From an uncultured Eubacteriales bacterium (GTDB lineage Bacteria; Acidobacteriota; Aminicenantia; Aminicenantales; Aminicenantaceae): a DNA stretch of 64,000 bases. Made by a program: the position numbers and the translations under genes. Below are positions 1 through 64,000 of this stretch, one piece after another. Under the pieces are notes generated by a model. That model was not told the origin of the DNA and searched no databases. It saw only the letters and a program-made list of their open reading frames with translations. The DNA lies in contig CAYVAT010000004.1 of assembly GCA_964449165.1 (NCBI GenBank), positions 91,317 through 155,316 of the forward strand. The letters run 5' to 3'. Positions within the stretch are counted from its first letter, which is position 1. Every line of letters begins with the position of its first letter.

Positions 1-2040
1 TGAAGTGTATTCAGTTGAAGGTGGCGTAAAGTTGGAGGTCCAGCGAGCTATTCCTTTTGATATGCGTATCTCATCCAACCAACCATTAAAATGCTCTTCG
101 TTGCCTCTTGATCCGATATAGAATGTGTTTTTTGAATCGTATATTGAAATAAGCCCCATGTGATGCTTATGACCTATTTGAGAACCATCAACAAATGCCA
201 TAAGATCTGATCCATTTCTTAATATTGCTATGTGATACCACGTATCCAATGAGGGAGACCAAGGAAATCGTGCATCTGTGTTGTTGCTTCCGTCAGTGCT
301 GTATGAAAACTTTAAGCTGTTAAACTCTTCCTCCCAAGCAATCTGCCACGCTTTGTTAGGACTATAATAGGGGTATCCAACGAGAACCTGAGTGCGAGAA
401 GTGCTTGCAAACCTCACCCAAAAATCCACGGTGAAGTTGCCAGAGCCAAACGTCAGACCCTCATTGTCAGCAATCTCCAGACGGCCTCCGTCACCTTTAA
501 ACAGGCCGGCCCCTCCTCCAAATTTAGATTGTAATGTACTAGTATGAGCGTTGCCCTTAATATAACCTAAGGATTTTAATCTTTCTATTAACCTCTTATT
601 TTCCTGTTTGATTTCACGCTCGTGCTTCTTGGAGCTAAGAGTAACTTTCCCCAGGTTCCATTCGAAAGATGACAAGCGTTTTTTCATGCTGGCAAATACA
701 AACTTTAAATGCTCATCTGTTAGGTCGCATTCAGATTCCTCAAAACTTAGATTAAAAAGTTGAGGATATGGAGGTGCGAAACGAAGATGTTTATATTGGT
801 AAGTATTTACAAGTTTAAAATTATCTGTTTGGATGCACTCCATGTAAAAAGAAAGCTGCTGCTGATCGCCTTTGGATATGAGTTGTGAAAAAATATATTT
901 CCTTTTGAACTTTTCGCCATTTATTAAACCTCTCAAGCTTTGGCCTTTAAAGGATGAATCATCAGCGATTTTAAAGTCGGATTTTACGTAATCTAGAATT
1001 GTTGGGAGTATGTCAATATGCTGAACTTTTTCAAGAATTATCTTTCCATTTTTTTGATTCGGCAATAAAATAATGAGCGGTATTTTAATTTGTTCTTCAT
1101 AGAGTGAAGTACCATGCCCATTAATAGCTTGTCCTAAAAAATCTTTTCTCTCCCAGAAAGATTCACCATGGTCAGATGTTAAAATAATAATACTGTTTTT
1201 CATTAAGCCACGTTGTTTCAAATAACTTATCAATTTATGAAACTCGGTATCAAAAAAATTGACTTCCCCCATATAAAGTTTTTTCGAAACGCTTTTTTCT
1301 GTGGGCGTAAAATCGCTCGTATCAACCATAGTCTTAAGTTTCGCTCTTCCAGAAACATGCTTTCTTTCTTCTCCTTTCCCAATATATTTTTCTGTATATT
1401 CGATCGGGGGATCGTAAGGATTATGAGGGTCTATGTACCATAGCATTGCGAAAAACTTTTTGTACCTCTTATTATCAAGCCATTTTATAAACTTACTATT
1501 CACCTCATCGCAGTTAGTGTCTCTCCATCTAGTCTCCTCTATAAAAATATCAAATCCTCTGGCAAGTCCCTGTCTACTACTTACATGCGGATTTGTTGAG
1601 ATGCCAAAAGTCTGATATCCTTTCTTTTTTAACAATTCTGCCATGCTTTTAAATCTAGTAGGCAAGCGCCATCGATAATTGATATACCCGTGGTCGGATG
1701 GATAGACCGAGCAGAATATTGACGGAGCAGAATTCATTGTGTTAGGACTCTGAGCAACTGCATTCTTAAATAGGACTGCGTTTTTAGCAAACTCGTCGAT
1801 GTTTGGGGTAAGAGTACTATTCTTGTTATAACATCCTAGACTGTCAGCTCGCCAAGCATCAACTATCAGTAAAATAATGTTGGGTTCTTCAGGCGGATTT
1901 ATTTTGGTTTCGGTGATTACGCTTAAATATAAAACAATAAGAAAGATAATCAGGATAAACGCTGCTCTTTTAATATAGTTGGCTTTTAGAATCTTTGATG
2001 TTTCTGACCATTTTGATAATGCATTGGTTATTTTATTCAT
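1..2040 (-). CDS. Sulfatase-like (alkaline-phosphatase superfamily) enzyme with an N-terminal TM anchor and a C-terminal LamG/ConA-like jelly-roll domain; 3' end runs off the window at position 1
   Basis: Hand translation of the minus strand from the ATG at 2040: MNKITNALSKW..., TM segment AAFILIIFLIVLYLSVI, metal-binding motifs LIVDAWRADSLG and IIILTSDHGESFWER typical of sulfatase/LtaS/EptA-type enzymes; C-terminal FTVDFWVRF...WYHIAI...MAFVDG...FNGWLDEIRISKGIARW is a LamG_3-type module. No Cys-x-Pro-x-Arg formylglycine motif (the equivalent region reads SAPSIF). Frame still open at nt 1. Confidence 0.7.
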   Translation of the reverse strand, partial: MNKITNALSKWSETSKILKANYIKRAAFILIIFLIVLYLSVITETKINPPEEPNIILLIVDAWRADSLGCYNKNSTLTPNIDEFAKNAVLFKNAVAQSPNTMNSAPSIFCSVYPSDHGYINYRWRLPTRFKSMAELLKKKGYQTFGISTNPHVSSRQGLARGFDIFIEETRWRDTNCDEVNSKFIKWLDNKRYKKFFAMLWYIDPHNPYDPPIEYTEKYIGKGEERKHVSGRAKLKTMVDTSDFTPTEKSVSKKLYMGEVNFFDTEFHKLISYLKQRGLMKNSIIILTSDHGESFWERKDFLGQAINGHGTSLYEEQIKIPLIILLPNQKNGKIILEKVQHIDILPTILDYVKSDFKIADDSSFKGQSLRGLINGEKFKRKYIFSQLISKGDQQQLSFYMECIQTDNFKLVNTYQYKHLRFAPPYPQLFNLSFEESECDLTDEHLKFVFASMKKRLSSFEWNLGKVTLSSKKHEREIKQENKRLIERLKSLGYIKGNAHTSTLQSKFGGGAGLFKGDGGRLEIADNEGLTFGSGNFTVDFWVRFASTSRTQVLVGYPYYSPNKAWQIAWEEEFNSLKFSYSTDGSNNTDARFPWSPSLDTWYHIAILRNGSDLMAFVDGSQIGHKHHMGLISIYDSKNTFYIGSRGNEEHFNGWLDEIRISKGIARWTSNFTPPSTEYTS

Positions 2041-2122
2041 TCGATGTTCTAAAGGCGTGTGTTAAAGAAGCCCCTTGCGCCCCTCATCATTTTTAATCGG
2101 ATAGAACCCAGTATTTGCTGTT

Positions 2123-3283
2123 TTAGTGTTGTTTCAATTCCCCCTTGTCAATCTTTACCCAGTTCACTTGTGTAATCATCTGATGCAAAGCCGCTTTGGC
2201 CACGGCGACCTGGGTAGCATACTTCGGTGTTGTGCTTGCAGGAAAAGTTGCGAGTGTTGCGTCGCCGACAAGAAAGACATTGAAGTCTTTGCTCAGATTT
2301 TCGTAGCCGCACGTGGTGCTGATGACACACATATCTGTGGCGTATCCGGTCAGTAAAATGTGACGTACACCTTTGCTCTTCAAGTAATCGCGGACTTTTT
2401 GGTACCCTTCATCGTCATAAAACACTATATCGTTTTTTCTCAGCTCGAGAGATTTAACAATCGGAATCGGCAACTGCCCGTATCCTGGTCCGTTATAGTA
2501 GACACTGTCATCCGTGGAGGGAGTGAGACTAAAGTAGCTCTTAACGGGCGTATTTGCGTCAAGTAGAAGGGTTTTTTTCAATGGATTCCCTTCGAACTTG
2601 TGTCTGCTCAACAATTCAGCGAGCAAGTTCTTACCCTGTTCGATGTCCTGTTCTTCAGGCTTTGTTAATATTGAGGAATAGAGAAGCTTTCGAACTTGGT
2701 CTTCCGAGCCCGGCAAAGAATGTCCTACAAGAGAAACATAACCGCGCAACCGGGATAAAAAAGGGTTAATCACGTCCTGAACGTGCATGATCATTAACTT
2801 ATTTTTTTCTGGAGTGCCGAAGAATTTGCACCCCGCAGGTTCGGGCGTTTTCAGTCCATGTCCATCATCGATACCCCAAGGATGGACATTAATAATTGCT
2901 GTTGCTTTTGCCTCAAGTCGATTCTCCATCTCGACAATACCGCGGGCATTGTACCAGTAACGCCAGGACCTAACGAGCATATCGCTGGCCTTCTCGTCCA
3001 CGACCGGCGGTGCTAGAAAACGGTGATCCGATTGCAAAGGTTGGACATATTCTGGATAGTCAGCCAGCAATGGCATAGGATCTTTGATTTTTTCTAAAGT
3101 ATTATAATAATTATTTGTAGATTTTTCTCTTTTATTCAATTCGTACAACGCTTTCAGTTTTTGATTGGCAAACAGTACCAAGGAAATTGTGAGTAGTCCC
3201 CACAAAATTACGGTAATTATGCTTCTTTGTTTATGGGAATTTCTTTTTAGTACTTGCCGCGAATTCTTTACAATTTTAATCAA
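2123..3283 (-). CDS. Membrane-anchored isochorismatase-family (cysteine hydrolase) protein
   Basis: N-terminal TM (IITVILWGLLTISLVLF); C-terminal region HILLTGYATDMCVISTTCGYENLSKDFNVFLVGDATLA resembles the isochorismatase/CSHase catalytic Cys region. Confidence 0.55.
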   Translation of the reverse strand: MIKIVKNSRQVLKRNSHKQRSIITVILWGLLTISLVLFANQKLKALYELNKREKSTNNYYNTLEKIKDPMPLLADYPEYVQPLQSDHRFLAPPVVDEKASDMLVRSWRYWYNARGIVEMENRLEAKATAIINVHPWGIDDGHGLKTPEPAGCKFFGTPEKNKLMIMHVQDVINPFLSRLRGYVSLVGHSLPGSEDQVRKLLYSSILTKPEEQDIEQGKNLLAELLSRHKFEGNPLKKTLLLDANTPVKSYFSLTPSTDDSVYYNGPGYGQLPIPIVKSLELRKNDIVFYDDEGYQKVRDYLKSKGVRHILLTGYATDMCVISTTCGYENLSKDFNVFLVGDATLATFPASTTPKYATQVAVAKAALHQMITQVNWVKIDKGELKQH

Positions 3284-3391
3284 TCCTCACTCCCTTCAGC
3301 GAGCAGTTTATCGCCCAACTAAAATTCTTTATATTTTATGTATCTTATTGCTAATTTTTGATAAGTTCAGTCTGAATTTTCACAATCAATT

Positions 3392-4096
3392 TCACTTAAG
3401 AAAATTCAGTATATATTCACAGTGCATAAAATCAAACTCGGTATCGACATCCATCGATTCTTTTTCAGAGATGATTACACCTTTCATGTTCTGGTTATCC
3501 AAGATATTTTCCTTATAAATGATATGAGTTTTCATAGCATCAACCACACCATTGATTCGATAAACAGGCGGCAGAAGTTGACGCTGATAATATTTGCTGA
3601 GTTTTATGTCTCCTGAAATAAGCTCGGCACTTCCGTCTTCGGATAATCTATACATCCAGTAAGGATGGTGAACTCCTTCCACCAGGGTCATCGTCCTTAC
3701 AACATCTGCACCAGTATCTCTTATCTTCTTGACTACCCTGTCAATGATTTGCGGAGTTTTAAACGGGGTGGTAGGTCTTAAGTTTACGACAATCTCAGGC
3801 TCGTAATCATCGTTGTTTTTTAACCATTCAAGGACATGTAAAAAGACTGGCTGGTCAGGAGTGTCACTTTTGGCTAATTCAGCAGGTCTCAGGAAAGGAA
3901 CCTCCGCGCCCCATTTTCGAGCGACCTCTGCTATTTCTTCATCATCTGTTGAAACAACCAGCCGTTCGATTGAAGTCGAGTGCAATGCGGCCTCGATGGT
4001 GTAAGCAATCAAAGGCTTGCCAGCAAGAAGCCTTATGTTTTTCCTCGGAACTCGCCTGGAGCCTCCGCGAGCAGGAATTATGCCCAGCACCTTCAT
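3392..4096 (-). CDS. CMP-nonulosonate (acylneuraminate-family) cytidylyltransferase, copy 1
   Basis: MKVLGIIPARGGSRRVPRKNIRLLAGKPLIAYTIE...VSTDDEEIAEVARKWGAEV matches the NeuA/CMP-NeuAc synthetase-family N-terminus; ATG at 4096 overlaps the upstream TGA (ATGA), so start taken at the internal Met rather than the ORF-track start. Confidence 0.85.
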   Translation of the reverse strand: MKVLGIIPARGGSRRVPRKNIRLLAGKPLIAYTIEAALHSTSIERLVVSTDDEEIAEVARKWGAEVPFLRPAELAKSDTPDQPVFLHVLEWLKNNDDYEPEIVVNLRPTTPFKTPQIIDRVVKKIRDTGADVVRTMTLVEGVHHPYWMYRLSEDGSAELISGDIKLSKYYQRQLLPPVYRINGVVDAMKTHIIYKENILDNQNMKGVIISEKESMDVDTEFDFMHCEYILNFLK

Positions 4097-5229
4097 TTTA
4101 TTTTTTTTACGATATTCTTCAAATTTTCTATTATGTAGTTTTGATCCTCCACCGTAAGACCAACCCACATAGGTAAATCAATGAGTTGCTTCCATGCCTT
4201 GTAGCTCGTAGGATAGGAGTCATTTTTATACCCAAATCTCTTCTGGTAGTAAGGCTGGATGTGAATAGGGGGAAAACTCAATCGAGTGTCGATTCCTCTC
4301 GATTTTAATTCAGATACAACTCTGTCACGATCCAGCCCTTCTTTCAATGAAACGGCATACATATACCAGGCATGGCGATTGACATATTCAGGCACAAAGG
4401 GTGGAGAAATATCAGTGGATTCCCTGAATGCGTCGCTATACCTTTCAGCAATCTTGTTCTTCTCATTCAGAATAAATTCAACTCTCTTGAGCTGCTCGAT
4501 CCCGATAGCTGCTGGAATATCCGTCATACGATAGTTGTATCCCAGGTGAATATGGTGATACCGATAATCCTGTCCCTGGTTGCGAACCTGCCGTGTTAAG
4601 ACAGCTTTTTCATCATCATCGGTTGTGACCATCCCTCCTTCACCTGTTGTGATGTTCTTGTTTGGAAAGAAGCTGAATATATGTAGAGGAGCGATCGATC
4701 CCACCTTTCTCCCTTTATAAACAGCCCCCAGTGATTCTGCACTGTCAGCAATAACAATCAAGCCCTTCTCTTCTGCAAAAGCGAGCAGGTGGTCATAGTC
4801 AACCGGCATCCCATTCATGTCCACTGCAATTATGGCCTTTGTCTTGCCTGTTATTCTCTTCTCGGCATCTTCAAGGGAGATATTATAAGTCTTTGGATCA
4901 CACTCCACCAGAACCGGAATGGCTCGTTCATACAGTACAACATTAGCAGTCGAGATAAATGTTATGGTAGGAATAAGCACTTCATCGCCTTCCTCAATGC
5001 CAGATGAAATCAAGGCAAGGTGCAAAGCCGTCGTTCCACTGTTGGCTGCAATCGCATGTCTAGCTCCCACATACCTCGCAAATTCATTTTCAAATTCCTC
5101 AACCCTCTTCCCCATACTCAACCATCCGGACTTAACCACCTCGTACACAGCCTTAGCCTCTTCCTCACCGAGGTAGGGATTTGCCAAGGGAATATTTTTC
5201 ATTTGTAAGTGCTCCTTCATTTTATTCAT
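4093..5229 (-). CDS. DegT/DnrJ/EryC1/StrS-family PLP-dependent sugar aminotransferase (PseC/LegC/WbpE-like)
   Basis: NPYLGEEEAKAVYEVVKSGWLSMGKRVEEFENEFARYVGARHAIAANSGTTALHLAL...SFFPNKNITTGEGGMV typical of DegT family; true start may be the internal Met at about 5202. Confidence 0.85.
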   Translation of the reverse strand: MNKMKEHLQMKNIPLANPYLGEEEAKAVYEVVKSGWLSMGKRVEEFENEFARYVGARHAIAANSGTTALHLALISSGIEEGDEVLIPTITFISTANVVLYERAIPVLVECDPKTYNISLEDAEKRITGKTKAIIAVDMNGMPVDYDHLLAFAEEKGLIVIADSAESLGAVYKGRKVGSIAPLHIFSFFPNKNITTGEGGMVTTDDDEKAVLTRQVRNQGQDYRYHHIHLGYNYRMTDIPAAIGIEQLKRVEFILNEKNKIAERYSDAFRESTDISPPFVPEYVNRHAWYMYAVSLKEGLDRDRVVSELKSRGIDTRLSFPPIHIQPYYQKRFGYKNDSYPTSYKAWKQLIDLPMWVGLTVEDQNYIIENLKNIVKKIK

Positions 5230-5250
5230 TACTGTAGATGCCTGAATGTT

Positions 5251-6273
5251 TCATCTTATGATTTCTTCGTCATTACCTTCATATCGTGGAATAGTATCAT
5301 CAGTATACCAGTCGGTCGTCTTCATTAATCCTTTCCTTAAGGATGTTTGAGGTTCATATCCCAGAGACCGTATCTTGGCAATGCTCGGGCACCTTCTTCT
5401 TGTTCCTCCCGGGAGACGCTTGCCAGGTATTATATTAATCTTGAATTCCAGCAATCCTGCAATCTCTTTAGCGAGATCAGCAATGGTGATTTCATCTTCA
5501 GTACCAATGTGGTAGATCTCACGGCTCTTGCCGAGAGTAGCACACAGAAGTATTCCTTCTACAGCGTCATCAATGTAACAGAATGACCTGGTCTCTTCTC
5601 CTGTTCCCTGAATCGGAAAGTCAATCTCTTTCCTTCGAAAATTATCACTCAGTGTTTTCATGCGCAGTATGAATTGGGGGATGACATGACCCACTCCCAT
5701 ATCAGGACCGTAAAAATTGTGTGGACGGCATATCACGGTTCTCAAGCCAGTCTTTGCAGTATAATGAATAGCTAACAGCTCGGTTATTATTTTTCCTCCA
5801 CTGTATGAAAATCTTGGATTTTTGACATCAGGAATAATGAGCCTTTCCTCTTCGGAAGTAGGGATATGTGAAGGCTCCTGATACACTTCTGATGACGAAG
5901 TGACTAAATAATTACTTACTCCGCATCTCATGGCTGCATCTAGTGTATTCAAGGCACCCTTGACACCCACCTCAAGCACCCTTTCAGGAATTCTGTAGAA
6001 ATTCTCTGTGCCGTTGATAAAGGCAAGGTGAAACAGGGTATCAATCCCCTTGCATGCTTGATAAACCTGATTGAAATCTGTGACATCTCCTTCTCTGTAG
6101 TCAACCTTCTCCAGATACCCTTCCAGTCTGCGGACCATTCCCCTTGAGTTGTTGTCGAGGATACGTACAGAGGCACCTCCATCCACCAATCTCTTGGTCA
6201 GATTGGAACCGACGAATCCTGTTCCCCCGGTTATCAATATTTTTCCCAAGTTCGCTGTCTTTATCCTCTGCAT
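5251..6273 (-). CDS. NAD-dependent epimerase/dehydratase (extended SDR), nucleotide-sugar modifying
   Basis: ILITGGTGFVGSNL Rossmann motif, YSGGK catalytic YxxxK, about 340 aa. Confidence 0.8.
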   Translation of the reverse strand: MQRIKTANLGKILITGGTGFVGSNLTKRLVDGGASVRILDNNSRGMVRRLEGYLEKVDYREGDVTDFNQVYQACKGIDTLFHLAFINGTENFYRIPERVLEVGVKGALNTLDAAMRCGVSNYLVTSSSEVYQEPSHIPTSEEERLIIPDVKNPRFSYSGGKIITELLAIHYTAKTGLRTVICRPHNFYGPDMGVGHVIPQFILRMKTLSDNFRRKEIDFPIQGTGEETRSFCYIDDAVEGILLCATLGKSREIYHIGTEDEITIADLAKEIAGLLEFKINIIPGKRLPGGTRRRCPSIAKIRSLGYEPQTSLRKGLMKTTDWYTDDTIPRYEGNDEEIIR

Positions 6274-7943
6274 CCTATCCCTATGTATCTAATGTTATTA
6301 ACTGTTATGATATCTTTAGGTTCAAAGGTATACCAGCCATCCACGAAAATACAGTCATTCCTGGCAGAATTCAGCAAATCAAACACATCCATCTTCTTGT
6401 AGCTTTTATGATTATTCATGATCAGCACCACATCTGCATCCTTGAAGCCTTCAGCGATAGAAACCGGCTTCACACCCAATGCTGTTATCTCTTCCTGTGA
6501 CACGATCGGATCATAGCCAAAAAAGGAGCTGTCTCTCATCCCCTTTTTACGGAAGTGGTTTAATAGATCTATGGTAGTTGAGCCTCTTAGGTCAGATGTT
6601 TCTGGCTCTCCCTTAAAAGCAAATCCAATAATAAAGATTTTTAATTTATCGATCTTTTTCTTCAACTCCATGATCTGTTGATATACGTCTTCCACAATAT
6701 GGTAGGGAATAAATTCGTTTATCTGTCTCGAGTGTGAGACCATCCTGGGTTGGTGCTTTAGTTCCTTACATGAGTGGATCAGGAAGTATGGGTCCTTGGT
6801 AAGGCATGCTCCTCCAACACCAGGGCTGGGTACCGGTATCTCATCCCTTACGTATCCCAGATTTGCGGCCTGTACCAATTTAACCATATCCAGTCCCAAT
6901 TCTTTACACACCAGTGCCATCTCGTTTGCGTACCCGAACTTGACATCGCGGAAGGTGTTATTGAGAATTTTAACCATCTCTGCACCTTCCAAAGATCCTA
7001 CATCCACAATTATCGGTGTAATCTCTCTGAATAACCTGTTAACAAGCATCGTGCTTTTCTTGTCATATCCACCTATTATCTGAGGCAGTTCTTTGATTTC
7101 AGATATCGCTCTGCCTTCAATTGTTCTTTCAGGTGCATAGGCCAAATAGTAATCAATGCCTGCCTTGAGGCCTGACAGCTCGTTCAGGATTGGTAACATG
7201 ACCTCTCTTGTTGTTCTCACCGGTACCGTAGAACGTAAGACAACTAGATCGTCCGGCTTTAAGAATTTGGCTATATACCTGGCGGCTTCCTCGATATTAT
7301 CGATAATTGGTTTCTTCGTCTCAGGGTTAACCGGAGTCCCTACTGATACGATATACGTATCCACTTTCAATCCAGAGAGATCAGAAATAGGGATGAGATT
7401 TTTCCCGACGTATCTATGAAGGTAAGCCTCCAGATTGTCTTCATAAAAGGGAACGAATCCATTCTTGATTTTTTCAATCAGCTTGCCGTCTGTATCATAC
7501 CCAAATACCTTAAATCCAAATTCGGCGAGGACAACCGATAATGTCAAGCCGACATAGCCCAGTCCGATCATACAGATCTGTCGGGACTTGGCATCCAGTA
7601 AAACACTCTTATCCTTGAAGGTTATGACTCCTTTAACACGTCCGTTATCGTCTAATACGGGTATCTGGGCATACTTTTCATTGACCAGCTCCAGCATTGT
7701 CTCCCGACTCATGCCTTCTTTGACCACGATAGGAGAGCGATTCATGATGTTTTTTACGGGTTCATCTGCATCATGCCCGCTTAAGAATCCTCTCCGGATA
7801 TCTCCGTCCGTAACGATACCCACCAGGCGGTCCTCGTCATCCACAATCATGGCAAATTTTGAGGCCGATTCATTGATAGCCTTCATGACCTCAAAAATAC
7901 TCTTACCCTCGGGAACCATTATTGATTGGATATCATATAACAT
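6261..7943 (-). CDS. CBS-pair domain fused to UDP-glucose/GDP-mannose dehydrogenase-family enzyme (UDP-N-acetylhexosamine 6-dehydrogenase-like, WbpA/WecC-type)
   Basis: N-terminal about 110 aa CBS pair (IVTDGDIRRGF...GVITFKD), then CMIGLGYVGLTLSVVLAEFGFKVFGYDTD NAD-binding start and conserved GGAC(L)TKD catalytic region. Confidence 0.8.
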   Translation of the reverse strand: MLYDIQSIMVPEGKSIFEVMKAINESASKFAMIVDDEDRLVGIVTDGDIRRGFLSGHDADEPVKNIMNRSPIVVKEGMSRETMLELVNEKYAQIPVLDDNGRVKGVITFKDKSVLLDAKSRQICMIGLGYVGLTLSVVLAEFGFKVFGYDTDGKLIEKIKNGFVPFYEDNLEAYLHRYVGKNLIPISDLSGLKVDTYIVSVGTPVNPETKKPIIDNIEEAARYIAKFLKPDDLVVLRSTVPVRTTREVMLPILNELSGLKAGIDYYLAYAPERTIEGRAISEIKELPQIIGGYDKKSTMLVNRLFREITPIIVDVGSLEGAEMVKILNNTFRDVKFGYANEMALVCKELGLDMVKLVQAANLGYVRDEIPVPSPGVGGACLTKDPYFLIHSCKELKHQPRMVSHSRQINEFIPYHIVEDVYQQIMELKKKIDKLKIFIIGFAFKGEPETSDLRGSTTIDLLNHFRKKGMRDSSFFGYDPIVSQEEITALGVKPVSIAEGFKDADVVLIMNNHKSYKKMDVFDLLNSARNDCIFVDGWYTFEPKDIITVNNIRYIGIGCRG

Positions 7944-8000
7944 CTCAGACTTTCCTTTCTAAAAAACTTATTACAAATAATATTGATTTAAAAATTTCTG

Positions 8001-8837
8001 TCAGAGGAGGTTCATCACCTGCTGTGAATTCATATAATCAGCGAGGGAGATGAGCGAATCATCATCTGGAAGGAACAGGAAATTCTCATTTGAGCGGTTG
8101 AATTGCCTTGGATTTTTGAGTATCGCTCCGGATTTTATTTGAGTGATCATGTAACCCAGTTCTTTCAGCAATTGTGCAGCATGGCTCTTTGAAGGATTGT
8201 CATCCTCCCATTTCTCACGGAGTATTTCGAGCACTATTACAGGTCGGTTCTTGACAATGGTGCTTTTTGCTCCTTCAAGGACAGCGTTCTCATGACCTTC
8301 TGCATCACATTTAATCAGCGAAACTCGTCTGTCAGATAGGGTTGAATAAGCGAGGTTGTCCAGCTGATTGGCAGGGATTTGGATTTTCTGCATATGCTCA
8401 TCATTTTTTATTTGATCTGCAGTATCAACTATGGCTGCAGTAGAGGAGATGGATGTATATGGAGGGACGAACATTTTCTTGGAACAGGCCTTGTTTGAAA
8501 GAGCGATATTCAGGCAAAGAATATTGCTATGGCGTTTTGTTCTTTTTTTTAGGAACTGATAATTCCCTGGGACAGGCTCGAAAGCGACTACAATACCATT
8601 TGGTCCCACTAGATGAGAAAGTCTTATCGTCCAGGCACCAATGTATGCACCAACATCAACAGCAGCAGAATCCTTTTCAACCAGACCTGACACAGAATTA
8701 AGCAAAGTGATCTCATTTGCTGTTAATTCTTCAGTGAGAAGTATATTTATTCTCTTGTAGTTATGCTGTATGAATGATGCGGCCGATTGACCGAGAAGCC
8801 TGTATATTGTTTTACGGAGTGCTCTTGGAATTCTCAA
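8001..8837 (-). CDS. FkbM-family SAM-dependent methyltransferase
   Basis: VDVGAYIGAWTIRLSHLVGPNGIVVAFEPVPGNYQFL...LIKCDAEGHENAVLEGA is the FkbM-domain pattern. Confidence 0.7.
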   Translation of the reverse strand: MRIPRALRKTIYRLLGQSAASFIQHNYKRINILLTEELTANEITLLNSVSGLVEKDSAAVDVGAYIGAWTIRLSHLVGPNGIVVAFEPVPGNYQFLKKRTKRHSNILCLNIALSNKACSKKMFVPPYTSISSTAAIVDTADQIKNDEHMQKIQIPANQLDNLAYSTLSDRRVSLIKCDAEGHENAVLEGAKSTIVKNRPVIVLEILREKWEDDNPSKSHAAQLLKELGYMITQIKSGAILKNPRQFNRSNENFLFLPDDDSLISLADYMNSQQVMNLL

Positions 8838-9715
8838 TCTTCCCTTCTTAAAATATTTTTAACCATCTGATATTGGCTCATGATCTCTGCTGTTTTAATT
8901 CCCCTGCATTCGATGGTTATCGGTATCTTTCCCGGATCAAATCTCCTTACAGCTCTCAGTTGCCAGCAATCCGGGGCTAAAAGAACATGTTCATCTTTCT
9001 TGCCATCATTTCCAGATAAATGGATTTCAAAAATCTTGTCCTGGAAACCTTTGCTAAGGGTTTCTATGAATTCGTCTTTATTGAAACCAAAATAATTTGC
9101 GGAGATAACGAGATGCCCTAAATCTAACAGAAAGCCTATATTGTCGTCCTGTCTGCAATAATCGAGAAACTGAATAATCTCAGCCGGAGTGCAGAGTAAT
9201 GAACTATCAGGAGCATCACTAATCGGAAAGAGGTTCTCCAGACCAATCCTGACTCCCCGCATGACAGCATATTTCCTGATCTCCAAAAGCGATTCATACA
9301 TAATGGCTGATGCATATGCAGGGCTTATACCTGAATAACCATCAGCTACAAAGTAATCACTTTCTTGTGAGGCTCGTAATTCTCTCGTATAGCCTGGATG
9401 CAGCGTATAGCAATCTATTTCTAAATCATGGGCTAGATCGATGCTTCTTTTGACAAAATTGATGCTTTTTAATCTTGTTTCTTTATTACTGCTTGCAATA
9501 TTTAAAACAAAGTCTTTCTTGGATGGAGGGAAATAATTATGAATGAGAAGATTAAGAGAAAATTCTTTCTTTAAGCCTTTCAGTTTTTTCAAGATGTTGT
9601 CAGAATAGCTCAGTCCTCCGCTGAGCTCAATATTACAAATACAAATACTAGCAAGTGTGTTGATAGATTCCTCTAGAGAAGAGCTGTTAACAGCTGCAGA
9701 AGAAACATAGATCAT
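8834..9715 (-). CDS. Xylose-isomerase-like TIM-barrel sugar (phosphate) isomerase/epimerase family protein
   Basis: Motifs YTLHPGY, GLENLFP and LDLGHL spaced as in AP-endonuclease-2/xylose-isomerase TIM barrels. Confidence 0.6.
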   Translation of the reverse strand: MIYVSSAAVNSSSLEESINTLASICICNIELSGGLSYSDNILKKLKGLKKEFSLNLLIHNYFPPSKKDFVLNIASSNKETRLKSINFVKRSIDLAHDLEIDCYTLHPGYTRELRASQESDYFVADGYSGISPAYASAIMYESLLEIRKYAVMRGVRIGLENLFPISDAPDSSLLCTPAEIIQFLDYCRQDDNIGFLLDLGHLVISANYFGFNKDEFIETLSKGFQDKIFEIHLSGNDGKKDEHVLLAPDCWQLRAVRRFDPGKIPITIECRGIKTAEIMSQYQMVKNILRRED

Positions 9716-18784: not shown

Positions 18785-19833
18785 TAGAATTCCTTTAAAT
18801 CATTTTGTGCCTTTCTCAGATCCTCCATCTGACCTATATCCACCCAGTATTCATGTATGGGAAAGGTTGTGACTGGCAGCCCTTTTCTCACCAGCTCTTT
18901 GATTAAATCAGTCATGTCAAATGCTGTATTTGCAGGAATGAGGGATAATGCTTCAGGATTAAGCATGTAAATGCCGGCGTTACAAAGGAACCTCTGGTCG
19001 GGTTTTTCTTCAATCCCTAAAAGATAATGGCTGGATATATTGAGAACGCCAAAAGGAATATTCAACGTGTATTGTGTTGCTGCTACGGTCATAACACATC
19101 TGTGCAGCTTGTGGAACTCGATCAACCTTAGGAAATTGGTCTTTGTTATCACATCACCATTGATCACGAGAAGGGGGCTTGATGGAATCTCTGGTAAAAG
19201 CGTCAAGGCACCGGCTGTACCTAATTCTTTTTTCTCCTTCAGATAGGAAATGTTTACGCCATATTGGGAGCCGTCCTTAAAATAATCTTCAATCATCTCA
19301 GTTTTGTAGTTTAAGGAGATGTAGATATTAACAATTCCGCTTTCTTTTAAGTAATTGATGATATTCTCTAAGATGGGCTTATTACCCACTTTTATCATGG
19401 GTTTTGGAATATTTTCTGTAACAGGTCTTAAACGTTTACCTTTGCCGCCGGCCATAATGACTGCAAATTGATAAGCGTCCAGTTCAGAAACGATGTCTCT
19501 GAGATGTATAATCTTTAATGGACAGCCGTTCCTGTCAAGGATGGGAATGTTCCTGATCAAGTGTTTATTCATCAACTCTTTCAGTTCTTTTTCTGAAGTC
19601 CCATGAGGAGCGGTCAAGGGTTTGGTCCACATAACATCGGTCACAGGCTCATCAATGGAGCATCCTGCGAGAAGGAAGCGTCTGATATCACCGTCTGTAA
19701 CTGTGCCCTTTAAACATCCCTTTGTATCCACAATAAGGGCAATCCCCTGTTTATTTTTATCTATCACTCCCATACACTCGCGAACGGTGGCTGATTCCTT
19801 TAAACAAAATTGATTTATATTTTTGTCCTTCAT
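18784..19833 (-). CDS. CBS-pair + sugar-phosphate nucleotidyltransferase fusion (PtmE-like hexosamine-1-phosphate nucleotidyl/guanylyltransferase)
   Basis: N-terminal CBS pair (TVTDGDIRRFLL...) followed by AVIMAGGKGKRLRPVTENIPKPMIKVGNKPIL NTP-transferase signature; start set at ATG 19833 (ATGA overlap with upstream stop) rather than the ORF-track start at 19947, whose N-terminal extension overlaps the upstream gene. Confidence 0.8.
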   Translation of the reverse strand: MKDKNINQFCLKESATVRECMGVIDKNKQGIALIVDTKGCLKGTVTDGDIRRFLLAGCSIDEPVTDVMWTKPLTAPHGTSEKELKELMNKHLIRNIPILDRNGCPLKIIHLRDIVSELDAYQFAVIMAGGKGKRLRPVTENIPKPMIKVGNKPILENIINYLKESGIVNIYISLNYKTEMIEDYFKDGSQYGVNISYLKEKKELGTAGALTLLPEIPSSPLLVINGDVITKTNFLRLIEFHKLHRCVMTVAATQYTLNIPFGVLNISSHYLLGIEEKPDQRFLCNAGIYMLNPEALSLIPANTAFDMTDLIKELVRKGLPVTTFPIHEYWVDIGQMEDLRKAQNDLKEF

Positions 19834-21038
19834 CAGTATGTCATCCTTTTCTGGAGTAAACGCATATTTATATCGATTGTTGCCAGGACATGCGCTATCT
19901 GTTCTCCTGCATTCCCGGCACCATAAGGATTTTTCGAGTTTCTGCATCGTCTTCTGAATCCTTCATCATCCAAAGCCTTTCTTACCGCATTGATGATTTC
20001 GTCCCTGTTATAACCCACATCAATGACGTTATCTGCTCGCAAACGGCCATTCTGTCTTGACCCGACATTAACCACAGGACACCCCAGGGCCGGTGTCTCT
20101 TTTATGCCACTGGAGGAATTTCCTACGCAGACTCCTCTTCCTGCTCTTCCACAGATATTCAGGACTCCATGATAATTGTAGCGCCCCAGGCTCTTATAAA
20201 TCCGAAGATTCTTGAGTCTCTCTTTCCTTAATTTTTCGATCTCCTTTATAATTCGCCTCCCTCCGGCATCATTATTCGGGTAAGTGACGATAACCTGGCA
20301 GCCTTCCTTTGCCAGGATACGCATGGCTTCTAAAGAGGGCCTGACCTGTTGAGCTGCTTTTTCAAATTCGGTGGTCACAGAGTGCTGGGTAAACAGGATG
20401 ACCGGTTTATCAGGTATGAGACCGTAGGTTTCCTCGATTTCAGCAGGTGTGGCAAAATGACCAGCAACGATGAGGTCAATTGCGGGGAATCCCACATTGT
20501 AGATCCTCCAGCGCTCCTCTCCCAGGAGTCGTACACGCTCTGCTGCCTGTTCATTGGTGGTAAAATGGAGGTGTGACAACTTAGTCATTGCATGACGTAC
20601 AGAATCATCCAGGGCTCCTCCCTCTGTAATATCTCCTCCTTCTACATGGGCGGTGGGAATGTTCATCTGGGTTGCAGTTATGACCGCAGAGAATCCCTCA
20701 AAACGATCAGCATAGACAACAAGGAAATCAGGTCTTATTTTGTCCAGGATGCGGCTCAAACTCAAGATCCCAGAACCAATTGCTTGAGCTGTGGAGAACA
20801 GGGTATCTTCCTCCATTTCAATCTTTACTTCAGCATATACCTTAAAACCGTCTTTCTCGATTTCCTTCAGTGTATAGCCGAAGTCTTCCTGAAGATGTGC
20901 TCCTGAAACCAATAAAAAGTATTCCAGCTCAGGATGGGCGTCTATTGCCTTCAAGATAGGATATTGAAGCCCGTATTCAGCACGGTTTCCTGTAAAAACG
21001 GCAATTTTTCTTTTATTGGAGGGTATTTTTCTAGTCAT
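19833..21038 (-). CDS. UDP/GDP-N-acetylglucosamine 2-epimerase (hydrolysing), NeuC/LegG family
   Basis: KIAVFTGNRAEYGLQYPILKAI...HVEGGDITEGGALDDSVRHAMTKLSHLHF typical of NeuC-type 2-epimerases. Confidence 0.85.
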   Translation of the reverse strand: MTRKIPSNKRKIAVFTGNRAEYGLQYPILKAIDAHPELEYFLLVSGAHLQEDFGYTLKEIEKDGFKVYAEVKIEMEEDTLFSTAQAIGSGILSLSRILDKIRPDFLVVYADRFEGFSAVITATQMNIPTAHVEGGDITEGGALDDSVRHAMTKLSHLHFTTNEQAAERVRLLGEERWRIYNVGFPAIDLIVAGHFATPAEIEETYGLIPDKPVILFTQHSVTTEFEKAAQQVRPSLEAMRILAKEGCQVIVTYPNNDAGGRRIIKEIEKLRKERLKNLRIYKSLGRYNYHGVLNICGRAGRGVCVGNSSSGIKETPALGCPVVNVGSRQNGRLRADNVIDVGYNRDEIINAVRKALDDEGFRRRCRNSKNPYGAGNAGEQIAHVLATIDINMRLLQKRMTY

Positions 21039-22002
21039 ATCCCTTGAGTGTTAATGACAGTCCTTCAGATAATGTATATCTAGGCTTCCATCCAGTAAAT
21101 TTTTTTAGAAGGCTGTTGTCAAGGATCAGCGTTGAATTTGAAGGCTCATAATTACCTTGTGGTTGAACTTCGTTGATGGGAACAGAGCCTATGCGGCTTG
21201 CCATCTTAACCAGATTAAAAACAGTTGTTCCGATCCCAGTTGATAAATTGACAGTATAACATCCATGCTTATCTGTGGAAACAAATAGATGTATCAGGCC
21301 TTCAATAACATCATCGACGTATATGAAATCTCTTATCGGGGTTAAATCACGAACAACAATTCTTTCGCCATTTTTAATTCTTTTTATAACAGTGCTAACA
21401 ACCGTATCTTCATTGCTTCCTAGCCCATAGACATTGCCTAATCTAGCGATAAAACAGGTTATTTTAAAACTCTTTGAATGACCTGTTATTATTGCTTCTG
21501 CGGATAATTTCAAGCCGGCGTAGATATTTTGAGGAGTTGGGGAAGTTTCCTCGGTCACCGGCTGCCTATGATAATCTCCGTAAACAAGCCCGGTGGATGG
21601 GAAAATGAATTTCCCTATTTTGTTTTGTCTGCAAAATTCTAATGCCTGAAAAGTCAGTAATACATGTGATTTGAAGGCCTTTAGCGGATTTTCTTCACAC
21701 TCTCCTGCGTGAGCAATGCCTGCCATATGAAATACAGCGGTTATACCTCTTTTTTCTGACAGCAGTTCAGATAGTGCTTCATCTGATTTCTCAGGAAAAC
21801 CCCCATGGATAAAACGAAAGGAATTATGCAGGATAATTTCGGCAGAATGTTTCGGAAATTGTTTGTTGGAATCAATCCCAACAACAAATGCTCCATTATC
21901 CAGGAGAGCCTTCACTAAACGGCTGCCCAAGAATCCGCTGGCCCCTGTGACCAGGATTCCGTATCTTTCTAAACTACCAGTTTTCGATATCATCGGGGCC
22001 AA
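21031..22002 (-). CDS. NAD-dependent epimerase/dehydratase-family SDR
   Basis: ILVTGASGFLGSRLVKAL Rossmann motif, YAGLK YxxxK. Confidence 0.75.
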   Translation of the reverse strand: MAPMISKTGSLERYGILVTGASGFLGSRLVKALLDNGAFVVGIDSNKQFPKHSAEIILHNSFRFIHGGFPEKSDEALSELLSEKRGITAVFHMAGIAHAGECEENPLKAFKSHVLLTFQALEFCRQNKIGKFIFPSTGLVYGDYHRQPVTEETSPTPQNIYAGLKLSAEAIITGHSKSFKITCFIARLGNVYGLGSNEDTVVSTVIKRIKNGERIVVRDLTPIRDFIYVDDVIEGLIHLFVSTDKHGCYTVNLSTGIGTTVFNLVKMASRIGSVPINEVQPQGNYEPSNSTLILDNSLLKKFTGWKPRYTLSEGLSLTLKGYD

Positions 22003-23011
22003 TCTGAGAGTCCTTTTGAATATCTCTTGCGGCTTTCTTGCCCAGTACCCTGTTAAGTTCGGGTGCTAAAATGGCTCCAGTCCCGGGTCTTTTTACCCAT
22101 GTGTTTTCAAGAGAGAACACTTTTCCAGCCCTTACAGGAGCAATGGCCACAACAGAGGCATAGGCAAAATCGATGACTGGTTGTTCCTCCGGCAGGATAG
22201 TTTTATGGCCACCCAGGGCTGAAAATATTGCTTTTGAACCTTTTACTAGCTCTGTCAGCTCATCTGGCTCTATAGAAATTGGAACGTCGGGACCGGGCCA
22301 CTCACGAGTTATCGTGAAGTGTTTTTCAAGGGCAGCAGCCCCTAATGCCACAGCACCCAGGCATGTGTATATGCCGATGGAATGATCACTTAGCCCGACA
22401 GGTAAACCAAACATATCCTGCAGCTCCTTTATAGCGCCGAGACGAACCTTTTCATATGGGGTCGGATACATAGAAGTGCAATGCATCAGCATGAGAGGTG
22501 TTTCATATTTTTGAATAGCCTTAACTGATTTTTTAATGGATTCCACATCATTCATTCCAGTTGATAATATTATTGGCTTTCCGAACTTGGTGATATGTTC
22601 CAATAGGGGAATATTGTTGCATTCACCTGAGCCGATCTTGAAAGCTGAGACATTTATAGACTGGAGACGGTCTGCTGCCTCTCTGGAAAAGGGAGTACAG
22701 AGGTATATGATTCCTTTGTCTTCACAGTATTTCTTTATCCGTATTTCCTCCTCCCCAGTCAGCTCGCATCTCTTTATTATGTCCCAAAGACGCTCTTCGG
22801 ATATCTCACCTGGTTTCATGTCTGTGGGAATCATTTCAGCCTCTGTGATATGACTTTGAAATTTTACACAGTCAGCCCCTGCCTTGACTGCCGCATCCAC
22901 ACACTGGATTGCTTTATCAAAGCTCCCTTCATGATTGATGCCTACCTCGGCTATTATAAAAGGTGGATATTGAGGGCCGATTTTACGGTGATTTATCTGG
23001 AATTCCATCAT
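21974..23011 (-). CDS. NeuB-family nonulosonic acid synthase, copy 2
   Basis: FIIAEVGINHEGSFDKAIQCVDAAVKAGADCVKFQSH plus C-terminal SAF domain; clearly paralogous to, but distinct from, copy 1. Confidence 0.85.
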   Translation of the reverse strand: MMEFQINHRKIGPQYPPFIIAEVGINHEGSFDKAIQCVDAAVKAGADCVKFQSHITEAEMIPTDMKPGEISEERLWDIIKRCELTGEEEIRIKKYCEDKGIIYLCTPFSREAADRLQSINVSAFKIGSGECNNIPLLEHITKFGKPIILSTGMNDVESIKKSVKAIQKYETPLMLMHCTSMYPTPYEKVRLGAIKELQDMFGLPVGLSDHSIGIYTCLGAVALGAAALEKHFTITREWPGPDVPISIEPDELTELVKGSKAIFSALGGHKTILPEEQPVIDFAYASVVAIAPVRAGKVFSLENTWVKRPGTGAILAPELNRVLGKKAARDIQKDSQIGPDDIENW

Positions 23012-23101
23012 TTATTAACCTCTTTCTTACAGGATAATTGTCGAAGTGAACCATATTAAAAGGAATGATAATAAATTCTTATCTCAAAAGATTCTTTTTT
23101 A

Positions 23102-23956
23102 TCACCAGGCTGTCCAGCCGCCATCGATGACCAGAGTCGCCCCTGTCATGTAGCGGGATGCATCGCTGGCAAGGAAGAGGATGGCACCGTTATAATCTGA
23201 CCAGGTGGCCATTCTTCCTAAGGGAGTGCGTTTCACATATTCTTTATGGAATGAGCTCTCCTGGCCGTCATAGACACCACCCGGGACGAGAACATTGACC
23301 CTGACATTGAATTCTCCCCATGATGCTGCCAGATGCCTTGCTAATCCTATCAATCCTGCCTTGGATGCAGAATAGGAGGCAGGACAATTCAACGGGTCAG
23401 CACCTCCATAAATATTTTTTTCTGGTGAGCAACCTTTGTAGATCCTCTGGTCTGGCCCCACGATGCCGTATATAGAAGAAGTTAAGACGATTGAACCTGC
23501 GCGGGATTTTTTCATGTAGTTTACAGCCTCCCGGCAGCACAAAAAAGCTCCGGTCATATTTCCATTCAAAATACTCTTCCATGTGCTTACAGGATACTGG
23601 TCTAAAGGCCTATAATATCCATCTGGTTTTGTCATGACGTTGTAGATAAGGATATCCACTCTTCCCCAAGAATGATGAATCTTTTTGAATAACTCTTGAA
23701 CCTCCATTTCTTTGCTCGCATCGCATTTCAACCCCATCACAGAAGTGCCTGTCAGAGTCGTAACCTCTTTTGCCACAGCTTTACATTTTCTGGCATCGAT
23801 ATCACCTAGTGCGACATTTGCCTGTGCATATCCTAATGTAATGGCAAACTGTCTCCCCATCTTTCCTGCTCCGCCAATGATGACTGCTGTCTTTCCTTTC
23901 AGGTTGAAGAGGGACTCAACCTTATTGAGTTCGGGTATTTTAGAGTAGTCAGACAT
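23102..23956 (-). CDS. Classical short-chain dehydrogenase/reductase (PtmA-like)
   Basis: KTAVIIGGAGKMGRQFA TGxxxGxG-like motif, YSASK catalytic YxxxK. Confidence 0.8.
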   Translation of the reverse strand: MSDYSKIPELNKVESLFNLKGKTAVIIGGAGKMGRQFAITLGYAQANVALGDIDARKCKAVAKEVTTLTGTSVMGLKCDASKEMEVQELFKKIHHSWGRVDILIYNVMTKPDGYYRPLDQYPVSTWKSILNGNMTGAFLCCREAVNYMKKSRAGSIVLTSSIYGIVGPDQRIYKGCSPEKNIYGGADPLNCPASYSASKAGLIGLARHLAASWGEFNVRVNVLVPGGVYDGQESSFHKEYVKRTPLGRMATWSDYNGAILFLASDASRYMTGATLVIDGGWTAW

Positions 23957-24668
23957 TTGTTACCTCTCTGGATTGTTTCATTAAGAATTCGACAATCTTA
24001 AAATCCAATTCCGTATCAATATGAATGGACCGCTCTTCTGGAACCAGAAAGAGACGAGTACGAGGGGGGATTCGCTTGCCGATATCCATGATTGCCTCTC
24101 TTGAGTATATCCATACGGTGGTGTCAAGATCATACACAGGAGGGCACTCCTGACGGCATCCTATATCCCTGTCTGTGGGCATCAATATCTGGACAAAACC
24201 GTCTTCTAAACAAACCATATTAAAATAAGGGCTGCGGTGCGCTTCACATCCAGAGACTACGGCTTGGCAGGCACCATCATGGTGAAACAGTGACAAGGCT
24301 TCTTCTACGTCCTTGACCTTACGCAGGGGGCTGGTTGGATCTAACAATACTAGTATCTTCACTCTTTCTCTGTATATTTCCTCAACGGACTGAACGGCAT
24401 GCTGCATCACCGGCAGCATCGGTGTGTCATCCTTTGCCAATTCAGGAGGCCTGATAAAAGGGACCTCAGCTCCCCATTTTCTCGAAATTTCTGCGATCTC
24501 CGAATCGTCTGTTGAAACGATTGGCTTATCTATAAAAGAGCAGGCCCGTGCACACTCGACAGTATAAGATATCAAAGGTTTTCCCAAAAGGTGTCTGATG
24601 TTTTTCTTTTTTATACCCTTTGATCCACCCCTTGCAGGAATAAGTCCGAGCACCAGACCTGAATTCAT
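23949..24668 (-). CDS. CMP-nonulosonate cytidylyltransferase, copy 2 (LegF/PtmB/NeuA-like)
   Basis: LGLIPARGGSKGIKKKNIRHLLGKPLISYTVE...VSTDDSEIAEISRKWGAEV. Confidence 0.85.
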   Translation of the reverse strand: MNSGLVLGLIPARGGSKGIKKKNIRHLLGKPLISYTVECARACSFIDKPIVSTDDSEIAEISRKWGAEVPFIRPPELAKDDTPMLPVMQHAVQSVEEIYRERVKILVLLDPTSPLRKVKDVEEALSLFHHDGACQAVVSGCEAHRSPYFNMVCLEDGFVQILMPTDRDIGCRQECPPVYDLDTTVWIYSREAIMDIGKRIPPRTRLFLVPEERSIHIDTELDFKIVEFLMKQSREVTNV

Positions 24669-24676
24669 TCCTAAAC

Positions 24677-25708
24677 CTATTGACTTTTTATCTCAGAAGG
24701 CCTGACAGCCCTCCTGGTTTCTGAAGCTTTATGGGCAGCTAATGCTACCTTAAGAACAGCGATTCCGTCTTCAAGATCAACCGCTGGATTGTCTCCATTC
24801 TTTATCCTGTTCAGGAAGTGCTTCATGTGATCGACAAACATGGTATTCCTCTCGAATGAAGCCGGTTGATCGAAAATTCGGGCCTCTGATGTTCCTTTAA
24901 TGCTGAGCGTAACTTTACCGGAGCTGTAATCCCACGAGAGAGTACCTTTACTCCCCACAACTTCACAATCGCGTCTATAGTAGGGACTTAGGTAGTCCAT
25001 CTCGACTTGAGCCACCAGTCCATTGCCAAATCTCAGCAGAATCTGGGCAACATCTTCTGTTTCAATCTCCAGGTCAGATACATGATCGAGGAATGCGGCG
25101 ACATCGGAAACAGGGCCAAACCACCAGTAGAGATAATCCAATTCATGAATCAGGTCAAAAAGCACCCCACCTCCCTGATCTGATTTTGCACTGTAAGAAT
25201 GGCGGTAATCCTGTTCGGGGCGCCAATCAGGCAGATAGTGTCCAACGCTGGCTCTTGCTAAATAAGGCTTGCCGATTTCGCTCCTTTCCAGAAGCTCTTT
25301 TATTGATTGCAGGCCGGGATGAAATCTCATCATGCATCCAACTTCGATAACGAGTGATTTCTCCTCTCTCAGCCTCTTAAAATCCTCAATCCCTTCTAAG
25401 CTGTTCGATAATGGCTTCTCGAAGTATATATGAATTCCTCTCTTTGCAGCCGCAATGGCTGTCTCCATATGCTGATCAGTACGATTACTGATTATGACTG
25501 CATCTGGCCCGGAATCAAAGGCACTCTCTAAGGACGGAAAGACTCTAATCCCATGTTTTTTAGATAGCCCCTTACTTCTTTCTCCCCTATAACTGTAAGC
25601 AGACACAGACGTTCCTAAAGCAAGCAAATTCTTTATATGTCTGGTCCCGATTGAGCCGGTTCCCACAACAAGAACCTTTAAGTCTTTAAACAACACGGTT
25701 GGCTTCAA
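24677..25708 (-). CDS. Gfo/Idh/MocA-family NAD(P)-dependent oxidoreductase
   Basis: KVLVVGTGSIGTRHIKNL N-terminal Rossmann fold and ...IYFEKPLSNSLEG... consensus of GFO_IDH_MocA. Confidence 0.8.
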   Translation of the reverse strand: MKPTVLFKDLKVLVVGTGSIGTRHIKNLLALGTSVSAYSYRGERSKGLSKKHGIRVFPSLESAFDSGPDAVIISNRTDQHMETAIAAAKRGIHIYFEKPLSNSLEGIEDFKRLREEKSLVIEVGCMMRFHPGLQSIKELLERSEIGKPYLARASVGHYLPDWRPEQDYRHSYSAKSDQGGGVLFDLIHELDYLYWWFGPVSDVAAFLDHVSDLEIETEDVAQILLRFGNGLVAQVEMDYLSPYYRRDCEVVGSKGTLSWDYSSGKVTLSIKGTSEARIFDQPASFERNTMFVDHMKHFLNRIKNGDNPAVDLEDGIAVLKVALAAHKASETRRAVRPSEIKSQ

Positions 25709-25868
25709 TGGTTATAAAGATATACAATTTCTGTCATCCAGCAGTTCAGAAAGTTACTTAACTGGACCTTGAAAATCGGCCTTTTTTTGTTCTCGAGAAG
25801 GCCAGGATTTTCGAACTCTTTATAGAGGGCAAAAATTGCTGATAAGATTTATTGAGAAAGCATCACCT

Positions 25869-26975
25869 TTATTTTGAGGAATCTTTGCTCTTTCTTATGA
25901 AATCGACGATTAAGGCCAGAAAAAAGCCTAGGAAAAGAGAAACAAACCCGCTTATCATGACCATCCTTGTCCTTCTTGGCCGAATGGGTCTAGAACTGGC
26001 AAAAGGCTCTTGGACAACGTGAATCAACTTAACATCTGTGGATTCTTCTTTACTCTTCACTTCTTTAAGTTTTTCTAAGAGACGCTTTAAACTCGGCCTT
26101 TCTGTCAATAAGGAATCGTACCTTGAGATGAACTCTGAGAAATCTTGGCCGATATCGGGCTTTTTTATTAATTTTTCCATTATTAAAAGCTGGTTGCTAA
26201 GGTTCCTTTCAGAGTTTTCGAGCAGCTTCTGCTGAACTCCTTGTCCCTCCCTGTTAGTCTGGAGGGTTGTGTTTAATGTATCTTTATAGGCTATGTTCTG
26301 CTGAATAGTGTTTGAATAGAGTAACAGAGCAACAGGATCCCCTTTACCTCCTTCGCTCAGCATACGGTCTCTTTGTTTGATAATAGATTCTGTATTTTCA
26401 TCAATCATCTTAATCTGCTTCCTTATTTTTGTTTCTGCGTCTTTCAACAGTTTTATCTGGTTTATGTAAAATACAATTTCATTTAATATCTCTTTAAACT
26501 TGTCTATTTTCGATGTGATTTTCCACGAAAAAGATTTTTCTATCTGGTTAAGCAGTTCTCTCATTATTATCTCACCCTGTTCAGGGTCTGTTGTGTCATA
26601 AGACACATTGATAATATAGGCCTCTCCGGGTTTTTTAGCAGTAAATTGCAAGCCAAAGGGAGGGATATTTAATGCATTAAAAATCTTCGGGTTATAGATT
26701 CCACCATTGATAAAGGAAACCATCTCATCGATTTTAGCTACTGGGACAAGTTCAACTTTCATGGTTTCAGGATCTAACTCCTCGATAGCCCCAGGACTTA
26801 ATGAAGCTGTTACCCTGTATACAGGTGTTATCATGTAGCTTCTTACTAAGGCAGCAATAACTGACAAGATGACGATTCCGATAATAATAAATTTCCATCT
26901 CCAGATGACCTTAATATAGTCATAGAGATTGATATTATCCTCGTAATTATCGGTCTTATATTCCGGGTTTTTCAT
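25869..26975 (-). CDS. Wzz/PCP-family polysaccharide chain-length determinant
   Basis: N-terminal TM (WKFIIIGIVILSVIAALV), long coiled-coil periplasmic region, C-terminal TM (VMISGFVSLFLGFFLALIV): classic PCP topology. Confidence 0.7.
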   Translation of the reverse strand: MKNPEYKTDNYEDNINLYDYIKVIWRWKFIIIGIVILSVIAALVRSYMITPVYRVTASLSPGAIEELDPETMKVELVPVAKIDEMVSFINGGIYNPKIFNALNIPPFGLQFTAKKPGEAYIINVSYDTTDPEQGEIIMRELLNQIEKSFSWKITSKIDKFKEILNEIVFYINQIKLLKDAETKIRKQIKMIDENTESIIKQRDRMLSEGGKGDPVALLLYSNTIQQNIAYKDTLNTTLQTNREGQGVQQKLLENSERNLSNQLLIMEKLIKKPDIGQDFSEFISRYDSLLTERPSLKRLLEKLKEVKSKEESTDVKLIHVVQEPFASSRPIRPRRTRMVMISGFVSLFLGFFLALIVDFIRKSKDSSK

Positions 26976-27058
26976 CCTGTGTCGAACCTCCCGTTTTTAG
27001 ATTTGTGAAATTCTTGCTTCTTCTATAATGACATTCCTTTATGCTGAATTATTATAGC

Positions 27059-27433
27059 TTAATCAGTATCTCGAAGTAATCCTTTTTTCTCTGTTTGTGA
27101 TAATGGATAATTCTCATCGCTAATTTCTTTCTCTAAATCTTTCTTTAATTCTTCAATCTCAATTCTTAAGACATCGTATTCATGCAACTTTTTATCCAGA
27201 AAATGATATGTAAGCTCCATCTTTTTCTTTATGCCTTTGGGTGTCAGAATATACATATAGGCAAGCTTTTTCTTTGAGTTTTTGAATTTCTCTGCCTTGA
27301 TCAGGCCTTTATCAATAAGGGCATTGAGGACGTAGTTCACCTTGCCAAGGCTGAGACCAAGCTTTTTAGAAAGGTCACGCTGGGAGAGGGTTTTGTCCTT
27401 TGCCAGTTCCTTCAGGATTTTAAGATTGTCCAT
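27059..27433 (-). CDS. Small winged-helix transcriptional regulator (MarR-like, EPS-locus-associated type) at the head of the glycan locus
   Basis: 124 aa; LSQRDLSKKLGLSLGKVNYVLNALIDKGLI helix-turn-helix with following wing; first gene of the co-directional block. Confidence 0.55.
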   Translation of the reverse strand: MDNLKILKELAKDKTLSQRDLSKKLGLSLGKVNYVLNALIDKGLIKAEKFKNSKKKLAYMYILTPKGIKKKMELTYHFLDKKLHEYDVLRIEIEELKKDLEKEISDENYPLSQTEKKGLLRDTD

Positions 27434-28225
27434 TTCTGTTTAAGAAAATAGGATTAGAGATAGGCTACCGCCGTCGGGATCTCACTCTACCTCTTTCTCA
27501 ATAACTTACCTATCAGAGGCAGTGCGTTCAAACTCTGAACAAGTATATCCAATTAGTTTCGGAAAAGTCAACCGGAGATTTTTAACGCGGATAAAGGAGC
27601 GGACGTTAAAGGCCCTTGAAAGGAGGCAGAGGGTTTGTATGTCAAGAAGGGAAAGGTTCAATAAATTCGATATTTGATGCTTTTTCGTTATGTTATGATA
27701 CCTATATAAAGCAGGCATAAAGATTGTCAAAACAACAATTCAACAATATGACAAAATAGATAGCACACATGAACAAGTTTAATATTAATAATACTGTCTA
27801 TCTACAGTAATTTACAGCAACGAAATAGATGACTGAAGTAGCCCCCAATTGGGGCCACTTCAATGAGCTAATATCCTTATTAAACCACACACTAAAATAA
27901 TGAACCCATGATACAGGAGATTTTTTATGTCGCGTTTCATTCCTGTTTTCCAATAGAAGAAATTGATAGTTAATGAAAGATAAAAGAAAAAGAATTAGTA
28001 AGCTACCGCTGTTAGAAAAATCAGCAAAACAGATCAAATTGGTCTATCTAAATGATAGTCAAAGCCAGACTAATACTTTGATATATATTCTCAATATCCC
28101 AGAGTAGGCTGGCTAATCTTAAACTTTTTTGATTATTTTGTCCGGGTGCCATTCCAATACTTGCCATTTCTCATTTATAGTAAAAATTTTTATTATTATG
28201 GACATATCCTTAGAAGCTTCTCCAT

Positions 28226-28639
28226 TTATAATAGATAGACAATTTTATCTTCCCTGATTTCACAGGCAACAGATGGAGGCACCTGCTTAATCTTCTCAGT
28301 CAGATGCATTCCTTTCTCTATGATGAAGCCTTTGTGGCGATCATGAAAGAGTTTATTTATGTATTGATAACGTCGATTTAAGTAATAGGTATAACCGCTG
28401 TTGATTCGACGAATAGTAGGGGTAAGGTTGTTTTTACATGTTTCCATGAGATAAGCTTCCAGATCAGGTAGATGGACATAACCATAAAATGTGAGTTTAC
28501 TTTTGATCCTTTGTTGTTTGAGAAGATTTATAAAATAGCTTTTGTCCTGATCATCTTTAAAGATTTCTCGGCTGTCATTTCCTTTGGAACTGACGCGATA
28601 AGCTAAATCTTTGCCCTCAATCCTTGGGTGTCGTGTCAT
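28226..28639 (-). mobile_element. Degenerate IS200-like/COG1943 (Y1 HuH transposase, REP-associated-type) remnant, 137 aa, probably inactive
   Basis: N-terminus MTRHPRIEGKDLAYRVSSKGNDSREIFKDDQDKSYF follows the PRIExxGAxYHVxxRGN consensus of this family; the region aligning to HuH reads YVHL (one His lost) and the GRYK catalytic-Tyr region reads DRHKG. Confidence 0.5.
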
Positions 28640-28877
28640 ATAGAAGATTCCTCGTTTCTTAAAGCAGTATTTTTGATACTTTAATCTAAAGGAATTTATT
28701 TGTCAAAGGCTAACATACCAGTGTTTCAGGGCAAAGTGGTGAGGCTTTTCTCTTCTCCAAATGTCAACTGAAAGATCTTTTTGAGTATGATCAGCATCAT
28801 TGAGGGCGAAGCGAAACAGCTTTGATGTATTGATTCTACAGGGAAGATGTGTTAAATTTTTTTCTGAAGCCACAGAA

Positions 28878-31052
28878 ATGATGGAAAAAAAGAGGATTTT
28901 CTTATTCTTCATTCTTTTCATCGTAATTCCTTTGTTGATAGGCAATATCCTGTTCTCCAGTGAAGCAGGTTTCTATTCTGAGGATCTAAACATAATTGCT
29001 CGTTATCAGCAGAAGACCGAAGATCACATTCTCGCGACAGGAAATGTTGAAGTCCACTACAGGAATATTAAGCTTTTTGCTGATAGGATAGAGCTCAACA
29101 CAAAAACCAAAGATGTTTATGCTGAAGGGAATGTCTCGATTCATTTTCCTGAGGAGGTAATAGATTGTGAGAGGGTTCACTTCAATTTAGATTCCTCTCG
29201 AGGAGAACTTAAAAAAGTTTATGGCAGGATTCAGCCATCTGTTTTTTATGAGGCAGATTCAATAGAAAGAAAGGATGCGAATCTTTACAATCTCCGAAAG
29301 GCAAAAATCACGTCTTGCAATCAGGCCGTTCCTCGTTGGAAATTTTCTTGCGCAGAGGCTAACTTCAAGAAAGATGATTATATCGAGATGAAGCACTCTG
29401 TATTATCCATCAAGAAAATACCTATCTTTTACTTTCCTTATCTGAGGTATCCCCTTAATAGAGAAAGGGCTACTGGATTTTTAATGCCTCAATTTGGTTA
29501 CTCAGGAGTAAAAGGCCTTTTTTATTCGCAGGGATTTTATCTGGCTCTAAAAAGAAACATGGATGCAACCTTTAACCTTGATTATTATTCTGGAAGAGGA
29601 TTCGGAGGCGGATTGCAGTATAGATATCTTTTTTCTTCTGGAACGGGAGGAGATCTGAGTGCGTATATTTTTAAATTTAAAGAAGACCCGGAGAGGGAAG
29701 ACCTCGATAAAGCCTATATTATCCGTTTTAACCACAACCAACCCCTTTTCTTAGGCTTTTCTCTTATAGCTAACATCGATTATCAAAGTTCTTTTGATTT
29801 TTTGAAAGAGTTTGACAATAATTTCAAGCGTGCCGTCGTTTCCAACCGTGCTTCAGTGGCCTATCTTTCGAGATCCTGGTCTAGTTGGAATCTAAGTGCC
29901 CGTGTGTCGAGGTTTGAAACATATTTTGCCGAAGCAAATACCTCGAGCATTAAGCATAATTTTCCTTATATAGCCCTTAACATTTCCCAGATGAAAATCT
30001 TCTCCCCTTTATACTTTTCTCTCTCTTCTGTCTTTGACCGCTGGGAATTTGGATGGGATTTCGAATATCGTGCCGGCACGCAGAGACACTCGCAGAGTTT
30101 AAATCTCAAGCCTGAACTGACTTTTCCCTTTACTACAATACCCTGGATGACTTTGAATTCTAGATTTGTGGCCAATTTTAATTATTATTTCAAAAGCTTT
30201 GAACCCGGGAGTGTTCGCTCTCCAGGACAGGGGAAACTTATTGACGAACCCCTATTAAGCACCAATTATTTGATCAACGTGGAACTTACTGGTCCTGTGT
30301 TTAACAAAGTGTTTTTCAGGGCTGATGGCAGTCCAAAATTGAAACATATCATCGAGCCAAATATTAGCTATATATATGATAGTCCGGTATCTGCTTCCGA
30401 TAGAATTATCACCCTCACTGGCTATTATTTTCGGTATCATCAGTTAACATACAGCCTGACAAACCGCTTTTTGATAAAACAGCACGATATGACGAGAGAA
30501 GTTTTCACCCTAGGGCTATCGCAGACTTTTTATCTTGCTCCCGAGGAGAGTCCTTTACAAATGTATAAAGATTTTTTTGAGGGAGATATCCCTCGATTTT
30601 CTGATATCGAAGGATATATGAGGTTTTACCCTTCTCATAAATACAGCATCGATATCTCAACTTCATTCAATCCTTATCAAAAGGTTTTTCCAAGTTTGCA
30701 CATGGCAGTTAACTTCGGCAGGTATGGAGATCCGTTGATGTGTAGCGTGAGCTGGTTTAAGGGAACTAATCCATATTATAAAGATAGAATTTATGATCGT
30801 CATCAGATCAATTTTACGGGGGGCATGAAAATCCGGAAGCTTAACCTAGAGGCTTTTACAGTACTTGATTTCAATATTCAGGAAAAAAAGATGCTCTACT
30901 CTCTTTTCAGTCTTGTTTACCATTATCAGTGCCTTGATTTTAAGGCTGACCTTAAGATATTCTATTTCCGTGAAAAACCAGAAACACAGTTCCGCATTTC
31001 ATTCGGACTGGGGAATATCGGCAAGACTACAGACCTCTTAGGAGGATATTGA
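28878..31052 (+). CDS. lptD: LPS-assembly outer membrane protein LptD (OstA)
   Basis: Signal peptide after MMEKKRIFLFFILFIVIPLLIG; OstA-like N-terminal domain (ATGNVEVHYRNIKLFADRIELNTKTKDVYAEGNVSI) and long beta-barrel C-terminal region; start set at ATG 28878. Confidence 0.8.
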   Translation: MMEKKRIFLFFILFIVIPLLIGNILFSSEAGFYSEDLNIIARYQQKTEDHILATGNVEVHYRNIKLFADRIELNTKTKDVYAEGNVSIHFPEEVIDCERVHFNLDSSRGELKKVYGRIQPSVFYEADSIERKDANLYNLRKAKITSCNQAVPRWKFSCAEANFKKDDYIEMKHSVLSIKKIPIFYFPYLRYPLNRERATGFLMPQFGYSGVKGLFYSQGFYLALKRNMDATFNLDYYSGRGFGGGLQYRYLFSSGTGGDLSAYIFKFKEDPEREDLDKAYIIRFNHNQPLFLGFSLIANIDYQSSFDFLKEFDNNFKRAVVSNRASVAYLSRSWSSWNLSARVSRFETYFAEANTSSIKHNFPYIALNISQMKIFSPLYFSLSSVFDRWEFGWDFEYRAGTQRHSQSLNLKPELTFPFTTIPWMTLNSRFVANFNYYFKSFEPGSVRSPGQGKLIDEPLLSTNYLINVELTGPVFNKVFFRADGSPKLKHIIEPNISYIYDSPVSASDRIITLTGYYFRYHQLTYSLTNRFLIKQHDMTREVFTLGLSQTFYLAPEESPLQMYKDFFEGDIPRFSDIEGYMRFYPSHKYSIDISTSFNPYQKVFPSLHMAVNFGRYGDPLMCSVSWFKGTNPYYKDRIYDRHQINFTGGMKIRKLNLEAFTVLDFNIQEKKMLYSLFSLVYHYQCLDFKADLKIFYFREKPETQFRISFGLGNIGKTTDLLGGY

Positions 31053-31171
31053 TAAGAACAACTGGAGATACCAAAGTTAATCAGTAAAGAAATAGCGAAG
31101 GGATAAGAAAGAGATAGCTGGGAGGCGGATTTTCCTAAGGTTTTTAGGTTTCGAGAGAGAGGAGTTTTGAG

Positions 31172-32236
31172 ATGAAAGGTTTGATACTGAGCGGAGGAAA
31201 AGGGACCAGACTTAGACCTTTGACTTTCACCCAGGCTAAGCAATTGGTTCCTGTAGCCAATAAACCAGTGCTCTTCTATGGCATAGAAGCTCTGAAAGAG
31301 GCTGGGATAAGAGAGATTGGCATCGTAGTCGGAGATACAAAGGATGAGATAAAAGAAGCGGTTGGAGAAGGCAGCCGTTGGGATATTCGTATTTCTTACA
31401 TCGAGCAGGAAGCTCCTCTGGGATTGGCCCATGCTGTTAAGATTTCAGAGGAATTTCTGGGAAAAGAGCCCTTCGTCATGTACCTGGGAGATAACATCCT
31501 CAAGAGCGGCATCAAATCCTTGGTGGAGGAGTTCGAGGGGAAGAGGCCCAATTCTCTGATTCTCTTGACTCCTGTGCCCAACGCCCAGATGTTTGGGGTG
31601 GCGGAGCTGAAGGATGGGAAAGTAGTGAGGCTTGTGGAGAAGCCCAAGGAACCCAAGAGCAACCTTGCTCTTGTGGGAGTGTATATGTTTGATGACAACA
31701 TCTTTGAGGCCGTCAATGCCATAAAGCCTTCCTGGCGCAGCGAGCTGGAAATCACCGATGCCATCCAGTATCTTGTTGATCACGGCTATAAGGTTCATCC
31801 CCATATTGTCACCGGCTGGTGGAAGGATACAGGTAAGATAGAGGATATCCTTGAGGCCAACCGGCTGATTTTGGAGTCCATCCAAGGGAAGATGGAAGGT
31901 GAGGTAGATGAGGCTTCCAAAATTAACGGACAGGTGATTGTGGAGAAGGGAACGCTCATCAAGCGCAGCATCATAAGAGGTCCTGCCATCATCGGGAAGA
32001 GCTGTGAGATTGTGGACTCATACATCGGGCCTTTCACTTCTATTCAGAAGGGTTGCAGAATCGTCAGGACCGAACTGGAGCATAGCATAGTGCTGGAAAG
32101 GAGTGAAATTCAGGATGTGGGAAGCCGAATCGATGAAAGTCTTATCGGGCGAGAGGTGAAAATATTCAAGTGCCCTCCAAAGCCGTCCGTCTTCCGTTTC
32201 ATGGTAGGTGACAAGAGTGAGATTGGCATCAAGTAA
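31172..32236 (+). CDS. rmlA: Sugar-1-phosphate nucleotidyltransferase, long-form glucose-1-phosphate thymidylyltransferase type (RmlA-like with C-terminal beta-helix)
   Basis: MKGLILSGGKGTRLRPLTFTQAKQLVPVANKPVLFYGIEAL signature; 354 aa with C-terminal LbH extension. Confidence 0.75.
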   Translation: MKGLILSGGKGTRLRPLTFTQAKQLVPVANKPVLFYGIEALKEAGIREIGIVVGDTKDEIKEAVGEGSRWDIRISYIEQEAPLGLAHAVKISEEFLGKEPFVMYLGDNILKSGIKSLVEEFEGKRPNSLILLTPVPNAQMFGVAELKDGKVVRLVEKPKEPKSNLALVGVYMFDDNIFEAVNAIKPSWRSELEITDAIQYLVDHGYKVHPHIVTGWWKDTGKIEDILEANRLILESIQGKMEGEVDEASKINGQVIVEKGTLIKRSIIRGPAIIGKSCEIVDSYIGPFTSIQKGCRIVRTELEHSIVLERSEIQDVGSRIDESLIGREVKIFKCPPKPSVFRFMVGDKSEIGIK

Positions 32237-32307
32237 AGGGGGTCAGACCTTCATAAGTTTCATAGTTTGAACGAAATTTGGCTTGAGTAGAGATAAAGGA
32301 GGTAGAG

Positions 32308-32763
32308 ATGATTGATGGTGTCAAGATTAAAAAACTCAAGGTGATACCTGATGAGAGGGGTCGGCTGATGGAGATTATGCGCGCAGATGACAGCCTGTTT
32401 TCCAGATTTGGTCAGGTCTACGTGTCTACCACTTACTCCGGTGTGGTCAAAGCATGGCACAAGCATATGAAGCAGACAGACAATGTGGCCTGTGTGTGTG
32501 GCATGATCAAATTGGCCCTTTATGATTCTCGAGAAGATTCACCCACCTTCAAGGAAGTGAACCAATTCTACCTGGGCATTCATAATCCCATGCTGGTCCA
32601 GATCCCTCCTGACATTTACCACGGGTGGATGTGTGTCAGTGAAGAGGAAGCGATAATCGTCAATATTCCCACAGAGGTTTATAATTACCAAGAGCCTGAT
32701 GAGCAGCGCCTCCACCCCCATCAGAACGATATTCCCTATGACTGGAGCAGAAAAGATGGCTGA
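32308..32763 (+). CDS. Short cupin-type dTDP-4-dehydrorhamnose 3,5-epimerase-related protein (RmlC-like)
   Basis: 151 aa cupin; KIKKLKVIPDERGRLMEI...GVVKAWHKH resembles short RmlC-like epimerases; 8-nt overlap with next gene. Confidence 0.6.
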   Translation: MIDGVKIKKLKVIPDERGRLMEIMRADDSLFSRFGQVYVSTTYSGVVKAWHKHMKQTDNVACVCGMIKLALYDSREDSPTFKEVNQFYLGIHNPMLVQIPPDIYHGWMCVSEEEAIIVNIPTEVYNYQEPDEQRLHPHQNDIPYDWSRKDG

Positions 32764-33796
32764 GGAGCGCAGGATAGATGGACTGAAGCTTCTGGTTACA
32801 GGAGGGGCCGGCTTTATCGGCAGTAATTTCATCCATTACATGCTGGATCAATATCCCCGGTGTCAAATCATCAACCTAGATAAGCTAACCTATGCGGGGA
32901 ATCTCGACAACTTAAAGGATATAGGAGATAATTCCCGTTATGAATTCATCCGTGGAGATATAAAAGACAGGGAGCTTGTCAGGAAGGTTTTCAGCAGGGT
33001 TCAGGGAGTGGTCCATTTTGCTGCAGAGACCCATGTGGACCGTTCCATCATGGATGCAGGAGAATTTGTGCTGACAGATGTGTTCGGGACCTTCGTCCTT
33101 CTGGAGGCTCTGCGGGACATTGGATCTGACATCCAGTTCTTTCTCCACATCTCCACAGATGAGGTTTATGGCAGTCGCGATAAAGGATATTTTAAAGAGG
33201 ATGACTCTCTTTCTCCTTCTTCCCCTTATGCAGCAAGCAAAGCCGGCGCTGACAGGCTTGTTTATTCTTATTGGGTCACCTATGGATTGCCCATCATCAT
33301 CCTCCGGCCCAGCAACAATTTCGGCCCCTACCAGTACCCTGAAAAATTCATTCCTCTTTTTGTTACCAACGCTCTGGAGGACAGAAGCCTTCCTCTTTAT
33401 GGGAAAGGAACCAATATTCGCGATTGGCTCTATGTCAAGGACAACTGTCGGGCGATTGATTTGGTAATGCGCAAGGGAAAATTAGGGGAGGCTTACAATG
33501 TCGGAGCCAATAACGAAGTACAGAATATAAAGATAGCCGAGAGAATCGTTGAGCTTTTGGGTAAGCCCAGGAGTCTAATCAAATTTGTACCCGATCGCCT
33601 GGGGCATGACAGGCGATACGCTCTGGACTGCCGCAAGATTCAAGCTTTAGGTTGGAAACCAAGGGCTCTTTTTGATGATGCCTTGGCTGAAACCGTACGC
33701 TGGTATGAGGGAAACCCGGATTGGTGGCAGAAAATCAAGGAAAAGAGTAAAGATTTTCAACGTTTCTACCAGACTTATTATAAGGATAGGAAATGA
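32756..33796 (+). CDS. rmlB: dTDP-glucose 4,6-dehydratase
   Basis: KLLVTGGAGFIGSNFIHYML, ISTDEVYGS, YAASKAGAD motifs; start chosen at ATG 32756 (the ORF-track start at 32699 adds 19 aa overlapping the upstream gene). Confidence 0.85.
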   Translation: MAEERRIDGLKLLVTGGAGFIGSNFIHYMLDQYPRCQIINLDKLTYAGNLDNLKDIGDNSRYEFIRGDIKDRELVRKVFSRVQGVVHFAAETHVDRSIMDAGEFVLTDVFGTFVLLEALRDIGSDIQFFLHISTDEVYGSRDKGYFKEDDSLSPSSPYAASKAGADRLVYSYWVTYGLPIIILRPSNNFGPYQYPEKFIPLFVTNALEDRSLPLYGKGTNIRDWLYVKDNCRAIDLVMRKGKLGEAYNVGANNEVQNIKIAERIVELLGKPRSLIKFVPDRLGHDRRYALDCRKIQALGWKPRALFDDALAETVRWYEGNPDWWQKIKEKSKDFQRFYQTYYKDRK

Positions 33797-33839
33797 GCTC
33801 AGGACGAAAACATGGGAACTTTTCCCTATCTGAGGAGGA

Positions 33840-34799
33840 TTGATGAGAGTTTTGATCACAGGAATAACCGGGTTTGCTGGCAGCCATCTTGCTGATTACA
33901 TACTGGCCAATCATCCTGACGCGGAGGTCTGTGGGATAATCCGCTGGCGGAGCCGGCGGGAGAACATCCTGCATATCGAGGAGAAAATTACTCTCTTTGA
34001 GGCGGATCTCAAGGATGTCATCTCTTTAAAGAAGAGCTTGGCTGAGATAAAACCGGACCGCATCTTTCATCTAGCAGCCCAGAGTTTTGTTCCCACCTCA
34101 TGGAAGTGTCCAGCCGAGACATTCACCATAAACGCTGTGGGTCAGATCAATCTGTTTGAGGCCATCCTCAGCCTAAAGCTAGATCCCAAAATTCATGTGG
34201 CGGGCTCCAGCGAAGAATATGGACTGGTTCAAAGCGAAGAACTTCCCATGAAGGAGACCAACCTCCTACGGCCTCTCAGTCCCTATGCTGTGAGTAAGGT
34301 CGCTCAGGATCTTTTGGCCTGGCAATATTTCAAAAGCTATGGCCTGAGGACAGTACGAACCAGAGGATTCAATCACACCGGCCCCCGCCGGGGAGAAGTC
34401 TTCATCTGTTCCAACTTCGCCAAACAGATAGCAGAAATAGAAAAAGGCAAGAGAGATTCTGTCATCCACGTGGGGAATTTGGAGGCCAGGAGGGATTTCA
34501 CCGATGTCCGCGATATTGTGCGCGGCTACTGGTTGTGTCTAGAAAAGGGCGAAGAAGGAGAAGTTTACAATATCGGCTCAGGCAAGACCCATACCATGCA
34601 GGCAGTTTTAGATATGCTCCTTTCTATGAGCAAAGTGAATGTCAAGGTCCAAATCGATTCCCGAAGGATCCGTCCTTCCGATGTTCCGGTGCTTCTGGCT
34701 GACTCCTCCAAATTCCGCAAACTCACCGGCTGGAAGCCGGAGATTCCCTTGCGTCAGTCACTCCAAGATCTGCTCGTCTACTGGAGGGAAAGAGCTTAG
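33840..34799 (+). CDS. Extended-SDR nucleotide-sugar 4-ketoreductase/epimerase (Gmd/Rmd-like), paralog A
   Basis: RVLITGITGFAGSHLADYIL, YAVSK, HTGPRRGEVFICSNFAKQIAEIEKG...RRDFTDVRD. Confidence 0.7.
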   Translation: MMRVLITGITGFAGSHLADYILANHPDAEVCGIIRWRSRRENILHIEEKITLFEADLKDVISLKKSLAEIKPDRIFHLAAQSFVPTSWKCPAETFTINAVGQINLFEAILSLKLDPKIHVAGSSEEYGLVQSEELPMKETNLLRPLSPYAVSKVAQDLLAWQYFKSYGLRTVRTRGFNHTGPRRGEVFICSNFAKQIAEIEKGKRDSVIHVGNLEARRDFTDVRDIVRGYWLCLEKGEEGEVYNIGSGKTHTMQAVLDMLLSMSKVNVKVQIDSRRIRPSDVPVLLADSSKFRKLTGWKPEIPLRQSLQDLLVYWRERA

Positions 34800-34801
34800 G
34801 T

Positions 34802-35770
34802 TTGAAGGTTAAAATTTTCATCACAGGAGCCACAGGGTTTGTGGGGACTCACCTCAGAAGAATACTCCCTTCGTCCCAATATGAGGTTTTTGGAACATCT
34901 TATCCTGTAGTGCCTCAGGAAGAGAAGGAAGCGAGTGGAGAGAAGATATTTTACCTAGATATGCGGTCAGAAAAGGATGTCCGTGACAGTCTAAAATCCA
35001 TCAAGCCGGATTGGATTTTTCATCTTGCAGCCGTATCCAACGTCAGACTCTCATGGGAGAAGAGGAAGGAAACGCTGGAAACAAACCTGATGGGAACTTT
35101 CTTTCTTCTAGAAGCTATGAGGCAGTTTGTACCCCAGGCGAGAGTCCTTTTTGTCAGCTCTTCAGATGTTTACGGAGTCTTGATCCCTGAAGAGAAGGCT
35201 TTGGGAGAAAAGGACGCTTTGCATGTGGTTAGCCCTTATACTTTCACTAAGATAACCGGTGAGATGTTGAGTGAATTCTACTCTCGGATCGAAAAGATAG
35301 ATGCGGTTATTGCCCGTTCTTTTTCCCATACAGGACCTGGACAGAGCCCTGACTTTGTTTGCTCCGATTGGGCATCACAGATTGCCCAAATCGAGGGAGG
35401 CCTCCTGGAGCCTGTAATCAGGGTAGGAAACGGCAACATTAGGAGAGATTTTATGGATGTCAGAGATGTGGTCAGGGCTTATCTCCTCCTTGTTGAGAAA
35501 GGGAGAAGCGGTGAAATCTACAATGTTTGTTCAGGGAAAGCCGTCAAACTCAAAGATATCTTGGATCTCCTTCTCTCACTCTCCGAAGAGAGAATTGCTG
35601 TTGAAGTGGATGAACAAAGATTGAGAAAGGTGGATATTCCACTCTTGTTAGGAGATAACAAGAAAATAAGGGAAGAGACTGGCTGGCAACCCGAGATACC
35701 ATTGCGCCAGACCCTCACTGACTTACTGAATTACTGGCGCCAGAGAGTTGTCAGGGTCAGACCTTCATAA
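34802..35770 (+). CDS. Extended-SDR nucleotide-sugar 4-ketoreductase/epimerase, paralog B (tandem duplicate of 33840-34799)
   Basis: KIFITGATGFVGTHL, YTFTK, HTGPGQSPDFVCSDWASQIAQIEGG...RRDFMDVRD; same architecture as the upstream gene. Confidence 0.7.
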   Translation: MKVKIFITGATGFVGTHLRRILPSSQYEVFGTSYPVVPQEEKEASGEKIFYLDMRSEKDVRDSLKSIKPDWIFHLAAVSNVRLSWEKRKETLETNLMGTFFLLEAMRQFVPQARVLFVSSSDVYGVLIPEEKALGEKDALHVVSPYTFTKITGEMLSEFYSRIEKIDAVIARSFSHTGPGQSPDFVCSDWASQIAQIEGGLLEPVIRVGNGNIRRDFMDVRDVVRAYLLLVEKGRSGEIYNVCSGKAVKLKDILDLLLSLSEERIAVEVDEQRLRKVDIPLLLGDNKKIREETGWQPEIPLRQTLTDLLNYWRQRVVRVRPS

Positions 35771-35799
35771 GTTTTATAATTTTTTTCTCGGCCCTGCGA

Positions 35800-37269
35800 T
35801 TAAATATCGAGTTCGAGCTGGCGTTCTTGAGCTAGTTTCCTTTCTTTTTCTATAGATTCCAGAATTTCCGGAGTCACATCACCAGTGGGATAAATACCGT
35901 CAAAGCAGGCTCCGCAGAAATTGGTGAGCTTCTTGTTGCCTAACTGGACAGCTTTTTTTAGGGACTCGAGAGTTTGATATATGACCTTGTCTGCACCAAT
36001 TTTTTTAGTTATCTGGTCAAGGTTCGCATTCCGGGCGATAAACTCGGTTTTGGTTTGCATGTCGATTCCGTAGACGCAGGGATATCTCAGAGGAGGAGAA
36101 TAGGCGGAGAAGTAAACCTTTTTTGCACCACAGTCACGGATCATTTGGATGATGGCCCTGGAGGTGTTTCCTCTGACAATGCTGTCGTCCACGAGCAGGA
36201 CATTCTTTCCTTCGAGTTCTGAGACGATAGGATTCAGCTTGTGACGGACAGAAGTCTTTCGCTCTTCGTCTGCTGGCATGATAAAGGTCCGGCCAATATA
36301 GCGGTTCTTTACCAGAGCTTCTCTATATTTTAAATTAAGCCTGCGAGCGATTTCTATGGCGGCGTCCCGCGCAGAATCAGGTACAGGAACAACGACGTCT
36401 ATCTTCAGGTTGTGTTTTTTTATCTCTTCCGCCAGAAAACGGCCCAGGTTGACCCGGCAATCGTAGACATTGACATTGTCGATGAAGGAATCGGGCCGGG
36501 CAAAATAGACCCATTCAAAAAGGCAGGGAGTATGGGGACAATTGGCGATCTTTCGGGTGTGAAGACCTCGATTCCTGTCGATGAAGAGGGCTTGGCCGGC
36601 TTTCACGTTTTTGATGTCGGAGAAATTCATGATATTGAGGGAGACGCTTTCGGAAGCTATGGCGTAGGAAGTTAAAAGCCCGTCCTCCCTCTTTCCGTAG
36701 ACAAGAGGTTTGATTCCATAGGGATCGCGGAATGCAACCATCCCTTGTCCGGCTATATAAGCAACAACGGAATAGCTTCCTCTGGCTTTTTTGAACACGC
36801 CTTCGACAGCTTTGAACACATGCCTGGGAGCTAAGTTTTTGGTTTTTTGCTCGGCCAGTTCCTGGGCGAACACATTGAGGATTGCTTCCAGATCACAGTC
36901 CGAGTTTAGGAGGCGGTGGTATTTTTCGAAGATGATTTTTCTGAGTTGGTCATAGTTGATGACATTGCCATTGTGGGCCATGATGATACCGAAGGGGGAA
37001 TTAACCAGAAAGGGTTGGGCATCTTCTCCTCTTCCGCCTCCCACGGTCGGGTAGCGGGTGTGGCCGATACCGATATTTCCCCTTAAACGGTGGAGATTTT
37101 CTGCGGTGAAGATGTCCCGAACCAGCCCATTTCCCTTTTTTATGTGAAAACGACCATCATAGGTAATGATTCCTGCGGCATCCTGACCCCGATGCTGTAC
37201 AGCCAACAGGCCTTGATAGAGGTCTTTGAAGGTGTCCTCGTTTCCCCAGATACCGATAACACCACACAT
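35800..37269 (-). CDS. purF: Amidophosphoribosyltransferase (glutamine PRPP amidotransferase)
   Basis: MCGVIGIWG Ntn-Cys start, GATase-II domain, PRTase motif VLLVDDSIVRGNT, C-terminal Cys cluster; start set at the MCG Met (37269) rather than 37287. Confidence 0.9.
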   Translation of the reverse strand: MCGVIGIWGNEDTFKDLYQGLLAVQHRGQDAAGIITYDGRFHIKKGNGLVRDIFTAENLHRLRGNIGIGHTRYPTVGGGRGEDAQPFLVNSPFGIIMAHNGNVINYDQLRKIIFEKYHRLLNSDCDLEAILNVFAQELAEQKTKNLAPRHVFKAVEGVFKKARGSYSVVAYIAGQGMVAFRDPYGIKPLVYGKREDGLLTSYAIASESVSLNIMNFSDIKNVKAGQALFIDRNRGLHTRKIANCPHTPCLFEWVYFARPDSFIDNVNVYDCRVNLGRFLAEEIKKHNLKIDVVVPVPDSARDAAIEIARRLNLKYREALVKNRYIGRTFIMPADEERKTSVRHKLNPIVSELEGKNVLLVDDSIVRGNTSRAIIQMIRDCGAKKVYFSAYSPPLRYPCVYGIDMQTKTEFIARNANLDQITKKIGADKVIYQTLESLKKAVQLGNKKLTNFCGACFDGIYPTGDVTPEILESIEKERKLAQERQLELDI

Positions 37270-37443
37270 TTCTCTCTCATGATTCATTATAATCGTTTTT
37301 TTCCTTTTATGAAAGGAGGTGATATGCCCTGTAAACTCTTTCTTTTCCTTGATGAGAGAGGATTATATATCCCTCATATTAGCTATCAAGGAAATGGAAG
37401 TGCTTCTATGTGTCCTTTATAAAAGCCTGAGGCCACCATAACC

Positions 37444-39768
37444 TCAAATTTCTTGATCATTAAAGTGAATTAATAAGATTGTAAATGAGTCTTTAGTGTA
37501 TTCACCTGAATTTGGAGTAAAATTGGAGCCCCATCGGGCTATTCCCTTTGATATGCGTATCTCATCCAGCCAGCCATTGAAATGCTCTTCAGCGCCTCTG
37601 GATCCGATATGGAGCGGAGCTTCTGAATCGTATATTGAGACCTGCCCTATATCATGACTTTCACCTAGCTGAAAGCCATCAACAAAGGCCATAAGGTCTG
37701 AATCCTTCCTGACTATGGCTATGTGGTACCATCTATCCTTTGATGCAGACCAGTGGAACTTCGCATCCGTGTCGTTTTCTCCATCTGAACTATAGGAGAA
37801 CTTTATGCTTTTCGATTCTCCCTCCCATGCAATCTGCCATGCCTTGTCAGGACTGTAATACGGGTAGCCAACGAGAACCTGAGTTCCAGATGTATGTACA
37901 AATCTCACCCAGAAATCTATCGTGAAGTCTTCCGAGCTAAATGCCCAGCCTGGACGGTCTGCAACCTGCAGGTGGCTTCCGGCTCCATCAAAGAAAACAG
38001 ATGCACTGCCAAATTTTGGGTGTGCTGTATCAATCCGAACATTTCCATGAGGTATTATACTTCCCAACCGGAAGAGTTTGAATATGCCAATATGATAGAT
38101 TTCGGTGACATCGAACTCTTGATCCTTGATCCTTATTTTCTTTGGTTTATTTTGAAGTTGACTGAGAACAGGATCCTTATCCCAAGACCTGAATGAGGCA
38201 ATATATTTGATGTCTTTAATAAATAGATTTTTTGTATAATATGTAACAATATTTTTCTCGGGTATATCAGAAAGATAAGTAGCACAGGGCACCATTTTTC
38301 CAGGCATTAGTATCATTTCCTCGTTTTTCACTCTGTTTTTGACAACATTTAATCCAGCTTTTAAATCCCACAAACCGCCATACATATTATTGACTGTTGA
38401 TATGTGAGTGGAGACTAATGGAGTTATCAGCAAAAATAGAGGCAATAATAATAAATGACCTTTCGACCTGAAATGCCCTACTTTAAAAAAAACGTATACA
38501 CAGATTGGCAGAAATATTAAAAATCTTTTGAGGCTGTTTATATCAAAGCTGAGACTGAAAAACTCATGGTATGAATTTCTTATATACGGTGTGTTGAAAG
38601 CGCTATAAGCTACAATAATTCCCAATATTCCCAAAATAGATGCCACGATTATTTTTTTTTGATGTGGCCATCGCTTTAGAAAATATTCAATACCAGCGAT
38701 TGTATAAAGAGGGAACATCCACTCAATGAAATAGAAAAATCGCCAGGTTGTGTAGAAATAAAACCACAGGAAGAACAAGTACGCCAGAAAAAAGGTGTGC
38801 ACCTTCCAGTTGTTCAGCTTATTAAATTTAATCAGATGGAATAATCCAATCAAAATAATTAAAATGTTAATAATCCATACTATTTGTACCCACCAACTGC
38901 TATGAAATCTGGTTTCAGGCGTTACAGAAGCCCAATGATCAGCTGGCAAATAGGATAAGGTTATGGTACGCAACAGGGAAATAAAATCTCCTGTTGGCTT
39001 GCTTGTAACAAAAAGTTTATGCTTGAACAGGGCTGGAATATATCCACCTTTACCGATGAAAAAAAAATGATTGACCAGCAGCCAGATGGCAGAAGGCAGA
39101 AGGACGATAAAAGTTAGAAATATTAGACGCCATTTTTTTTTAGTAATAATTTTGGGCAAATTGGCAAGCACCGCTAATGCTGCGTCATACCGAGTAAATG
39201 CAGCGAGACCAGAGATGGACAAGGAGAGTTTTTCATTTGTGACATAAAAGGAGAGAAGGATCAGGACCAGCATTGTAGCCTCAGGTAGGGGTTGTGTTCC
39301 ACAATAGAGAGAAAGGCTTGAAAAAGCAAAAATCCAGCTGACAAGGAATGAATTTTTTATTCCGATCTTCTTGCTTATCTTATAGATAAGAATTATCGAA
39401 CATAGATAAGTGAAATTACTCAGAAGGATACCAGAATAAAGGATAGCTTTCTTTACTGAAATAAGCTGTGAAACCAATCCCATTAGCAGAGGGAAAAGAG
39501 GTTCTCTTAAAGTTCCAAATGGCAGATTAAAATGAAGCAGTGCTTCAGTAATATCCTTAAAAGCAAAAAAATCGCTTAAAGGAGAATAGTATTTTCCAGA
39601 GAGTAAAACTAGATAATAACAAGATATTCCTAATGTTAATGCAAGGGCCGAGATAGAAGCGACATCCTTCTTTTTGGGGTAATCACTATTTTGTGGTTTT
39701 TCACACAGTGGGAATTTGCTTTTTTTGGGTTGCAGCAATTCTCTCCATTTTTTATTCAAATTTAACAA
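37444..39768 (-). CDS. Polytopic GT-C-type membrane glycosyltransferase (ArnT/PMT-like) fused to a C-terminal LamG/ConA-like domain
   Basis: About 12 predicted TM helices over the first 450 aa with the loop and TM pattern of ArnT/GT39/GT83 enzymes; last 180 aa (FTIDFWVRFVHTSGTQVLVGYPYYSPDKAWQIAWEGE...FNGWLDEIRISKGIARW) about 70 percent identical to the C-terminus of the sulfatase-like protein at 1-2040. Confidence 0.6.
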   Translation of the reverse strand: MLNLNKKWRELLQPKKSKFPLCEKPQNSDYPKKKDVASISALALTLGISCYYLVLLSGKYYSPLSDFFAFKDITEALLHFNLPFGTLREPLFPLLMGLVSQLISVKKAILYSGILLSNFTYLCSIILIYKISKKIGIKNSFLVSWIFAFSSLSLYCGTQPLPEATMLVLILLSFYVTNEKLSLSISGLAAFTRYDAALAVLANLPKIITKKKWRLIFLTFIVLLPSAIWLLVNHFFFIGKGGYIPALFKHKLFVTSKPTGDFISLLRTITLSYLPADHWASVTPETRFHSSWWVQIVWIINILIILIGLFHLIKFNKLNNWKVHTFFLAYLFFLWFYFYTTWRFFYFIEWMFPLYTIAGIEYFLKRWPHQKKIIVASILGILGIIVAYSAFNTPYIRNSYHEFFSLSFDINSLKRFLIFLPICVYVFFKVGHFRSKGHLLLLPLFLLITPLVSTHISTVNNMYGGLWDLKAGLNVVKNRVKNEEMILMPGKMVPCATYLSDIPEKNIVTYYTKNLFIKDIKYIASFRSWDKDPVLSQLQNKPKKIRIKDQEFDVTEIYHIGIFKLFRLGSIIPHGNVRIDTAHPKFGSASVFFDGAGSHLQVADRPGWAFSSEDFTIDFWVRFVHTSGTQVLVGYPYYSPDKAWQIAWEGESKSIKFSYSSDGENDTDAKFHWSASKDRWYHIAIVRKDSDLMAFVDGFQLGESHDIGQVSIYDSEAPLHIGSRGAEEHFNGWLDEIRISKGIARWGSNFTPNSGEYTKDSFTILLIHFNDQEI

Positions 39769-40099
39769 ACAACTGATACCTTTAAACGCTTTTAGGATTT
39801 ATATATCAGGGAAAATAGGAATGTCAAATAGACTGAGAGAAGCTTCCTTCTCGATATTAAACAAAACATTTTTCTTCACAAATGAGCTGAAGATGAGCTG
39901 TGAGGGAGAAAGATGTGAGGCTGAAATTGAGATGCATTTTTCCCAAACATTTGAGTCCTGAAGGTTCCAATTCTTGAAAATGAGGCAAAGAATGGAGATA
40001 ATTATTTCTTTTTAAAGAAGGAAATTGCTATTCATTGTGAAAAAATTCTTGTCTCTGCTCATCTCTCGTCTCTTCTCGGGTTTTTTCTGGAGAGAATAG

Positions 40100-41422
40100 A
40101 TGTTCAATAATGCAAGAGCAATGTTCCATGTGATGAATGAAGCAAAGCTTCATCGCCTTGAACTCGATAAACTTGTATATCGACGTCTCAGGGCCATACT
40201 GGTATCTGCTTACCTGAACGTCCCTTACTACAGGGAACTAATGAAAAATGTAGGCTACGATCCTTCTCAGGACTATCAAGGCCCTGAGGATCTTTCCAAG
40301 CTTCCGATTACAAAGAAGGAAGTTATAAAACAGAGAAGAATCCGAGACTTTATCATGCAGCATAAAGATCTTTCTGGATGTTTAAGAGATACAACATCCG
40401 GGTCAACAGGAATTCCATTGGTAGTTTATAGAACTTGTTATGAACGCGCTTTTCAGATCGCCAAGTTTCTGCGCATCTTATTTTTGAATAGATACTCGAT
40501 GAGCAATAAAGTGATGTCGCTTACCAGACCGGATAAGCTTACAGAGGGACGGAGTGTTGTCCAGCGATTTGGATTTCTAAGAAGGAATGCGATCGACTTT
40601 CTTCGCTACTCACCAGAAGAGATGGTCGATATTCTCATCGAATACAAACCAGATGTGTTATATGGCAATCGCGCGCATCTTGAACTCATGGCACTGGAAT
40701 TGCAACGCCGTGGAATTCAGTGTGATAGCTTAAAGATTGTCTTGACAACTGGGGAAGCCATTCACGAGAATACTCGGCGGCTCTGCCAGAAGCAGTTTGG
40801 GGTTGACCCCGTGGAGACATATGGATCAATAGAGATGGGAATAATGGGATACGAAACTCCAGCGCATGATGGACTTCATCTCTATGAAAATCTGACTTAC
40901 TTTGAATTCCTGGACGAAGAAGAGAAACCAGTCCCACCTGGAAAACCTGGAAGAGTCATTGTGACGGATCTGATAGGGAAACTCATGCCTTTTATCAGGT
41001 ATGATCAAGGAGACTTTGCAGCTTTTGAGTATGGGAAAGACCTGAATGGTAATACTCAGCGGAGGCTAACCCAAACCATAGGTCGCGAGAATGACTACGC
41101 ATTGCTTCCAGATGGGACGAAACGTCCCTATAATGATTTGGTCAAGATAGTAGACAAATTTGAAGATATCAGGCAATTCCGTATTGTGCAACAAAAGCGA
41201 AGCCTATTCCAGATATTGATTGTCGCGGATACTTCTTATTTTCTCTCAATCCACGATGATCTCATGCGTCTGCTGCAGAAAAAATTTCCTCCGAATGTGA
41301 GCTTCAAAATTGCCCAGGTAGAGAAAATCGAACCAGACCCAAGCGGCAAAATGAGGGCATTCGTTTCAGAAGTTGACCGGATTTCCGATAAAGTTCCTGG
41401 AGAGATATCAGTAAAGGGATGA
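40100..41422 (+). CDS. Adenylate-forming enzyme of the phenylacetate-CoA ligase/CapK/F390-synthetase family
   Basis: DTTSGSTGIPLVVY (T-S-G-S-T-G P-loop of PaaK family) and family-typical length. Confidence 0.75.
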   Translation: MFNNARAMFHVMNEAKLHRLELDKLVYRRLRAILVSAYLNVPYYRELMKNVGYDPSQDYQGPEDLSKLPITKKEVIKQRRIRDFIMQHKDLSGCLRDTTSGSTGIPLVVYRTCYERAFQIAKFLRILFLNRYSMSNKVMSLTRPDKLTEGRSVVQRFGFLRRNAIDFLRYSPEEMVDILIEYKPDVLYGNRAHLELMALELQRRGIQCDSLKIVLTTGEAIHENTRRLCQKQFGVDPVETYGSIEMGIMGYETPAHDGLHLYENLTYFEFLDEEEKPVPPGKPGRVIVTDLIGKLMPFIRYDQGDFAAFEYGKDLNGNTQRRLTQTIGRENDYALLPDGTKRPYNDLVKIVDKFEDIRQFRIVQQKRSLFQILIVADTSYFLSIHDDLMRLLQKKFPPNVSFKIAQVEKIEPDPSGKMRAFVSEVDRISDKVPGEISVKG

Positions 41423-41530
41423 TACTCTGATCCATCCAACATTGAGATGTCTGTTCTTTTTTGATGTAGCTCAAAAATTTTTACTCTCTGGCATCACATT
41501 TTTGGCTGATGGAGCTGATGCGGAGGTACA

Positions 41531-42502
41531 TTGATATCGAGGAAAAGCGTATTCTGGGCCTTGCGAATAATAATAAGCGCAGCGCTGATTGGATACCTGC
41601 TGGCAACAGCTAACCTCGGCGAAATGTTTGTCAAAATCAAGTCATGTCATGTCTCACTTTTTTTATTCAGTCTTCTGATAGGCGTCCTTCGTAATGTGAT
41701 ATTTGCCTATCGATGGAGAGTCCTACTTACTGGAAGTGGAATTAAAGTTCCCTTTGTAACATTGGTCAAATTTTACTTCGGGGGGACTTTCTTTAATCTT
41801 TTCCTGCCTACGACTTTAGGAGGAGATGTGGTGAGAGGCTACGATCTTGCTATACATTCAGAGAAGAAGATGGATGCAGCTTCATCTGTGTTGGCAGAGA
41901 GAATCATTGGTTCCTTTGCACTCATTTTCATTGCTTTGTTTGCCATATTATTTGGACGGAAAAGGATTGAAAATACTCAAGTGATTAATGTCATTCTTAT
42001 CGTATGTATCAGTTATTTTACATTGGCGATAATCGTATTTAACGCCAGGATTATGAAGAGACTTATTGCTCTGTTCAAGTTCGGCTCACTCTGGAGCATA
42101 GGAAAGCGGCTGGATCGGATGTATAGTTCGCTGCGTGCGTTCTTTGCCAACAAAGTGATTCTATGTCTTTGTTTTGTTCTCTCCATAGTCTGCCAAACGC
42201 TGACAATGGTGGCGGTTTACCTTCTTGCATTGGCCATCAACCTGAGGCTCCCGCTTGTCTACTTTTTCATGATATTGCCCATGATTTGGATTGTAACCAT
42301 GGTTCCTCTGTCAATAAATGGACTGGGAGTAAGAGAAGGGGCTTTCGTTTTTTTCTTCACAGAAGTGGGAGTATCTGGCTCTTCGGCACTATTGTTTTCA
42401 TTCCTGAATCTTTCACGAATGATTGTTCTCGGCTTGATATGCGGGACCATCTATTTATTCTCTCAGATGCCTCTTCCATTCAAAAAACTCACAAAGAAGT
42501 GA
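41531..42502 (+). CDS. Flippase-like integral membrane protein (UPF0104 / lysyl-phosphatidylglycerol-synthase TM-region family)
   Basis: 8 TM helices; ...FYFGGTFFNLFLPTTLGGDVVRGYDL... is the family signature. Confidence 0.7.
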   Translation: MISRKSVFWALRIIISAALIGYLLATANLGEMFVKIKSCHVSLFLFSLLIGVLRNVIFAYRWRVLLTGSGIKVPFVTLVKFYFGGTFFNLFLPTTLGGDVVRGYDLAIHSEKKMDAASSVLAERIIGSFALIFIALFAILFGRKRIENTQVINVILIVCISYFTLAIIVFNARIMKRLIALFKFGSLWSIGKRLDRMYSSLRAFFANKVILCLCFVLSIVCQTLTMVAVYLLALAINLRLPLVYFFMILPMIWIVTMVPLSINGLGVREGAFVFFFTEVGVSGSSALLFSFLNLSRMIVLGLICGTIYLFSQMPLPFKKLTKK

Positions 42503-42586
42503 AGGCAGATTATTTTACGCCAAACAAGTAATATGTATTTTGTGGAATTTTTAGATGGCTATTCTTTGGAAGTGGAAGAATAAATT

Positions 42587-43561
42587 TTAGTCTGCTCGGT
42601 ATAGCTTCCTCTTAGATATATAATAATCAGCATAATAGTGAGAACATTCTTCGCACAAGGAAGGAGGCTTCTTTAGGAGATGCTTTTTCCTCATTTCCCT
42701 CATGATTTTATTTTTGAATAGACTCTGGAGATTTTCTCTTTTTGCATTTCCTATGACCATTTTTCCATCAAAATCCACACAACACGGAACAACATCTCCA
42801 TTCCACAAAACTACCAAGATTCGCCAGAGTTCCCGGCAGGGAGTATAATTTTTCTTGGTAATAGTAAAAAATTTTGGCTGGATATTCACAAAATCTGCCT
42901 TATTTTTCCATCTGATGAAAAAAGAATCAATCTCTGCAGTCGTCTCGTTAAATATCAGCATGGAAACTTCTACCCAGGTCTTTTTTTTAGAATCATTCCT
43001 CATCTGAATGAAATTTAATATATTAGACTCAATTTTTTCATAGGGAAAACCTCTCACTCTTTGATAGGTTTCCTTGCCTCCATCTACTGAAAACTTTATT
43101 ATATCCAATCCGCTTTCCAGGAGTTCTCTGGTAAGAGATTTATCCAGAAGAGTTCCATTCGTTGTTAAAGCTGTTTGCTTTCCTCTTGAATGGGCATAAC
43201 GAATCATTTCTATGATATCAGGGTGAATTAATGGTTCTCCCCAGTTGGTTAGATAAACTCTTTGAATCTCAGGATTTAAATCGATGATTTTTTTAAAAGT
43301 TTCAAATTTCATATATCCTTTTTCCCTCTTCATCTCTTTCGGTACAGGACAGCAGATACATTCAAGGTTACAAGTGTTGTTTGTTTCGATACCGACAGTT
43401 GTCAGTTTATATGCTCCAGGAATATGAGCAAGGCGGAAGAATTGATTAAGTGTTTCGCTAAATATCAATTTAGGGGTTGAATATCGAGCGAGAAGGGAAG
43501 GGAACAGCTTTGATTTGTTAAAAATTTTTGTAGTAATTAATCGAACGAGACTCTTATACAT
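42587..43561 (-). CDS. Radical SAM enzyme with C-terminal SPASM/twitch-like Cys-rich domain
   Basis: CNLECICC (CxxxCxxC), SVDG motif, C-terminal CCVDFDGKMVIGN...LCEECSHYY cysteine cluster. Confidence 0.75.
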   Translation of the reverse strand: MYKSLVRLITTKIFNKSKLFPSLLARYSTPKLIFSETLNQFFRLAHIPGAYKLTTVGIETNNTCNLECICCPVPKEMKREKGYMKFETFKKIIDLNPEIQRVYLTNWGEPLIHPDIIEMIRYAHSRGKQTALTTNGTLLDKSLTRELLESGLDIIKFSVDGGKETYQRVRGFPYEKIESNILNFIQMRNDSKKKTWVEVSMLIFNETTAEIDSFFIRWKNKADFVNIQPKFFTITKKNYTPCRELWRILVVLWNGDVVPCCVDFDGKMVIGNAKRENLQSLFKNKIMREMRKKHLLKKPPSLCEECSHYYADYYISKRKLYRAD

Positions 43562-43565
43562 CTTA

Positions 43566-44399
43566 TTAACGTGGTTTCTTAACTAAAAAAACAATCAAAT
43601 AGCCGTAATGCCTAAAGAATTCAAAGTGGTTATAGAGTGCCTCAAAAGGGGCTAGAAGGACCTCTGTTATTTTCGTTAAAGGGCGGAAATGGACATATGA
43701 AAAGAGATCTAGAATTCTTAATATTCCTGGCATAAAAAGTAAAGAAGATTGATCAAGTATTATGAAATCATTTTTTTTTAAAATCTGAGCCATCTGCTTT
43801 TTCGAAAATGACTTCTCATACCCGAAGGAATAAAGGCCTAGTTTTTGAAGCAAGAAAACCTGGAAAGGCCTTAGAAAGGGATCATATTTGTTGGGAACAC
43901 CTATAATTGCTTTGCCATCAGGTTTCAGCACCCGATACATTTCTTGGCAAGCTTTATCATATTCTAAGAAATGCTCTGCTGTTCCCATCGAATACACATA
44001 ATCAAAACAATCATTCGAGAAAGGAAGATATCTGAGATCAGCGACATTAAGAAAAAGATTATTCTCACCGGTTTTCGTGGCATCAAGAGCTTGACGAGTA
44101 ACAAAGAAGGAAATGTCCACACCGAACGCTTTGGCTTTTTCTGTGAGAATCCATTTTAGGATTCGGGTGTTTTTAGCCTCATTCCACAAGTCTGTTTTCA
44201 AGATGCTCTTCCCCTCTAAGTTAGAAAAATAATTGGAGATTATTCTCTTTTCTTGATTAAAATATATTTTTGTAGAGGGGGATCCATAAAAAGATTTAAT
44301 ATCTTTTGCGGCTCGGTTCCAGAACTGTTTAAGCTTATTTTCCGAGAAATCTTCCGGCGTTTTATTCTTTTTTGACCGGATATGTCTTAAATTTTTCAT
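43566..44399 (-). CDS. Class I SAM-dependent methyltransferase (Methyltransf_11-like)
   Basis: ...LRYLPFSNDCFDYVYSMGTAEHFLEYDKACQEMYRVLKPDGKAIIG... motifs II and III of class I MTases. Confidence 0.7.
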   Translation of the reverse strand: MKNLRHIRSKKNKTPEDFSENKLKQFWNRAAKDIKSFYGSPSTKIYFNQEKRIISNYFSNLEGKSILKTDLWNEAKNTRILKWILTEKAKAFGVDISFFVTRQALDATKTGENNLFLNVADLRYLPFSNDCFDYVYSMGTAEHFLEYDKACQEMYRVLKPDGKAIIGVPNKYDPFLRPFQVFLLQKLGLYSFGYEKSFSKKQMAQILKKNDFIILDQSSLLFMPGILRILDLFSYVHFRPLTKITEVLLAPFEALYNHFEFFRHYGYLIVFLVKKPR

Positions 44400-44524
44400 C
44401 AGAGATGGTAAAAAGATTCTCTATAACGACTCATACGATAATTAATTGGCAAGTATCATAACATCCTGGAATCCAAAATATCAACACGTAGAAAATTTGA
44501 TAATTTTGTTAAAAACCTGAAATT

Positions 44525-45505
44525 CTACAAAGCTTGTAAATGTCTCATCCCATTTATGAGTTCCTCTGTGGTGAGGGTGGCTGTGCCCAGTTTTCCGACC
44601 ACGATACCAGCTGCGGTATTGGAGAGAATGGCGGCTTCTTTTATCGATGCTCCGGAGAGAAGAGCGAGTGAGGCAACAGCAATCACCGTATCGCCTGCTC
44701 CTGTAACATCATAGACTTCCCTGGCAGTGGTGGGGATATGATAGGCTTTTTTCCTCTTTTCGAAGACGGTTATCCCCCGCTCTCCTCTTTTCAGGATGAG
44801 AAACCGGGTCAAGATGCGTGAGAGAATTCTCTCTCCGGCCTTTTCCACCTGAGAATCAGAGAGACAAGGATGATGGACAATCTTCTCTGCTTCGTGGTGA
44901 TTGGGAGTGATTAAGGTAACGGGTGAGAAGAGGAAGAAGTTCTCAATCTTGGGGTCAACGAAGACGGGGATTTTTTTTCTCTGGGCAAAGGGGAGAATCT
45001 TCTTCATCAGCGACCGGGTGAGAGTACCTTTGTTATAGTCGGAAAGGAGAATTCCATGGCAGGGATAATTATGGATGAGATCAACAATTTTTTTCTCCAT
45101 CTCTGAAGAAATAGGGTTCTTTTTCTCCAGATCCACTCTGACAACTTGCTGCTGGTGGGCGATGATCCGTGTTTTGACGATGGTGGGCCTGCTCTTGTCC
45201 ACAAGAATCCCACGGCTTTCTCCAGCATTCTCTCGGATCCATTCTCCTTCGTTGTCGTTGCCCACCATGCCCACCAGAAGGGGAGAAGATCCCAGACTTC
45301 GGAGATTGTGGCTGACATTGCCTGCTCCTCCCAGACATCGAGTGTCTTTTCTGACCTCAACAACCGGAACAGGGGCTTCAGGTGAGATGCGAGAAACATC
45401 TCCCCAGATGTATTTGTCCAGCATCAGATCACCCAAAACCAGAATCCTTCTCTTGTTGAAGTCGTGGACAATTTTACTCATCCTTTTCATATCGATGCCT
45501 ATCAT
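44525..45505 (-). CDS. PfkB-family D-glycero-beta-D-manno-heptose-7-phosphate kinase (RfaE domain I / HldA-type), kinase domain only
   Basis: RILVLGDLMLDKYIWGDVSRISPEAPVPVV...DVTGAGDTVIAVASLAL; start set at ATG 45505 (ATGA overlap with upstream stop). Confidence 0.75.
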   Translation of the reverse strand: MIGIDMKRMSKIVHDFNKRRILVLGDLMLDKYIWGDVSRISPEAPVPVVEVRKDTRCLGGAGNVSHNLRSLGSSPLLVGMVGNDNEGEWIRENAGESRGILVDKSRPTIVKTRIIAHQQQVVRVDLEKKNPISSEMEKKIVDLIHNYPCHGILLSDYNKGTLTRSLMKKILPFAQRKKIPVFVDPKIENFFLFSPVTLITPNHHEAEKIVHHPCLSDSQVEKAGERILSRILTRFLILKRGERGITVFEKRKKAYHIPTTAREVYDVTGAGDTVIAVASLALLSGASIKEAAILSNTAAGIVVGKLGTATLTTEELINGMRHLQAL

Positions 45506-46638
45506 GGTTTCTCCTTTCTTATAAAAATGGGATTGGAGAGGATCCAAGGTATATTTTTTGCTAATGGTGATCTTTCCTTAAGGTAAACCTCAATCCTGTA
45601 GATACCCGCTTCTTTGACTTCATAGACAAGGCTGTCTTCTGATGAGTTGAGGATTCTCTTTCCATTTCGGATAAGATAGATTTCTTTGGAGAAAGGAAAC
45701 GCAGCTCTGACGTGGATGATCAGCGGAGATAGGAGTCTCGATACACCGCCCATCGGGATTCTCCTCTGCCCGGCTTCCGCCCAGAAACGGAATCCTTTGG
45801 CTTGGGCCGCTGCATCGATGGCATTATAGAATCTTCCCTTTCTCAGGGCAGTGAGGATTTGATCCTTTGCTTTTCCGAAGTCTTCTGCCATGGGTTCACG
45901 GAGCAGAAGATGAAGATGAAGAAAGTCGAGAAGAGGAGCGTAAAGGAGGTGAGCGTCGATGCTGTAGTAACCATAGATGGGATGAATCAAGTTGAGCTCA
46001 TCCCATTTTCTCATATTCCTCTCAGGCCTTTTAAGCATCCTCAGCAGAGCGTATTTGGGCTTTACGAGGAATGCAGGAAGGTAGGGAATCATGCCAAGGA
46101 AGTTTTTCTTGAAAGATGTGTTGGCATTGATGATCTCTATACCTGAATAATCAATGAATTCTCCCCACGTCCAGCTTACCTTTGAATAGGGATGAGCGAT
46201 GATGGAAAATCCTCCTGCCGATTGTATTTCCAAGACAGCGTCTTCTGTATTTTGGGAAAAAGGACGATACGGGACATCGAAGCCCAACCCCACAAGATGC
46301 CCCCTGCTGACGGAAAGCTCCGATCCTGCCAACACCAGCACACCTTGCTTCCATCCCTGCTCTGCCAAGGACTCCAGGTTGGGATGTCCGTGGTCAGTAA
46401 TGATGATAAAATCCAAAGACCTGCGGGCGGCAAGTTTTGCGATTTCATCGATACTTTTTCGGCCATCAGAGAAGAGCGAATGGATGTGGTAGGCTCCTTT
46501 TATCTCCCTTGAAGAAGACGGCAGAAAAGAGTCTTCGTAAGTTCTGAACCTGAGAAGATTGAAACCCAGCCAGAATCCGTAAAGAAAAAAGAGAGCCAGC
46601 AGTACAAAAAGGAATTTATGCTTTCTTGACTTAGCCAA
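45502..46638 (-). CDS. PHP-domain metal-dependent phosphoesterase with N-terminal TM anchor
   Basis: GAYHIHSLFSDGRKSIDEIAKLAARRSLDFIIITDHGH is the PHP His/Asp-rich motif set. Confidence 0.65.
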   Translation of the reverse strand: MAKSRKHKFLFVLLALFFLYGFWLGFNLLRFRTYEDSFLPSSSREIKGAYHIHSLFSDGRKSIDEIAKLAARRSLDFIIITDHGHPNLESLAEQGWKQGVLVLAGSELSVSRGHLVGLGFDVPYRPFSQNTEDAVLEIQSAGGFSIIAHPYSKVSWTWGEFIDYSGIEIINANTSFKKNFLGMIPYLPAFLVKPKYALLRMLKRPERNMRKWDELNLIHPIYGYYSIDAHLLYAPLLDFLHLHLLLREPMAEDFGKAKDQILTALRKGRFYNAIDAAAQAKGFRFWAEAGQRRIPMGGVSRLLSPLIIHVRAAFPFSKEIYLIRNGKRILNSSEDSLVYEVKEAGIYRIEVYLKERSPLAKNIPWILSNPIFIRKEKP

Positions 46639-46644
46639 CCTGAT

Positions 46645-47925
46645 TTATCCTTTACTCCTTTTCATGTTCTTGATGCGCTGCAGGGCAAACGGTATGGTCA
46701 TCATATAGAGAAAGAGAGTGGTGATTTCGGAGTCTCCGAAATTATATTCGAAGAGACCGGCAATAACTAATCCCGAGATGGCTGCTAAAGCAGCTGCTGC
46801 TAAGGGGAAAAGGGATGGCTCTTTTTTTCTCAGCAGCTTCGCTTGAGCCACCATGGCCCAGACAAGGAAAGCTAGCCAACTGAGAAGGGTCGGGATCCCT
46901 CTTTCAGCAGCGATCTGGATGAAGTTATTGTGGAGATGAACATTTTGTCTTGCCTCATCGGAGAGGTCAAACCTGGGATCCTTGAAGACCAGGTCCACTG
47001 TGTCCGGACCTGTTCCAAAAAGCGGCTGATCCTTGATAATAGTCAATCCTGTCTTTATGTACTCTATTCGGTATCTGTTGGAGGGGGACTTCAGGTTGAA
47101 AGTGCTCAGGGCTCTCTGTTTGATGGGCTGAGGGCTGGCCAGGAAGAAAAGCCCCACAGCCACAGGTACCAAGATGAGAGTCTTAGGCTTGTAGAGGAAA
47201 AGGATGACACAGGAGGCGATGATGATCCCCAGCCAGGCACTTCGTGTCAAGGTAAGAGCCAGGGCTCCAAGAGAAAAGATATACCCTATTCCCCATAGAT
47301 ACCGCCATTTGTCTTTGGAGAAGAGAAACATGCTCGCAGCCGCAGTGCTGAAAAGAAGCAGGAGCCCTGCCTGGGTCATGTAATGGCCCATGAATCCCGT
47401 TATTCTTTCACCAGGATAGCTGCGGAAAAGAAAATAGAAGAGAGAGTAGAGGAGGCTTATCCATCCCGAAACTAAGAGCGCCCGGTGGATTTTTGAGACT
47501 GTTTTCTCTTCTTGGATACCGAGATAGATAATGGGTACGATGAGGAAGAGAAGGAGCTCTCGGCTGTCTTTTAGACTGATTTGAGGATCGACGGAGAGAA
47601 AAGAGGAGATGAGAGAGAGGATACTATAGAGGAGCAAGGGCCAGAAAAAAGATGGGAAGAGAGGCTTCTGTTTTTCGCGGATGAGAATGGCGATCCAGCA
47701 GAGGAAGGAAAGAAAGATAAAAATCTGGCTCAAGGAGATGGATATCATGGAGAAAAGAAGGTAGAGGGTGATGAACCAGGAGATGAGGGTGAAAAGAGGG
47801 ATCTTTTTCCATTTTCTTTTGCTCCTCAGTCCTTCCGCCTCTAGGATTGAATTATCCAAGCCTTGTGAGGATGCAAGGGGCGGAGAGCTTCCTCTATCAG
47901 AATGTCTTTTCACTTTTCGATTCAT
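46645..47925 (-). CDS. O-antigen ligase/polymerase-family (Wzy_C, WaaL-like) membrane protein
   Basis: About 10-12 TM helices; LTRSAWLG and periplasmic-loop HLHNNFIQIAAERGI match the Wzy_C signature. Confidence 0.7.
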   Translation of the reverse strand: MNRKVKRHSDRGSSPPLASSQGLDNSILEAEGLRSKRKWKKIPLFTLISWFITLYLLFSMISISLSQIFIFLSFLCWIAILIREKQKPLFPSFFWPLLLYSILSLISSFLSVDPQISLKDSRELLLFLIVPIIYLGIQEEKTVSKIHRALLVSGWISLLYSLFYFLFRSYPGERITGFMGHYMTQAGLLLLFSTAAASMFLFSKDKWRYLWGIGYIFSLGALALTLTRSAWLGIIIASCVILFLYKPKTLILVPVAVGLFFLASPQPIKQRALSTFNLKSPSNRYRIEYIKTGLTIIKDQPLFGTGPDTVDLVFKDPRFDLSDEARQNVHLHNNFIQIAAERGIPTLLSWLAFLVWAMVAQAKLLRKKEPSLFPLAAAALAAISGLVIAGLFEYNFGDSEITTLFLYMMTIPFALQRIKNMKRSKG

Positions 47926-47933
47926 TCTTGCCT

Positions 47934-49046
47934 TTACTTTGCTTCAGGATCATCCTCATCATGGCCATGCTTCTGAGATTCATTTCCTTTCAGGAAGCCG
48001 AGACAAGCAGTGTAGACCTCTTCTGGATCAATGCTGCGCAAGCATCTGAAGTCTCGATAGATGCATTGTCTTTGCTTGCATGGTCGACAGTCAAAGCTTT
48101 TCTCTATCAAAATCGCCTTAGCCTTCCAGGGAGCAAAGTTGGCAGGGAGAGTAGGGCCAAAATAAGCCACGATTGGGGTTGTTGTGGAAGCAGCGATGTG
48201 CATGGGGCCACTGTCAGGACCGACAAACAGGGAGGAGGAAAGGATAAGTTCTCTTAATTCCCTCAAGTTAAGATTTCCGACTAAGGAATAGATCGGAGCA
48301 GGACTTCCCTTAATAATGAGTGTTTCTGCATCTCTGTCTTCGTCTGTTCCAACCAGAACAACCTTTGCCTTGGGGTGAAGAGAGAGGCGTTTTATCAATC
48401 CAATGATTTTGTCTGCTCCCCAATTACGGAATTCATTTCCCGCGCTGATATGGATTACCACCACTTTGGAATCATGCAGGCGGTTTTCTGTGATGAAATT
48501 CTTGATTTTTTGGATATCCTCCCTTTTTGGCCGAGGAAGAGAAAGAGGAGGAATGGCGGAGACTTCTACCCCGAGGGCTTTCACCAGGTTGACATGGTTT
48601 TCCACGCTGTGATAAGGCCCGTTCTTCCTGTTTCGAGGGATAGCAATATGGTAGACAAAATTTCTGTACTTAACTTTATAACCCACTTTAAGCTTTGTTC
48701 CAGAGAAAAAAGTTATCCAGGAAGCCCGGGGTCCGCTGTGGAAATCGAGTACAGCGTCGAAGGCTTTCTTTCGGATTCTCCGGATGAGCCGCAAGAAACC
48801 CCTCGTATTCAGATTTTCGGGAAGGGCCAGGACCTCATCCACATGGGGATGGTCTTCGACAAGCTCCCTGTAAGGCTCTTCCACCATGTAGGAGATGGAG
48901 GCATTGGGGAAATTCTCTCTCAGGATGGAAAGAGCGGGGGTGGTCATGATGACGTCACCGATCCGTCTCAGCCGAATCAGGAGTATTTTGTTGATATCTG
49001 AGGGGTCAATCTTTTGTTTTTCTTTCTGGCTCAATGGTGGCCTCAT
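47934..49046 (-). CDS. Glycosyltransferase family 9 (ADP-heptose:LPS heptosyltransferase-like)
   Basis: ILLIRLRRIGDVIMTTPALSILR...VVVIHISAGNEFRNW...VGPDSGPMHIAASTTTPIVAYFGPT. Confidence 0.8.
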   Translation of the reverse strand: MRPPLSQKEKQKIDPSDINKILLIRLRRIGDVIMTTPALSILRENFPNASISYMVEEPYRELVEDHPHVDEVLALPENLNTRGFLRLIRRIRKKAFDAVLDFHSGPRASWITFFSGTKLKVGYKVKYRNFVYHIAIPRNRKNGPYHSVENHVNLVKALGVEVSAIPPLSLPRPKREDIQKIKNFITENRLHDSKVVVIHISAGNEFRNWGADKIIGLIKRLSLHPKAKVVLVGTDEDRDAETLIIKGSPAPIYSLVGNLNLRELRELILSSSLFVGPDSGPMHIAASTTTPIVAYFGPTLPANFAPWKAKAILIEKSFDCRPCKQRQCIYRDFRCLRSIDPEEVYTACLGFLKGNESQKHGHDEDDPEAK

Positions 49047-49194
49047 CGATGAGCATCACCGGAATACCTTCCTTTATGGGATAGACCCGATGGCATTTCA
49101 CGCACTTTAGACCTTTCTCATCTGAGGTCAACTTGACATCTGTCTTACATAAAGGGCAGGCAAGGATTTCTAGAAGTTGAGGGTCAAGGACCAT
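49006..49194 (-). CDS. Trm112/UPF0434 (YcaR-like) small zinc-ribbon protein
   Basis: 62 aa: LLEILACPLCKTDVKLTSDEKGLKCVKCHRVYPIKEGIPVMLIDEA; overlaps the 5' end of the GT9 gene by 41 nt. Confidence 0.7.
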   Translation of the reverse strand: MVLDPQLLEILACPLCKTDVKLTSDEKGLKCVKCHRVYPIKEGIPVMLIDEATIEPERKTKD

Positions 49195-49308
49195 TCTTTA
49201 TCTCCTTCAGGGTATAATAACCCATATTCTTTCCCTCCGTCAATCTTACGATATTTTTTGATACCATTTCCAAATCCATGATAGTTGAAGATGAGGAATA
49301 TAGTCAGC

Positions 49309-49385
49309 CACTGCGCCGGTTCCCATCCCTCCTCGCCAAGACCCTCCCACCCTCCACAATGGGCTTCAGAGATATGGGTCCTGGC
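49309..49385. repeat. Copy A of an approximately 55-nt repeated intergenic element (core GCCAAGACCCTCCCACCCTCCACAATGGGCTTC) in a divergent promoter region
   Basis: 33-nt core matches copy B with 2 mismatches; flanking CGGTTCCCATCC also shared. Confidence 0.5.
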
Positions 49386-49480
49386 TCCGATCTGCCTAAC
49401 CACACAAAATGTTTCCCTCATCACGGAAACAGAAATGCAGATTGACAGCGGGTTGAGAGGGGTGATATTTTAAGCAAAAA

Positions 49481-50584
49481 ATGAAGGTTTGCTTTCTGGG
49501 AGGTTACAATCCGAGTTATCCACGAAACACGGTCATCAGAAAAGGCTTCAGGGCACACGGGATAGCAGTTTCTCAATGCTGGCTGCCTCCTGGATATAAA
49601 TCATGGATGCGTTATCCTCTGCTTTTTTTTCGTTCCTGGTCGTGTCTTTCCGGCCATGATCTCTTTTTTGTCCCTGAGTTTTGTCAGAAAGATGTCCCTT
49701 TAGCGAAATTCATTTCCTTTTTTGCAGGAAGAAAGGTGATTTTCGATCCTCTGGCTTCCCGCTTCGAGACCAAGATACTGGACTGGAAGAGGAAACCTCC
49801 TCATTCCTGGCAGGCCAGATGGAACTTCAGGATAGATTCTTGGGCTTTCAGGCTCTCCAATCTCGTCCTCGCCGATACCCATGCCCACAAGGAATATTAC
49901 TGTCAGGACTACAGGCTTCCCGATGATAAAGTGGAGGTTGTGCCAGTGGGCTATGACAGCGACCTTTTTCAACGCATATCAGATAAAGAAAGGCAGGGAG
50001 GAGATAAGTTTAAAGTTCTTTTCTTCGGTTCTTTCCTTCCTCTTCATGGGGTCAAGACCATCATCCAGTCGGCGAGGATTCTGTCTAGAAAAGATTCCTC
50101 TGTCTTTATTAAGCTTATCGGTTCAGGACAGACAAGGCCTGAGTCCCAGGCACTGGCTTCCCGATGGAGCTTGGATAACGTTCATTTTGAAGGATGGCTC
50201 CCTCAAGAATCTCTTCCTCAGCAAATTGCCCAGGCGGATATTTGCTTGGGGATTTTTGGGAAGGGAGAGAAGGCGAGAAGGGTTGTTCCCCACAAGATTT
50301 TTCAGGCCATGGCTATGGGAAAAGCAGTTGTTACCCTCCGTACCCCTGCTGTGGAAGAGTTTTTTCACCACAGAGAGGATATATTTCTCTGTCCCTCATC
50401 CCATCCGTCAGAGGTAGCCCAGGCTGTGCTTGAGCTGAAGAGAGACTCTGAATTAAGAAGAAAAGTAGCAGAAGGAGGATATGATCTGGTAAGCCAGAAA
50501 TTTTCGCCCGAGGCCATCGGCAGCATGCTTATAGATATTTTAAAGAGGCATCATTATCTCTCCTCCCAAGGACTTCTCCATTGA
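49481..50584 (+). CDS. GT4-family (GT-B) glycosyltransferase
   Basis: C-terminal Glycos_transf_1 pattern FFGSFLPLHGVKTIIQ...KIFQAMAMGKAVVTLRTP. Confidence 0.75.
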   Translation: MKVCFLGGYNPSYPRNTVIRKGFRAHGIAVSQCWLPPGYKSWMRYPLLFFRSWSCLSGHDLFFVPEFCQKDVPLAKFISFFAGRKVIFDPLASRFETKILDWKRKPPHSWQARWNFRIDSWAFRLSNLVLADTHAHKEYYCQDYRLPDDKVEVVPVGYDSDLFQRISDKERQGGDKFKVLFFGSFLPLHGVKTIIQSARILSRKDSSVFIKLIGSGQTRPESQALASRWSLDNVHFEGWLPQESLPQQIAQADICLGIFGKGEKARRVVPHKIFQAMAMGKAVVTLRTPAVEEFFHHREDIFLCPSSHPSEVAQAVLELKRDSELRRKVAEGGYDLVSQKFSPEAIGSMLIDILKRHHYLSSQGLLH

Positions 50585-51405
50585 AACAAAAATTTGGCCA
50601 ACCTGTGCGGCTTCCTCCATTCAGGGGGAGAGTGAATTCCAGCTATGATCACCCTCGGTTTCTGGAAGCCGTCACAAATTGTGAGAGCCTTCTTGATGGC
50701 CCTGATTGTGAAATTCTGCATGAAGGACGCAATCGACTGGGTGTTGTTTCCCTTTCCCGTAAAGATGGAACCAGAGCAGATATCGTTATTAAAGAGTTCC
50801 GTACTCGCGGTGCAAACAAACTCAAGAGCATTTTTCTCCCTGGCAAAGCCTCGAAGGCGTGGAGCGGGGCGCACAGACTCTTGGAAAGAGAGATCGGCAC
50901 ACCTTTTCCTGTGGCTTACCTGGAGGAAAGAGGAAGATTCTTTCTCCGAAGAAGCTTCTATTTGAGTGAGAGAATTGAAGGAGCGGAGGAAGCGAGATCC
51001 CTGTTCCGAAACCTTCATCCACAGGAGCTTGAATCCTTGTTGCTTGCCCTTGCCAGATTTCTTTCCAATTGTCACCAAAAGTGTGTTCTCCACCGAGATC
51101 TTTCCGACGGGAACATCCTGGTCAGGAGGAGTAACCAGAGGCATCATCAGTTTTTTTTGATCGACACCAATCGGGTTCGGATAAAAAAACACATCAACCT
51201 GTTGAGCAGGGTGAAGAATCTTATTCGATTGGGTGTTCCGCCTGGAGCTCAGCGCTTTTTCTTGTCCTGTTATTTGGGGGATCACAGCGAAAAGGCATTC
51301 ATCTGGCTCTGGTATCGTTTCCACAAGTTATGTTACTCATGGTATATTGAGATGAAAAAGAAGCTCAGGCTCAGACAAATAGCCCGGAGATTAAGGATTC
51401 AGTGA
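50581..51405 (+). CDS. Lipopolysaccharide kinase (Kdo/WaaP-family; Kdo kinase KdkA-like)
   Basis: VLHRDLSDGNILV...FFLIDTNRVR protein-kinase-like catalytic loop typical of the Kdo/WaaP family; 4-nt overlap with the upstream GT4 gene. Confidence 0.7.
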   Translation: MKQKFGQPVRLPPFRGRVNSSYDHPRFLEAVTNCESLLDGPDCEILHEGRNRLGVVSLSRKDGTRADIVIKEFRTRGANKLKSIFLPGKASKAWSGAHRLLEREIGTPFPVAYLEERGRFFLRRSFYLSERIEGAEEARSLFRNLHPQELESLLLALARFLSNCHQKCVLHRDLSDGNILVRRSNQRHHQFFLIDTNRVRIKKHINLLSRVKNLIRLGVPPGAQRFFLSCYLGDHSEKAFIWLWYRFHKLCYSWYIEMKKKLRLRQIARRLRIQ

Positions 51406-51406
51406 G

Positions 51407-52678
51407 ATGCATTTTTTGTTCGAATGGAATCCTTATGCTGATCAGCCTCATAACATCGCTCCCAGAAAAGAGCGTCTCAAGCATCATCTCAGACATGCAG
51501 ATACCTATTTCAGCCTGGCTGCTTCTAACCTCCGGAGAGCTGTTCCTGTATTGACCCTTTACAGGAAATACAGGAAAAAGATGTATAAGGGACAAGTCCA
51601 GATAGGCGACCCTTTCTCTCTTTCTGTTTCACCGCATGGGGGGAGGGAGGATGAGATTGTATCACTTCTCGACGAGATAGATATCCGGAGGATACTGATC
51701 AGAATTTTCTCATGGGAGTCATCAGGCCTTGCTCAGTGCCAGAAATTTTCAGAGCTTCTCTTCTCTCGAGATAAAGAAGTGACTCTGGCTTTGCTCCAGA
51801 ACAGAGAGGATGTGATCTCTCCTTCCCGCTGGAGCGGCTTCTTGGAGGATGTTTTTTCCCGGTTCCATTCTCATGTGTCCTTCTTCGAGGTGGGGCATGC
51901 CTGGAATCGGACAAAATGGGGAGTTTGGGACTATAGGGAATATTTAAGACTGGCACGCCCGGCTGTGAATTTAGCCAAAAAATATGGTGTGAAGATCGTG
52001 GGACCGGCGGTCATCGATTTTGAGTTCCATCTCTATCCCGCTGTCCTGGCTGAAGTTACCTTTGATAAAATCAGTTCTCTTCTCTATGTGGATAGGATGG
52101 GAGCCCCGGAGGAAAAGCAGTTTGGATGGGACACGTCCAGAAAAATAGCACTTTTAAAAGCTGTGGTGGATGGCTCCGCAAAGAGGAGTCAGGATTTATG
52201 GATCACTGAGGTCAACTGGCCTTTGAAAGGGACAGGAAAATATTCTCCTGCTTCGGGAAAGCCCAATGTTTCAGAGGAGGAACAGGCTGATTATCTGGTT
52301 CGTTATTATATTCTCTGTGTGTGCAGCGGATTTGTTCAGAGAGTTTACTGGTGGCAGTTGGTTGCTCCAGGCTATGGGCTCGTTGACAGTAGAGGGAGAG
52401 AATGGAGGAAGAGACCGGGTTTCTATGCCATGAAAACCATGGCTGCTCATCTGAGGGGGAGTAAATTTTTGAGAAAGATAGATCACCATCAGGCAGAACT
52501 TTTTTCCTTCTCCAGAGGAGAAAAGAATTTTGTTGTCTGCTGGTCAAGAAACAGTGCTGTGACATATCGTTTCCCCAGAAAAATTGTGAGGGTGATCAAC
52601 CGAGATGGAAAAGAGATCTCCTGTCTTGAAAACAGAGTGGAGATCGACGGAAGCCCGAAATATGTATTTCTTGATTAG
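51407..52678 (+). CDS. Hypothetical protein, possibly a clan GH-A-like TIM-barrel glycoside hydrolase
   Basis: ITEVNW segment resembles the nucleophile strand of GH-A enzymes; otherwise no secure motif. Confidence 0.3.
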   Translation: MHFLFEWNPYADQPHNIAPRKERLKHHLRHADTYFSLAASNLRRAVPVLTLYRKYRKKMYKGQVQIGDPFSLSVSPHGGREDEIVSLLDEIDIRRILIRIFSWESSGLAQCQKFSELLFSRDKEVTLALLQNREDVISPSRWSGFLEDVFSRFHSHVSFFEVGHAWNRTKWGVWDYREYLRLARPAVNLAKKYGVKIVGPAVIDFEFHLYPAVLAEVTFDKISSLLYVDRMGAPEEKQFGWDTSRKIALLKAVVDGSAKRSQDLWITEVNWPLKGTGKYSPASGKPNVSEEEQADYLVRYYILCVCSGFVQRVYWWQLVAPGYGLVDSRGREWRKRPGFYAMKTMAAHLRGSKFLRKIDHHQAELFSFSRGEKNFVVCWSRNSAVTYRFPRKIVRVINRDGKEISCLENRVEIDGSPKYVFLD

Positions 52679-52715
52679 TCCTCATCCTCCTTTCTAGGAT
52701 TCAGGTGAAAGAAAG

Positions 52716-53369
52716 ATGATGAGCGAGAGACCTTCCAGCGTCTCTTTTCTGAAGCATGAAGTTGAGGACTACGAAAAAAAAAGGTATCGGGGCCTTGACC
52801 AGAGGTTTGTTGACCAGAGGGAAAAGAGGATTTTAAGAAGAATCCTGGGAGAGATTCATGAAGATGGGAGCATAATCCTCGATATTCCCAGCGGCTATGG
52901 CCGTTTCTCAGATCTCTTGCTGGAGAGAGGATCCGCTTTGGTGAGCAGTGACCTTTCTTTCCATATGCTCAGGCGGGCAAAGGAAAGGAGCTCGCTGGAA
53001 GGGGTTCATTCTGCGGTTGTCTCCGATGCCAAGAAGGGATTGCCTTTTAAAGGTGAGGCTTTCACTATCCTCGTTTGCATGCGTTTTTTCCATCATCTTC
53101 ACAAGAAAGAAGAACGCGAGTTCGTTCTTAAAGAGTTTGCCACCGTCTCCTCGAATTGGGTGATCCTTACCTTCTACAAAAAAAACTTCCTTCATACTCT
53201 TCAGAGAAAACTGCGCAGAAGAATAAAGAAAACCAAGCGGAGAATCAGCATGATCTCGATGAGGGAATTTCAGCAGGAGGTGAATCGGGCAGGTCTGTCA
53301 GTGGCTGAGGTTTTTCCTCTCTTCAGGATTTTCCATGCTCAGCATATCGTGCTTCTCCGAAAATCCTAA
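52716..53369 (+). CDS. Class I SAM-dependent methyltransferase
   Basis: ILDIPSGYGRFSDLLLERGSALVSSDLSFHML motif I region. Confidence 0.65.
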   Translation: MMSERPSSVSFLKHEVEDYEKKRYRGLDQRFVDQREKRILRRILGEIHEDGSIILDIPSGYGRFSDLLLERGSALVSSDLSFHMLRRAKERSSLEGVHSAVVSDAKKGLPFKGEAFTILVCMRFFHHLHKKEEREFVLKEFATVSSNWVILTFYKKNFLHTLQRKLRRRIKKTKRRISMISMREFQQEVNRAGLSVAEVFPLFRIFHAQHIVLLRKS

Positions 53370-54529
53370 AACCTTATTTTAATCCCCATTCTTAGGCTAA
53401 AGCCAGAAAAGTCCACCACAGCCTCCTTTACTTTAGAGACATCAGAACCTGCTGGCTCGTTCTTACGGATAAAGAGGAGAGGATAGGTTGCATCTCCCCC
53501 TCCCACTCCCTGATAGAAGTATAGTTTTCCTTCTTCTGTGGAGAGGGAATCTTCGGAATCTCTGTAGGTGTTTTTTCCTTCAAATCCTGTGATTCGGGCA
53601 TAACGCCCCAAGGCTTCAATGACGAAACTCAATGAAGAGTATATCTTCCATTCAAACCCGAAACCCCCGAAGAAACCAAAATCCTGGGCCTTGGCTTCTC
53701 CTTGATGTTCTTCCCAGAGTTCTCCTCTCTCCAATCTATAAAGATAGACACATTCAGCAAAATAGTATTCCACACCGGTCTTGATGTAAAAAGAGGAGAA
53801 GGGGGAGAAGGTAAGAAAAAGTCTCAAGGGAAGAGCCTGGATTTTGGGTTGGGTGATGAAACTCTGAGTGGTTGTGTCGTTCATCCTGAAGTCCACTTGA
53901 CTCTTCTTTTCGCCTTGTAAGAAATCTGCTCCCAGTCCTACAGAAATATCAGAGGAGAGAGAAAAGTTTAATTCTCCTCCAAAGACATAACTCAGGCGCA
54001 CAGACCGAACCTCCCCGCTTCCTTCTAGGGAAAGAGCATCCCTGTAGAAATCAGCCAAGCCTTTGGTTCCTGTGTTTAGGTCTCCACCATTGATGAAACC
54101 TGCGCCTCCAGAGAGGGAGAGATCAAACCGGTGTTTGATAGGTGGAGAGGGAGGAGGTATTGTCGGATAGACCTTTATTTCGGTCGGTTCCTCTTTTGAG
54201 GTCACTTCCTTTAGTTTCTGTGCTTTTTCTTTTTCCTTCGGAGGAAGAGGGCTGATCACCACAACCAAGCTTTCATGAACATAGCCGGAAGCACGCTCTT
54301 CTTCATCTGTCTCTATTATGATCTGATACCACTCTCCTTCCTTACCCGATGAGTTGAGGATGGTTCCCTCGGGCACTTGCTTGATGATGATGCTTCCGAT
54401 ATCAGGTTTAAGCCTTATGTTGGCCTGTTCGGCAACCACCTTCAACTTATAAGGGACCTCCTGGGCGAGGATGGCCATCGCTAAGAAGATGGGGATAAGC
54501 AGGGATAAAATGAGAATTCTTTTCTTCAT
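53366..54529 (-). CDS. Secreted protein with N-terminal SH3b-like domain and C-terminal outer-membrane beta-barrel-like region
   Basis: Signal peptide MKKRILILSLLIPIFLAMAILAQE; SH3b-like ANIRLKPDIGSIIIKQVPEGTILNSSGKEGEWYQI; alternating amphipathic strands and terminal ...GIKIRF (aromatic C-terminal residue typical of OMPs). Confidence 0.45.
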   Translation of the reverse strand: MKKRILILSLLIPIFLAMAILAQEVPYKLKVVAEQANIRLKPDIGSIIIKQVPEGTILNSSGKEGEWYQIIIETDEEERASGYVHESLVVVISPLPPKEKEKAQKLKEVTSKEEPTEIKVYPTIPPPSPPIKHRFDLSLSGGAGFINGGDLNTGTKGLADFYRDALSLEGSGEVRSVRLSYVFGGELNFSLSSDISVGLGADFLQGEKKSQVDFRMNDTTTQSFITQPKIQALPLRLFLTFSPFSSFYIKTGVEYYFAECVYLYRLERGELWEEHQGEAKAQDFGFFGGFGFEWKIYSSLSFVIEALGRYARITGFEGKNTYRDSEDSLSTEEGKLYFYQGVGGGDATYPLLFIRKNEPAGSDVSKVKEAVVDFSGFSLRMGIKIRF

Positions 54530-54642
54530 AGGCGAAGATTTTCTCCAAAATTATAGAAAAGCTATTTCTCGCTGTCAAGGAAGTCGATTTTAGAAAGCAT
54601 TTCTATTTCTGTTATAGTGAATGAATAGGAACAAAATCGACT

Positions 54643-54728
54643 ATAGCGACGGTTCCCGTCCATCCTTGCCAAGACCCTCCCACCCACCACTATGGGCTTC
54701 GGATGGACAGGAACCGCCGTATCGCTGT
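54643..54728. repeat. Copy B of the same element, here a long imperfect hairpin (about 20-bp arms GACGGTTCCCGTCCATCC / GGATGGACAGGAACCGCCGT) with the conserved core in the loop
   Basis: Inverted repeat and core read directly from the sequence. Confidence 0.5.
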
Positions 54729-54836
54729 TTAACTGGATAAAATATCTTCGCTTATCCCGGAAATGAAAATGCTATCCTGATTTTGCTGTTTCTTGGAAAA
54801 AGTGCTAATATCTATTAAGATCCTGAGGAGGAGACC

Positions 54837-55619
54837 ATGACGGATTTTCAGGGACAAAAAACTGCGAAAGCATTTCTTCTTGCTCTTTTTTTCTTTCTGA
54901 TTTCCATCAGCACGCTTCTCGGAGAGAAAGCTCCCAAAATAATGTTCAAGCATGAATCCTGGGATTTTGGCAGAGTAGACCAGGGAAAGATACTGACCCA
55001 TGTCTTTCCTTTCAGCAATGATGGGGATGATACCCTGCATATCAACAGGGTGAGGACTTCGTGTGGGTGCACGGCTGCCCTTGTCTCAGAAGATAAGGTT
55101 CTGCCCGGAAAAACGGGTGAAATAAAAGTCGATTTCAACACACAGGGATATGAAGGCGAGGTCAGCAAATACATCTATGTAGAGACCAATGATCCTCAAA
55201 ACCCGAAAAAACAACTGACTATCACAGCCCGGATAAACGTTCCTCCTCGCCCGAGAATAGACCTTGATCGCTACAGTATAGACATCGGTCTGATCCTGGA
55301 TACAGAGGAGATCAGGGCCAAGACAAAAATCAAAAACAGAGGGGAATTGGAACTGAAAGTGGACTGTTCTCATCAGGACGCAACATTTTATCGAGAAGGG
55401 AAGGAGATTTCTTTCCCCCTTAGAATCCCTGCCGGGAAGGAGGAAGAGGTGGAGATAAAAATACCACCACGCAAGAAAAACGGATTGATCCGGGAATATG
55501 TCTTGATTAAGTCCAACGACCCTTATCGGGGAACTCTCTCCTTGTATTTAAGCGGATATGTGGTGAATAAAAGGCAGCTCAAAGAGCTTTTTGCCAAATA
55601 CAGAGACATTATAGATTAG
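54837..55619 (+). CDS. DUF1573 (Ig-like, CGCT-motif) domain protein with signal peptide
   Basis: HESWDFGRVDQGKILTHVFPFSNDGDDTLHINRVRTSCGCTAALVS is the DUF1573 signature. Confidence 0.7.
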   Translation: MTDFQGQKTAKAFLLALFFFLISISTLLGEKAPKIMFKHESWDFGRVDQGKILTHVFPFSNDGDDTLHINRVRTSCGCTAALVSEDKVLPGKTGEIKVDFNTQGYEGEVSKYIYVETNDPQNPKKQLTITARINVPPRPRIDLDRYSIDIGLILDTEEIRAKTKIKNRGELELKVDCSHQDATFYREGKEISFPLRIPAGKEEEVEIKIPPRKKNGLIREYVLIKSNDPYRGTLSLYLSGYVVNKRQLKELFAKYRDIID

Positions 55620-55628
55620 CTGTTCTTC

Positions 55629-55952
55629 ATGATTTTTTTTGCCAACTTTCTGAACGCTTTGTCCCGGATACTTCACATTCTCTTGATGATCTATTTTTGG
55701 GTTGTTATTCTGAGGGCCATTCTTTCCTGGGTGAATATTCCAGCCCTTTACCAGCTCCATGTCATTCTCTATTATTTGACTGAGCCGGTGTTGCGTCCTT
55801 TCCGCAGAATCATGCCTCCCTATAGACTGGGAGGGATCGATATCAGCCCCATCCTTGTCATTTTAGTCATCTTATTTGTGGATTCATTCCTGGTCAAATC
55901 TCTTTCTCTGTACGCTCATCAACTGCTGAGAGAGCAGACCTTACAATTTTGA
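55629..55952 (+). CDS. yggT: YggT-family membrane protein
   Basis: 107 aa, 2-3 TM helices, ...VLRPFRRIMPPYRLGGIDISPIL... Confidence 0.7.
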   Translation: MIFFANFLNALSRILHILLMIYFWVVILRAILSWVNIPALYQLHVILYYLTEPVLRPFRRIMPPYRLGGIDISPILVILVILFVDSFLVKSLSLYAHQLLREQTLQF

Positions 55953-55991
55953 TAGATTCGAGTCCATCCCAGCGTCTCTATAAGAGGAGTT

Positions 55992-56279
55992 ATGATGGAA
56001 GGAAACAAGAGGATCTATCTTTCCATAAAGGTTAAAGCTCGGGCTCGAAAGCGCCGAGTGGAAAAGACAGGACCTTCAGAATATAGAATCAGTGTGGTTT
56101 CTCCTCCTTCCAAGGGAAAGGCCAATCAAGAAGTGGTTAGAGCCCTGGCCTCTTACTTTGACCTTCCTCCATCTCAGGTAAAGATCATAAGCGGGATAAA
56201 ATCACCGCGAAAAAGGGTCCTTATCGAGGTGCATGAGCAACGGGTTTCAGGATATGAGCAAGATAAAGAACCCGGATAA
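55992..56279 (+). CDS. DUF167/UPF0235 (YggU-like) protein
   Basis: 95 aa; ...SVVSPPSKGKANQEVVRALASYFDLPPSQVKIISGIKSPRKRVLIE; sits next to yggT as in many genomes. Confidence 0.7.
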   Translation: MMEGNKRIYLSIKVKARARKRRVEKTGPSEYRISVVSPPSKGKANQEVVRALASYFDLPPSQVKIISGIKSPRKRVLIEVHEQRVSGYEQDKEPG

Positions 56280-56291
56280 GGATAAGGAAGG

Positions 56292-57602
56292 ATGGAAATC
56301 TACAACTTAGTTAGCTTGGTGGGGATTTTTGTCCTGGCCGGATTTGCCTGGCTCTGCTCCTCTAACAAGAGAGTAGTCAACTGGCGGGTCATATTCTGGG
56401 GAATCAGCCTTCAGCTTTTGTTTGCTCTTTTCATATTCATGGTTCCAGTGGGAACGAGGTTTTTTCTCTTCGTGAATAAGATCGTTGTGGTTGTCCTGGA
56501 TAGTGCCACAGCCGGAACCAAGTTTCTTTTCGGACGCCTTGCCCTGCCGCCGGGCACATCCAATGAGGCGGGGGAGACCTCTCTGGGAAGCATGATTGCC
56601 TTCCAGGCACTTCCCACCATCATCTTTTTTGCCGCTCTAGTCGGGGCTCTCTACTATCTGAAAATTATGCCTCTTTTCATCAGGGGCTTTGCCTATGTTT
56701 TCACCAAGTTGATGAGGATTTCAGGGGCTGAGTCTCTCTGTGCCTCCAGTAATATCTTTGTCGGAGTCGAGTCAGCCCTGATAGTCAAGCCTCACCTGGA
56801 AGAGATGACCAGATCAGAACTGGCCACCATTCTTTCGGCCGGAATGGGAACCATCGCCTCGACTGTACTGGCTCTCTATGTCTTTTTTCTGCAGGGTGAA
56901 CTGCCCACCATCGCCGGGCACCTGGTCTCAGCTTCTTTCCTTTCAGCTCCGGCTGCTGTGATCATGGCCAAGCTGATTGTACCGGAGACAGAAGAGCCGA
57001 AGACATTGGGGGTGAATGTTAGACCTCACTATGAGCGGGAAGATAACCTTATTTTGGCTATCATCAACGGAGCCTACAGCGGGCTTCGTCTTCTCGGTGG
57101 TATCATCACTCTTCTTCTGGCCTTTTTGGGTTTTGTGGCTCTGATTGATCTCATTTTAGGCTGGGCGGGAGGCTATCTCAATTCCTGGCTTGGCCTTAAC
57201 TTTGAGTGGTCTCTTAAAGCTCTTTTAGGTTATGTTTTTTATCCTTTTACCATTGTTCTGGGTGTCCCTCCCAGCGATGCTCTAGAGATAGCCAGGGTTA
57301 TCGGGGAAAGGACAGTGGCCACCGAAGTGTATTCTTATCAGAAGCTCTCTCAATTGATTGCTGATGGAAAGCTTGTCCATCCTCGTTCAGCCATCATCGC
57401 TTCCTATGCTCTCTGCGGCTTTGCTCATATCGCATCCCTGGCCATTTTTGTGGGAGGCATAGGGGCTCTGGCGCCCAAGAGGTTGAAAGCCCTCTCTCGC
57501 TTGGGATTCCGGGCGCTGCTGGCTGCCACCCTTGCCTGCCTTATGACCGGAGCGGTGGCGGGTTTGTTTTTTACCAAAGGATCGATTCTCTTCGGGAAAT
57601 AG
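56292..57602 (+). CDS. nupC: NupC/CNT-family concentrative nucleoside transporter
   Basis: 436 aa polytopic; N-terminal LVSLVGIFVLAGFAWLCSSNKRVVNWRVIFWGISLQLLFALFIF consensus of the CNT family. Confidence 0.85.
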   Translation: MEIYNLVSLVGIFVLAGFAWLCSSNKRVVNWRVIFWGISLQLLFALFIFMVPVGTRFFLFVNKIVVVVLDSATAGTKFLFGRLALPPGTSNEAGETSLGSMIAFQALPTIIFFAALVGALYYLKIMPLFIRGFAYVFTKLMRISGAESLCASSNIFVGVESALIVKPHLEEMTRSELATILSAGMGTIASTVLALYVFFLQGELPTIAGHLVSASFLSAPAAVIMAKLIVPETEEPKTLGVNVRPHYEREDNLILAIINGAYSGLRLLGGIITLLLAFLGFVALIDLILGWAGGYLNSWLGLNFEWSLKALLGYVFYPFTIVLGVPPSDALEIARVIGERTVATEVYSYQKLSQLIADGKLVHPRSAIIASYALCGFAHIASLAIFVGGIGALAPKRLKALSRLGFRALLAATLACLMTGAVAGLFFTKGSILFGK

Positions 57603-57676
57603 AAAAGGGATTTCCTTGAGTTTTTGTTTTTTATTGTTAAAATATTCGTTGCATACGATAAGATAACCAGGAAGAG

Positions 57677-58567
57677 GTGAGAAAGATGTCAACATTTTTA
57701 AAAACTATACTTTGGGCAACTGATTTTTCAGATGAAGCCCAAGAGGCCTTGCTTTATGCCCAGACTTTTTCCAAGGCCTTCAAATCACGCCTCATCGGTC
57801 TCCACGTGATCCCTGATTTCACTCCATCCTTTTATAACATGGGTTCGGTCATCCAGGGAGAATTGGTCAAAAAAGTGGATTCGATGAAGAAAGAGGCTAA
57901 AAAAAGGCTTGAGTCTATAAGAAAAGCAAAGGGAATTCCCTTCGAGATCATCGTTCAAGAGGGAACCGCTTCCAAGAAGATCATAGAGATTGCCCAGGAG
58001 AAAAAGGCGGATCTCATCGTGATCGGAAGAAGGGGGTTATCGGTCATAGAGAAACTCTTTATTGGGAGTGTGGCTAACCAGGTTCTGAGGAATTCACATC
58101 TACCCATCTTGGTGACCAAAAAGAAGACAGGAAAGCCTCAATTCAAGAAGCTTCTGGTACCCACGGACTTTTCTGATCAAGAAGAGGTGGAGAGAGATTT
58201 TGCCTGGAAATTGGCCTCGGGTTTGAGCGCATCAGAGTTGACTCTTCTCCATGTTCTGGAACTCCATGATTATGAATTTTCACCAAAAGTCCTGGATGAG
58301 ATGTTTAACACGGTGCTCAAAAGACTCAAACAAAGGAAAAAAAGAAAGAATAAGGGCCTGAAGGTCGACGAAGAAATATACCGGGCTGTCAACGCCTCCG
58401 TAGGAATCGTGGATTATGCCGAGACCCATCATTATGATCTCATCGTCATATCCACCTGTACCCAAAGCAAGCTGGAACGGTTCTTCTTAGGAAGCACCAC
58501 TGAGAAAGTGATATCTTATGCCCATATTCCTATCTTCGCCATCCCCCCTTCTTATTGTGCTGGTTAA
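57677..58567 (+). CDS. Tandem-domain universal stress protein (UspA family)
   Basis: Two Usp domains (ILWATDFSDEAQEAL...ADLIVIGRRG and LLVPTDFSDQEE...YDLIVIS). Confidence 0.8.
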   Translation: MRKMSTFLKTILWATDFSDEAQEALLYAQTFSKAFKSRLIGLHVIPDFTPSFYNMGSVIQGELVKKVDSMKKEAKKRLESIRKAKGIPFEIIVQEGTASKKIIEIAQEKKADLIVIGRRGLSVIEKLFIGSVANQVLRNSHLPILVTKKKTGKPQFKKLLVPTDFSDQEEVERDFAWKLASGLSASELTLLHVLELHDYEFSPKVLDEMFNTVLKRLKQRKKRKNKGLKVDEEIYRAVNASVGIVDYAETHHYDLIVISTCTQSKLERFFLGSTTEKVISYAHIPIFAIPPSYCAG

Positions 58568-59667
58568 AGGTGGCAGATAATAAACTCTACTGGATCGCTT
58601 TAAACCTTGCCTTAGCTGATAGCCTAAGTGCTGTTAAGAAGGTCATCGGTCATTTTCAGTCGATAAGAGACGTCTTCCTCGCTTCCCGGATTGATCTTCT
58701 GGCCTTGGGCATAGGAGAAGACAATGTTCAAGCTCTCATTTCATCTTCGCTTCTTGATCAGGCTTCCCAGGAGATTGAGATTTGCAGGAAAAAGGGCTAT
58801 TTCATTCTGACTCAGGAAGAGCAGGAATATCCTGCCTATCTTAGAGAAATTTTTGATCCTCCGGTCGTCCTTTACGGTGCTGGCAGGATGGAAGTGATTG
58901 CAGGGCCTTCGGTCTCCATAGTCGGTGCCCGCAAAGCTTCTCCCTATGGAATATCTGCGGCAATCAGGTTGGCTCAGGAGCTGGCATCAAGGGGGATAGT
59001 CGTGGTCAGCGGCTTAGCCAGAGGAATTGATTCTGCTGCCCATAGGGGAGCGTTGAAAGGAGGAAAGACGGTCGCCGTGCTGGGTTCTGGTCTGGAAAAT
59101 CTCTATCCCAGGGAAAACAGGTTTCTTTTCGAGAAAACCATGGAGAAAGGAGCGGTTGTCTCTGAATTTCCTCTGGGCGCTTCTCCCTTAGGTTTTCATT
59201 TCCCGATTAGAAACAGGATCATCAGCGGACTTTCGCATGCCCTGGTGGTGGTGGAAGCCGCCCGAAGAAGCGGGTCCCTCATATCCGCCCAGCTGGCACT
59301 GGAGCAGAACAGAGAGGTCATGGCTGTTCCGGGAAACATCACCTCTGAGCTGAGCCAGGGAGCTAACTGGTTGATTAAATCCGGAGCAAAACCTGTCACA
59401 TGTTGGGAGGATGTTGTCGAAGAGCTGCCTTCTCCTCTCAGGGAGCAGATTCTCTCAAAGGAAAAACAGCAAGAGGTTCCTGCGGTCGTGAATCCTCGGG
59501 AGAGGGGGATTTTTGATCTCTTGGAGACGGATTCTCTGACTCACATCGACGATTTAGTGGAAAGGAGCGATTTTTCTGTCTCTGAAGCCCTGTCCATCTT
59601 GCTCAGTTTGGAGCTTAAAGGGTTGATCACCCAAGCTCCAGGAAAATATTTTCAAAGGAGCTGGTGA
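58555..59667 (+). CDS. dprA: DNA-processing protein DprA (Smf)
   Basis: SIVGARKASPYGISAAIRLAQELASRGIVVVSGLARGIDSAAHRGAL Rossmann-like DprA core plus C-terminal winged-helix. Confidence 0.85.
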   Translation: MCWLKVADNKLYWIALNLALADSLSAVKKVIGHFQSIRDVFLASRIDLLALGIGEDNVQALISSSLLDQASQEIEICRKKGYFILTQEEQEYPAYLREIFDPPVVLYGAGRMEVIAGPSVSIVGARKASPYGISAAIRLAQELASRGIVVVSGLARGIDSAAHRGALKGGKTVAVLGSGLENLYPRENRFLFEKTMEKGAVVSEFPLGASPLGFHFPIRNRIISGLSHALVVVEAARRSGSLISAQLALEQNREVMAVPGNITSELSQGANWLIKSGAKPVTCWEDVVEELPSPLREQILSKEKQQEVPAVVNPRERGIFDLLETDSLTHIDDLVERSDFSVSEALSILLSLELKGLITQAPGKYFQRSW

Positions 59668-61907
59668 TGGCGAAGCTTCTGGTTATCGTCGAATCTCCTG
59701 CAAAGGCGAGAACCGTACACCGCTACCTGGGAAATCAGTATCTGGTTAGGGCTTCCATGGGTCATATCCGCGACCTTCCTAGAAAAAGATTGGGAGTGGA
59801 TATTGAACACGATTTTGAGCCCGAGTACGAGGTTATTCCCGAGAGAAAAAAGACAGTAGCGGAACTGCGTAAGTTTGCCAAACAGTGCGAAGCCGTGCTT
59901 CTTGCTGCTGATCCTGACAGAGAAGGAGAGGCAATCTGCTGGCATCTGAGTAAGGTGCTGAGCAATGAGAATAGAAACATCTACCGCGTTCTTTTCCATG
60001 AGATCACCAAGAAAGCTGTTCAGGAGGCCTTTGAACAATTTGGGCAGATTGATCAGGGCAAGATCAACGCCCAGCAAACTAGAAGAATCCTGGACAGATT
60101 GGTCGGCTATCTCATCAGCCCTCTTCTTTGGAAAAAGATCGGAAAGGGTCTGAGTGCTGGACGAGTCCAGTCAATAGCCTTGCGCTTGATTTGCGAGAGG
60201 GAAAAGGAGATAAAAGATTTTGTTTCGGAGGAATACTGGACGATAACCGCCCTTCTTCAGGCAAATCAACCTCCCTCATTCAAGGCCACCCTGAGCAAGA
60301 TCGGAGGAAAGAAGGCCAAGATAGAGAATGAAAAAGAAGCCAGCGCCGTCATTGATGAACTTCACCGATCATCTTTTTTTCTGGAAAAGATCAAAATTCA
60401 GGAGAAGAAAAAAACGCCTCCACCTCCTTACATCACCAGCACTCTCCAGCAAGATGGCTTTCGTCTCCTTCGCTTTTCCGTGAAAAAGACCATGGCTGTC
60501 GCGCAAAGGCTTTATGAAGGGCTGGAACTCGGGGATAAAGGACTTGTCGGTTTAATCACTTACATGAGGACGGATTCTGTTCGTGTTTCTGATGTAGCTC
60601 TCTCCCAGGCCCGAAAATATATTCAGGAGAGTTTTGGTGATGCTTATCTTCCTAAGAAAGCCCGCATTTATAAGAATAAGAAAAAAGCACAGGATGCCCA
60701 TGAAGCCATCCGCCCCACCACCATCTCTCTTTCTCCCCAGGCCGTGAAACCTTATCTTAAAAATGAAGAATTCAGACTTTACAGCCTGATATGGAATCGT
60801 TTTATCGCATCTCAGATCCATGCAGCCTTGATCGTAGAGACGGAATTTTCGATCAGAGCTTCCGACTGCCAGTTCACGGCTAAAGGGGAAGTGGTGAAGT
60901 TTGAAGGATACCTGGCGCTCTACCCGAGCTTGAAAAAAGAAGAAAAGATTTTGCCCAGAGCAGAGGAAGGAGAGGAATTGAGGCTTCTTGAGCTGGATCC
61001 TCAACAGAATTACACTCAGCCTCCTCCTCGATACACTGAAGGAAGTTTGGTCAAAGAGCTTGAGGCAAAGGGAATCGGGCGTCCCAGCACCTATGCTCCC
61101 ATCATCTCTACTCTGCAGGACCGAGTTTATGTGATCAGGGAAAAGGGCAGGTTTATCCCTACAGATTTGGGGCTCTTTGTGACCGATTATTTGATAAAAA
61201 ATTTTCCTGATTTGATGGAGTTTGAGTTCACAGCCCGGCTGGAGGAGGAGCTTGACCATATCAACGAGGGCCAGCTGGATTGGTTAACCTATCTGAAATC
61301 TTATTATTCTCTGTTGAAGAAGGACTTAAACGAGGCCATGAAAAGTGAGGGAGTAAAAGGCAAAGGCATACCCGTGGAAGATGTCTGTCCTGAGTGCGGA
61401 CGTCAGCTTGTTATCAAGGAAGGGCGATACGGCCGTTTCCGCTCATGTTCTGGGTACCCTGAGTGCAAATATAGAGAAAGCATGCTCAAGAGGGAAGTCC
61501 AACCCTTGGATGAGAAATGTCCTGTTTGTGGCTCAAACCTGGTCATTCGTTCAGGGAAATACGGAACCTTTGTTGCCTGTTCGAATTATCCTCAGTGCAC
61601 CTACACCAAGAAAGAGAAAGTGGATACGGGGATTTCCTGTCCCTCAGGTTGTGGAGGAACCATAGTCCGCAGGAAGACCAGAAAAGGGAAAATCTTTTTC
61701 GGTTGCAGCAACTTTCCAAAGTGCAGGTTTGCCACTTGGGATGAGCCCATAGCGCGCCCTTGTCCCAAATGCGGACAGGCATTTATCCTCCGCAGGCATT
61801 CCATAAAAGGAAAGCCTTATCTATACTGTCATAACGAGAGATGTGATTACAAGGAGGAGGTGGAGGAGGAGAAGATCTGGGAGAAGGGTCCTGACTCTAC
61901 TGAATAA
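59667..61907 (+). CDS. topA: DNA topoisomerase I
   Basis: MAKLLVIVESPAKARTVHRYLG TOPRIM start, catalytic Tyr region, several C-terminal C4 zinc ribbons; TGATG overlap with the dprA stop. Confidence 0.9.
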   Translation: MAKLLVIVESPAKARTVHRYLGNQYLVRASMGHIRDLPRKRLGVDIEHDFEPEYEVIPERKKTVAELRKFAKQCEAVLLAADPDREGEAICWHLSKVLSNENRNIYRVLFHEITKKAVQEAFEQFGQIDQGKINAQQTRRILDRLVGYLISPLLWKKIGKGLSAGRVQSIALRLICEREKEIKDFVSEEYWTITALLQANQPPSFKATLSKIGGKKAKIENEKEASAVIDELHRSSFFLEKIKIQEKKKTPPPPYITSTLQQDGFRLLRFSVKKTMAVAQRLYEGLELGDKGLVGLITYMRTDSVRVSDVALSQARKYIQESFGDAYLPKKARIYKNKKKAQDAHEAIRPTTISLSPQAVKPYLKNEEFRLYSLIWNRFIASQIHAALIVETEFSIRASDCQFTAKGEVVKFEGYLALYPSLKKEEKILPRAEEGEELRLLELDPQQNYTQPPPRYTEGSLVKELEAKGIGRPSTYAPIISTLQDRVYVIREKGRFIPTDLGLFVTDYLIKNFPDLMEFEFTARLEEELDHINEGQLDWLTYLKSYYSLLKKDLNEAMKSEGVKGKGIPVEDVCPECGRQLVIKEGRYGRFRSCSGYPECKYRESMLKREVQPLDEKCPVCGSNLVIRSGKYGTFVACSNYPQCTYTKKEKVDTGISCPSGCGGTIVRRKTRKGKIFFGCSNFPKCRFATWDEPIARPCPKCGQAFILRRHSIKGKPYLYCHNERCDYKEEVEEEKIWEKGPDSTE

Positions 61908-61956
61908 GGAGAAGGTTTTTGGAAAGGGCTTCGCTCCCTGAAAAGAGTGAGTTATC

Positions 61957-62844
61957 ATGAAAAAGGAGCTTAAGGCGTTCCTTGACCATCTGCGGTATGA
62001 GAGGAATGCTTCTCCCCATACAGTGGCGAGCTACAGAAGGGATCTCCTTCAGCTGGCTGAATATCTGGAAGACAAGAAGGTAGCCTTGAAGGAGATAGAC
62101 AATTTTATCCTGCGCGGCTTTTTAGCCAGGCTTCATGAAAGGAAAAACAAAAGATCCACCATAGCCCGCAAACTGGCATCCATCCGTTCGTTTTTCCAGT
62201 TTTGTTTGAAAAGGCGCTGGCTGGAAGACAATCCCGCCCGAGTGGTGGCCACTCCCAAGCAAGAAAGGCATGTCCCTTCCTTTTTGTCCGAGGCGGAGAT
62301 GAACCATTTTTTAGATTTGCCCCATAAGAGTGAACGAATCTTGGACTTGAGAGACAAAGCCCTTCTGGAGTTGCTCTATGCGACAGGAATTCGAGTGGGA
62401 GAGCTGGTAGGGACGAACCTGGAGGACGTGAACTTTGCCGAGCGGTTGATCATAATCAGGGGAAAAGGTAAGAAGGAAAGGCTTTTGCCTTTTGGGAAGA
62501 AGGCAGAGGAGAGTTTGAGGGCTTATATTCCTAAGAGAAACCTGATCAATAGAGGAAGAATTGAGGAGGAGGCCCTCTTCTTGAATTTCCGCGGTAGGAG
62601 GCTTTCGGCTCGGTCAGTGGAGAGGATCGTGGATAAGTACCTTCGGAGAGCTGCGCTTCGGCGCAAGATAAGTCCTCATTCCCTCCGTCATTCTTTTGCC
62701 TCACATCTTTTAAGCCGGGGAGCTGATTTGAGAGTAATCCAGGAACTCTTGGGTCATGAGAGCCTGGCCACCACCCAAAAATATACCCATATCGATCTAA
62801 GACAATTGTTGGATGTCTACCACAAAAGCCACCCCCGCTCCTAA
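61957..62844 (+). CDS. Tyrosine site-specific recombinase of the XerC/XerD family
   Basis: R...HxxR...Y catalytic set: LRHSFASHLLSRGADLRVIQELLGHESLATTQKYTH. Confidence 0.85.
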   Translation: MKKELKAFLDHLRYERNASPHTVASYRRDLLQLAEYLEDKKVALKEIDNFILRGFLARLHERKNKRSTIARKLASIRSFFQFCLKRRWLEDNPARVVATPKQERHVPSFLSEAEMNHFLDLPHKSERILDLRDKALLELLYATGIRVGELVGTNLEDVNFAERLIIIRGKGKKERLLPFGKKAEESLRAYIPKRNLINRGRIEEEALFLNFRGRRLSARSVERIVDKYLRRAALRRKISPHSLRHSFASHLLSRGADLRVIQELLGHESLATTQKYTHIDLRQLLDVYHKSHPRS

Positions 62845-63047
62845 ATGAGCCGGCTTCGCTTTTGAGGAAAAGCTGCCAGGGCTCATAAAAACACCGCAAA
62901 CTCAAGTTGCCCTTCGAAACCCTGCCTCGTGAACAATCGTTGACTTTCTCCCACCCCGCATTAAATGTAATAGATTGAAATTAAATAAGATATGAATTTC
63001 TTTGGATGGCCTGAATGTTGCATACGGATAAGGGAAAGGAGGTAACC

Positions 63048-63359
63048 ATGAGAGATTTAAAGGTCAAAGGCTTGGTTTTCAGCATGATCGTTGGCTTTCT
63101 GTTTTCCTGTTTTTTAGCTTTTTCTGCGCAGCCTGCTTCAAAAGCCAGCAGTAACAAAATTAATATCAACACAGCGTCGGCTAAAGAACTGCAGGAGCTT
63201 CCTCGAATCGGCCCCAGTGTGGCCCAGAGAATCATCGAATTCCGGAAAGAACATGGCAAGTTCAAGAGGATTGAAGAGATCATGAAGGTGAGAGGGATAG
63301 GTGAGAAAACGTTTGAAAGGATAAAAAATCTTATTACAGTTGGAGAGAAGGCCAAATAG
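63048..63359 (+). CDS. comEA: ComEA-family helix-hairpin-helix DNA-binding competence protein
   Basis: Signal/TM segment, then ININTASAKELQELPRIGPSVAQRIIEFRKEHGKFKRIEEIMKVRGIGEKTFERI tandem HhH; perfect SD AAGGAGGT 6 nt upstream of ATG 63048. Confidence 0.8.
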   Translation: MRDLKVKGLVFSMIVGFLFSCFLAFSAQPASKASSNKININTASAKELQELPRIGPSVAQRIIEFRKEHGKFKRIEEIMKVRGIGEKTFERIKNLITVGEKAK

Positions 63360-63383
63360 GAGAAGGGAAAAATTCCCTTCTCC
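63359..63383. terminator. Perfect 9-bp stem hairpin (GGAGAAGGG-aaaaatt-CCCTTCTCC) between convergent comEA and rdgB; candidate bidirectional terminator
   Basis: Inverted repeat read directly from the sequence; no strong T-tract on either side. Confidence 0.4.
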
Positions 63384-63391
63384 CTCCCTGT

Positions 63392-64000
63392 TTATCTTGG
63401 GGCATGAGTTTTTTCAAGATAGTCAGTTAAGAATTTTTTCAACTTCTTAAGTGCCCGGCCACGATGACTGATCTTATTTTTTTCCTCAGGCCGAAGCTGA
63501 GCAAATGTTTTTCCAAGGGGAGGATAATAAAAAATTGGATCATAACCGAATCCGTATCGGCCTTTCTTTTCAGTGGTGATGATACCTTCCACACATTCCG
63601 TGATTTCCTTGATCACACTTTCTTTTCGGGATAGGACAAGAGCGGAGACGAAGCGGGCCTTCCTCCCTGGGGCAGGGACTTCTCTCATCAATTCCAGTAC
63701 TTTCTGAATGTTTTTCTCATCAGTGGCCTGAGGTCCTGAAAATCTGGCTGATAAAACGCCAGGTGCTCCTCCAAGGTGTTCGATTTCCAGCCCTGAATCT
63801 TCAGCCAGGGTAAGTCCGGGCCAAAATCGGCTGTAGAAGAGACTTTTATCTCGGGCATTCTCCATGAAGGTGTGTTTGTTCTCCGGAAATGTTATTTCCA
63901 GGCGAATAGTGCCAAGATGGGAAATCTTGATGGGGAGGGGAGTAAAGAAAGCCTGAATCTCTTTGGCTTTTGATCGATTTGTGGTGGCAATCAGAAGATG
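63392..64000 (-). CDS. rdgB: Non-canonical purine NTP pyrophosphatase (RdgB/Ham1), 5' end beyond the window
   Basis: ...LLIATTNRSKAKEIQAFF...FGYDPIFYYPPLGKTFAQL...KNKISHRGRAL; the reading frame stays open to nt 64000. Confidence 0.8.
   Translation of the reverse strand, partial: HLLIATTNRSKAKEIQAFFTPLPIKISHLGTIRLEITFPENKHTFMENARDKSLFYSRFWPGLTLAEDSGLEIEHLGGAPGVLSARFSGPQATDEKNIQKVLELMREVPAPGRKARFVSALVLSRKESVIKEITECVEGIITTEKKGRYGFGYDPIFYYPPLGKTFAQLRPEEKNKISHRGRALKKLKKFLTDYLEKTHAPR

Follow-up and report, generated by a model that had tools for sequence, protein, structure and literature searches.

The lipid head-group transferases of the LtaS/EptA/OpgB type are defined by four to five N-terminal transmembrane (TM) helices, and OpgB also has a processed soluble form that keeps the transferase activity. 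In MCR-1, the catalytic set consists of the Zn1 ligands, a phospho-acceptor Thr, a pair of His residues contacting Zn2 or the phosphate, and a Glu that orients this pair; mutation of E246, T285 or H395 abolishes resistance, and mutation of H478 or E468 lowers it (PMC5216409). The S1 sulfatases and phosphonate monoester hydrolases (PMH), in contrast to the enzyme described here, use a formylglycine nucleophile derived from Cys or Ser. Thr, which the enzyme carries at that position, cannot yield formylglycine (PMC5066984). In addition, the capsule loci of Acinetobacter baumannii, some of them with nonulosonic acids, contain the genes Pgt1 and Pet1 for predicted phosphoglycerol and phosphoethanolamine transferases without a defined role (PMC9676051). 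The present enzyme resembles Pgt1/Pet1 in its location inside a surface-polysaccharide locus. We take Pgt1 and Pet1 to be polytopic proteins of the LtaS/EptA type, unlike this enzyme. Our literature search found neither a characterised member of its clade nor a paper on it, and no characterised Thr-type S1-like enzyme, only the general SulfAtlas remark that Thr is present in many PF00884 members.

The gene is located on the reverse strand at 1..2040 of the analysed stretch of 64,000 nucleotides (hereafter the window), and all its features given below are on the same strand. The reading frame opens with the ATG at 2040 and continues unbroken as far as the left window edge, where it exits after 680 of 709 codons, and a stop codon is found six codons 5' of Met1. 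The complete protein of 709 aa (P0001) is present on two near-identical metagenome contigs, L001 and L002, of which L001 comes from the same organism as the window (99.8% nucleotide identity). The window gene and these copies differ at only 4 nt, leaving no power for a selection test. Pfam Sulfatase (PF00884) matches aa 53-352 far past chance (E 1.7e-44), and Pfam Phosphodiest (PF01663) also matches (E 1.2e-10). The catalytic domain, of the alkaline phosphatase superfamily and with S1-sulfatase architecture, spans 790..1884, comprising a core (aa 53-352) and a C-terminal beta-sheet subdomain that extends to aa 417. The enzyme belongs to a large group whose genes occur in the surface-sugar clusters of bacteria; the conservation counts below refer to 119 metagenome and 107 GTDB homologues, about 226 in total, from many phyla.

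S1 sulfatases and PMH, rather than any of the known phosphotransferases, come closest to the enzyme in overall sequence and fold, and it has the two-subdomain fold of S1 sulfatases. The first-pass annotation of this DNA had reported the motifs DAWRAD (aa 61-66, 1843..1860) and SDHGE (aa 289-293, 1162..1176) in a sulfatase-fold protein without a formylglycine motif. Both motifs are indeed present, and no C/S-x-P-x-R occurs anywhere within the aligned region. However, the hexamer SAPSIF (aa 104-109), which had been read as the equivalent of C/S-x-P-x-R, begins three residues too late. In the PDB alignments Thr101 pairs with the formylglycine position in S-T-P-A-R of 7oz8 and A-G-P-S-R of 4upi; it likewise pairs with that of S-S-P-T-R in Escherichia coli AslA, and the MCR-1 alignment also places it as the nucleophile. 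These three independent alignments, which include the comparison with sulfatases and EptA/MCR-1 that the annotation had proposed, exclude the SAPSIF register. The annotation had also allowed for a canonical CxPxR that it had mis-registered; the register was off by three, yet the segment in the corrected register, T-M-N-S-A (aa 101-105, 1726..1740), has no Cys or Ser nucleophile, no Pro and no Arg.

Other sulfatase hallmarks are replaced as well. In the CxPxR of S1 sulfatases, the Arg is at the position of A105 here; the AslA segment G-K-W-H, with its Lys/His dyad, corresponds to a deletion; and H309 is found in place of the distal Lys after DHG in sulfatases and PMH. The consensus of the enzyme family, DHGExFxEHxxxGHG, compares with DHAEMMGDHWMLGKG in PMH. 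The enzyme is almost certainly not a true sulfatase, because its sulfatase fold appears to carry the Thr/zinc-site centre known from MCR-1 and other phosphate-group transferases. No FGE/anSME-like gene was found among the scanned ORFs of at least 150 aa in the 64-kb window, nor in the extension on L001. As anSME partners we considered a SPASM radical SAM protein at 42587-43561 and a B12-radical SAM protein downstream on L001, and rejected both, as their similarity to NCBIfam models and E. coli AslB is only that of radical SAM proteins in general. Sulfatase or sulfuryl-transferase activity independent of formylglycine would fit the S1-sulfatase scaffold, the ASST-like (arylsulfotransferase-like, PF14269) genes in 7 of 80 GTDB loci and also in L008, and a weak sulfotransferase match close to the homologue P0016. 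Against this stand the missing C/S-x-P-x-R, the replaced sulfate-binding Arg and Lys, a Thr that gives no formylglycine (PMC5066984), the lack of an FGE/anSME-like gene among the scanned window ORFs and the absence of any ASST-like gene from the window, which together make such an activity extremely unlikely. In a more exotic variant, PAPS-independent sulfuryl transfer could take place together with the ASST-like neighbours.

Meanwhile, the family profile aligns with MCR-1 (MCR-1.1 sequence from NZ_MH043624) with an hhalign probability of 98.1% and an E value of 1.3e-13. The profile alignment pairs D61 with E246, T101 with T285, H206 with H395, D290 with D465, H291 with H466, E293 with E468 and H309 with H478, and alignment to E. 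coli EptA gives identical pairing. The enzyme thus has in common with EptA, MCR-1 and EptC the Thr nucleophile, the E/D-T-D-H metal ligands, the His pair and the orienting Glu, and its wider family shares with them the motif DHGE-x3-E-x5-HG. D61, the predicted metal ligand within DAWRAD, is kept in 118 of the 119 metagenome and 101 of the 107 GTDB homologues. Position 101 is Thr in about 220 of the 226 sequences (115/119 and 103/107). His206, in D-P-H-N-P-Y (1423..1425), is found in all 119 metagenome and 104 of the 107 GTDB homologues, and His309, in N-G-H-G-T (1114..1116), in 117/119 and 100/107, respectively. The predicted metal ligands D290 and H291, as well as E293, all within SDHGE, are kept in nearly all of the roughly 226. 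From this conservation, D204, H206 and H309 could make a second metal site, as in the bimetallo D/H/H arrangement that goes with the Thr nucleophile in NPP/PafA-type phosphodiesterases. Downstream of the catalytic domain, L-K-S-L-G-Y-I (aa 488-494, 559..579) is a family-wide motif, with L488, L491, G492 and Y493 nearly invariant; it forms the C-terminus of most homologues and is the point at which the present enzyme is fused to an extra domain.

The retention of the catalytic-residue set in nearly all homologues argues for catalysis. It also makes it very unlikely that the protein is a non-catalytic, YejM/PbgA-like pseudo-enzyme that binds glycan or LPS, or regulates, with its LamG domain as the working part: all the catalytic residues are kept in the window copy and in the family, whereas the DHGE and His pattern is missing from E. 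coli YejM (PbgA/LapC) as aligned. The hhalign match to YejM is weaker than that to MCR-1 (E 5.4e-7), and the enzyme reaches 37.5 bits with the YejM model against a cut-off of 825.

The enzyme appears to combine an S1-sulfatase/PMH scaffold with a catalytic centre of the EptA/MCR-1 type, and with moderate confidence we regard it not as a sulfatase but as a catalytically active, metal-dependent enzyme of phosphoryl transfer that acts on a surface glycan. The first-pass annotation had proposed a transferase or hydrolase of the LtaS/EptA/OpgB type. The first half of that proposal agrees with our results, as the protein is not a true formylglycine sulfatase and agrees with EptA/MCR-1, residue for residue, in its metal site and the two His beside it, with Thr as the nucleophile. 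The class assignment is not supported: besides the greater closeness to S1 sulfatases and PMH, the scores with the NCBIfam models for LtaS (28.7, cut-off 970) and EptA (18.9, cut-off 561) and with PRK11598 (11.7, cut-off 660) are far under the cut-offs, and there is one TM helix where the class has four to five. This helix (aa 26-44, 1909..1965), which the annotation had correctly described as single and N-terminal, was located by hydropathy scan; it is preceded by six Lys/Arg in aa 1-25, and the AF2 model has a helix across aa 2-47. By the positive-inside rule it would be a signal anchor with the N-terminus in and the C-terminus out; the predicted position of the catalytic domain is extracytoplasmic. 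The closest relatives (50-62% identity) have about five N-terminal TM helices. The single helix aligns to their TM5, together with a juxtamembrane 'KLKW..K..K..YIRK' segment, and is homologous to it; the window copy has lost TM1-4 and kept the last helix.

These relatives bear on whether the enzyme is, after all, a lipid head-group transferase in the classical sense, like LtaS, EptA, OpgB and GacH, moving phosphoethanolamine or phosphoglycerol from a phospholipid directly onto the glycan. The active-site residues are those of EptA/MCR-1, the nearest relatives show the five-helix architecture of the class and are found in polysaccharide clusters, and similar 'pgt/pet' annotations occur in Acinetobacter capsule loci (PMC9676051). 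As in LtaS, LtaP, OpgB and GacH, a PF00884 domain with a Thr nucleophile is predicted to modify glycans outside the cytoplasm, and in the close subfamily the motif opens with T-x-N, similar to T-x-N-x-E of LtaS. However, the enzyme is without the polytopic domain that gives the known members access to their lipid donor, and we consider a transferase of this classical kind rather unlikely. With TM1-4 lost, it may instead behave like processed soluble OpgB, acting on groups already borne by the glycan without drawing directly on membrane lipid.

The phosphoryl-transfer reaction that we favour would run as follows. The enzyme would be tethered by its one membrane helix, with the catalytic domain and the LamG domain on the periplasmic side, a placement and a predicted action on envelope glycolipids that recall EptA, MCR-1 and EptC. 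A divalent metal held by D61, T101, D290 and H291 would activate the hydroxyl of Thr101, which would attack a phosphodiester or phosphomonoester substrate at its phosphorus, giving a covalent phospho-Thr101. H206 and H309 would help the leaving group and contact either the phosphoryl oxygens or a second metal, and E293 would orient H309. The intermediate would then be resolved in one of two ways, by transfer to a hydroxyl of the glycan or by hydrolysis with water, so that a substituent like phosphoethanolamine or phosphoglycerol, held by a phosphodiester link, would be added, moved or removed. The genomic context and the lectin domain make the nonulosonic-acid-containing LPS or surface polysaccharide of the locus the most likely substrate.

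The gene lies inside a nonulosonic-acid/LPS locus: the window contains two NeuB genes, two genes for CMP-transferases, and Wzz, WaaL-like, GT9 and LptD genes. No gene for a donor or precursor of a phospho-substituent was evident in the locus. The gene had been thought to terminate its operon and, on that ground, to perform a final decoration step. On L001, however, the B12-binding radical SAM gene follows 185 bp 3' on the same strand, and beyond it are genes for a GT-C glycosyltransferase, a polysaccharide deacetylase, DegT, GNAT, GT2 and AsnB-like proteins; no terminator-like site was found 3' of the enzyme gene. The genes that follow on L001 contradict both the end of the operon and the last-step role. 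We examined nine contexts, namely the window locus, seven look-ups of close homologues and the GTDB locus L012, and eight of these are Wzx/Wzy-type polysaccharide clusters, the exception being P0004. Meanwhile, all ORFs of 80 GTDB loci of the wider family were clustered all against all, and no conserved partner gene was found across them, tandem paralogues apart; NPP-like genes occur in four of the 80. The inference from context is therefore drawn for the close subfamily only.

Such clusters raise a further alternative, namely that the enzyme is a phosphodiesterase or pyrophosphatase whose substrate is the glycan linked to undecaprenyl diphosphate, and that it would free the finished polymer from the lipid carrier or move glycan-1-phosphate to an acceptor. 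The homologues are tightly tied to Wzx/Wzy clusters and often adjoin the flippase gene (as in L012), a Wzz co-polymerase domain is joined to one of them in a single protein, and the Phosphodiest match and the possible second metal site point the same way. NPP, a member of the same superfamily with a Thr nucleophile, cleaves pyrophosphate as well as phosphodiester bonds. We nevertheless hold this activity to be quite improbable. To our knowledge, the enzyme for chain release or re-attachment is still unassigned for many exported polysaccharides, and one may speculate, as a long shot, that the Thr-type clade on the sulfatase scaffold comprises unrecognised periplasmic enzymes of the Wzx/Wzy pathway that cleave or transfer at the pyrophosphate and thereby release or re-attach the chain. 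If the clade did act on the polymer linked to undecaprenyl diphosphate, the window copy would be its lectin-guided, TM-reduced version.

In the source annotations, homologues of the enzyme are named 'sulfatase' or 'arylsulfatase A-like'. This label is very probably wrong for the enzyme, and probably also for the remaining Thr-type homologues in our set, drawn from Planctomycetota, Acidobacteriota, Myxococcota, Aminicenantes and other phyla. Mislabelled in this way, they would distort the sulfatase counts used for ecological inference. The clade joins the sulfatase/PMH scaffold with what appears to be an EptA-type catalytic set. Because it is located in surface-polysaccharide loci, it probably specifies an unrecognised step by which poorly studied phyla modify or process their LPS or capsule.

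The extra domain of the window copy, overlooked in the earlier annotation, is a LamG/concanavalin-A-like lectin domain (aa 519-662, 55..486; Pfam PF13385, E 1.5e-18, scoring 67.8 bits where the cut-off is 27.6). Here the AF2 model has low confidence, because sequences to align were lacking. A representative search returned 11,068 matches at E<=1e-30, a number swamped by giant multi-LamG proteins that does not represent the size of the enzyme family, and every other catalytic-domain homologue among the matches listed lacks a LamG. A related LamG is found at the C-terminus of a 774-aa polytopic membrane protein encoded elsewhere in the window (37444..39768, reverse strand), which has at least seven hydrophobic helices by hydropathy scan. 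The two LamG domains are 67% identical in amino acids over 178 aa (E 9e-83) and 77% identical in nucleotides over 451 bp and are recent paralogues; the window copy of the enzyme has gained its LamG. The window copy is a case of domain remodelling, in which four TM helices were lost and a lectin module common to another envelope protein was gained, and which could show how enzymes of this kind are directed to the glycan. The GC content of the LamG part is 0.43, against 0.355 in the catalytic part.

The enzyme gene is a single open frame on the minus strand, translated from the ATG at 2040 to position 1 (680 codons to the window edge), with a stop codon six codons 5' of the ATG. A word-indexed search of 5.8 billion proteins retrieved the full-length protein P0001 (709 aa), which differs from the window enzyme at two residues and is encoded on two metagenome contigs, L001 and L002. 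The enzyme gene of these contigs is 99.8% identical to that of the window and the upstream DNA is 100% identical; therefore, the contigs extend the window leftward. In Pfam searches, the enzyme matches Sulfatase PF00884 (aa 53-352, E 1.7e-44), the C-terminal sulfatase subdomain SGSH_C (aa 313-417) and a Laminin_G_3 (LamG) lectin domain (aa 519-662, E 1.5e-18), the last of which was overlooked in the first-pass annotation. There is one hydrophobic helix (aa 26-44). The positive-inside rule is an established basis for membrane-protein orientation, and the helix, with six Lys/Arg on its N-terminal side and acidic residues on its C-terminal side, is expected to place both the catalytic and the lectin domain in the periplasm. 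The predicted topology thus agrees with the single N-terminal TM helix and extracytoplasmic catalytic domain proposed earlier.

The top NCBIfam matches of the enzyme are arylsulfatase (147 bits), choline sulfatase and PehA. In the AF2 model, aa 50-490 are confident (pLDDT > 90), and the best 50 PDB matches found with this model by Foldseek are all S1 sulfatases, choline sulfatases or PMH. As a whole protein the enzyme is nearer to S1/PMH, whereas its catalytic residues are nearer to those of EptA/MCR-1; thus, its scaffold, C-terminal beta subdomain included, is of the S1/PMH type and its catalytic set of the EptA type.

The motifs DAWRAD (aa 61-66), SDHGE (aa 289-293) and SAPSIF (aa 104-109) are present in the translated enzyme, as the first-pass annotation stated. 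It was right that C/S-x-P-x-R is absent, but it misplaced the register in taking SAPSIF as the counterpart. In phmmer alignments to solved sulfatases, the query segment is S-P-N-T-M-N-S-A, wherein Thr101 is aligned with the Ser in 7oz8 (S-T-P-A-R) and with the modified residue in 4upi (A-G-P-S-R). The profile alignment to Escherichia coli AslA (S-S-P-T-R) concurs on Thr101, allowing one arbitrarily placed one-residue gap. Therefore, the equivalent of C/S-x-P-x-R is T101-M-N-S-A105, which has no Cys/Ser nucleophile, no Pro and no Arg, and its predicted key residue is Thr101. At position 101, 115 of the 119 metagenome homologues have Thr and 3 have Ser; of 107 family members taken from 80 GTDB genome loci, 103 have Thr. 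Nearly all homologues of the two sets also keep D61, R64, D66, S104, H117, H206, Y256, D264, D290, H291, G292, E293, E297, H309, D343 and K409. This conservation rules out Thr101 as a product of chance or decay. The motif around the nucleophile is W-T-x-P-S-H-like in the wider family versus T-I-N-S-A in the close subfamily. The family ranges over Planctomycetota, Acidobacteriota, Aminicenantes, Myxococcota, Nitrospirota, Omnitrophota, Kiritimatiellia and others, and its proteins are named "sulfatase" or "arylsulfatase A-like enzyme" in the source records.

The reference sequences for comparison of the active site were E. coli EptA, OpgB, AslA and YejM and plasmid MCR-1.1. The 119-member family profile aligns to MCR-1 with a probability of 98.1% (E 1.3e-13). 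With the MCR-1 numbering checked beforehand, D61, T101, H206, D290, H291, E293 and H309 of the enzyme pair with E246, T285, H395, D465, H466, E468 and H478 of MCR-1, respectively, and the alignment to E. coli EptA gives identical pairing. In MCR-1, these positions hold the residues that coordinate Zn1, the Thr that undergoes phosphorylation, a His pair binding either Zn2 or the phosphoryl group, and a Glu orienting H478; mutation of E246, T285 or H395 abolishes resistance, and mutation of H478 or E468 reduces it (PMC5216409). In contrast, as judged from the alignments, the sulfate-binding features of sulfatases are absent: the enzyme has Ala105 in place of the motif Arg of S1 sulfatases, a deletion at the G-K-W-H segment of AslA and, where phosphonate monoester hydrolases carry a Lys thirteen residues after the DH pair (DHAEMMGDHWMLGKG), a His in the family consensus (DHGExFxEHxxxGHG). 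A sulfate-handling enzyme is accordingly very improbable, and a non-catalytic protein is rated about as low. According to SulfAtlas, many PF00884 members have a Thr, which cannot yield formylglycine, and are not to be named sulfatases (PMC5066984). That such proteins are not sulfatases is already known; what is new is a large uncharacterised clade joining an S1/PMH scaffold to an EptA-type centre. The finding would not surprise a specialist, and the clade is useful for annotation correction and as a lead in glycan-modification biochemistry.

In general terms, we slightly favor the view that the enzyme catalyses phosphoryl transfer, with a phosphate-bearing group of a surface glycan as its substrate. 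A phospho-Thr101 intermediate would be formed, and the group would then be either transferred or hydrolysed. The LtaS/EptA/OpgB-type assignment of the first-pass annotation survives in the catalytic residues, since those of MCR-1/EptA are all paired, but not in the S1/PMH scaffold or in the NCBIfam scores (LtaS 28.7, YejM 37.5, EptA 18.9), which are far under the cut-offs of 561-970. Nor is there a polytopic domain: the well-studied head-group transferases EptA/B, CptA, OpgB, OpgE, BcsG, PbgA and LtaS all have four or five TM helices, whereas the enzyme has one. A strict LtaS/EptA-type head-group transferase is therefore unlikely. Because the polytopic domain is absent, direct use of a membrane phospholipid donor is less likely for the window copy than for its relatives. 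The processed soluble form of OpgB still moves phosphoglycerol between glucan residues, and by analogy an OpgB-like soluble role, or an esterase role, would be at least as likely as direct donor use. Capsule-locus genes are routinely annotated as phosphoglycerol or phosphoethanolamine transferases, often without an established role (PMC9676051).

In the catalytic domain, the nearest relatives share 50-62% identity with the enzyme. Their length, 630-670 aa, is due to a ~200-aa N-terminal domain that is predicted to contain about five TM helices (modelled by AF2 with good confidence in the homologue P0002), and they terminate at the family motif ...ERLKSLGYI. Residues 1-50 of the enzyme align with a stretch of these relatives that takes in the last part of TM4, the juxtamembrane segment and TM5, and the enzyme is thus a derivative that lost TM1-4 and gained LamG after the LGY motif. 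In the wider family, 0-1 TM forms predominate (89 of 101 classified GTDB members); thus, both architectures are normal. A polytopic membrane protein of 774 aa (37444-39768, minus strand) carries a C-terminal LamG that shares 67% (aa) and 77% (nt) identity with that of the enzyme. It has seven or more hydrophobic helices, and its aa 1-556 match no Pfam family. In both genes the GC content of the LamG part is 0.43-0.45 versus 0.355 for the rest, suggesting that a resident lectin module or cassette was fused to two low-GC envelope-protein genes. When 1.84 billion representatives were searched exhaustively, the best 150 matches included no second protein with both the catalytic domain and LamG, and the architecture of one TM helix, catalytic domain and LamG is new and unique to the window copy.

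The minus-strand block from 1 to about 27000 encodes two NeuB-type synthases (10338-11393 and 21974-23011), two CMP-sugar synthetases (3392-4168 and 23949-24668), a CBS-domain nucleotidyltransferase (18784-19947) and, in two adjacent genes, glycosyltransferases matching the BFO_1060 family (11497-12963 and 12976-14571). It further holds genes for a hydrolysing-type 2-epimerase, a PglD-like acetyltransferase, DegT, dehydratases, AsnB-like and FkbM-methyltransferase proteins and Wzz; LptD, a WaaL-like ligase, a heptosyltransferase and a WaaP-like kinase lie beyond it. This gene content identifies a locus for a nonulosonic-acid LPS or surface glycan in a Gram-negative bacterium, probably a planctomycete. 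Action of the enzyme at the undecaprenyl-diphosphate linkage, a further reading, is improbable. The paired synthases and synthetases, with the CBS-domain nucleotidyltransferase, point to the coexistence of two nonulosonic-acid pathways, of legionaminic/pseudaminic type, within the locus. Directly 5' of the enzyme gene lies a gene (2123-3283, minus strand) whose 386-aa product likewise has an N-terminal TM helix (aa 21-39). The only match of this protein, a partial one, is to isochorismatase/cysteine hydrolases (aa 294-349, E 6.7e-9); it may be another tailoring hydrolase anchored in the membrane, and no counterpart adjoins the homologues in the loci examined.

The enzyme gene had been thought to end the glycan operon. 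However, it is not the last gene: in L001 it is followed, with no terminator-like site found before the next gene, by B12-radical SAM, GT-C, lyase-like, deacetylase, DegT, GNAT, GT2 and AsnB-like genes. The B12-binding radical SAM gene lies 185 bp downstream on the same strand (L001 4381-5955, immediately beyond the left edge of the window) and encodes 524 aa; the families that its product matches best (BchE, BzaD, PhpK-type P-methyltransferase) are generic class-B ones, with scores far under their cut-offs, and it has no anSME likeness. Among the window and L001 ORFs scanned (150 aa or longer), none is an FGE or anSME-like gene. Low-GC (0.356) radical SAM/SPASM and methyltransferase genes occur at 42587-44399 (minus strand) in the LPS-core region, together with PfkB kinase, PHP, WaaL-like and GT9 genes; the SPASM protein likewise shows no anSME likeness. 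A DUF1573 protein, of a type typical of Planctomycetota, is encoded at 54837-55619 (plus strand). The closest genome homologue of the enzyme is in a Pirellulales MAG (L012). Both observations suggest that the DNA is of planctomycete origin, even though its GC content is about 43%.

Eight of nine close-subfamily contexts (the window locus, seven close-homologue look-ups and L012) are Wzx/Wzy-type polysaccharide clusters, that of the homologue P0004 being the sole exception. A fusion with a Wzz domain occurs in one homologue. The wider family as a whole lacks a conserved partner gene. Several homologue loci contain tandem paralogues that keep the Thr, and 27 extra copies of the enzyme occur across the 80 GTDB loci; such tandem or nearby copies are common within one polysaccharide locus (e.g. 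L010 19367-21694, L011 12065-13990 and many GTDB loci). Arylsulfotransferase-like (PF14269) genes adjoin Thr-type genes in seven of the 80 GTDB loci (L033, L039, L047, L058, L068, L073 and L076) and also in the polysaccharide cluster of the homologue P0020 (L008 4774-8202). The PF14269 representative checked has a segment, ...EALEAIGY..., reminiscent of the C-terminal LGY motif of the enzyme family.

Follow-up and report, generated by a model that had tools for sequence, protein, structure and literature searches.

A single LamG module was found at the periplasmic C-termini of two unrelated inner-membrane enzymes (genes A and B) of an uncultured Aminicenantes bacterium, and the comparison of sequences gives good support to the view that it was grafted onto both of them by domain shuffling. 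The shared end-piece is real, but it is a fairly ordinary case of such shuffling. The whole account, in which the module would be a glycan-binding handle on a phospho-transferase/hydrolase-like A and on a GT-C enzyme B, is considered moderately probable. The two genes are part of a single large LPS/O-antigen/nonulosonic-acid gene cluster within the window, i.e. the whole stretch of 64,000 nucleotides that was analysed. The features, all on the minus strand, are as follows.

1..555, minus strand: LamG module at the end of gene A (residues 496-680; 29 more residues and the stop codon follow past the left edge), supported by Pfam and A/B identity
556..2040, minus strand: catalytic part of gene A (TM anchor, sulfatase-fold domain, C-terminal subdomain and linker ending ...RLKSLGYI)
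985-1884, minus strand: sulfatase-fold domain of A (residues 53-352; Pfam Sulfatase PF00884, 1.7e-44)
1738..1740, minus strand: Thr101 codon of A, where phmmer alignments to 7oz8 and 4upi place the Cys/Ser that becomes formylglycine in true sulfatases
1909-1965, minus strand: single N-terminal TM anchor of A (residues 26-44), with a K/R-rich N-terminus before this sole TM
3392..12963, minus strand: NulO biosynthesis and transfer operon, immediately upstream of A in the direction of transcription (Pfam and NCBIfam)
37444..38049, minus strand: LamG module of gene B with the stop codon (P0078 residues 564-764, including the C-terminal ILLIH strand)
38050..38331, minus strand: small alpha/beta periplasmic domain of B before the module (residues 470-563; AF2 secondary structure)
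38332..39738, minus strand: polytopic membrane domain of B with about 13 TM helices and a predicted GT-C fold (database start 39738, longest ORF start 39768)
39571..39573, minus strand: Asp56 codon of B in the YYSPLSDFFAFK loop directly after TM1, a candidate GT-C catalytic/donor-binding acid

The blastn comparison of window positions 1-2100 with 37301-39900 resulted in one gapless HSP (4-501 and 37495-37992) with 372 of 498 nucleotides identical (75%, E 1e-93). Over the 166 codons of this block 116 amino acids (70%) were identical, and the identities at codon positions 1, 2 and 3 were 78%, 86% and 60%, respectively. The values of about 75% and 70% given for the two C-termini in an earlier sequence-only reading were reproduced, and they are not at background level. 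The three strings quoted there, GCTATTCC[T/C]TTTGATATGCGTATCTCATCCA (47-77 and 37538-37568), CAATCTGCCA[C/T]GC (339-351 and 37830-37842) and CCAACGAGAACCTGAGT (377-393 and 37868-37884), were each present at both sites. In blastp the proteins were 61% identical (129/211, E 6e-81) and their remaining parts were without similarity, in line with the claim that the catalytic parts are unrelated. Gene A runs over the left edge of the window; its full protein is P0095 (709 aa), and the missing end was provided by contig L081 (99.9% identical). With this end the nucleotide homology covered 548 nt at 75% and stopped exactly at the stop codon of B.

The Laminin_G_3 profile of Pfam (PF13385) matched the LamG segments of A and B with 67.8 bits (E-value 1.5e-18) and 61.2 bits, respectively, the cut-off being 27.6; low complexity as the source of the similarity was rejected on this basis. 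Chance was excluded by the E-values, and an assembly artefact was rejected since the same fusions occur in the independent assemblies L081, L082, L085, L084 and L089. Together with the profile matches, the modelled two-sheet jelly-roll (ConA-like) fold of the modules agrees with the earlier assignment of both ends. The LLLHxDG strand of the LamG family is located here at the C-terminus, not at the N-terminus. The module, a jelly-roll of LamG/pentraxin type, is about 190 residues long and its subclade carries the signature GYPYYSPxKAWQIAWE; the subclade-specific residues that are invariant in all hosts cluster in module segments 61-76 and 149-157, and invariant Tyr/Trp-rich segments are present. 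No third copy was found in the 64-kb window and no further copies in the fetched neighbouring contigs. The positive-inside topology and the GT-C and sulfatase-fold architectures suggest that both hosts are membrane-anchored with a periplasmic module, as had been proposed.

The module copies of A and B are old and under purifying selection, with dN 0.20, dS 0.84-0.99 (about 0.9) and dN/dS about 0.2. The DNA-level paralogy claimed previously stands as real homology, but it goes back to an old duplication and not to a recent event at the DNA level. A recent duplication within the genome, or gene conversion that still goes on there between the two genes, would fit the 75% nucleotide identity, several identical runs of 17-30 nt and the number of shared codons (69 of 108 degenerate identical-residue codons, about 44 being expected from codon usage). 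However, it is extremely improbable considering the dS and a third-position identity of just 60%. The roughly parallel divergence of modules and hosts in the B and YfhO families (69% vs 65%, 88% vs 79%, 62% vs 71%) also speaks against it and indicates old, vertically inherited fusions in these families. Moreover, A and B are not the closest pair, the module of A being 66% identical to that of B and 71% to modules in other genomes.

Seven modules formed one clade with 100% bootstrap; they were 58-75% identical across hosts and 34-51% identical to outgroups. The order of donor and recipient was not resolved by this phylogeny, the internal nodes having at most 53% bootstrap. The subclade has so far been seen only in Aminicenantes-like contigs. 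A word-index search with the module alone brought up stand-alone LamG proteins that were no more than 46% identical, and even the two proteins of the window itself were not among its hits, so it gives no ground to deny closer relatives. In the exhaustive representative search, where giant multi-repeat LamG proteins swamped the list, no further hosts of the subclade were found; the broad LamG family is huge, and P0078 and P0095 were the only single-stretch matches in the top 150. A metagenome scan with KAWQIAW/EEHFNGW returned 3 loci only and no new host type.

The earlier proposal of domain shuffling was borne out, because module-less homologues end at the junction and the sister species Ca. 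Aminicenans sakinawicola has a third host. There, a module of the same subclade lies within a YfhO-like membrane enzyme, whose gene takes the syntenic place of A downstream of the same NulO operon. The YfhO-like host (L001, L091) has 930-948 aa, with the module between the TM bundle and the last TM, and gave a weak C-terminal match to Pfam YfhO (23.4 bits, under the gathering score of 28.5). In hhalign, the B family and this host had the module alone in common. The NulO operon is syntenic with that of L001 at 78-86% identity, and there the YfhO-like LamG protein replaces A. The operon encodes a CMP-transferase, DegT, an epimerase, a UDP-sugar dehydrogenase, FkbM, a PglD-like protein, NeuB and a BFO_1060-family GT.

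The part of the earlier description of A as sulfatase-like that holds is the fold: PF00884 matched with 152.8 bits (cut-off 25), and PDB sulfatases matched down to 1e-24. The active site does not conform, having T-M-N-S-A in place of the formylglycine motif C/S-x-P-x-R, and T-[IM]-N-S-A is kept in the homologues P0096-P0114. Due to the Thr at the nucleophile position and the absence of the formylglycine motif, A is probably not a true sulfatase; on the same grounds a role in transferring or hydrolysing phospho-esters on an envelope glycan is more likely. The catabolic alternative would be that A is a real sulfatase, which uses LamG as a CBM and removes sulfate from a sulfated glycan of the envelope or the environment. 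The best sequence matches of A are indeed arylsulfatases and choline sulfatases, and CBM-like domains are a common addition to the sulfatases of polysaccharide degraders. Nevertheless, this alternative is highly improbable: besides the missing motif, A remained far under the NCBIfam sulfatase cut-offs (146 bits with arylsulfatase, cut-off 481), and its closest homologues, P0096-P0114, begin with about 200 aa that contain several TM helices, as in LtaS/EptA-type transferases, and are found in biosynthetic loci.

The membrane-anchored transferases of the LtaS/EptA/OpgB/BcsG type, which like A belong to the alkaline-phosphatase superfamily, resemble A in the periplasmic sulfatase-fold domain and the Thr nucleophile, Thr101 in A according to the alignment to the FGly position. 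The likeness to the A family extends to the multi-TM N-terminus of the closest homologues and to the glycan-biosynthesis context. In contrast to LtaS and EptA, A has one TM helix instead of about 5 N-terminal ones, carries a LamG domain and is nearer to true sulfatases in sequence; the scores with LtaS (28.7 bits, cut-off 970) and EptA (18.7 bits, cut-off 561) gave no family-level match. A remnant of a multi-TM N-terminus was sought upstream of A in the window and none was found. Among the 120 homologues listed, PF13385 was detected in P0095 only, and the closest of the matches listed stop at ...LKSLGYI, i.e. without the module. One LamG-less homologue is located at the end of a sugar-biosynthesis/GT operon.

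B is predicted to be a 13-TM GT-C-fold glycosyltransferase of an unannotated family, and its presumed reaction is the transfer of a sugar from a polyprenyl-phosphate carrier to a periplasmic glycan. The best structural matches of its model were all GT-C glycosyltransferases and the polytopic core was superimposable on solved GT-C enzymes, the full-length AF2 model being mediocre (pLDDT 58.9). The alternation of basic loops is consistent with N-in, 13 TM and C-out. The membrane domain had no Pfam match even at E <= 10 and none in NCBIfam, and hhalign with the neighbouring PMT_2 protein gave a probability of 0.2; B was therefore placed by structure comparison only, and by sequence it falls outside the described GT-C families (PMT_2, YfhO, ArnT and others). 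Asp56 in YYSPLSDFFAFK, following helix 26-50, is invariant in 16 family members. It corresponds to the conserved acidic residue that GT-C enzymes have in the first extracytoplasmic loop after TM1, which makes a catalytic role of Asp56 a candidate assignment. The module is carried by 4 of the 16 aligned members, and the other 12 have 526-560 aa, none of them with PF13385. The LamG-less orthologues whose ends were read (P0081, P0083, P0084, P0094) stop where the module of B begins, and P0081 and P0083-P0092 are listed as ending in ...FRLF..S.I at the end of the small alpha/beta domain. Such orthologues are common, so the core activity does not depend on the module.

The two hosts had previously been joined into a coupled sulfatase and GT-C decoration system, whose shared lectin would dock both on the same polymer. 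Their presence in one envelope-glycan super-locus and the selective maintenance of modules that are 70% identical are in its favour. The genes are, however, about 35 kb apart, in different operons and transcription units and with different conserved neighbours, and across genomes a module on one host does not go along with a module on the other. There are B orthologues in genomes that have no A, and the B orthologue of Ca. A. sakinawicola has no module while another enzyme there carries one. Distance, separate operons and independent module presence leave the coupled system without support; in addition, A is probably no true sulfatase, and the module of A, being no closer to that of B than to those of other genomes, gives no signal of co-evolution. 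Such a dedicated system is very unlikely. The neighbours of B in the window are a PurF-like gene and a CapK-like ligase, no NulO gene adjoins it, and only a flippase-like gene (PF03706) is located nearby, at 41531-42502. In L083 and L086-L088, a GT2 of about 292 aa directly follows the B orthologues, resembling the GT2 neighbour in three-component extracytoplasmic glycosylation systems, which are made up of GT2, flippase and GT-C. This GT2 and the flippase-like gene are contextual hints at a polyprenyl-phosphate-linked sugar donor.

By analogy, the module would serve as a non-catalytic, CBM-like glycan handle by which each enzyme stays attached to its polymeric acceptor, and a shared glycan-docking role of the A and B modules is plausible. 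The indirect evidence for glycan binding consists of the glycan-enzyme nature of the hosts, the invariant Tyr/Trp-rich segments and the published precedents. The acceptor may be a NulO-containing polymer from the neighbouring operon, a link for which the gene neighbourhood is circumstantial evidence. LamG folds bind carbohydrates, proteins, steroids and Ca2+, therefore the fold alone does not imply sugar binding. A protein-protein docking or oligomerization domain, which would link the hosts with each other or with one shared partner in the periplasm or outer membrane, would suit the best structural neighbours of the module, which include the LamG/pentraxin domains of protein-binding PAPP-A, PTX3 and neurexins. 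The invariant segments would fit any conserved partner as well. This possibility is unlikely, as all three hosts appear to be glycan-modifying enzymes in glycan loci, the beta-sandwich appendages published for GT-C enzymes bind glycans and a candidate partner gene co-occurring with the module was not found.

The glycan-handle reading has precedents. EmbC is a GT-C enzyme with a C-terminal CBM that binds the acceptor glycan (PMC3044687), and ORF12 of Citrobacter youngae, the founding GT136 member, decorates the O-antigen in the periplasm and also binds the acceptor glycan with its CBM, which was dispensable in the published case (PMC11127046). The earlier statement that such an arrangement is not described was thus too strong. 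EmbC, AftD and ORF12 have, like B, a polytopic GT-C domain followed by a C-terminal extracytoplasmic beta-sandwich. Their appendage binds the acceptor polysaccharide, as that of B would by analogy. B differs in a membrane domain outside any sequence family, in the Laminin_G_3 type of the appendage with its Aminicenantes-specific subclade and in the presence of the same module on a non-GT enzyme. The third host has the layout of the YfhO-type GT-C enzymes (PMC5836110, PMC8035078), i.e. a bundle of TM helices followed by a large outer domain and one last TM. Unlike the organisms of the YfhO systems, this one is a diderm with LPS genes and not a teichoic-acid producer. Laminin_G_3/CBM-like modules are found on secreted CAZymes (domain 4 of GH43 AbnA, CBM40 of sialidases) and LamG repeats in giant surface proteins of Omnitrophota and CPR bacteria; the hosts here are instead membrane-embedded and biosynthetic. 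We know of no LamG insertion described in YfhO proteins.

Since CBMs on glycan enzymes, including GT-C ones, are already established, the conceptual gain is modest. The case is nevertheless a clean natural one of a non-catalytic module redistributed among unrelated membrane-embedded glycan-biosynthetic enzymes, with exact junctions and with module-less orthologues as controls. The analysis also delineates two families: a GT-C one that is unannotated and has an invariant YYSPLSDFFAFK loop, and a sulfatase-fold one of the Thr type that is tied to glycan loci. It is decidedly unlikely that the subclade is a lectin specific for the NulO polymer, a portable address tag among at least three unrelated periplasmic modifying enzymes; if it were, the sulfatase-fold, novel GT-C and YfhO-like enzymes would each act only on that polymer, and the sialic-acid-binding CBM40 of sialidases would have in the module its counterpart on the biosynthetic side. 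Should the module be a handle for a specific glycan, it would indicate which surface polymer these enzymes of an uncultured phylum modify and could be a source of new lectin specificities, maybe for pseudaminic- or legionaminic-type sugars.

The C-terminal ends of genes A and B were aligned at the nucleotide and protein levels.

start 2040, running past the left window edge, minus strand: gene A, sulfatase-fold protein, 709 aa when complete (P0095)
37444-39768, minus strand: gene B, predicted GT-C-fold protein (P0078)

A single gapless match was found by blastn between window positions 4-501 and 37495-37992, with 372 of 498 nucleotides identical (75%, E 1e-93), and by blastp the two proteins shared 61% identity across 211 residues (E 6e-81). 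The similarity noted in the sequence-only reading is real and far beyond chance, and every string quoted there was found at both sites. Over the 166 aligned codons the amino-acid identity was 70%, and the identities at the three codon positions were 78%, 86%, and 60%, respectively. The missing end of A was taken from contig L081, which matches the window at 99.9% identity. With this sequence the nucleotide homology reached 548 nt and stopped exactly at the stop codon of B. Its upstream limit lay at most about 10 codons from ...LKSLGYI in A and ...RLGSII in B. Outside the module blastp of the two whole proteins detected no further similarity, which confirms that the catalytic parts are unrelated. 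The GC content of the modules (window 1-555 and 37447-38049) was 43-48% compared with 35% in the catalytic parts (556-2040 and 38050-39768) and a window average of 43%. No third copy was found within the window or the neighbouring contigs fetched.

Both segments scored well over the Pfam Laminin_G_3 threshold, and the LamG assignment of both ends was thereby upheld. At E <= 1e-3 the broad family numbered 47,988 cluster representatives, and its best-scoring members were giant proteins with 5-30 tandem copies. Genome matches came mostly from Omnitrophota, CPR, Planctomycetota and others, and were either giant proteins with repeats or small stand-alone ones. When queried with the 201-aa module, the word-index protein search missed P0078 and P0095, both present in the database, and its negatives are therefore not exhaustive. 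Stand-alone and tandem family members carry an N-terminal strand 'YTxLLLHxDG'. In the A/B module the equivalent 'YT.LL.H.N' lies at the C-terminus (window 1-60 and 37447-37500; P0095 residues 682-694), where it forms a predicted strand in the structure model (residues 190-194). Out-of-register excision of the module from a tandem array would be expected to leave the strand in this position, which suggests an event equivalent to circular permutation.

Seven modules formed one clade in 100% of bootstraps, with 58-75% identity between hosts and 34-51% to outgroups; inside the clade, the nodes of the bootstrap tree had support of 53% or less. The best genomic match to the module was a 930-aa membrane protein of Ca. 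Aminicenans sakinawicola (OP8). It has roughly 10 TM helices, its C-terminal part matches YfhO weakly, and the module is inserted between the TM bundle and the last TM. An orthologue of the same layout was found in another metagenome. The module spans residues 496-709 in A, 564-764 in B and 565-760 in the YfhO-like host.

L001:8309-11101 (AWNV01000001.1): YfhO-like third host, module-bearing, directly downstream of a NulO operon
L091:4285-7131: orthologue of the third host, 948 aa, its internal insertion from the same LamG subclade

The operon preceding the L001 gene is collinear with window 3392-12963 and 78-86% identical, which makes the third-host gene syntenic with A. The B orthologue of Ca. 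Aminicenans sakinawicola (P0083) lacks the module.

In the B family the module was present in four members (P0078, P0079, P0080, and P0082), and the other twelve, of 526-560 aa, were without PF13385. Four of these twelve were read and all stop at the junction. Among the 120 listed A homologues PF13385 was detected only in the window's own protein, and the closest homologues terminate at ...LKSLGYI. Together with the third host, these endings bear out the proposed domain shuffling. Since both B-family clades of the NJ tree mix LamG-bearing and LamG-less members, the module was either gained once in the ancestor and lost twice, or gained repeatedly.

The identities of module and host were 69% and 65% between B and P0082, 88% and 79% between B and P0080, and 62% and 71-73% between the two YfhO-like hosts. 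Thus, divergence of module and host is roughly parallel inside the host families. The A and B modules differed with dN 0.20 and dS 0.84-0.99. The parallel divergence and these values point to fusions that are old and selectively maintained. Homogenisation by gene conversion was considered and is very unlikely in view of the same parallel divergence and dS.

Protein A begins with a K/R-rich stretch and a single TM helix; the sulfatase-fold domain (PF00884, 1.7e-44) follows, and a linker joins it to the LamG module. When A was aligned with solved sulfatases, Thr101, inside T-M-N-S-A, stood at the place of the formylglycine residue, and the C/S-x-P-x-R motif was absent; T-[IM]-N-S-A is kept among the homologues. 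None of the NCBIfam profiles passed its cut-off with A. The label 'sulfatase' was consequently abandoned: A is probably a transferase or hydrolase of phospho-esters that works on a glycan in the periplasm, and it belongs to a sulfatase-fold family with Thr as the nucleophile-position residue. At the N-terminus the closest homologues (55-62% identity) are longer by about 200 aa that contain several TM helices, of which only the last helix is kept in A (window 1909-2040, compared with P0096-P0114), and no remnant of the lost region was found upstream of A. Relative to them, A has lost the multi-TM region and gained LamG. One LamG-less homologue ends a sugar-biosynthesis/GT operon.

For B no match was obtained with Pfam, even at E <= 10, or with NCBIfam. 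All sixteen homologues of its family share an invariant YYSPLSDFFAFK loop (D56) immediately after TM1. The basic loops, read against 13 predicted TM helices, indicate an N-in, C-out topology, which would place the C-terminal alpha/beta domain and LamG in the periplasm, in agreement with the side originally proposed. By its predicted structure, B belongs to an unannotated GT-C family.

The best-supported reading of the module, by analogy, is a non-catalytic, CBM-like handle that would attach each host enzyme to its polymeric acceptor within the periplasm. Direct precedents for such a handle on B are GT-C enzymes with a C-terminal CBM-like domain: EmbC ends in a lectin-like CBM (PMC3044687), and the periplasmic O-antigen ribosyltransferase ORF12 (GT136) carries a C-terminal beta-sandwich that binds unmodified O-polysaccharide, yet proved dispensable in the conditions of that study (PMC11127046). 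In view of these published enzymes, the claim that the arrangement is not described goes too far. The subclade-specific invariant residues are concentrated in G61-E76 (GYPYYSPxKAWQIAWE) and I148-F157 (IGSRGxEEHF) in all hosts; they would fit a conserved ligand site and do not specify the ligand. That the module is a protein-docking domain seems rather unlikely. For the handle, an acceptor containing NulO has circumstantial support, as a module-bearing enzyme repeatedly stands beside NulO genes (A in the window, L001, L091).

By gene content, the first 53 kb or so of the window form an envelope-glycan super-locus. It holds two NeuB-based NulO pathways, CMP-transferases, BFO_1060-family GTs, Wzz, LptD, dTDP/GDP-sugar genes, O-antigen ligase, heptosyltransferase and a Kdo/WaaP-like kinase. 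To the left (L081) it continues with B12-radical SAM, PMT_2 GT-C, deacetylase, DegT, GT2 and AsnB genes.

window 10338-11393 and 21974-23011: NeuB-family synthase genes
window 3392-4168 and 23949-24668: CMP-transferases, one per NeuB gene
window 11497-12963 and 12976-14571: two large proteins that weakly match BFO_1060-family GTs, one also matching Capsule_synth
L081:4381-7443: B12-binding radical SAM and opposite-strand canonical PMT_2 (ArnT-like) GT-C, 480 aa, without LamG, directly downstream of A
window 40100-43561: CapK/PaaK-like adenylating ligase, flippase-like PF03706 membrane protein and radical SAM-SPASM, conserved beside B in L084

Each NeuB gene is accompanied by its own set of sugar-modifying genes. 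These sets, each with a CMP-transferase, suggest that one locus makes two different nonulosonic acids. The two BFO_1060-like proteins are candidate NulO transferases, and the one at 11497-12963 is 74-85% conserved beside the YfhO-LamG genes in L001 and L091. The ORFs at 51407-52678 (423 aa) and 14648-15895 (415 aa) of the glycan locus had no significant family match, the latter showing a sub-threshold prenyltransferase-toroid match.

Counting B and the PMT_2 enzyme beside A, the locus encodes two GT-C enzymes or more. About 35 kb separate A from B, the two genes belong to separate transcription units, and B's conserved neighbours (the CapK-like ligase, flippase-like and SPASM genes) differ from those of A; a dedicated two-enzyme 'coupled system' is thus not supported. 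B's neighbour set possibly serves acyl or amino-acid modification of a glycan. Immediately downstream of B, and also beside B in the independent contig L085, lies a PurF-like glutamine amidotransferase/phosphoribosyltransferase (495 aa, window 35800-37287), odd company for a glycosyltransferase.

Overall, the original interpretation was partly right: the LamG module, its unrelated hosts, periplasmic side and shuffling stood, and 'sulfatase', 'coupled system' and 'not described' called for correction. CBM-like modules on glycan enzymes, GT-C enzymes included, are a known theme; what stands out is that one module occurs on three biosynthetic membrane enzymes, unrelated to one another, in an uncultured phylum, that B comes from an unannotated GT-C family, and that the sulfatase-fold family of A has Thr at the nucleophile position.

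Follow-up and report, generated by a model that had tools for sequence, protein, structure and literature searches.

The 64-kb window (the whole stretch of DNA that was analysed) contains at positions 2123-27433 a run of 23 intact long open reading frames, all on the minus strand, which probably forms a two-module locus for a surface glycan with CMP-activated nonulosonic (sialic-acid-like) acids (NulOs) and a lipid- or LPS-linked acceptor in an uncultured, Aminicenantes-like bacterium. Judged from sequence, the locus is likely to make two CMP-activated ulosonic acids, because its second cassette recurs in unrelated lineages, once without legionaminic acid (Leg) genes within 10 kb. Every gene class listed for this run in the first-pass annotation was backed by profile searches, and the NeuB, NeuC, CTP_transf_3 (two copies) and PtmE-type CBS plus NTP_transferase assignments passed the HMM check set for them beforehand. 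The single strand was also correct, while the count of about 25 genes had to be lowered to 23. The run does not end at 2123, as had been assumed, since a 24th minus-strand gene starts at 2040 and leaves the window. This partial ORF (1-2040) codes for at least 680 amino acids with a TM segment, a sulfatase-superfamily domain (PF00884, 153 bits) and a LamG domain (Laminin_G_3, 68 bits).

The genes are tightly packed. With the best-supported starts, chosen from homolog coverage and from the genes called on a Logan contig of identical sequence, neighbours share 1-29 nt at 11 of the 22 junctions, and the others have gaps of 8 to at most 160 nt. The gene lengths total 24,594 nt within a span of 25,311 nt, and the size of the locus is about 25-27 kb on one strand. 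The junctions that had been singled out as overlapping are all real. At 4093-4096, ATGA combines the stop codon of the DegT gene with the start codon of the second CMP-transferase gene, and at 19833 the sequence TGATG gives an overlap of 1 nt, which holds only for the 349-amino-acid start of PtmE and not for the longest ORF of 387 amino acids. The genes overlap by 7 nt at 10338-10344, and ATGA and TTGA (with TTG as start codon) are present at 9712-9715 and 8834-8837, respectively. We infer a single operon-like unit. That the run instead consists of several adjacent transcription units sharing a strand by chance, such as separate units for MarR, for Wzz, for module A, for the transferase block and for module B, seems somewhat unlikely. 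Such a division would agree with the gaps of 76-160 nt at five junctions (Wzz/Gfo, PtmA-like/NeuB1, toroid/531-amino-acid protein, 488-amino-acid protein/NeuB2 and CMP-transferase 2/isochorismatase-like gene) and with the modular inheritance of module B, which is shown by its replacement in locus L003 and its ability to occur alone. However, half of the junctions overlap, the minus strand of the run showed no convincing intrinsic terminator, and a comparable cluster of 27 kb in Tannerella forsythia was shown to be polycistronic.

The closest genome is that of Candidatus Aminicenans sakinawicola. The whole locus is syntenic in this genome (L002) and on a JGI metagenome contig (L038), with amino-acid identities of 67-88% overall and 67-87% in L002. 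As had been proposed, a regulator and Wzz stand at the head of the run. The first gene (27059-27433) codes for a MarR family EPS-associated transcriptional regulator (TIGR04176, 132 bits, cutoff 88; HTH_24 and MarR Pfam matches), which is 84% identical to the counterpart heading L002 and would regulate the unit. It is followed by the gene for a Wzz-like polysaccharide co-polymerase (chain-length determinant) of 368 amino acids (25869-26975; PF02706, 31.2 bits, cutoff 25.5), with two hydrophobic (TM) segments at residues 21-39 and 336-354 and 72% identity in L002. Wzz would point to a polymeric product; Wzx, Wzy, an ABC transporter or an initiating transferase were not found in the 64-kb window. 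An upstream boundary of the run at the MarR gene is plausible. Upstream of this gene, a candidate sigma-70-like promoter, TTGACT-18-TATACT, was identified on the minus strand (27542-27571). Just beyond it, a hairpin with a 14-bp stem (27832-27864) probably terminates the preceding 137-amino-acid ORF. These sites are only suggestive, since the counts in the promoter and terminator scans were not above shuffled expectation. At the other end of the run, a 386-amino-acid protein (2123-3283) has an N-terminal TM segment (residues 19-37) and, at its C-terminus, an isochorismatase-like (cysteine hydrolase) domain, with the PF00857 match (36.5 bits) covering residues 294-349 only. Its membership in the unit is uncertain; in L038, a flippase-like protein and a GT2 occupy this position.

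Module A (25708-17786) is a GDP-GlcNAc legionaminic-acid-type cassette. It begins with genes for a PtmF-like Gfo/Idh/MocA oxidoreductase (24677-25708; PF01408, PF02894, PF22725), a LegF/NeuA-like CMP-ulosonic acid synthetase 1 (23949-24668; PF02348, 76 bits) and a PtmA-like classical short-chain dehydrogenase (23102-23956; adh_short, adh_short_C2), the last overlapping its upstream gene by 8 nt. This trio is kept in L002 and L005. Its presence in the same cluster as PtmE corresponds to the arrangement in published Leg clusters, where PtmA, LegF, PtmF and PtmE are named together (PMC4481668), in line with the trio of SDR, oxidoreductase and CBS-NTP-transferase that had been named for Campylobacter. 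NeuB1 (21974-23011; PF03102, SAF) belongs to the NeuB/LegI group of nonulosonic acid synthases. It scores 375 bits with TIGR03569, which does not reach the cutoff of 399.65, and 243 bits with the PseI model, and is 51% identical to Neisseria meningitidis NeuB (358 bits, compared to 192 for SpsE and 162 for PseI). Module A and the toroid gene were found again in MAG loci of KSB1, Dehalococcoidia and Pseudomonadota, where NeuB1 is accompanied by LegB, PtmE and NeuC. A GalE-like extended SDR (21031-22002; PF01370), a putative C4 epimerase or reductase, has UDP-glucose 4-epimerases as top PDB matches, carries the motif STGLVYG without the dehydratase acid/base residues, and sits between NeuB1 and NeuC also in L004 and L030. 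The NeuC/LegG-type hydrolysing NDP-HexNAc 2-epimerase (19833-21038) scores 395 bits with TIGR03568 (cutoff 236) and only 91 bits with the WecB model. The PtmE-like protein (18784-19833) combines a CBS pair (two CBS domains) with a sugar-1-phosphate nucleotidyltransferase (PF00483); its gene encodes 349 amino acids on the identical Logan contig and overlaps its neighbour by 1 nt at each end. The last gene codes for a LegB-type NAD-dependent 4,6-dehydratase (17786-18784; TIGR04180, 489 bits, cutoff 475) with the motif STSEVYG.

For module A, PtmE would provide GDP-HexNAc, which LegB would dehydrate at C4/C6; NeuC/LegG would then free the 2-epimerised sugar, NeuB1 would join it to PEP, and CMP-transferase 1 would activate the product. 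Ancillary redox or epimerisation steps may fall to the PtmF-like and PtmA-like oxidoreductases and the GalE-like SDR. A legionaminic, pseudaminic or neuraminic acid pathway had been suggested for the locus. By its profile matches the pathway is of the Leg/Neu type and not of the Pse type; pseudaminic acid was rejected as a product since the PseB, PseC, PseF and PseI models all stayed below their cutoffs (138 bits for CMP-transferase 1 with the PseF model, cutoff 206).

Module B (11393-3392) has the gene order NeuB2, NeuD, TIM barrel, FkbM, CBS-dehydrogenase, UXS-like SDR, DegT and CMP-transferase 2. NeuB2 (10338-11393) scores 432 bits with TIGR03569 (cutoff 399.65) and 318 bits with the PseI model, under its cutoff of 340; its PDB matches are SpsE (229 bits), PseI (223 bits) and NmNeuB (185 bits). 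It is followed by a NeuD/PglD-type N-acetyltransferase (9712-10344; TIGR03570, 218 bits, cutoff 161; PglD_N, Hexapep) and a xylose-isomerase-like TIM-barrel protein (8834-9715; PF01261, 86 bits), which has the uncharacterised MJ1311 as top PDB match and maintains its position beside the CBS-dehydrogenase and either NeuB or the acyltransferase in L035, L037 and L038. The FkbM-family methyltransferase (8001-8837; PF05050, TIGR01444) is a variable accessory, missing in L002 and found in L038. The next protein (6261-7943) combines a CBS pair, 36% identical to that of PtmE, with an NDP-sugar 6-dehydrogenase (UDPG_MGDP_dh N, central and C domains; TIGR03026, 346 bits, cutoff 190) nearest to UDP-ManNAc/GlcNAc dehydrogenases. 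Its gene overlaps by 13 nt with that of an extended SDR (5251-6273; PF01370; motif SSSEVYQ), a UXS/ArnA-like decarboxylase or 4,6-dehydratase. Among its PDB matches with informative molecule names, human UDP-glucuronate decarboxylase ranks first (117 bits), ahead of dTDP-glucose dehydratases (95 bits), and the best NCBIfam match of this SDR is the LegB model, at 141 bits under the cutoff of 475. The DegT-family PLP aminotransferase (4093-5202; PF01041, 406 bits), the only aminotransferase in the locus, stays below the cutoffs for PseC (307 bits, cutoff 423), the LegC family (283, 420) and ArnB (276, 631), and is followed by CMP-ulosonic acid synthetase 2 (3392-4096; PF02348, 102 bits). No LegI- or LegF-specific models exist to tell which NeuB is the Leg synthase. 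The automated IMG names, N,N'-diacetyllegionaminate synthase and CMP-N,N'-diacetyllegionaminic acid synthase, are on the module B copies and not on those of module A.

The order of cassette B is kept in loci of unrelated metagenomic lineages (L034, L035, L036 and L037), with orthologs of 34-66% identity and with overlapping genes there, too. The CBS-dehydrogenase orthologs (45-52% identity) are directly upstream of the SDR in all four, those of CMP-transferase 2 (47-59%) are located after DegT or before NeuB, and DegT orthologs (56-64%) are present in L034, L036 and L037. For L037, NeuC, LegB and PtmE are absent within 10 kb of the cassette. The identity between the two NeuBs, which differ in their best structural relatives, is only 36%, and that between the two CMP-transferases only 38%, so both paralog pairs are old. 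Module B would be a separately inherited cassette leading to a second CMP-ulosonic acid, and several NulO synthases and synthetases within one cluster are also present in Leptospira and Ca. Kuenenia. Since the locus has only one aminotransferase and one N-acetyltransferase, two complete di-N-acyl pathways would have to share them, and the DegT/NeuD pair probably serves module A as well (the LegC and LegH steps). In two Leg-type loci similar to module A, L005 and L030, no aminotransferase or acetyltransferase was found in the 13-14 kb examined, and the product of module A may therefore not be a 5,7-diamino sugar at all.

The two modules flank a central block. A 531-amino-acid protein (12976-14571) is a KpsC/KpsS-like (Capsule_synth) transferase (PF05159, 43.7 bits, cutoff 20). 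In the PDB it weakly matches KpsC beta-Kdo transferases (E about 0.01) and, more weakly still, 5fa0 and 8cse, entries named N-acetyl glucosaminyl transferase. It is soluble, with no TM segment found, and H369-P370, H330 and E332 are near-invariant across 7 homologs. The 488-amino-acid protein (11497-12963), a soluble GT-B protein with an invariant His-Pro pair, has weak links to TagF/TarL enzymes and to the Pse/Leg (NulO) transferase family of T. forsythia. Both are likely CMP-sugar transferases, one per donor. An alpha/alpha toroid protein (14648-15895), which has a prenyltransferase-beta-like fold and belongs to a small family that carries no name, is a conserved partner protein. The AsnB-like glutamine amidotransferase (15908-17746; GATase_7, Asn_synthase; 665 bits with the XrtA/PEP-CTERM amidotransferase model TIGR03108, under the cutoff of 817) is missing in L002 and found in L003, L004 and L038. 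In L038, the operon itself includes, with LegB on one side and AsnB on the other, a sulfatase-family gene that is 27% identical to the partial ORF at 1-2040. Strain-variable tailoring may be the function of AsnB, FkbM and the sulfatase-family protein. Of the genes previously assigned to tailoring, only AsnB and FkbM are variable, both being missing in L002; the dehydrogenase and TIM barrel, like the second NeuB, DegT and the second CMP-transferase, do not count as ad hoc tailoring, because their cassette is conserved and recurs elsewhere.

A different reading, with a single NulO pathway and a supply of its acceptor sugar, is unlikely. Here PtmE, LegB, DegT (as LegC), NeuD (as LegH), NeuC, one NeuB and one CMP-transferase would make a CMP-Leg derivative, and the CBS-dehydrogenase, alone or together with the SDR as 4-epimerase, would make a HexNAc-uronic acid as acceptor. 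AsnB would amidate the uronic acid or form an acetamidino group and FkbM would methylate, while the second NeuB and CMP-transferase would be redundant or would convert and re-activate an epimer like the Acinetobacter aciABCD and EpaAB systems. The protein O-glycosylation cluster of T. forsythia, the 27-kb one named above, shares this parts list (legBCHIGF with ptmE, the NulO transferase GtfS, a 605-amino-acid AsnB, WecC and methyltransferases), and its NulO acceptor is ManNAcA. The CBS-dehydrogenase scores highest with UDP-ManNAc dehydrogenase models, the locus has one DegT and one NeuD only, and the Acinetobacter modules contain a second cytidylyltransferase and short-chain dehydrogenases. 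However, those modules include no second NeuB, the locus has neither a WecB-type non-hydrolysing epimerase nor an ordinary GT1, GT2 or GT4 to transfer the uronic acid, and the cassette B order of NeuB, acyltransferase, TIM barrel, CBS-dehydrogenase, SDR, DegT and CMP-transferase is kept, gene overlaps included, across unrelated lineages, with no Leg genes nearby in L037.

An exchange of roles is quite improbable: the module B SDR as 4,6-dehydratase, DegT as LegC, NeuD as LegH, NeuB2 as LegI and CMP-transferase 2 as LegF would make di-N-acetyl-legionaminic acid, and module A, with LegB and the GalE-like SDR for dehydration and 4-keto reduction before NeuC and the NmNeuB-like NeuB1, would make a mono-amino NulO (Neu5Ac-like or 9-deoxy), as the similarity of NeuB1 to the Neu5Ac synthase, the automated names, the LegB match of the SDR and the content of L005 and L030 would allow, but LegB, above its cutoff, and PtmE are located in module A, cassette B has no NeuC or PseG-type hydrolase, no role would be left for the CBS-dehydrogenase and TIM barrel, which are tightly coupled, and automated names are no tests. 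The definition of TIGR04180, which we take to describe a cassette including an aminotransferase, was also counted against it. The locus, read as two modules with one CMP-ulosonic acid each, would be of a known kind, to which a second recurrent sugar-acid cassette and an uncharacterised helper protein are added.

In the region 2123-27433, 23 long open reading frames were identified, every one of them on the minus strand, which bears out the single-strand gene run described in the first-pass annotation. The starts were taken from the genes called on a Logan contig of metagenomic origin (of 5950 bases compared, 5949 agree with the window) and from full-length coverage by homologs. With these starts, the genes overlap by 1-29 nt at 11 of the 22 junctions, the remaining gaps measure 8-160 nt, and the gene lengths add up to 24,594 nt within a span of 25,311 nt. 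The junctions singled out previously (4093-4096, 8834-8837, 9712-9715, 10338-10344 and 19833) each proved to be a true stop/start overlap; for the PtmE-like gene, the start is located at 19833, resulting in a protein of 349 aa, and not at the longest-ORF start. The run does not end at 2123 as had been claimed, since a further minus-strand ORF begins at 2040 and continues past the window edge. This partial ORF (1-2040, at least 680 aa) shares the strand of the isochorismatase-like gene, which it follows at a distance of 82 nt; its product has a transmembrane segment at the N-terminus, a domain of the sulfatase superfamily, and a LamG domain at the C-terminus. Inspection of the SPNTMNSAPSIF region by eye did not readily reveal the usual C/S-x-P-x-R motif of sulfatases.

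On the upstream side of the run, a promoter-like element (TTGACT-18-TATACT) is present at 27542-27571, and a hairpin with a 14-bp stem was identified at 27832-27864, 3' of the preceding 137-aa ORF. In scans of the window, the numbers of promoters and terminators were not above those of shuffled controls, so that a reading as one operon is neither supported nor broken by them. The 137-aa ORF itself (28226-28639, minus strand) has no family match; the hairpin is a strong one on the same strand, and the GC content falls to a trough of 35-37% across the surrounding 26-30 kb. The whole locus has a GC content of 42.5% compared to 46.6% between 44 and 64 kb; a lowered GC content is frequent in variable glycan loci. 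No RNA family was detected in an Rfam gathering scan of the whole window, and an ARAGORN scan revealed no tRNA or tmRNA genes and thus no marker of an island boundary.

All gene classes listed in the first-pass annotation were recovered by Pfam and NCBIfam profile searches. The run is headed by a MarR family EPS-associated regulator (TIGR04176, 132 bits, cutoff 88), as in an EPS-type locus, followed by a Wzz-like co-polymerase of 368 aa (PF02706, 31.2 bits, cutoff 25.5), in which the Wzz domain is flanked by two transmembrane helices (residues 21-39 and 336-354), in agreement with the PCP-1 class of about 330-380 aa. The following module (25708-17786) consists of a Gfo/Idh/MocA oxidoreductase (PtmF-like), a first CTP_transf_3 cytidylyltransferase, an adh_short SDR (PtmA-like), the synthase NeuB1 (TIGR03569, 375 bits, cutoff 399.65), a GalE-like SDR, a hydrolysing 2-epimerase of the LegG/NeuC type (19833-21038; TIGR03568, 395 bits, cutoff 236), the PtmE-like protein (18784-19833), and a LegB-type NAD-dependent NDP-GlcNAc 4,6-dehydratase (17786-18784; TIGR04180, 489 bits, cutoff 475). 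PtmE was assigned by domain architecture, two CBS domains and PF00483, a match to which no equivalog model corresponds. The GalE-like SDR lacks the dehydratase acid/base residues. Next are an AsnB-like amidotransferase, a toroid protein of 415 aa (14648-15895), a Capsule_synth protein of 531 aa (12976-14571) and a protein of 488 aa (11497-12963). The second module, here called cassette B (11393-3392), contains NeuB2 (TIGR03569, 432 bits, cutoff 399.65), a LegH/NeuD-type N-acetyltransferase of the NeuD/PglD class (9712-10344; TIGR03570, 218 bits, cutoff 161), a xylose-isomerase-like TIM barrel, an FkbM methyltransferase, an NDP-sugar dehydrogenase with CBS domains (6261-7943; TIGR03026, above cutoff), an extended SDR (5251-6273), a DegT aminotransferase (4093-5202; TIGR04181 for LegC, 283 bits, cutoff 420) and a second CTP_transf_3 cytidylyltransferase. 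The product of the last gene is anchored in the membrane and carries a short stretch that is isochorismatase-like. The CBS pairs of the dehydrogenase and of PtmE share 36% identity, which suggests that these N-terminal domains may have a common origin, or may bind a common regulatory ligand for the entry enzymes of both modules.

The combination of genes had been taken as the hallmark of legionaminic (Leg), pseudaminic (Pse) or neuraminic acid pathways. Its Leg/Neu part is borne out by the profile matches, and the Pse part is not: the best scores for PseB (63 bits, cutoff 408), PseC (307, cutoff 423), PseI (318, cutoff 340) and PseF (149, cutoff 206) all remained below the equivalog cutoffs and no homologs of PseG or PseH were found in the locus with NCBIfam and Pfam profiles, which argues for a chemistry of the Leg/Neu type. 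Both synthases are below the PseI cutoff, and the models used do not separate LegI from NeuB. NeuB1 is 51% identical to the Neu5Ac synthase of Neisseria meningitidis (358 bits, compared to 192 bits for SpsE and 162 bits for PseI). The NeuC, NeuB and NeuA classes, which in the Neu5Ac pathway work on UDP-GlcNAc and involve no 6-deoxygenation, are all present, yet they are part of a conserved block together with LegB and PtmE. In published Leg clusters, PtmA, LegF, PtmF and PtmE are listed together (PMC4481668), and the order Gfo, CMP-transferase and adh_short in a cluster with PtmE matches these, as the earlier comparison with the Campylobacter ptm/leg locus had implied.

Compared to the GDP-GlcNAc-based CMP-Leg pathway of Campylobacter jejuni (LegB/C/H/G/I/F with PtmE/F/A), a cluster type which is also found in Plesiomonas, Vibrio fischeri and E. 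coli Elg and whose defining sugar is 5,7-diamino-3,5,7,9-tetradeoxy-D-glycero-D-galacto-nonulosonic acid, the locus shares LegB above the equivalog cutoff, the CBS-containing PtmE-type nucleotidyltransferase, a NeuC-type hydrolysing epimerase, a NeuB-type synthase, a NeuD-type acetyltransferase, and the CTP_transf_3 synthetase placed between the Gfo-family and adh_short oxidoreductases. In contrast to C. jejuni, the aminotransferase, which scores below the LegC cutoff, and the acetyltransferase are located 13-20 kb away in another cassette, and the GalE-like SDR is inserted between NeuB and NeuC. In addition, flagellar or Maf genes are absent from this locus of an uncultured Aminicenantes relative, which places it in an LPS/EPS-type setting with Wzz and the MarR_EPS regulator. 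The block from CMP-transferase 1 to LegB, in which the GalE-like SDR is variable, recurs together with the toroid gene at 40-75% identity on contigs from KSB1 (L004), Dehalococcoidia (L005) and a Pseudomonadota MAG (L030). In the DNA available for the latter two, no aminotransferase or acetyltransferase was found; in the window locus, the sole DegT and the sole NeuD both belong to cassette B.

When a genome collection was scanned with the toroid alignment, the best match was Candidatus Aminicenans sakinawicola (candidate phylum OP8, Aminicenantes) with 82% identity. There, synteny extends from the MarR regulator as far as the second CMP-transferase, with amino-acid identities of 67-87%, and AsnB and FkbM are missing. 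Synteny with a JGI contig (L038) starts at NeuC, the limit of the 10-kb flank of this contig, with identities of 68-88%. On this contig, a sulfatase-family gene is located in the operon between LegB and AsnB, and the second CMP-transferase is followed by a flippase-like gene and a GT2 gene instead of the isochorismatase-like gene. This sulfatase-family gene is 27% identical to the partial ORF at 1-2040. In a further close relative (L003, 10154-13587), the place of cassette B is occupied by a sulfotransferase gene, a gene for a CMP-transferase that is divergent, and one for a fusion (508 aa) of NeuB with a cupin/lyxose-isomerase-like domain. The comparison of these three loci reveals a conserved scaffold with swappable accessory genes, an arrangement that would be expected of a surface glycan.

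The dehydrogenase, methyltransferase and TIM-barrel genes of cassette B had, with the amidotransferase gene, been taken as signs of a heavily tailored derivative. For cassette B, the role of a set of tailoring genes does not fit the distribution, since in the genomic neighbourhoods of homologs of the SDR 5251-6273 the cassette recurs with the same genes in the same order. In a marine metagenome (L034), the CBS-dehydrogenase (52%), SDR (66%), DegT (56%) and CMP-transferase (59%) were identified, and the same four genes are present at 52-64% on a 213-kb contig (L036) with a Capsule_synth gene nearby. A third locus (L035) contains Gfo, CMP-transferase (47%), NeuB (42%), PglD (38%), TIM barrel (38%), CBS-dehydrogenase (45%) and SDR (56%). 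The fourth (L037) consists of CMP-transferase (50%), NeuB (45%), a formyltransferase, TIM barrel (34%), CBS-dehydrogenase (45%), SDR (56%) and DegT (57%), with a Wzx gene after it on the opposite strand and no NeuC, LegB or PtmE within 10 kb. The junction between dehydrogenase and SDR is close in all cases, with an overlap of 1-13 nt or a distance of 4 nt. True orthologs of cassette B are those of L034-L038, and the DegT gene of the locus is orthologous to the aminotransferases of these cassettes; the dehydrogenase, SDR and DegT of a Ca. Thioglobus MAG (L031) share 23-33% identity and were classified as analogues only.

The two synthases of the locus are 36% identical and the two CMP-transferases 38%, with NeuB2 being about equally distant from SpsE (229 bits), PseI (223 bits) and N. 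meningitidis NeuB (185 bits). Together with the recurrence of the cassette, this low identity between the paralogs indicates that the synthase/synthetase pairs are distinct from one another, and the number of CMP-ulosonic acids made by the locus would most likely be two. More than one nonulosonic acid synthase and/or CMP-synthetase is also present in the LPS locus of Leptospira interrogans and in the Leg-related cluster of Ca. Kuenenia stuttgartiensis, which, in the portions of the sources available, are read as making several nonulosonic acid species. As described in those portions, the gene sets differ from that of the window, with a NeuB-phosphatase fusion in Leptospira and a deacetylase and a formyltransferase in Kuenenia; the CBS-dehydrogenase/SDR/DegT/TIM cassette and the toroid are features of the window that these portions do not describe. 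Cassette B is widely distributed and, as far as could be found, uncharacterised: literature searches returned nothing specific on the cassette, on an eight-carbon diamino ulosonic acid, or on nonulosonic acids in Aminicenantes.

For the role of the dehydrogenase, two readings were weighed. The more conservative one, drawn by analogy to Tannerella forsythia, holds that it would supply a HexNAc-uronic acid acceptor. The 27-kb polycistronic O-glycosylation cluster of T. forsythia contains leg genes and ptmE, GtfS, a 605-aa AsnB, WecC and methyltransferases (PMC6120980; PMC5420450). It is similar in size and single-strand layout to the window locus and has in common with it the Leg genes with ptmE, a soluble GT-B protein with an HP motif (in T. 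forsythia, the nonulosonic acid transferase GtfS), an AsnB-like amidotransferase of roughly 600 aa, a HexNAc dehydrogenase and methyltransferases. On the other side, the window locus lacks wzx, WecB and the GT1/GT2 transferases, and the second NeuB and CMP-transferase, the TIM barrel, the UXS-like SDR and the toroid are absent from T. forsythia.

The second reading starts from the UDP-L-Ara4N route, in which Ugd is followed by the ArnA decarboxylase, the ArnB aminotransferase and the ArnA formyltransferase. Cassette B shares with it the order of a 6-dehydrogenase, an extended SDR, a DegT aminotransferase and an N-acyltransferase, and in L037 a formyltransferase takes the place of NeuD, as in the Arn pathway; ArnA/ArnB logic is the sole sequence in which we see the dehydrogenase, SDR and aminotransferase used in order. 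Among informatively named PDB matches, the SDR scored best with human UDP-glucuronate decarboxylase UXS1 (117 bits, compared to 95 for dTDP-glucose dehydratases). By such a route, an NDP-HexNAc would be oxidized to the uronate and converted by oxidative decarboxylation to a 4-keto-pentose, and the pentose, after transamination and N-acylation, would be condensed with PEP by NeuB2 and CMP-activated. The predicted product would be a 5,7-diacylamido-3,5,7-trideoxy-octulosonic acid, or "nor-legionaminic acid", for which we calculate C12H20N2O8 and 320.12 Da in the di-N-acetyl form, compared to C13H22N2O8 and 334.14 Da for Leg5Ac7Ac and C11H19NO8 and 293.11 Da for a mono-amino 9-deoxy nonulosonic acid. 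Transferases dedicated to this product would then pass it on, helped by the prenyltransferase-like toroid, which would be an accessory factor of a new type and perhaps present a lipid acceptor. Against this stand the scores for the ArnA-type NCBIfam models, far below their cutoffs (ArnA 59 bits, cutoff 777; PRK11908 72 bits, cutoff 294; ArnB likewise), the SSSEVYQ motif, which compared to STSEVYG in LegB does not discriminate a decarboxylase from a dehydratase, and the automated IMG names LegI for NeuB2 and LegF for CMP-transferase 2. Unlike the Arn genes, cassette B is also joined to a NeuB-type synthase and a CMP-transferase. That cassette B represents an undescribed route to a CMP-activated eight-carbon ulosonic acid, with its own transferases and toroid factor, appears improbable to us.

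The two large proteins between the modules are candidate CMP-sugar transferases, as judged from their sequences. The 531-aa protein matches the Capsule_synth family (PF05159, 43.7 bits, cutoff 20), and its H369-P370 pair is near-invariant across seven homologs; in the PDB, it has a weak match to KpsC (E about 0.01). The similarity of the two proteins to KpsC/KpsS beta-Kdo transferases and TagF/TarL CDP-alcohol phosphotransferases is marginal, and the KpsMTED export genes are absent from the locus; as donor, a nonulosonic acid would presumably take the place of Kdo or glycerol phosphate. The 488-aa protein has a GT-B fold with an invariant H312-P313. It resembles the BFO_1060 family of T. forsythia Pse/Leg-derivative transferases and is not a member of it, since NF046086, the NCBIfam model named for the GtfS homolog BFO_1060, gave 60 bits with a cutoff of 200. 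Profile comparisons revealed no relationship of its family to the 531-aa protein or to a 532-aa protein upstream of the L037 cassette. In the Ca. Thioglobus MAG and in a groundwater metagenome (L032), homologs of the 488-aa protein adjoin a different module, consisting of SIS_2, a HAD phosphatase, a short NeuB (289 aa, lacking SAF), a TIM barrel, Gfo, CTP_transf_3 and adh_short, which suggests another ulosonic-acid pathway using this transferase family. Judged by the Pfam gathering score, an alpha-alpha toroid fold, an Asp/Cys/His zinc site and an alpha-subunit partner taken together, the toroid protein did not qualify as a protein prenyltransferase beta subunit or PF00432 member. Its family adjoins at least one homolog of a nonulosonic acid pathway gene in 9 of 29 related loci examined.

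The rest of the window codes for LptD, an rml-like block, an RfaL/Wzy_C-like ligase, a GT9 heptosyltransferase and a Kdo/WaaP-like kinase. Searches of the 64 kb by Pfam, NCBIfam and hydropathy revealed no Wzx, Wzy, ABC transporter, OPX or initiating transferase. The LptD and core genes together with Wzz would fit an LPS-linked polymer; protein glycosylation or EPS are possible destinations as well. Beyond LptD and divergent from the locus, a block at 31172-35770 (plus strand) contains a long-form RmlA (504 bits), an RmlC-like protein, RmlB (452 bits), a GMD-like SDR and one further SDR, and looks like dTDP-sugar synthesis. At 37444-39768 (minus strand), a 774-aa protein with about seven hydrophobic segments, a C-terminal LamG domain and no other family match was identified. 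It brings the number of LamG-tailed membrane proteins in the window to two and could be a GT-C-like or polymerase-like enzyme. A second low-GC stretch (40100-44399, 36-40%) codes for a PaaK-like adenylating enzyme, a flippase-like LPG_synthase_TM protein (TIGR00374), a radical SAM/SPASM protein and a SAM methyltransferase; it may be compared to the flippase-like and GT2 genes directly after the locus in L038. The LPS-core-like block at 44525-52678 comprises a PfkB kinase, a PHP/CehA-like metallohydrolase, the ligase (46645-47925), the heptosyltransferase, a GT4, the Kdo/WaaP-like kinase and a protein of 423 aa for which no family match was obtained.

Overall, profile searches and gene order support the interpretation of the first-pass annotation and confirm its observation. 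Nonulosonic acids shape the recognition of bacterial surfaces by hosts, phages and other cells; to our knowledge, nearly everything on their pathways comes from a few pathogens, and we know of few CMP-sugar transferases. In this locus from an uncultured environmental relative of the Aminicenantes (OP8), a canonical Leg-type cassette is physically linked with cassette B, with a pair of candidate CMP-sugar transferases and with a toroid protein whose small family is unnamed, and these three, with cassette B as a recurrent uncharacterised unit, are what the locus adds. If cassette B does not lead to a new ulosonic acid, the locus would be no more than a known class of cluster, seen in good resolution in an environmental lineage. 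If it does, the known chemical range of nonulosonic sugars would be widened, and enzymes for glyco-engineering would be provided.

Follow-up and report, generated by a model that had tools for sequence, protein, structure and literature searches.

We consider it somewhat probable that the locus described here consists of two self-contained modules in tandem, each devoted to one CMP-activated sialic-acid-like sugar. This reading was drawn from the co-occurrence of the module genes in related loci, and it explains the doubled synthase and activating enzyme by the joining of two separate modules. Because the two synthases belong to different clades, the modules likely yield different keto-acid sugars, and their outputs are probably two different sialic-acid-like sugars. 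The enzymes present in a single copy are probably not shared between the modules.

Two distinct synthase and cytidylyltransferase pairs

The DNA analyzed was a stretch of 64 kb, hereafter the window. The locus is a surface-polysaccharide region of an uncultured Aminicenantes-like bacterium. All of its genes lie on the minus strand, separated by short gaps, and we found no convincing terminator inside it. Modules B (25708-17786) and A (11393-3392) stand in tandem with two candidate transferases in between. They are preceded by a MarR-family EPS-associated regulator (27059..27433; TIGR04176, 132 bits, cut-off 88), which heads this locus as well as L007, L050, and L052, and by a Wzz-like chain-length determinant (25869..26975; PF02706, 31 bits, cut-off 25.5).

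The initial annotation had pointed out two NeuB-like and two CMP-transferase genes, and this was confirmed: NeuB_A (10338..11393), NeuB_B (21974..23011), CTP_A (3392..4096), and CTP_B (23949..24668) are all intact open reading frames. As the annotation held, the members of each pair are clearly different proteins, with 36% identity between the synthases and 38% between the cytidylyltransferases. Both synthases keep the full set of core catalytic and metal residues of Neisseria meningitidis NeuB (nmNeuB numbering: E25, K53, Q55, K129, S132, S154, Y186, S213, H215, H236, D247, and R314), and each carries family-specific substitutions at sugar-facing positions while the core remains unchanged. 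The two pairs are conserved in synteny in Ca. Aminicenans sakinawicola (L009) and in a JGI contig (L050), the amino-acid identity being 77-88%, which indicated that neither pair is a pseudogene or a recent duplicate.

A synthase phylogeny, proposed earlier as a way to tell the pairs apart, placed NeuB_B as sister to Neu5Ac-type synthases (nmNeuB, BpsE, and an Alistipes synthase) and NeuB_A in a separate Leg/Pse-like clade with all synthases linked to the TIM-barrel gene described below; the comparison set was without a characterized LegI sequence, and NeuB and LegI are not separable in large phylogenies (PMC8208679). The upstream enzymes do occur only once, as had been noticed. When every open reading frame of 60 aa or more in the window was compared with the proteins of the locus by BLASTP, no second DegT, NeuD, or NeuC appeared besides those at 4093-5229, 9712-10344, and 19833-21038.

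Gene content of the two modules

Module B opens with GFO (24677..25708), a Gfo/Idh/MocA oxidoreductase whose top NCBIfam models, inositol 2-dehydrogenase (138 bits) and UDP-GlcNAc 3-dehydrogenase (116 bits), were both below cut-off. CTP_B (PF02348) reached 138 bits with the PseF model, below the cut-off of 205.7, and its nearest solved structure is a CMP-Neu5Ac synthetase (6ifd, 118 bits). The classical short-chain dehydrogenase sSDR (23102..23956) is FabG- or gluconate-5-dehydrogenase-like, every match being sub-cut-off, and its neighborhood with CTP_B and NeuB_B is conserved; GFO, CTP_B, and a short SDR were found together in 8/16 NeuB_B loci. NeuB_B (PF03102 and SAF; TIGR03569, 375 bits) matched nmNeuB with 358 bits and 50% identity and shares 49-51% identity with the synthases that belong to plain NeuB-NeuC-NeuA triads (Bacillus cereus bps, Alistipes plasmid). 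Members of its family from different phyla show 70-80% identity to it. In this family, the position of nmNeuB Asn74, in a loop placed around sugar C4-C6, is occupied by Ile or Leu, and that of Asn184, which is tied to pathway type, by Ser (PMC7371886).

The extended SDR eSDR_B (21031..22002) is epimerase- or ketoreductase-like; among solved structures it is most similar to UDP-glucose 4-epimerases (104 bits), it carries the motif STGLVYG, and the acid/base Glu is missing. It lies between NeuB_B and NeuC in 13/16 loci. NeuC (19833..21038), a NeuC/LegG-type hydrolyzing NDP-GlcNAc 2-epimerase, scored 395 bits with the hydrolyzing-type model (TIGR03568, cut-off 235.9) versus 91 with WecB. The module ends with a PtmE-like protein, in which a CBS pair is joined to a sugar-1-phosphate nucleotidyltransferase (18784..19833; CBS and NTP_transferase domains), and a LegB-family NAD-dependent 4,6-dehydratase (17786..18784; TIGR04180, 489 bits, cut-off 475). 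Module B also contains what we take to be the PtmA/PtmF-like oxidoreductase classes of Campylobacter jejuni.

In module A, NeuB_A (PF03102 and SAF) passed the TIGR03569 cut-off (432 bits versus 399.65), and its nearest solved structures are Bacillus subtilis SpsE (229 bits) and PseI (223 bits). It is accompanied by a NeuD/PglD-type N-acetyltransferase (9712..10344; TIGR03570, 218 bits, cut-off 160.8), a xylose-isomerase-like TIM-barrel metalloenzyme (8834..9715) that we used as the marker of module A and whose fold neighbors are mostly epimerases and isomerases, and a tailoring methyltransferase of the FkbM family (8001..8837; TIGR01444, 87 bits, cut-off 37.7). CBSDH (6261..7943) combines a CBS pair with an NDP-sugar 6-dehydrogenase (TIGR03026, 346 bits, cut-off 189.8); it has the catalytic-Cys motif GGACLTKD, and its nearest solved structures are UDP-ManNAc dehydrogenases and CalS8. 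The extended SDR eSDR_A (5251..6273) adjoins CBSDH in all loci whose sequence past CBSDH could be read. The solved-structure search pointed to a UDP-glucuronate-decarboxylase-like enzyme (human UXS1, 117 bits; dTDP-glucose dehydratases, 95 bits), whereas among NCBIfam models LegB (141) and RmlB (119) rank higher. The DegT-family C4 aminotransferase (4093..5229) is closest to GDP-perosamine synthase (276 bits), then to ArnB (216), WbpE (195), and PseC and PglE (153); it stays below the LegC model (283 bits versus a cut-off of 420). CTP_A (PF02348, 102 bits) scored 149 bits with PseF, below the cut-off of 205.7, and at most 72 bits with KdsB models. Neither NeuC nor PseG is present in module A.

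Co-occurrence of module genes in related loci

We carried out a census of 52 related loci, of which 28 TIM loci and 24 NeuB_B loci extended over at least 12 kb. Only about 10 kb of flank was covered per locus, and therefore a DegT or NeuC gene may lie elsewhere in those genomes. DegT was present in 27 of the 28 TIM loci and a NeuB gene in 26, and NeuC in only 2, both of them dual loci; DegT is thus associated with the TIM barrel and the clade of NeuB_A. NeuC, LegB, and PtmE accompany the NeuB_B family: NeuC was found in 21 of the 24 NeuB_B loci, and 21 had no DegT. When at least 6 kb was available on both sides (16 NeuB_B loci), NeuC was present in 16, LegB in 15, PtmE in 13, eSDR_B in 13, DegT in 3, and NeuD in 1. 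A Pfam census of unlabeled neighboring open reading frames, counting families seen in at least two of them, revealed no aminotransferase family in the surroundings of DegT-less module B, and neither an Epimerase_2 nor a PseG family turned up around the TIM gene.

A Pelagicoccus MAG has module A by itself, without NeuC or PseG within 10 kb, and in L007 the module is paired with another partner. In L004, L057, L058, L076, and L082, module B is either by itself or has GT531 and Neu-type triads behind it. The dual architecture was seen in L008, L009, L014, and L050. The suggestion that the locus is a fusion of two ancestral loci fits these observations, since each half exists elsewhere alone or with other partners. 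Some observations went against the two-module reading. DegT sits inside module B in L005, L060, and L094, with a NeuD-like gene also in L005, so that a NeuB_B-type synthase (75-77% identical to that of the window) may serve a diamino Leg-type pathway, and the DegT and NeuD of our locus could then be shared. Also, DegT is closest to a GDP-sugar aminotransferase, and the sole GDP-type nucleotidyltransferase is that of module B.

Alternative readings of the locus

These observations lend some weight to a branched pathway, in which both pairs would be fed from common intermediates: PtmE and LegB would provide GDP-4-keto-6-deoxy-GlcNAc, DegT and NeuD would convert it to a diacetamido sugar, and NeuC would release it, giving two related diamino sugars or one Leg-type sugar and another one. 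The single DegT, NeuD, and NeuC in 64 kb, the closely spaced one-strand layout, in which no convincing terminator was found, and a LegB above its model cut-off are in line with it. Yet DegT and NeuD are lacking from 21/24 NeuB_B loci and NeuC from 26/28 TIM loci, module A is found alone without NeuC, PtmE, and LegB, DegT fails the LegC model, and the dehydrogenase, the UXS-like SDR, and the TIM barrel would be left without a role. We therefore hold a branched pathway to be rather unlikely. Of the earlier idea that two sugars arise from a shared intermediate, the part that stood is that there are two different ones, roughly one Leg-type and one Neu-type by synthase clade; the sharing was not supported, as DegT/NeuD and NeuC track different synthases and are mostly mutually absent. 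Its companion idea, a product other than a nonulosonic acid, might hold for module A alone, in the hypothetical form of an 8-carbon sugar. A cross-wired arrangement, where NeuC, NeuB_B, and CTP_B would make ordinary Neu5Ac and PtmE/LegB would feed module A toward a legionaminic-type acid via NeuB_A, would suit both the identity of NeuB_B to meningococcal and plain-triad synthases and the GDP-sugar likeness of DegT. It appears quite improbable, given that LegB and PtmE stay with mostly DegT-less NeuB_B loci, that module A occurs without either, and that the Neu5Ac-enzyme residues Asn74 and Asn184 are replaced in the NeuB_B family.

The initial annotation had also considered a WbpA/B/D/E-like route toward 2,3-diacetamido-mannuronic acid (or the corresponding amide) that would operate alongside a single nonulosonic-acid route. 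All the enzyme classes of a WbpA/B/D/E/I-like route are indeed present: NDP-sugar 6-dehydrogenase, Gfo/Idh/MocA oxidoreductase, DegT, hexapeptide acetyltransferase, and an accessory AsnB-like glutamine amidotransferase (15908..17746; TIGR01536, 505 bits, cut-off 267). However, GFO lies 17 kb off the dehydrogenase, in the conserved GFO-CTP_B-SDR block of loci without CBSDH or DegT, and the place of WbpB in module A is occupied by the UXS-like SDR. Moreover, a synthase and a cytidylyltransferase always bracket module A, DegT gives better scores with C4 aminotransferases than with WbpE, the 2-epimerase is of the hydrolyzing NeuC type, and L009 and L050, the nearest loci in synteny, lack AsnB. This route is thus very improbable. 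Least probable of all is simple redundancy or a decaying duplicate pair, which has nothing in its favor beyond the doubled enzyme classes and is at odds with the low identity within each pair, the distinct synthase clades, the intact reading frames with all catalytic residues kept, and the synteny in related genomes.

Predicted pathways and comparison with known systems

Under the two-module reading, the gene content suggests the following chemistry. In module B, the CBS-nucleotidyltransferase would form NDP-GlcNAc, probably the GDP form, LegB would catalyze its C4,6 dehydration, and the epimerase- or reductase-like SDR would act on the 4-keto sugar without amination. NeuC would then release and 2-epimerize the sugar, NeuB_B would join it with PEP, and CTP_B would activate the product, with possible tailoring by GFO and the short SDR. 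The predicted product is a 5-acetamido, 7-hydroxy, 9-deoxy nonulosonic acid. In module A, the 6-dehydrogenase and the UXS-like SDR would yield a 4-keto NDP-sugar, to be aminated at C4 by DegT and acetylated on the new amine by NeuD. The TIM-barrel metalloenzyme would take the place of the NeuC/PseG step, NeuB_A would join the sugar with PEP, and activation by CTP_A and methylation by FkbM would follow. Both module variants appear to be undescribed and depart from textbook pathways.

The module A triad is presumably comparable to the aminopentose routes Ugd-ArnA-ArnB (UDP-Ara4N) and CalS8-CalS9-CalS13. As in those routes, a 6-dehydrogenase, a UXS-like SDR (putative decarboxylase), and a C4 aminotransferase are neighbors, but here they lie between a NeuB-type synthase and a CMP-transferase. 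Among solved structures, NeuB_A is nearest to SpsE of the B. subtilis sps legionaminic acid pathway (40% identity). That pathway reportedly has its own nucleotide-sugar hydrolase and neither a TIM barrel nor a 6-dehydrogenase.

Two nonulosonic-acid pathways within one locus are already known. The C. jejuni flagellin glycosylation island (Pse and Leg) and the Leptospira interrogans neuA2/neuB/neuC cluster likewise hold more than one NeuB-type synthase and CMP-transferase for different nonulosonic acids in one surface-glycan region (PMC3438082, PMC7371886). In C. jejuni, each pathway has its full own enzyme set, including PseC/LegC and PseG/LegG (PMC3438082, PMC7371886), whereas here module B is without an aminotransferase, module A is without NeuC/PseG, and the modules are neighbors separated by two transferase candidates. 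Module B resembles the GDP-dependent route to legionaminic acid in C. jejuni and Tannerella forsythia (PtmE, LegB, LegC, LegH, LegG, LegI, and LegF; PMC5378307) in its CBS-nucleotidyltransferase, LegB, hydrolyzing 2-epimerase, synthase, and cytidylyltransferase. It differs in that LegC and LegH are missing from the module in most loci, an epimerase-like SDR is added, and the synthase is nearer to Neu5Ac synthases. NeuB_B sits with NeuC and a cytidylyltransferase as in the Neu5Ac NeuC-NeuB-NeuA pathway (N. meningitidis; bpsE/F/G of B. cereus pBC210; 49-50% identity). Unlike Neu5Ac synthases, its family forms a separate sister clade changed at positions 74 and 184 and goes together with a 4,6-dehydratase and a nucleotidyltransferase of GDP type.

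Genes between the modules

Between the modules, a 415-aa protein of unassigned function (14648..15895) had a weak alpha/alpha-toroid hit as its sole family match and was found in close relatives only. The two transferase candidates appear to serve one module each. GT531 (12976..14571; PF05159 Capsule_synth, 43.7 bits, cut-off 20), a candidate ulosonic-acid transferase, comes immediately after module B in many loci; among these, L061, L077, L124, and L126 lack a second module. GT488 (11497..12963), a candidate nonulosonic-acid transferase linked to the second module, has homologues after that module in L004, L058, and L076. Its similarity to the BFO_1060 family is distant (59.8 bits, E 2e-16, cut-off 200); that family includes T. 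forsythia transferases for Pse/Leg derivatives (PMC5420450).

Two divergent synthase–cytidylyltransferase pairs are conserved in one locus

The minus strand encodes every gene from 2123 to 27433. Read in transcription order, and with identities taken from family scans, the array opens with a MarR-type EPS regulator (27059-27433) and a Wzz-like protein (25869-26975). Then comes module B (25708-17786), which consists of a Gfo/Idh/MocA oxidoreductase (GFO, 24677-25708), the cytidylyltransferase CTP_B (23949-24668), a short SDR (23102-23956), the synthase NeuB_B (21974-23011), an extended SDR (eSDR_B, 21031-22002), NeuC (19833-21038), a PtmE-like CBS-nucleotidyltransferase (18784-19833), and LegB (17786-18784). 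An AsnB-like amidotransferase (15908-17746), a 415-aa protein without assigned family (14648-15895), and two glycosyltransferase candidates, GT531 (12976-14571) and GT488 (11497-12963), separate it from module A (11393-3392). The latter comprises the synthase NeuB_A (10338-11393), NeuD (9712-10344), a xylose-isomerase-like TIM barrel (8834-9715), an FkbM methyltransferase (8001-8837), a CBS-fused NDP-sugar 6-dehydrogenase (CBSDH, 6261-7943), a further extended SDR (eSDR_A, 5251-6273), DegT (4093-5229), and the cytidylyltransferase CTP_A (3392-4096).

The initial annotation had pointed to a doubled synthase and cytidylyltransferase next to a single aminotransferase, acetyltransferase and NeuC, and every detail was borne out. 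No second DegT, NeuD, or NeuC homologue was found anywhere in the 64-kb window. The two synthases share 36% identity and the two cytidylyltransferases 38%. Three metagenome contigs carry identical or near-identical copies of the locus, the nearest genome, Candidatus Aminicenans sakinawicola (L009), has an identical gene order with proteins 67-87% identical, and a JGI contig (L050) holds the entire array, from the regulator to NeuD, at 72-88% identity. Since L009 and L050 keep both gene pairs, the pairs are conserved and not decaying. Simple redundancy, the outcome that was to overturn the initial proposal, was thus rejected on the low pairwise identities, the retention of both pairs in relatives, and the separate clades of the two synthases. 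The locus showed no gene for a Wzx, Wzy, or ABC exporter. A promoter/terminator scan gave counts equal to chance expectation, and no convincing terminator was found between the modules.

The two synthases belong to different clades

Both synthases combine a NeuB TIM domain with a C-terminal SAF domain (PF03102 and PF08666), and both keep E25, K53, Q55, K129, S132, S154, Y186, S213, H215, H236, D247, and R314 of the Neisseria meningitidis enzyme (nmNeuB). On the NeuB_NnaB equivalog model TIGR03569 (cut-off 399.65), NeuB_A scored above the cut-off (432) and NeuB_B below it (375). NeuB_B gave 358 bits with N. meningitidis NeuB, to which it is 50% identical, 192 with Bacillus subtilis SpsE, and 162 with a PseI; its identity to the synthases of simple NeuB-NeuC-NeuA triads, on B. 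cereus pBC210 (bpsE/F/G) and on an Alistipes plasmid, is 49-51%. Its own family is highly conserved, with members from Saprospiraceae, Elusimicrobia, and Omnitrophica MAGs 70-80% identical to it. For NeuB_A, the best scores were 229 bits with SpsE and 223 with PseI, and the meningococcal enzyme gave 185. A phylogeny, as proposed in the initial annotation, was run as a neighbour-joining tree and placed the synthases in two different clades: the NeuB_B family is sister to Neu5Ac-type enzymes, and NeuB_A clusters with every synthase that adjoins a TIM-barrel homologue. The tree contains no characterised LegI (Campylobacter jejuni or Tannerella forsythia), and NeuB and LegI do not separate in large phylogenies (PMC8208679); product names are predictions.

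Pse synthases have a Phe at the position numbered 132 in PMC7371886, which corresponds to nmNeuB G133 by our own alignment count. Both synthases carry Gly there, and both fell below the cut-off of the PseI model TIGR03586 (318 and 243, cut-off 340). By these tests, neither is of the Pse type. Each family has its own substitutions at positions that face the sugar (nmNeuB numbering): Asn74 is Ile or Leu and Asn184 is Ser in the NeuB_B family, and in the NeuB_A clade Glu134 is Gln (or His, Asp, Asn), Asn184 is Thr, and Phe288 is Gly. The Thr and Ser at position 184 fit none of the classes published in PMC7371886. Divergent NeuB-like paralogues with Gln at both the Lys53 and Ser213 positions were noticed in three related loci (L046 7173, L047 7184, L086 2099), in the first two directly upstream of a NeuB_A-type synthase, and a short NeuB-like gene (279 aa) occurs in another (L006).

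Single-copy enzymes probably partition between the modules

One proposal had been that the single copies serve both pathways. We examined gene co-occurrence in 40 genomic loci collected with the TIM barrel as marker and 80 metagenomic loci collected with the NeuB_B family, labelling locus ORFs by BLASTP against the window proteins. In TIM loci of at least 12 kb (n=28), DegT was present in 27, a NeuB gene in 26, and a cytidylyltransferase in 23; NeuC was present in two, both of them dual loci (L009, L014). NeuB_B loci of at least 12 kb (n=24) had NeuC in 21 and DegT in three. Where at least 6 kb was available on each side of NeuB_B (n=16), we counted NeuC in 16, LegB in 15, PtmE in 13, eSDR_B in 13, DegT in three, and NeuD in one. 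A Pfam census of unlabelled neighbour ORFs, covering families present in at least two ORFs, revealed no aminotransferase family near DegT-less module B and no Epimerase_2 or PseG-type family near the TIM gene. Moreover, module A stands alone in a Pelagicoccus MAG (L011), with no NeuC, PseG, LegB, or PtmE within 10 kb, and is accompanied by another partner module in L007. Module B is found alone, or has GT531 and a Neu-type triad behind it (L004, L076, L082) or other synthase modules (L057, L058, L086, L088, L116, L128). Four loci, L008, L009, L014, and L050, repeat the dual arrangement of the window.

On the simplest reading, DegT and NeuD are part of module A, NeuC is part of module B, and the locus would be a tandem of two self-sufficient modules. 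We favour two independent modules with modest confidence. Sharing of DegT, NeuD, and NeuC between two pathways, which draws mainly on a DegT gene within module B in three loci (L005, L060, L094), appears rather unlikely given the complementary census, in which 21 of 24 NeuB_B loci lacked DegT and only 2 of 28 TIM loci had NeuC. The DegT genes in those three loci are not canonical LegC, as they reached 183-215 bits on the LegC model (cut-off 420), a result that does not tell the two readings apart. That two different CMP-activated ulosonic acids are made is, for its part, very probable. Regions with several nonulosonic-acid pathways are known in C. jejuni and Leptospira (PMC7371886, PMC3438082), and the two-pathway finding itself is therefore of a known kind.

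The transferase candidates fit a two-product model. GT531 belongs to PF05159, a family that includes the CMP-Kdo-dependent KpsC and KpsS, and it comes after module B even in loci without a second module. GT488 is distantly related to the transferases for Pse/Leg derivatives of T. forsythia (PMC5420450), and its homologues come after the second module in L004, L058, and L076.

Both modules differ from the textbook pathways

The pseudaminic acid pathway was rejected: besides the failed PseI model and the Gly, three SDRs matched the PseB model at all, with 25-63 bits for a cut-off of 408, and family scans found no PseG-type gene in the locus. The Kdo pathway was likewise discarded, as the KdsB models gave 27-72 bits against cut-offs of 155-281 and both synthases are of the NeuB family, not KdsA. 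For the GDP-dependent legionaminic acid pathway, a LegB above its model cut-off is present, and an epimerase passing the NeuC model and a CBS plus NTP_transferase protein are candidates for LegG and PtmE. LegC is not matched: DegT scored 283 bits on TIGR04181 (cut-off 420), and this below-cut-off match sits in module A, not with LegB. NeuB_B is near the Neu5Ac (NeuC-NeuB-NeuA) pathway by its identity to nmNeuB and its sister clade, and its family has other residues in place of Asn74 and Asn184. As for the WbpA/B/D/E/I route to di-N-acetyl-mannuronic acid, offered in the initial annotation as another reading, it did not stand. GFO lies in a different module from the 6-dehydrogenase, DegT is closer to C4 aminotransferases (276 bits with perosamine synthase and 216 with ArnB) than to WbpE (195), and the 2-epimerase is of the NeuC type (395 bits, cut-off 235.9), not the non-hydrolysing type (91 bits with WecB).

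Module B may deliver a 6-deoxy sugar

LegB passed TIGR04180 (489 bits, cut-off 475), and the CBS plus NTP_transferase protein is a PtmE-like candidate. In characterised systems, LegB makes GDP-4-keto-6-deoxy-GlcNAc and PtmE provides the GDP-sugar (PMC5378307). Since most loci are without an aminotransferase and eSDR_B is epimerase- or ketoreductase-like, judging from solved relatives, the likely outcome is a 6-deoxy-HexNAc. The PtmE-like protein would supply the GDP-sugar, LegB would dehydrate it, and eSDR_B would then yield the 6-deoxy-HexNAc, which NeuC would free from the nucleotide. Condensation with PEP by NeuB_B would give a nonulosonic acid of the 5-acetamido, 7-hydroxy, 9-deoxy type. 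Position 74 lies in a loop reported to surround C4-C6 of the sugar (PMC7371886), and the hydrophobic residue of NeuB_B there would fit a 6-deoxy substrate.

The nearest loci in synteny, L009 and L050, lack the AsnB-like gene, whose best match is the XrtA/PEP-CTERM amidotransferase model (665 bits, cut-off 817). The gene is therefore accessory and seems to have been inserted recently between LegB and the gene for the 415-aa protein. In L004, L076, L109, L123, and L126, too, AsnB-like genes lie beside NeuB_B. The 415-aa protein itself has only a weak prenyltransferase or alpha/alpha-toroid match and is kept only in the closest relatives (L001, L009, L050).

Module A may carry an aminopentose-like enzyme set

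The core set of NeuB, (NeuD), TIM barrel, DegT, and cytidylyltransferase is widespread across phyla, being hosted by Bacteroidota (including the cultured Crocinitomix catalasitica), Desulfobacterota, Omnitrophota, Planctomycetota, Pelagibacteraceae, and others. In Crocinitomix, the module lies near a PglF-like dehydratase, with DegT fused to a CBS pair (L024 10851-12260). The sub-group of the window has CBSDH and eSDR_A in place of the dehydratase. CBSDH passes TIGR03026 with its catalytic-Cys motif GGACLTKD intact, its closest relatives are UDP-ManNAc dehydrogenases and CalS8, and it adjoins eSDR_A in all loci with sequence beyond CBSDH. For eSDR_A, whose best match is PDB 8VR2, solved structures ranked the human UDP-glucuronate decarboxylase UXS1 (117 bits) before dTDP-glucose dehydratases (RmlB, 95), and NCBIfam gave the opposite order (LegB 141, RmlB 119, UXS-type model 72). 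It has Arg-Ser at the Arg-Asp position of dehydratases and epimerases, which we take to resemble UXS and ArnA; this possible sign of a UXS/ArnA-like enzyme is a lead, not a test. Judging by its closest relatives, DegT is a predicted C4 aminotransferase. The aminopentose routes to Ara4N and in calicheamicin combine a dehydrogenase, a decarboxylase, and a C4 aminotransferase. Taken together, the dehydrogenase, the decarboxylase-like SDR, and the predicted C4 aminotransferase of module A raise the possibility of an 8-carbon product.

The CBS pairs of the PtmE-like nucleotidyltransferase and of CBSDH are 36% identical over 125 aa, and a common regulatory ligand for the CBS-bearing pathways seems possible. 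In L007 (10646-13273), KAS III, an acyl carrier protein, a ketoreductase, and a hexapeptide acyltransferase replace NeuD and FkbM in module A, suggesting the same sugar with an N-(3-hydroxyacyl) decoration.

A TIM-barrel metalloprotein as candidate nucleotide-releasing enzyme

In about 40 genomes spread over many phyla (L009-L048), the TIM gene has NeuB/NeuD on one side and DegT on the other. Its product, modelled with a pLDDT of 95, has MJ1311, ketose 3-epimerases, endonuclease IV, and 3-keto-glycoside lyases and hydratases as fold neighbours. Both the fold and the conserved His/Asp/Glu metal ligands of the xylose-isomerase-like/endonuclease IV superfamily are present, eight residues of metal-ligand type are invariant in the family, and its 105 detected homologues are uncharacterised without exception. 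Weak matches to MbnB/DUF692 oxidases were also recorded. Among the reactions known in this superfamily are phosphodiester hydrolysis and glycosidic elimination with subsequent hydration. It is therefore plausible that the TIM barrel may release the sugar from its nucleotide. No paper in the literature searched connects a xylose-isomerase-like protein with nonulosonic acids.

Predicted products and flanking genes

Under a tentative joint reading of both modules, which we hold with low confidence, the two products would be sugars not known so far and one of the enzymes would be of a new type. In module A, C6 of an NDP-HexNAc would be oxidised, and decarboxylation, amination, and acetylation would give a 2,4-diacetamido-pentose. 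NeuB_A would then condense this with PEP into an 8-carbon analogue of legionaminic or pseudaminic acid, 5,7-diacetamido-3,5,7-trideoxy-octulosonic acid (C12H20N2O8, 320.3 Da before methylation). Methylation would add 14 Da and make it isobaric with Leg5Ac7Ac (334.3 Da). The TIM metalloenzyme would be an unrecognised nucleotide-releasing enzyme standing in for NeuC/PseG in a widespread pathway family, and the product of module B would be a naturally occurring 9-deoxy sialic acid (C11H19NO8, 293.3 Da). Searches on the octulosonic diacetamido sugar and on natural 9-deoxy-Neu5Ac returned nothing relevant, or synthetic compounds only. In the literature searched, three features appear undescribed: an aminotransferase-free module with LegB and PtmE next to a Neu-like synthase, a NeuC/PseG-free TIM-marked module with its dehydrogenase and UXS-like variant, and the recurrent pairing of modules B and A with GT531 between them.

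Sialic-acid-like sugars influence the recognition of bacterial surfaces by phages, hosts, and neighbouring cells, and their chemical synthesis is hard. Mass spectrometry surveys of environmental bacteria have found many ulosonic acids with 7, 8, or 9 carbons that await assignment (PMC8157484), and CMP-activated ulosonic acids without assignment have been reported as well (bioRxiv 10.64898/2026.04.20.719630). With this locus and roughly 120 related ones, two widespread modules, the aminotransferase-free dehydratase route with a Neu5Ac-like synthase and the NeuC/PseG-free route with a TIM metalloenzyme, could account for part of them. If confirmed, they would provide new rare-sugar enzymes and improve automated annotation, which currently labels both synthases merely as sialic acid or legionaminic acid synthase.

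Downstream of the locus, we noticed a 386-aa protein with a C-terminal isochorismatase domain (2123-3283) and, on the minus strand at 1-2040 and extending past the window start, a sulfatase fused to a LamG-like domain, which makes glycan sulfation conceivable. On the plus strand, a divergent block (28800-35770) encodes an LptD-like outer-membrane protein together with rml-type genes, namely a nucleotidyltransferase, a 3,5-epimerase, and three dehydratase- or reductase-like SDRs.
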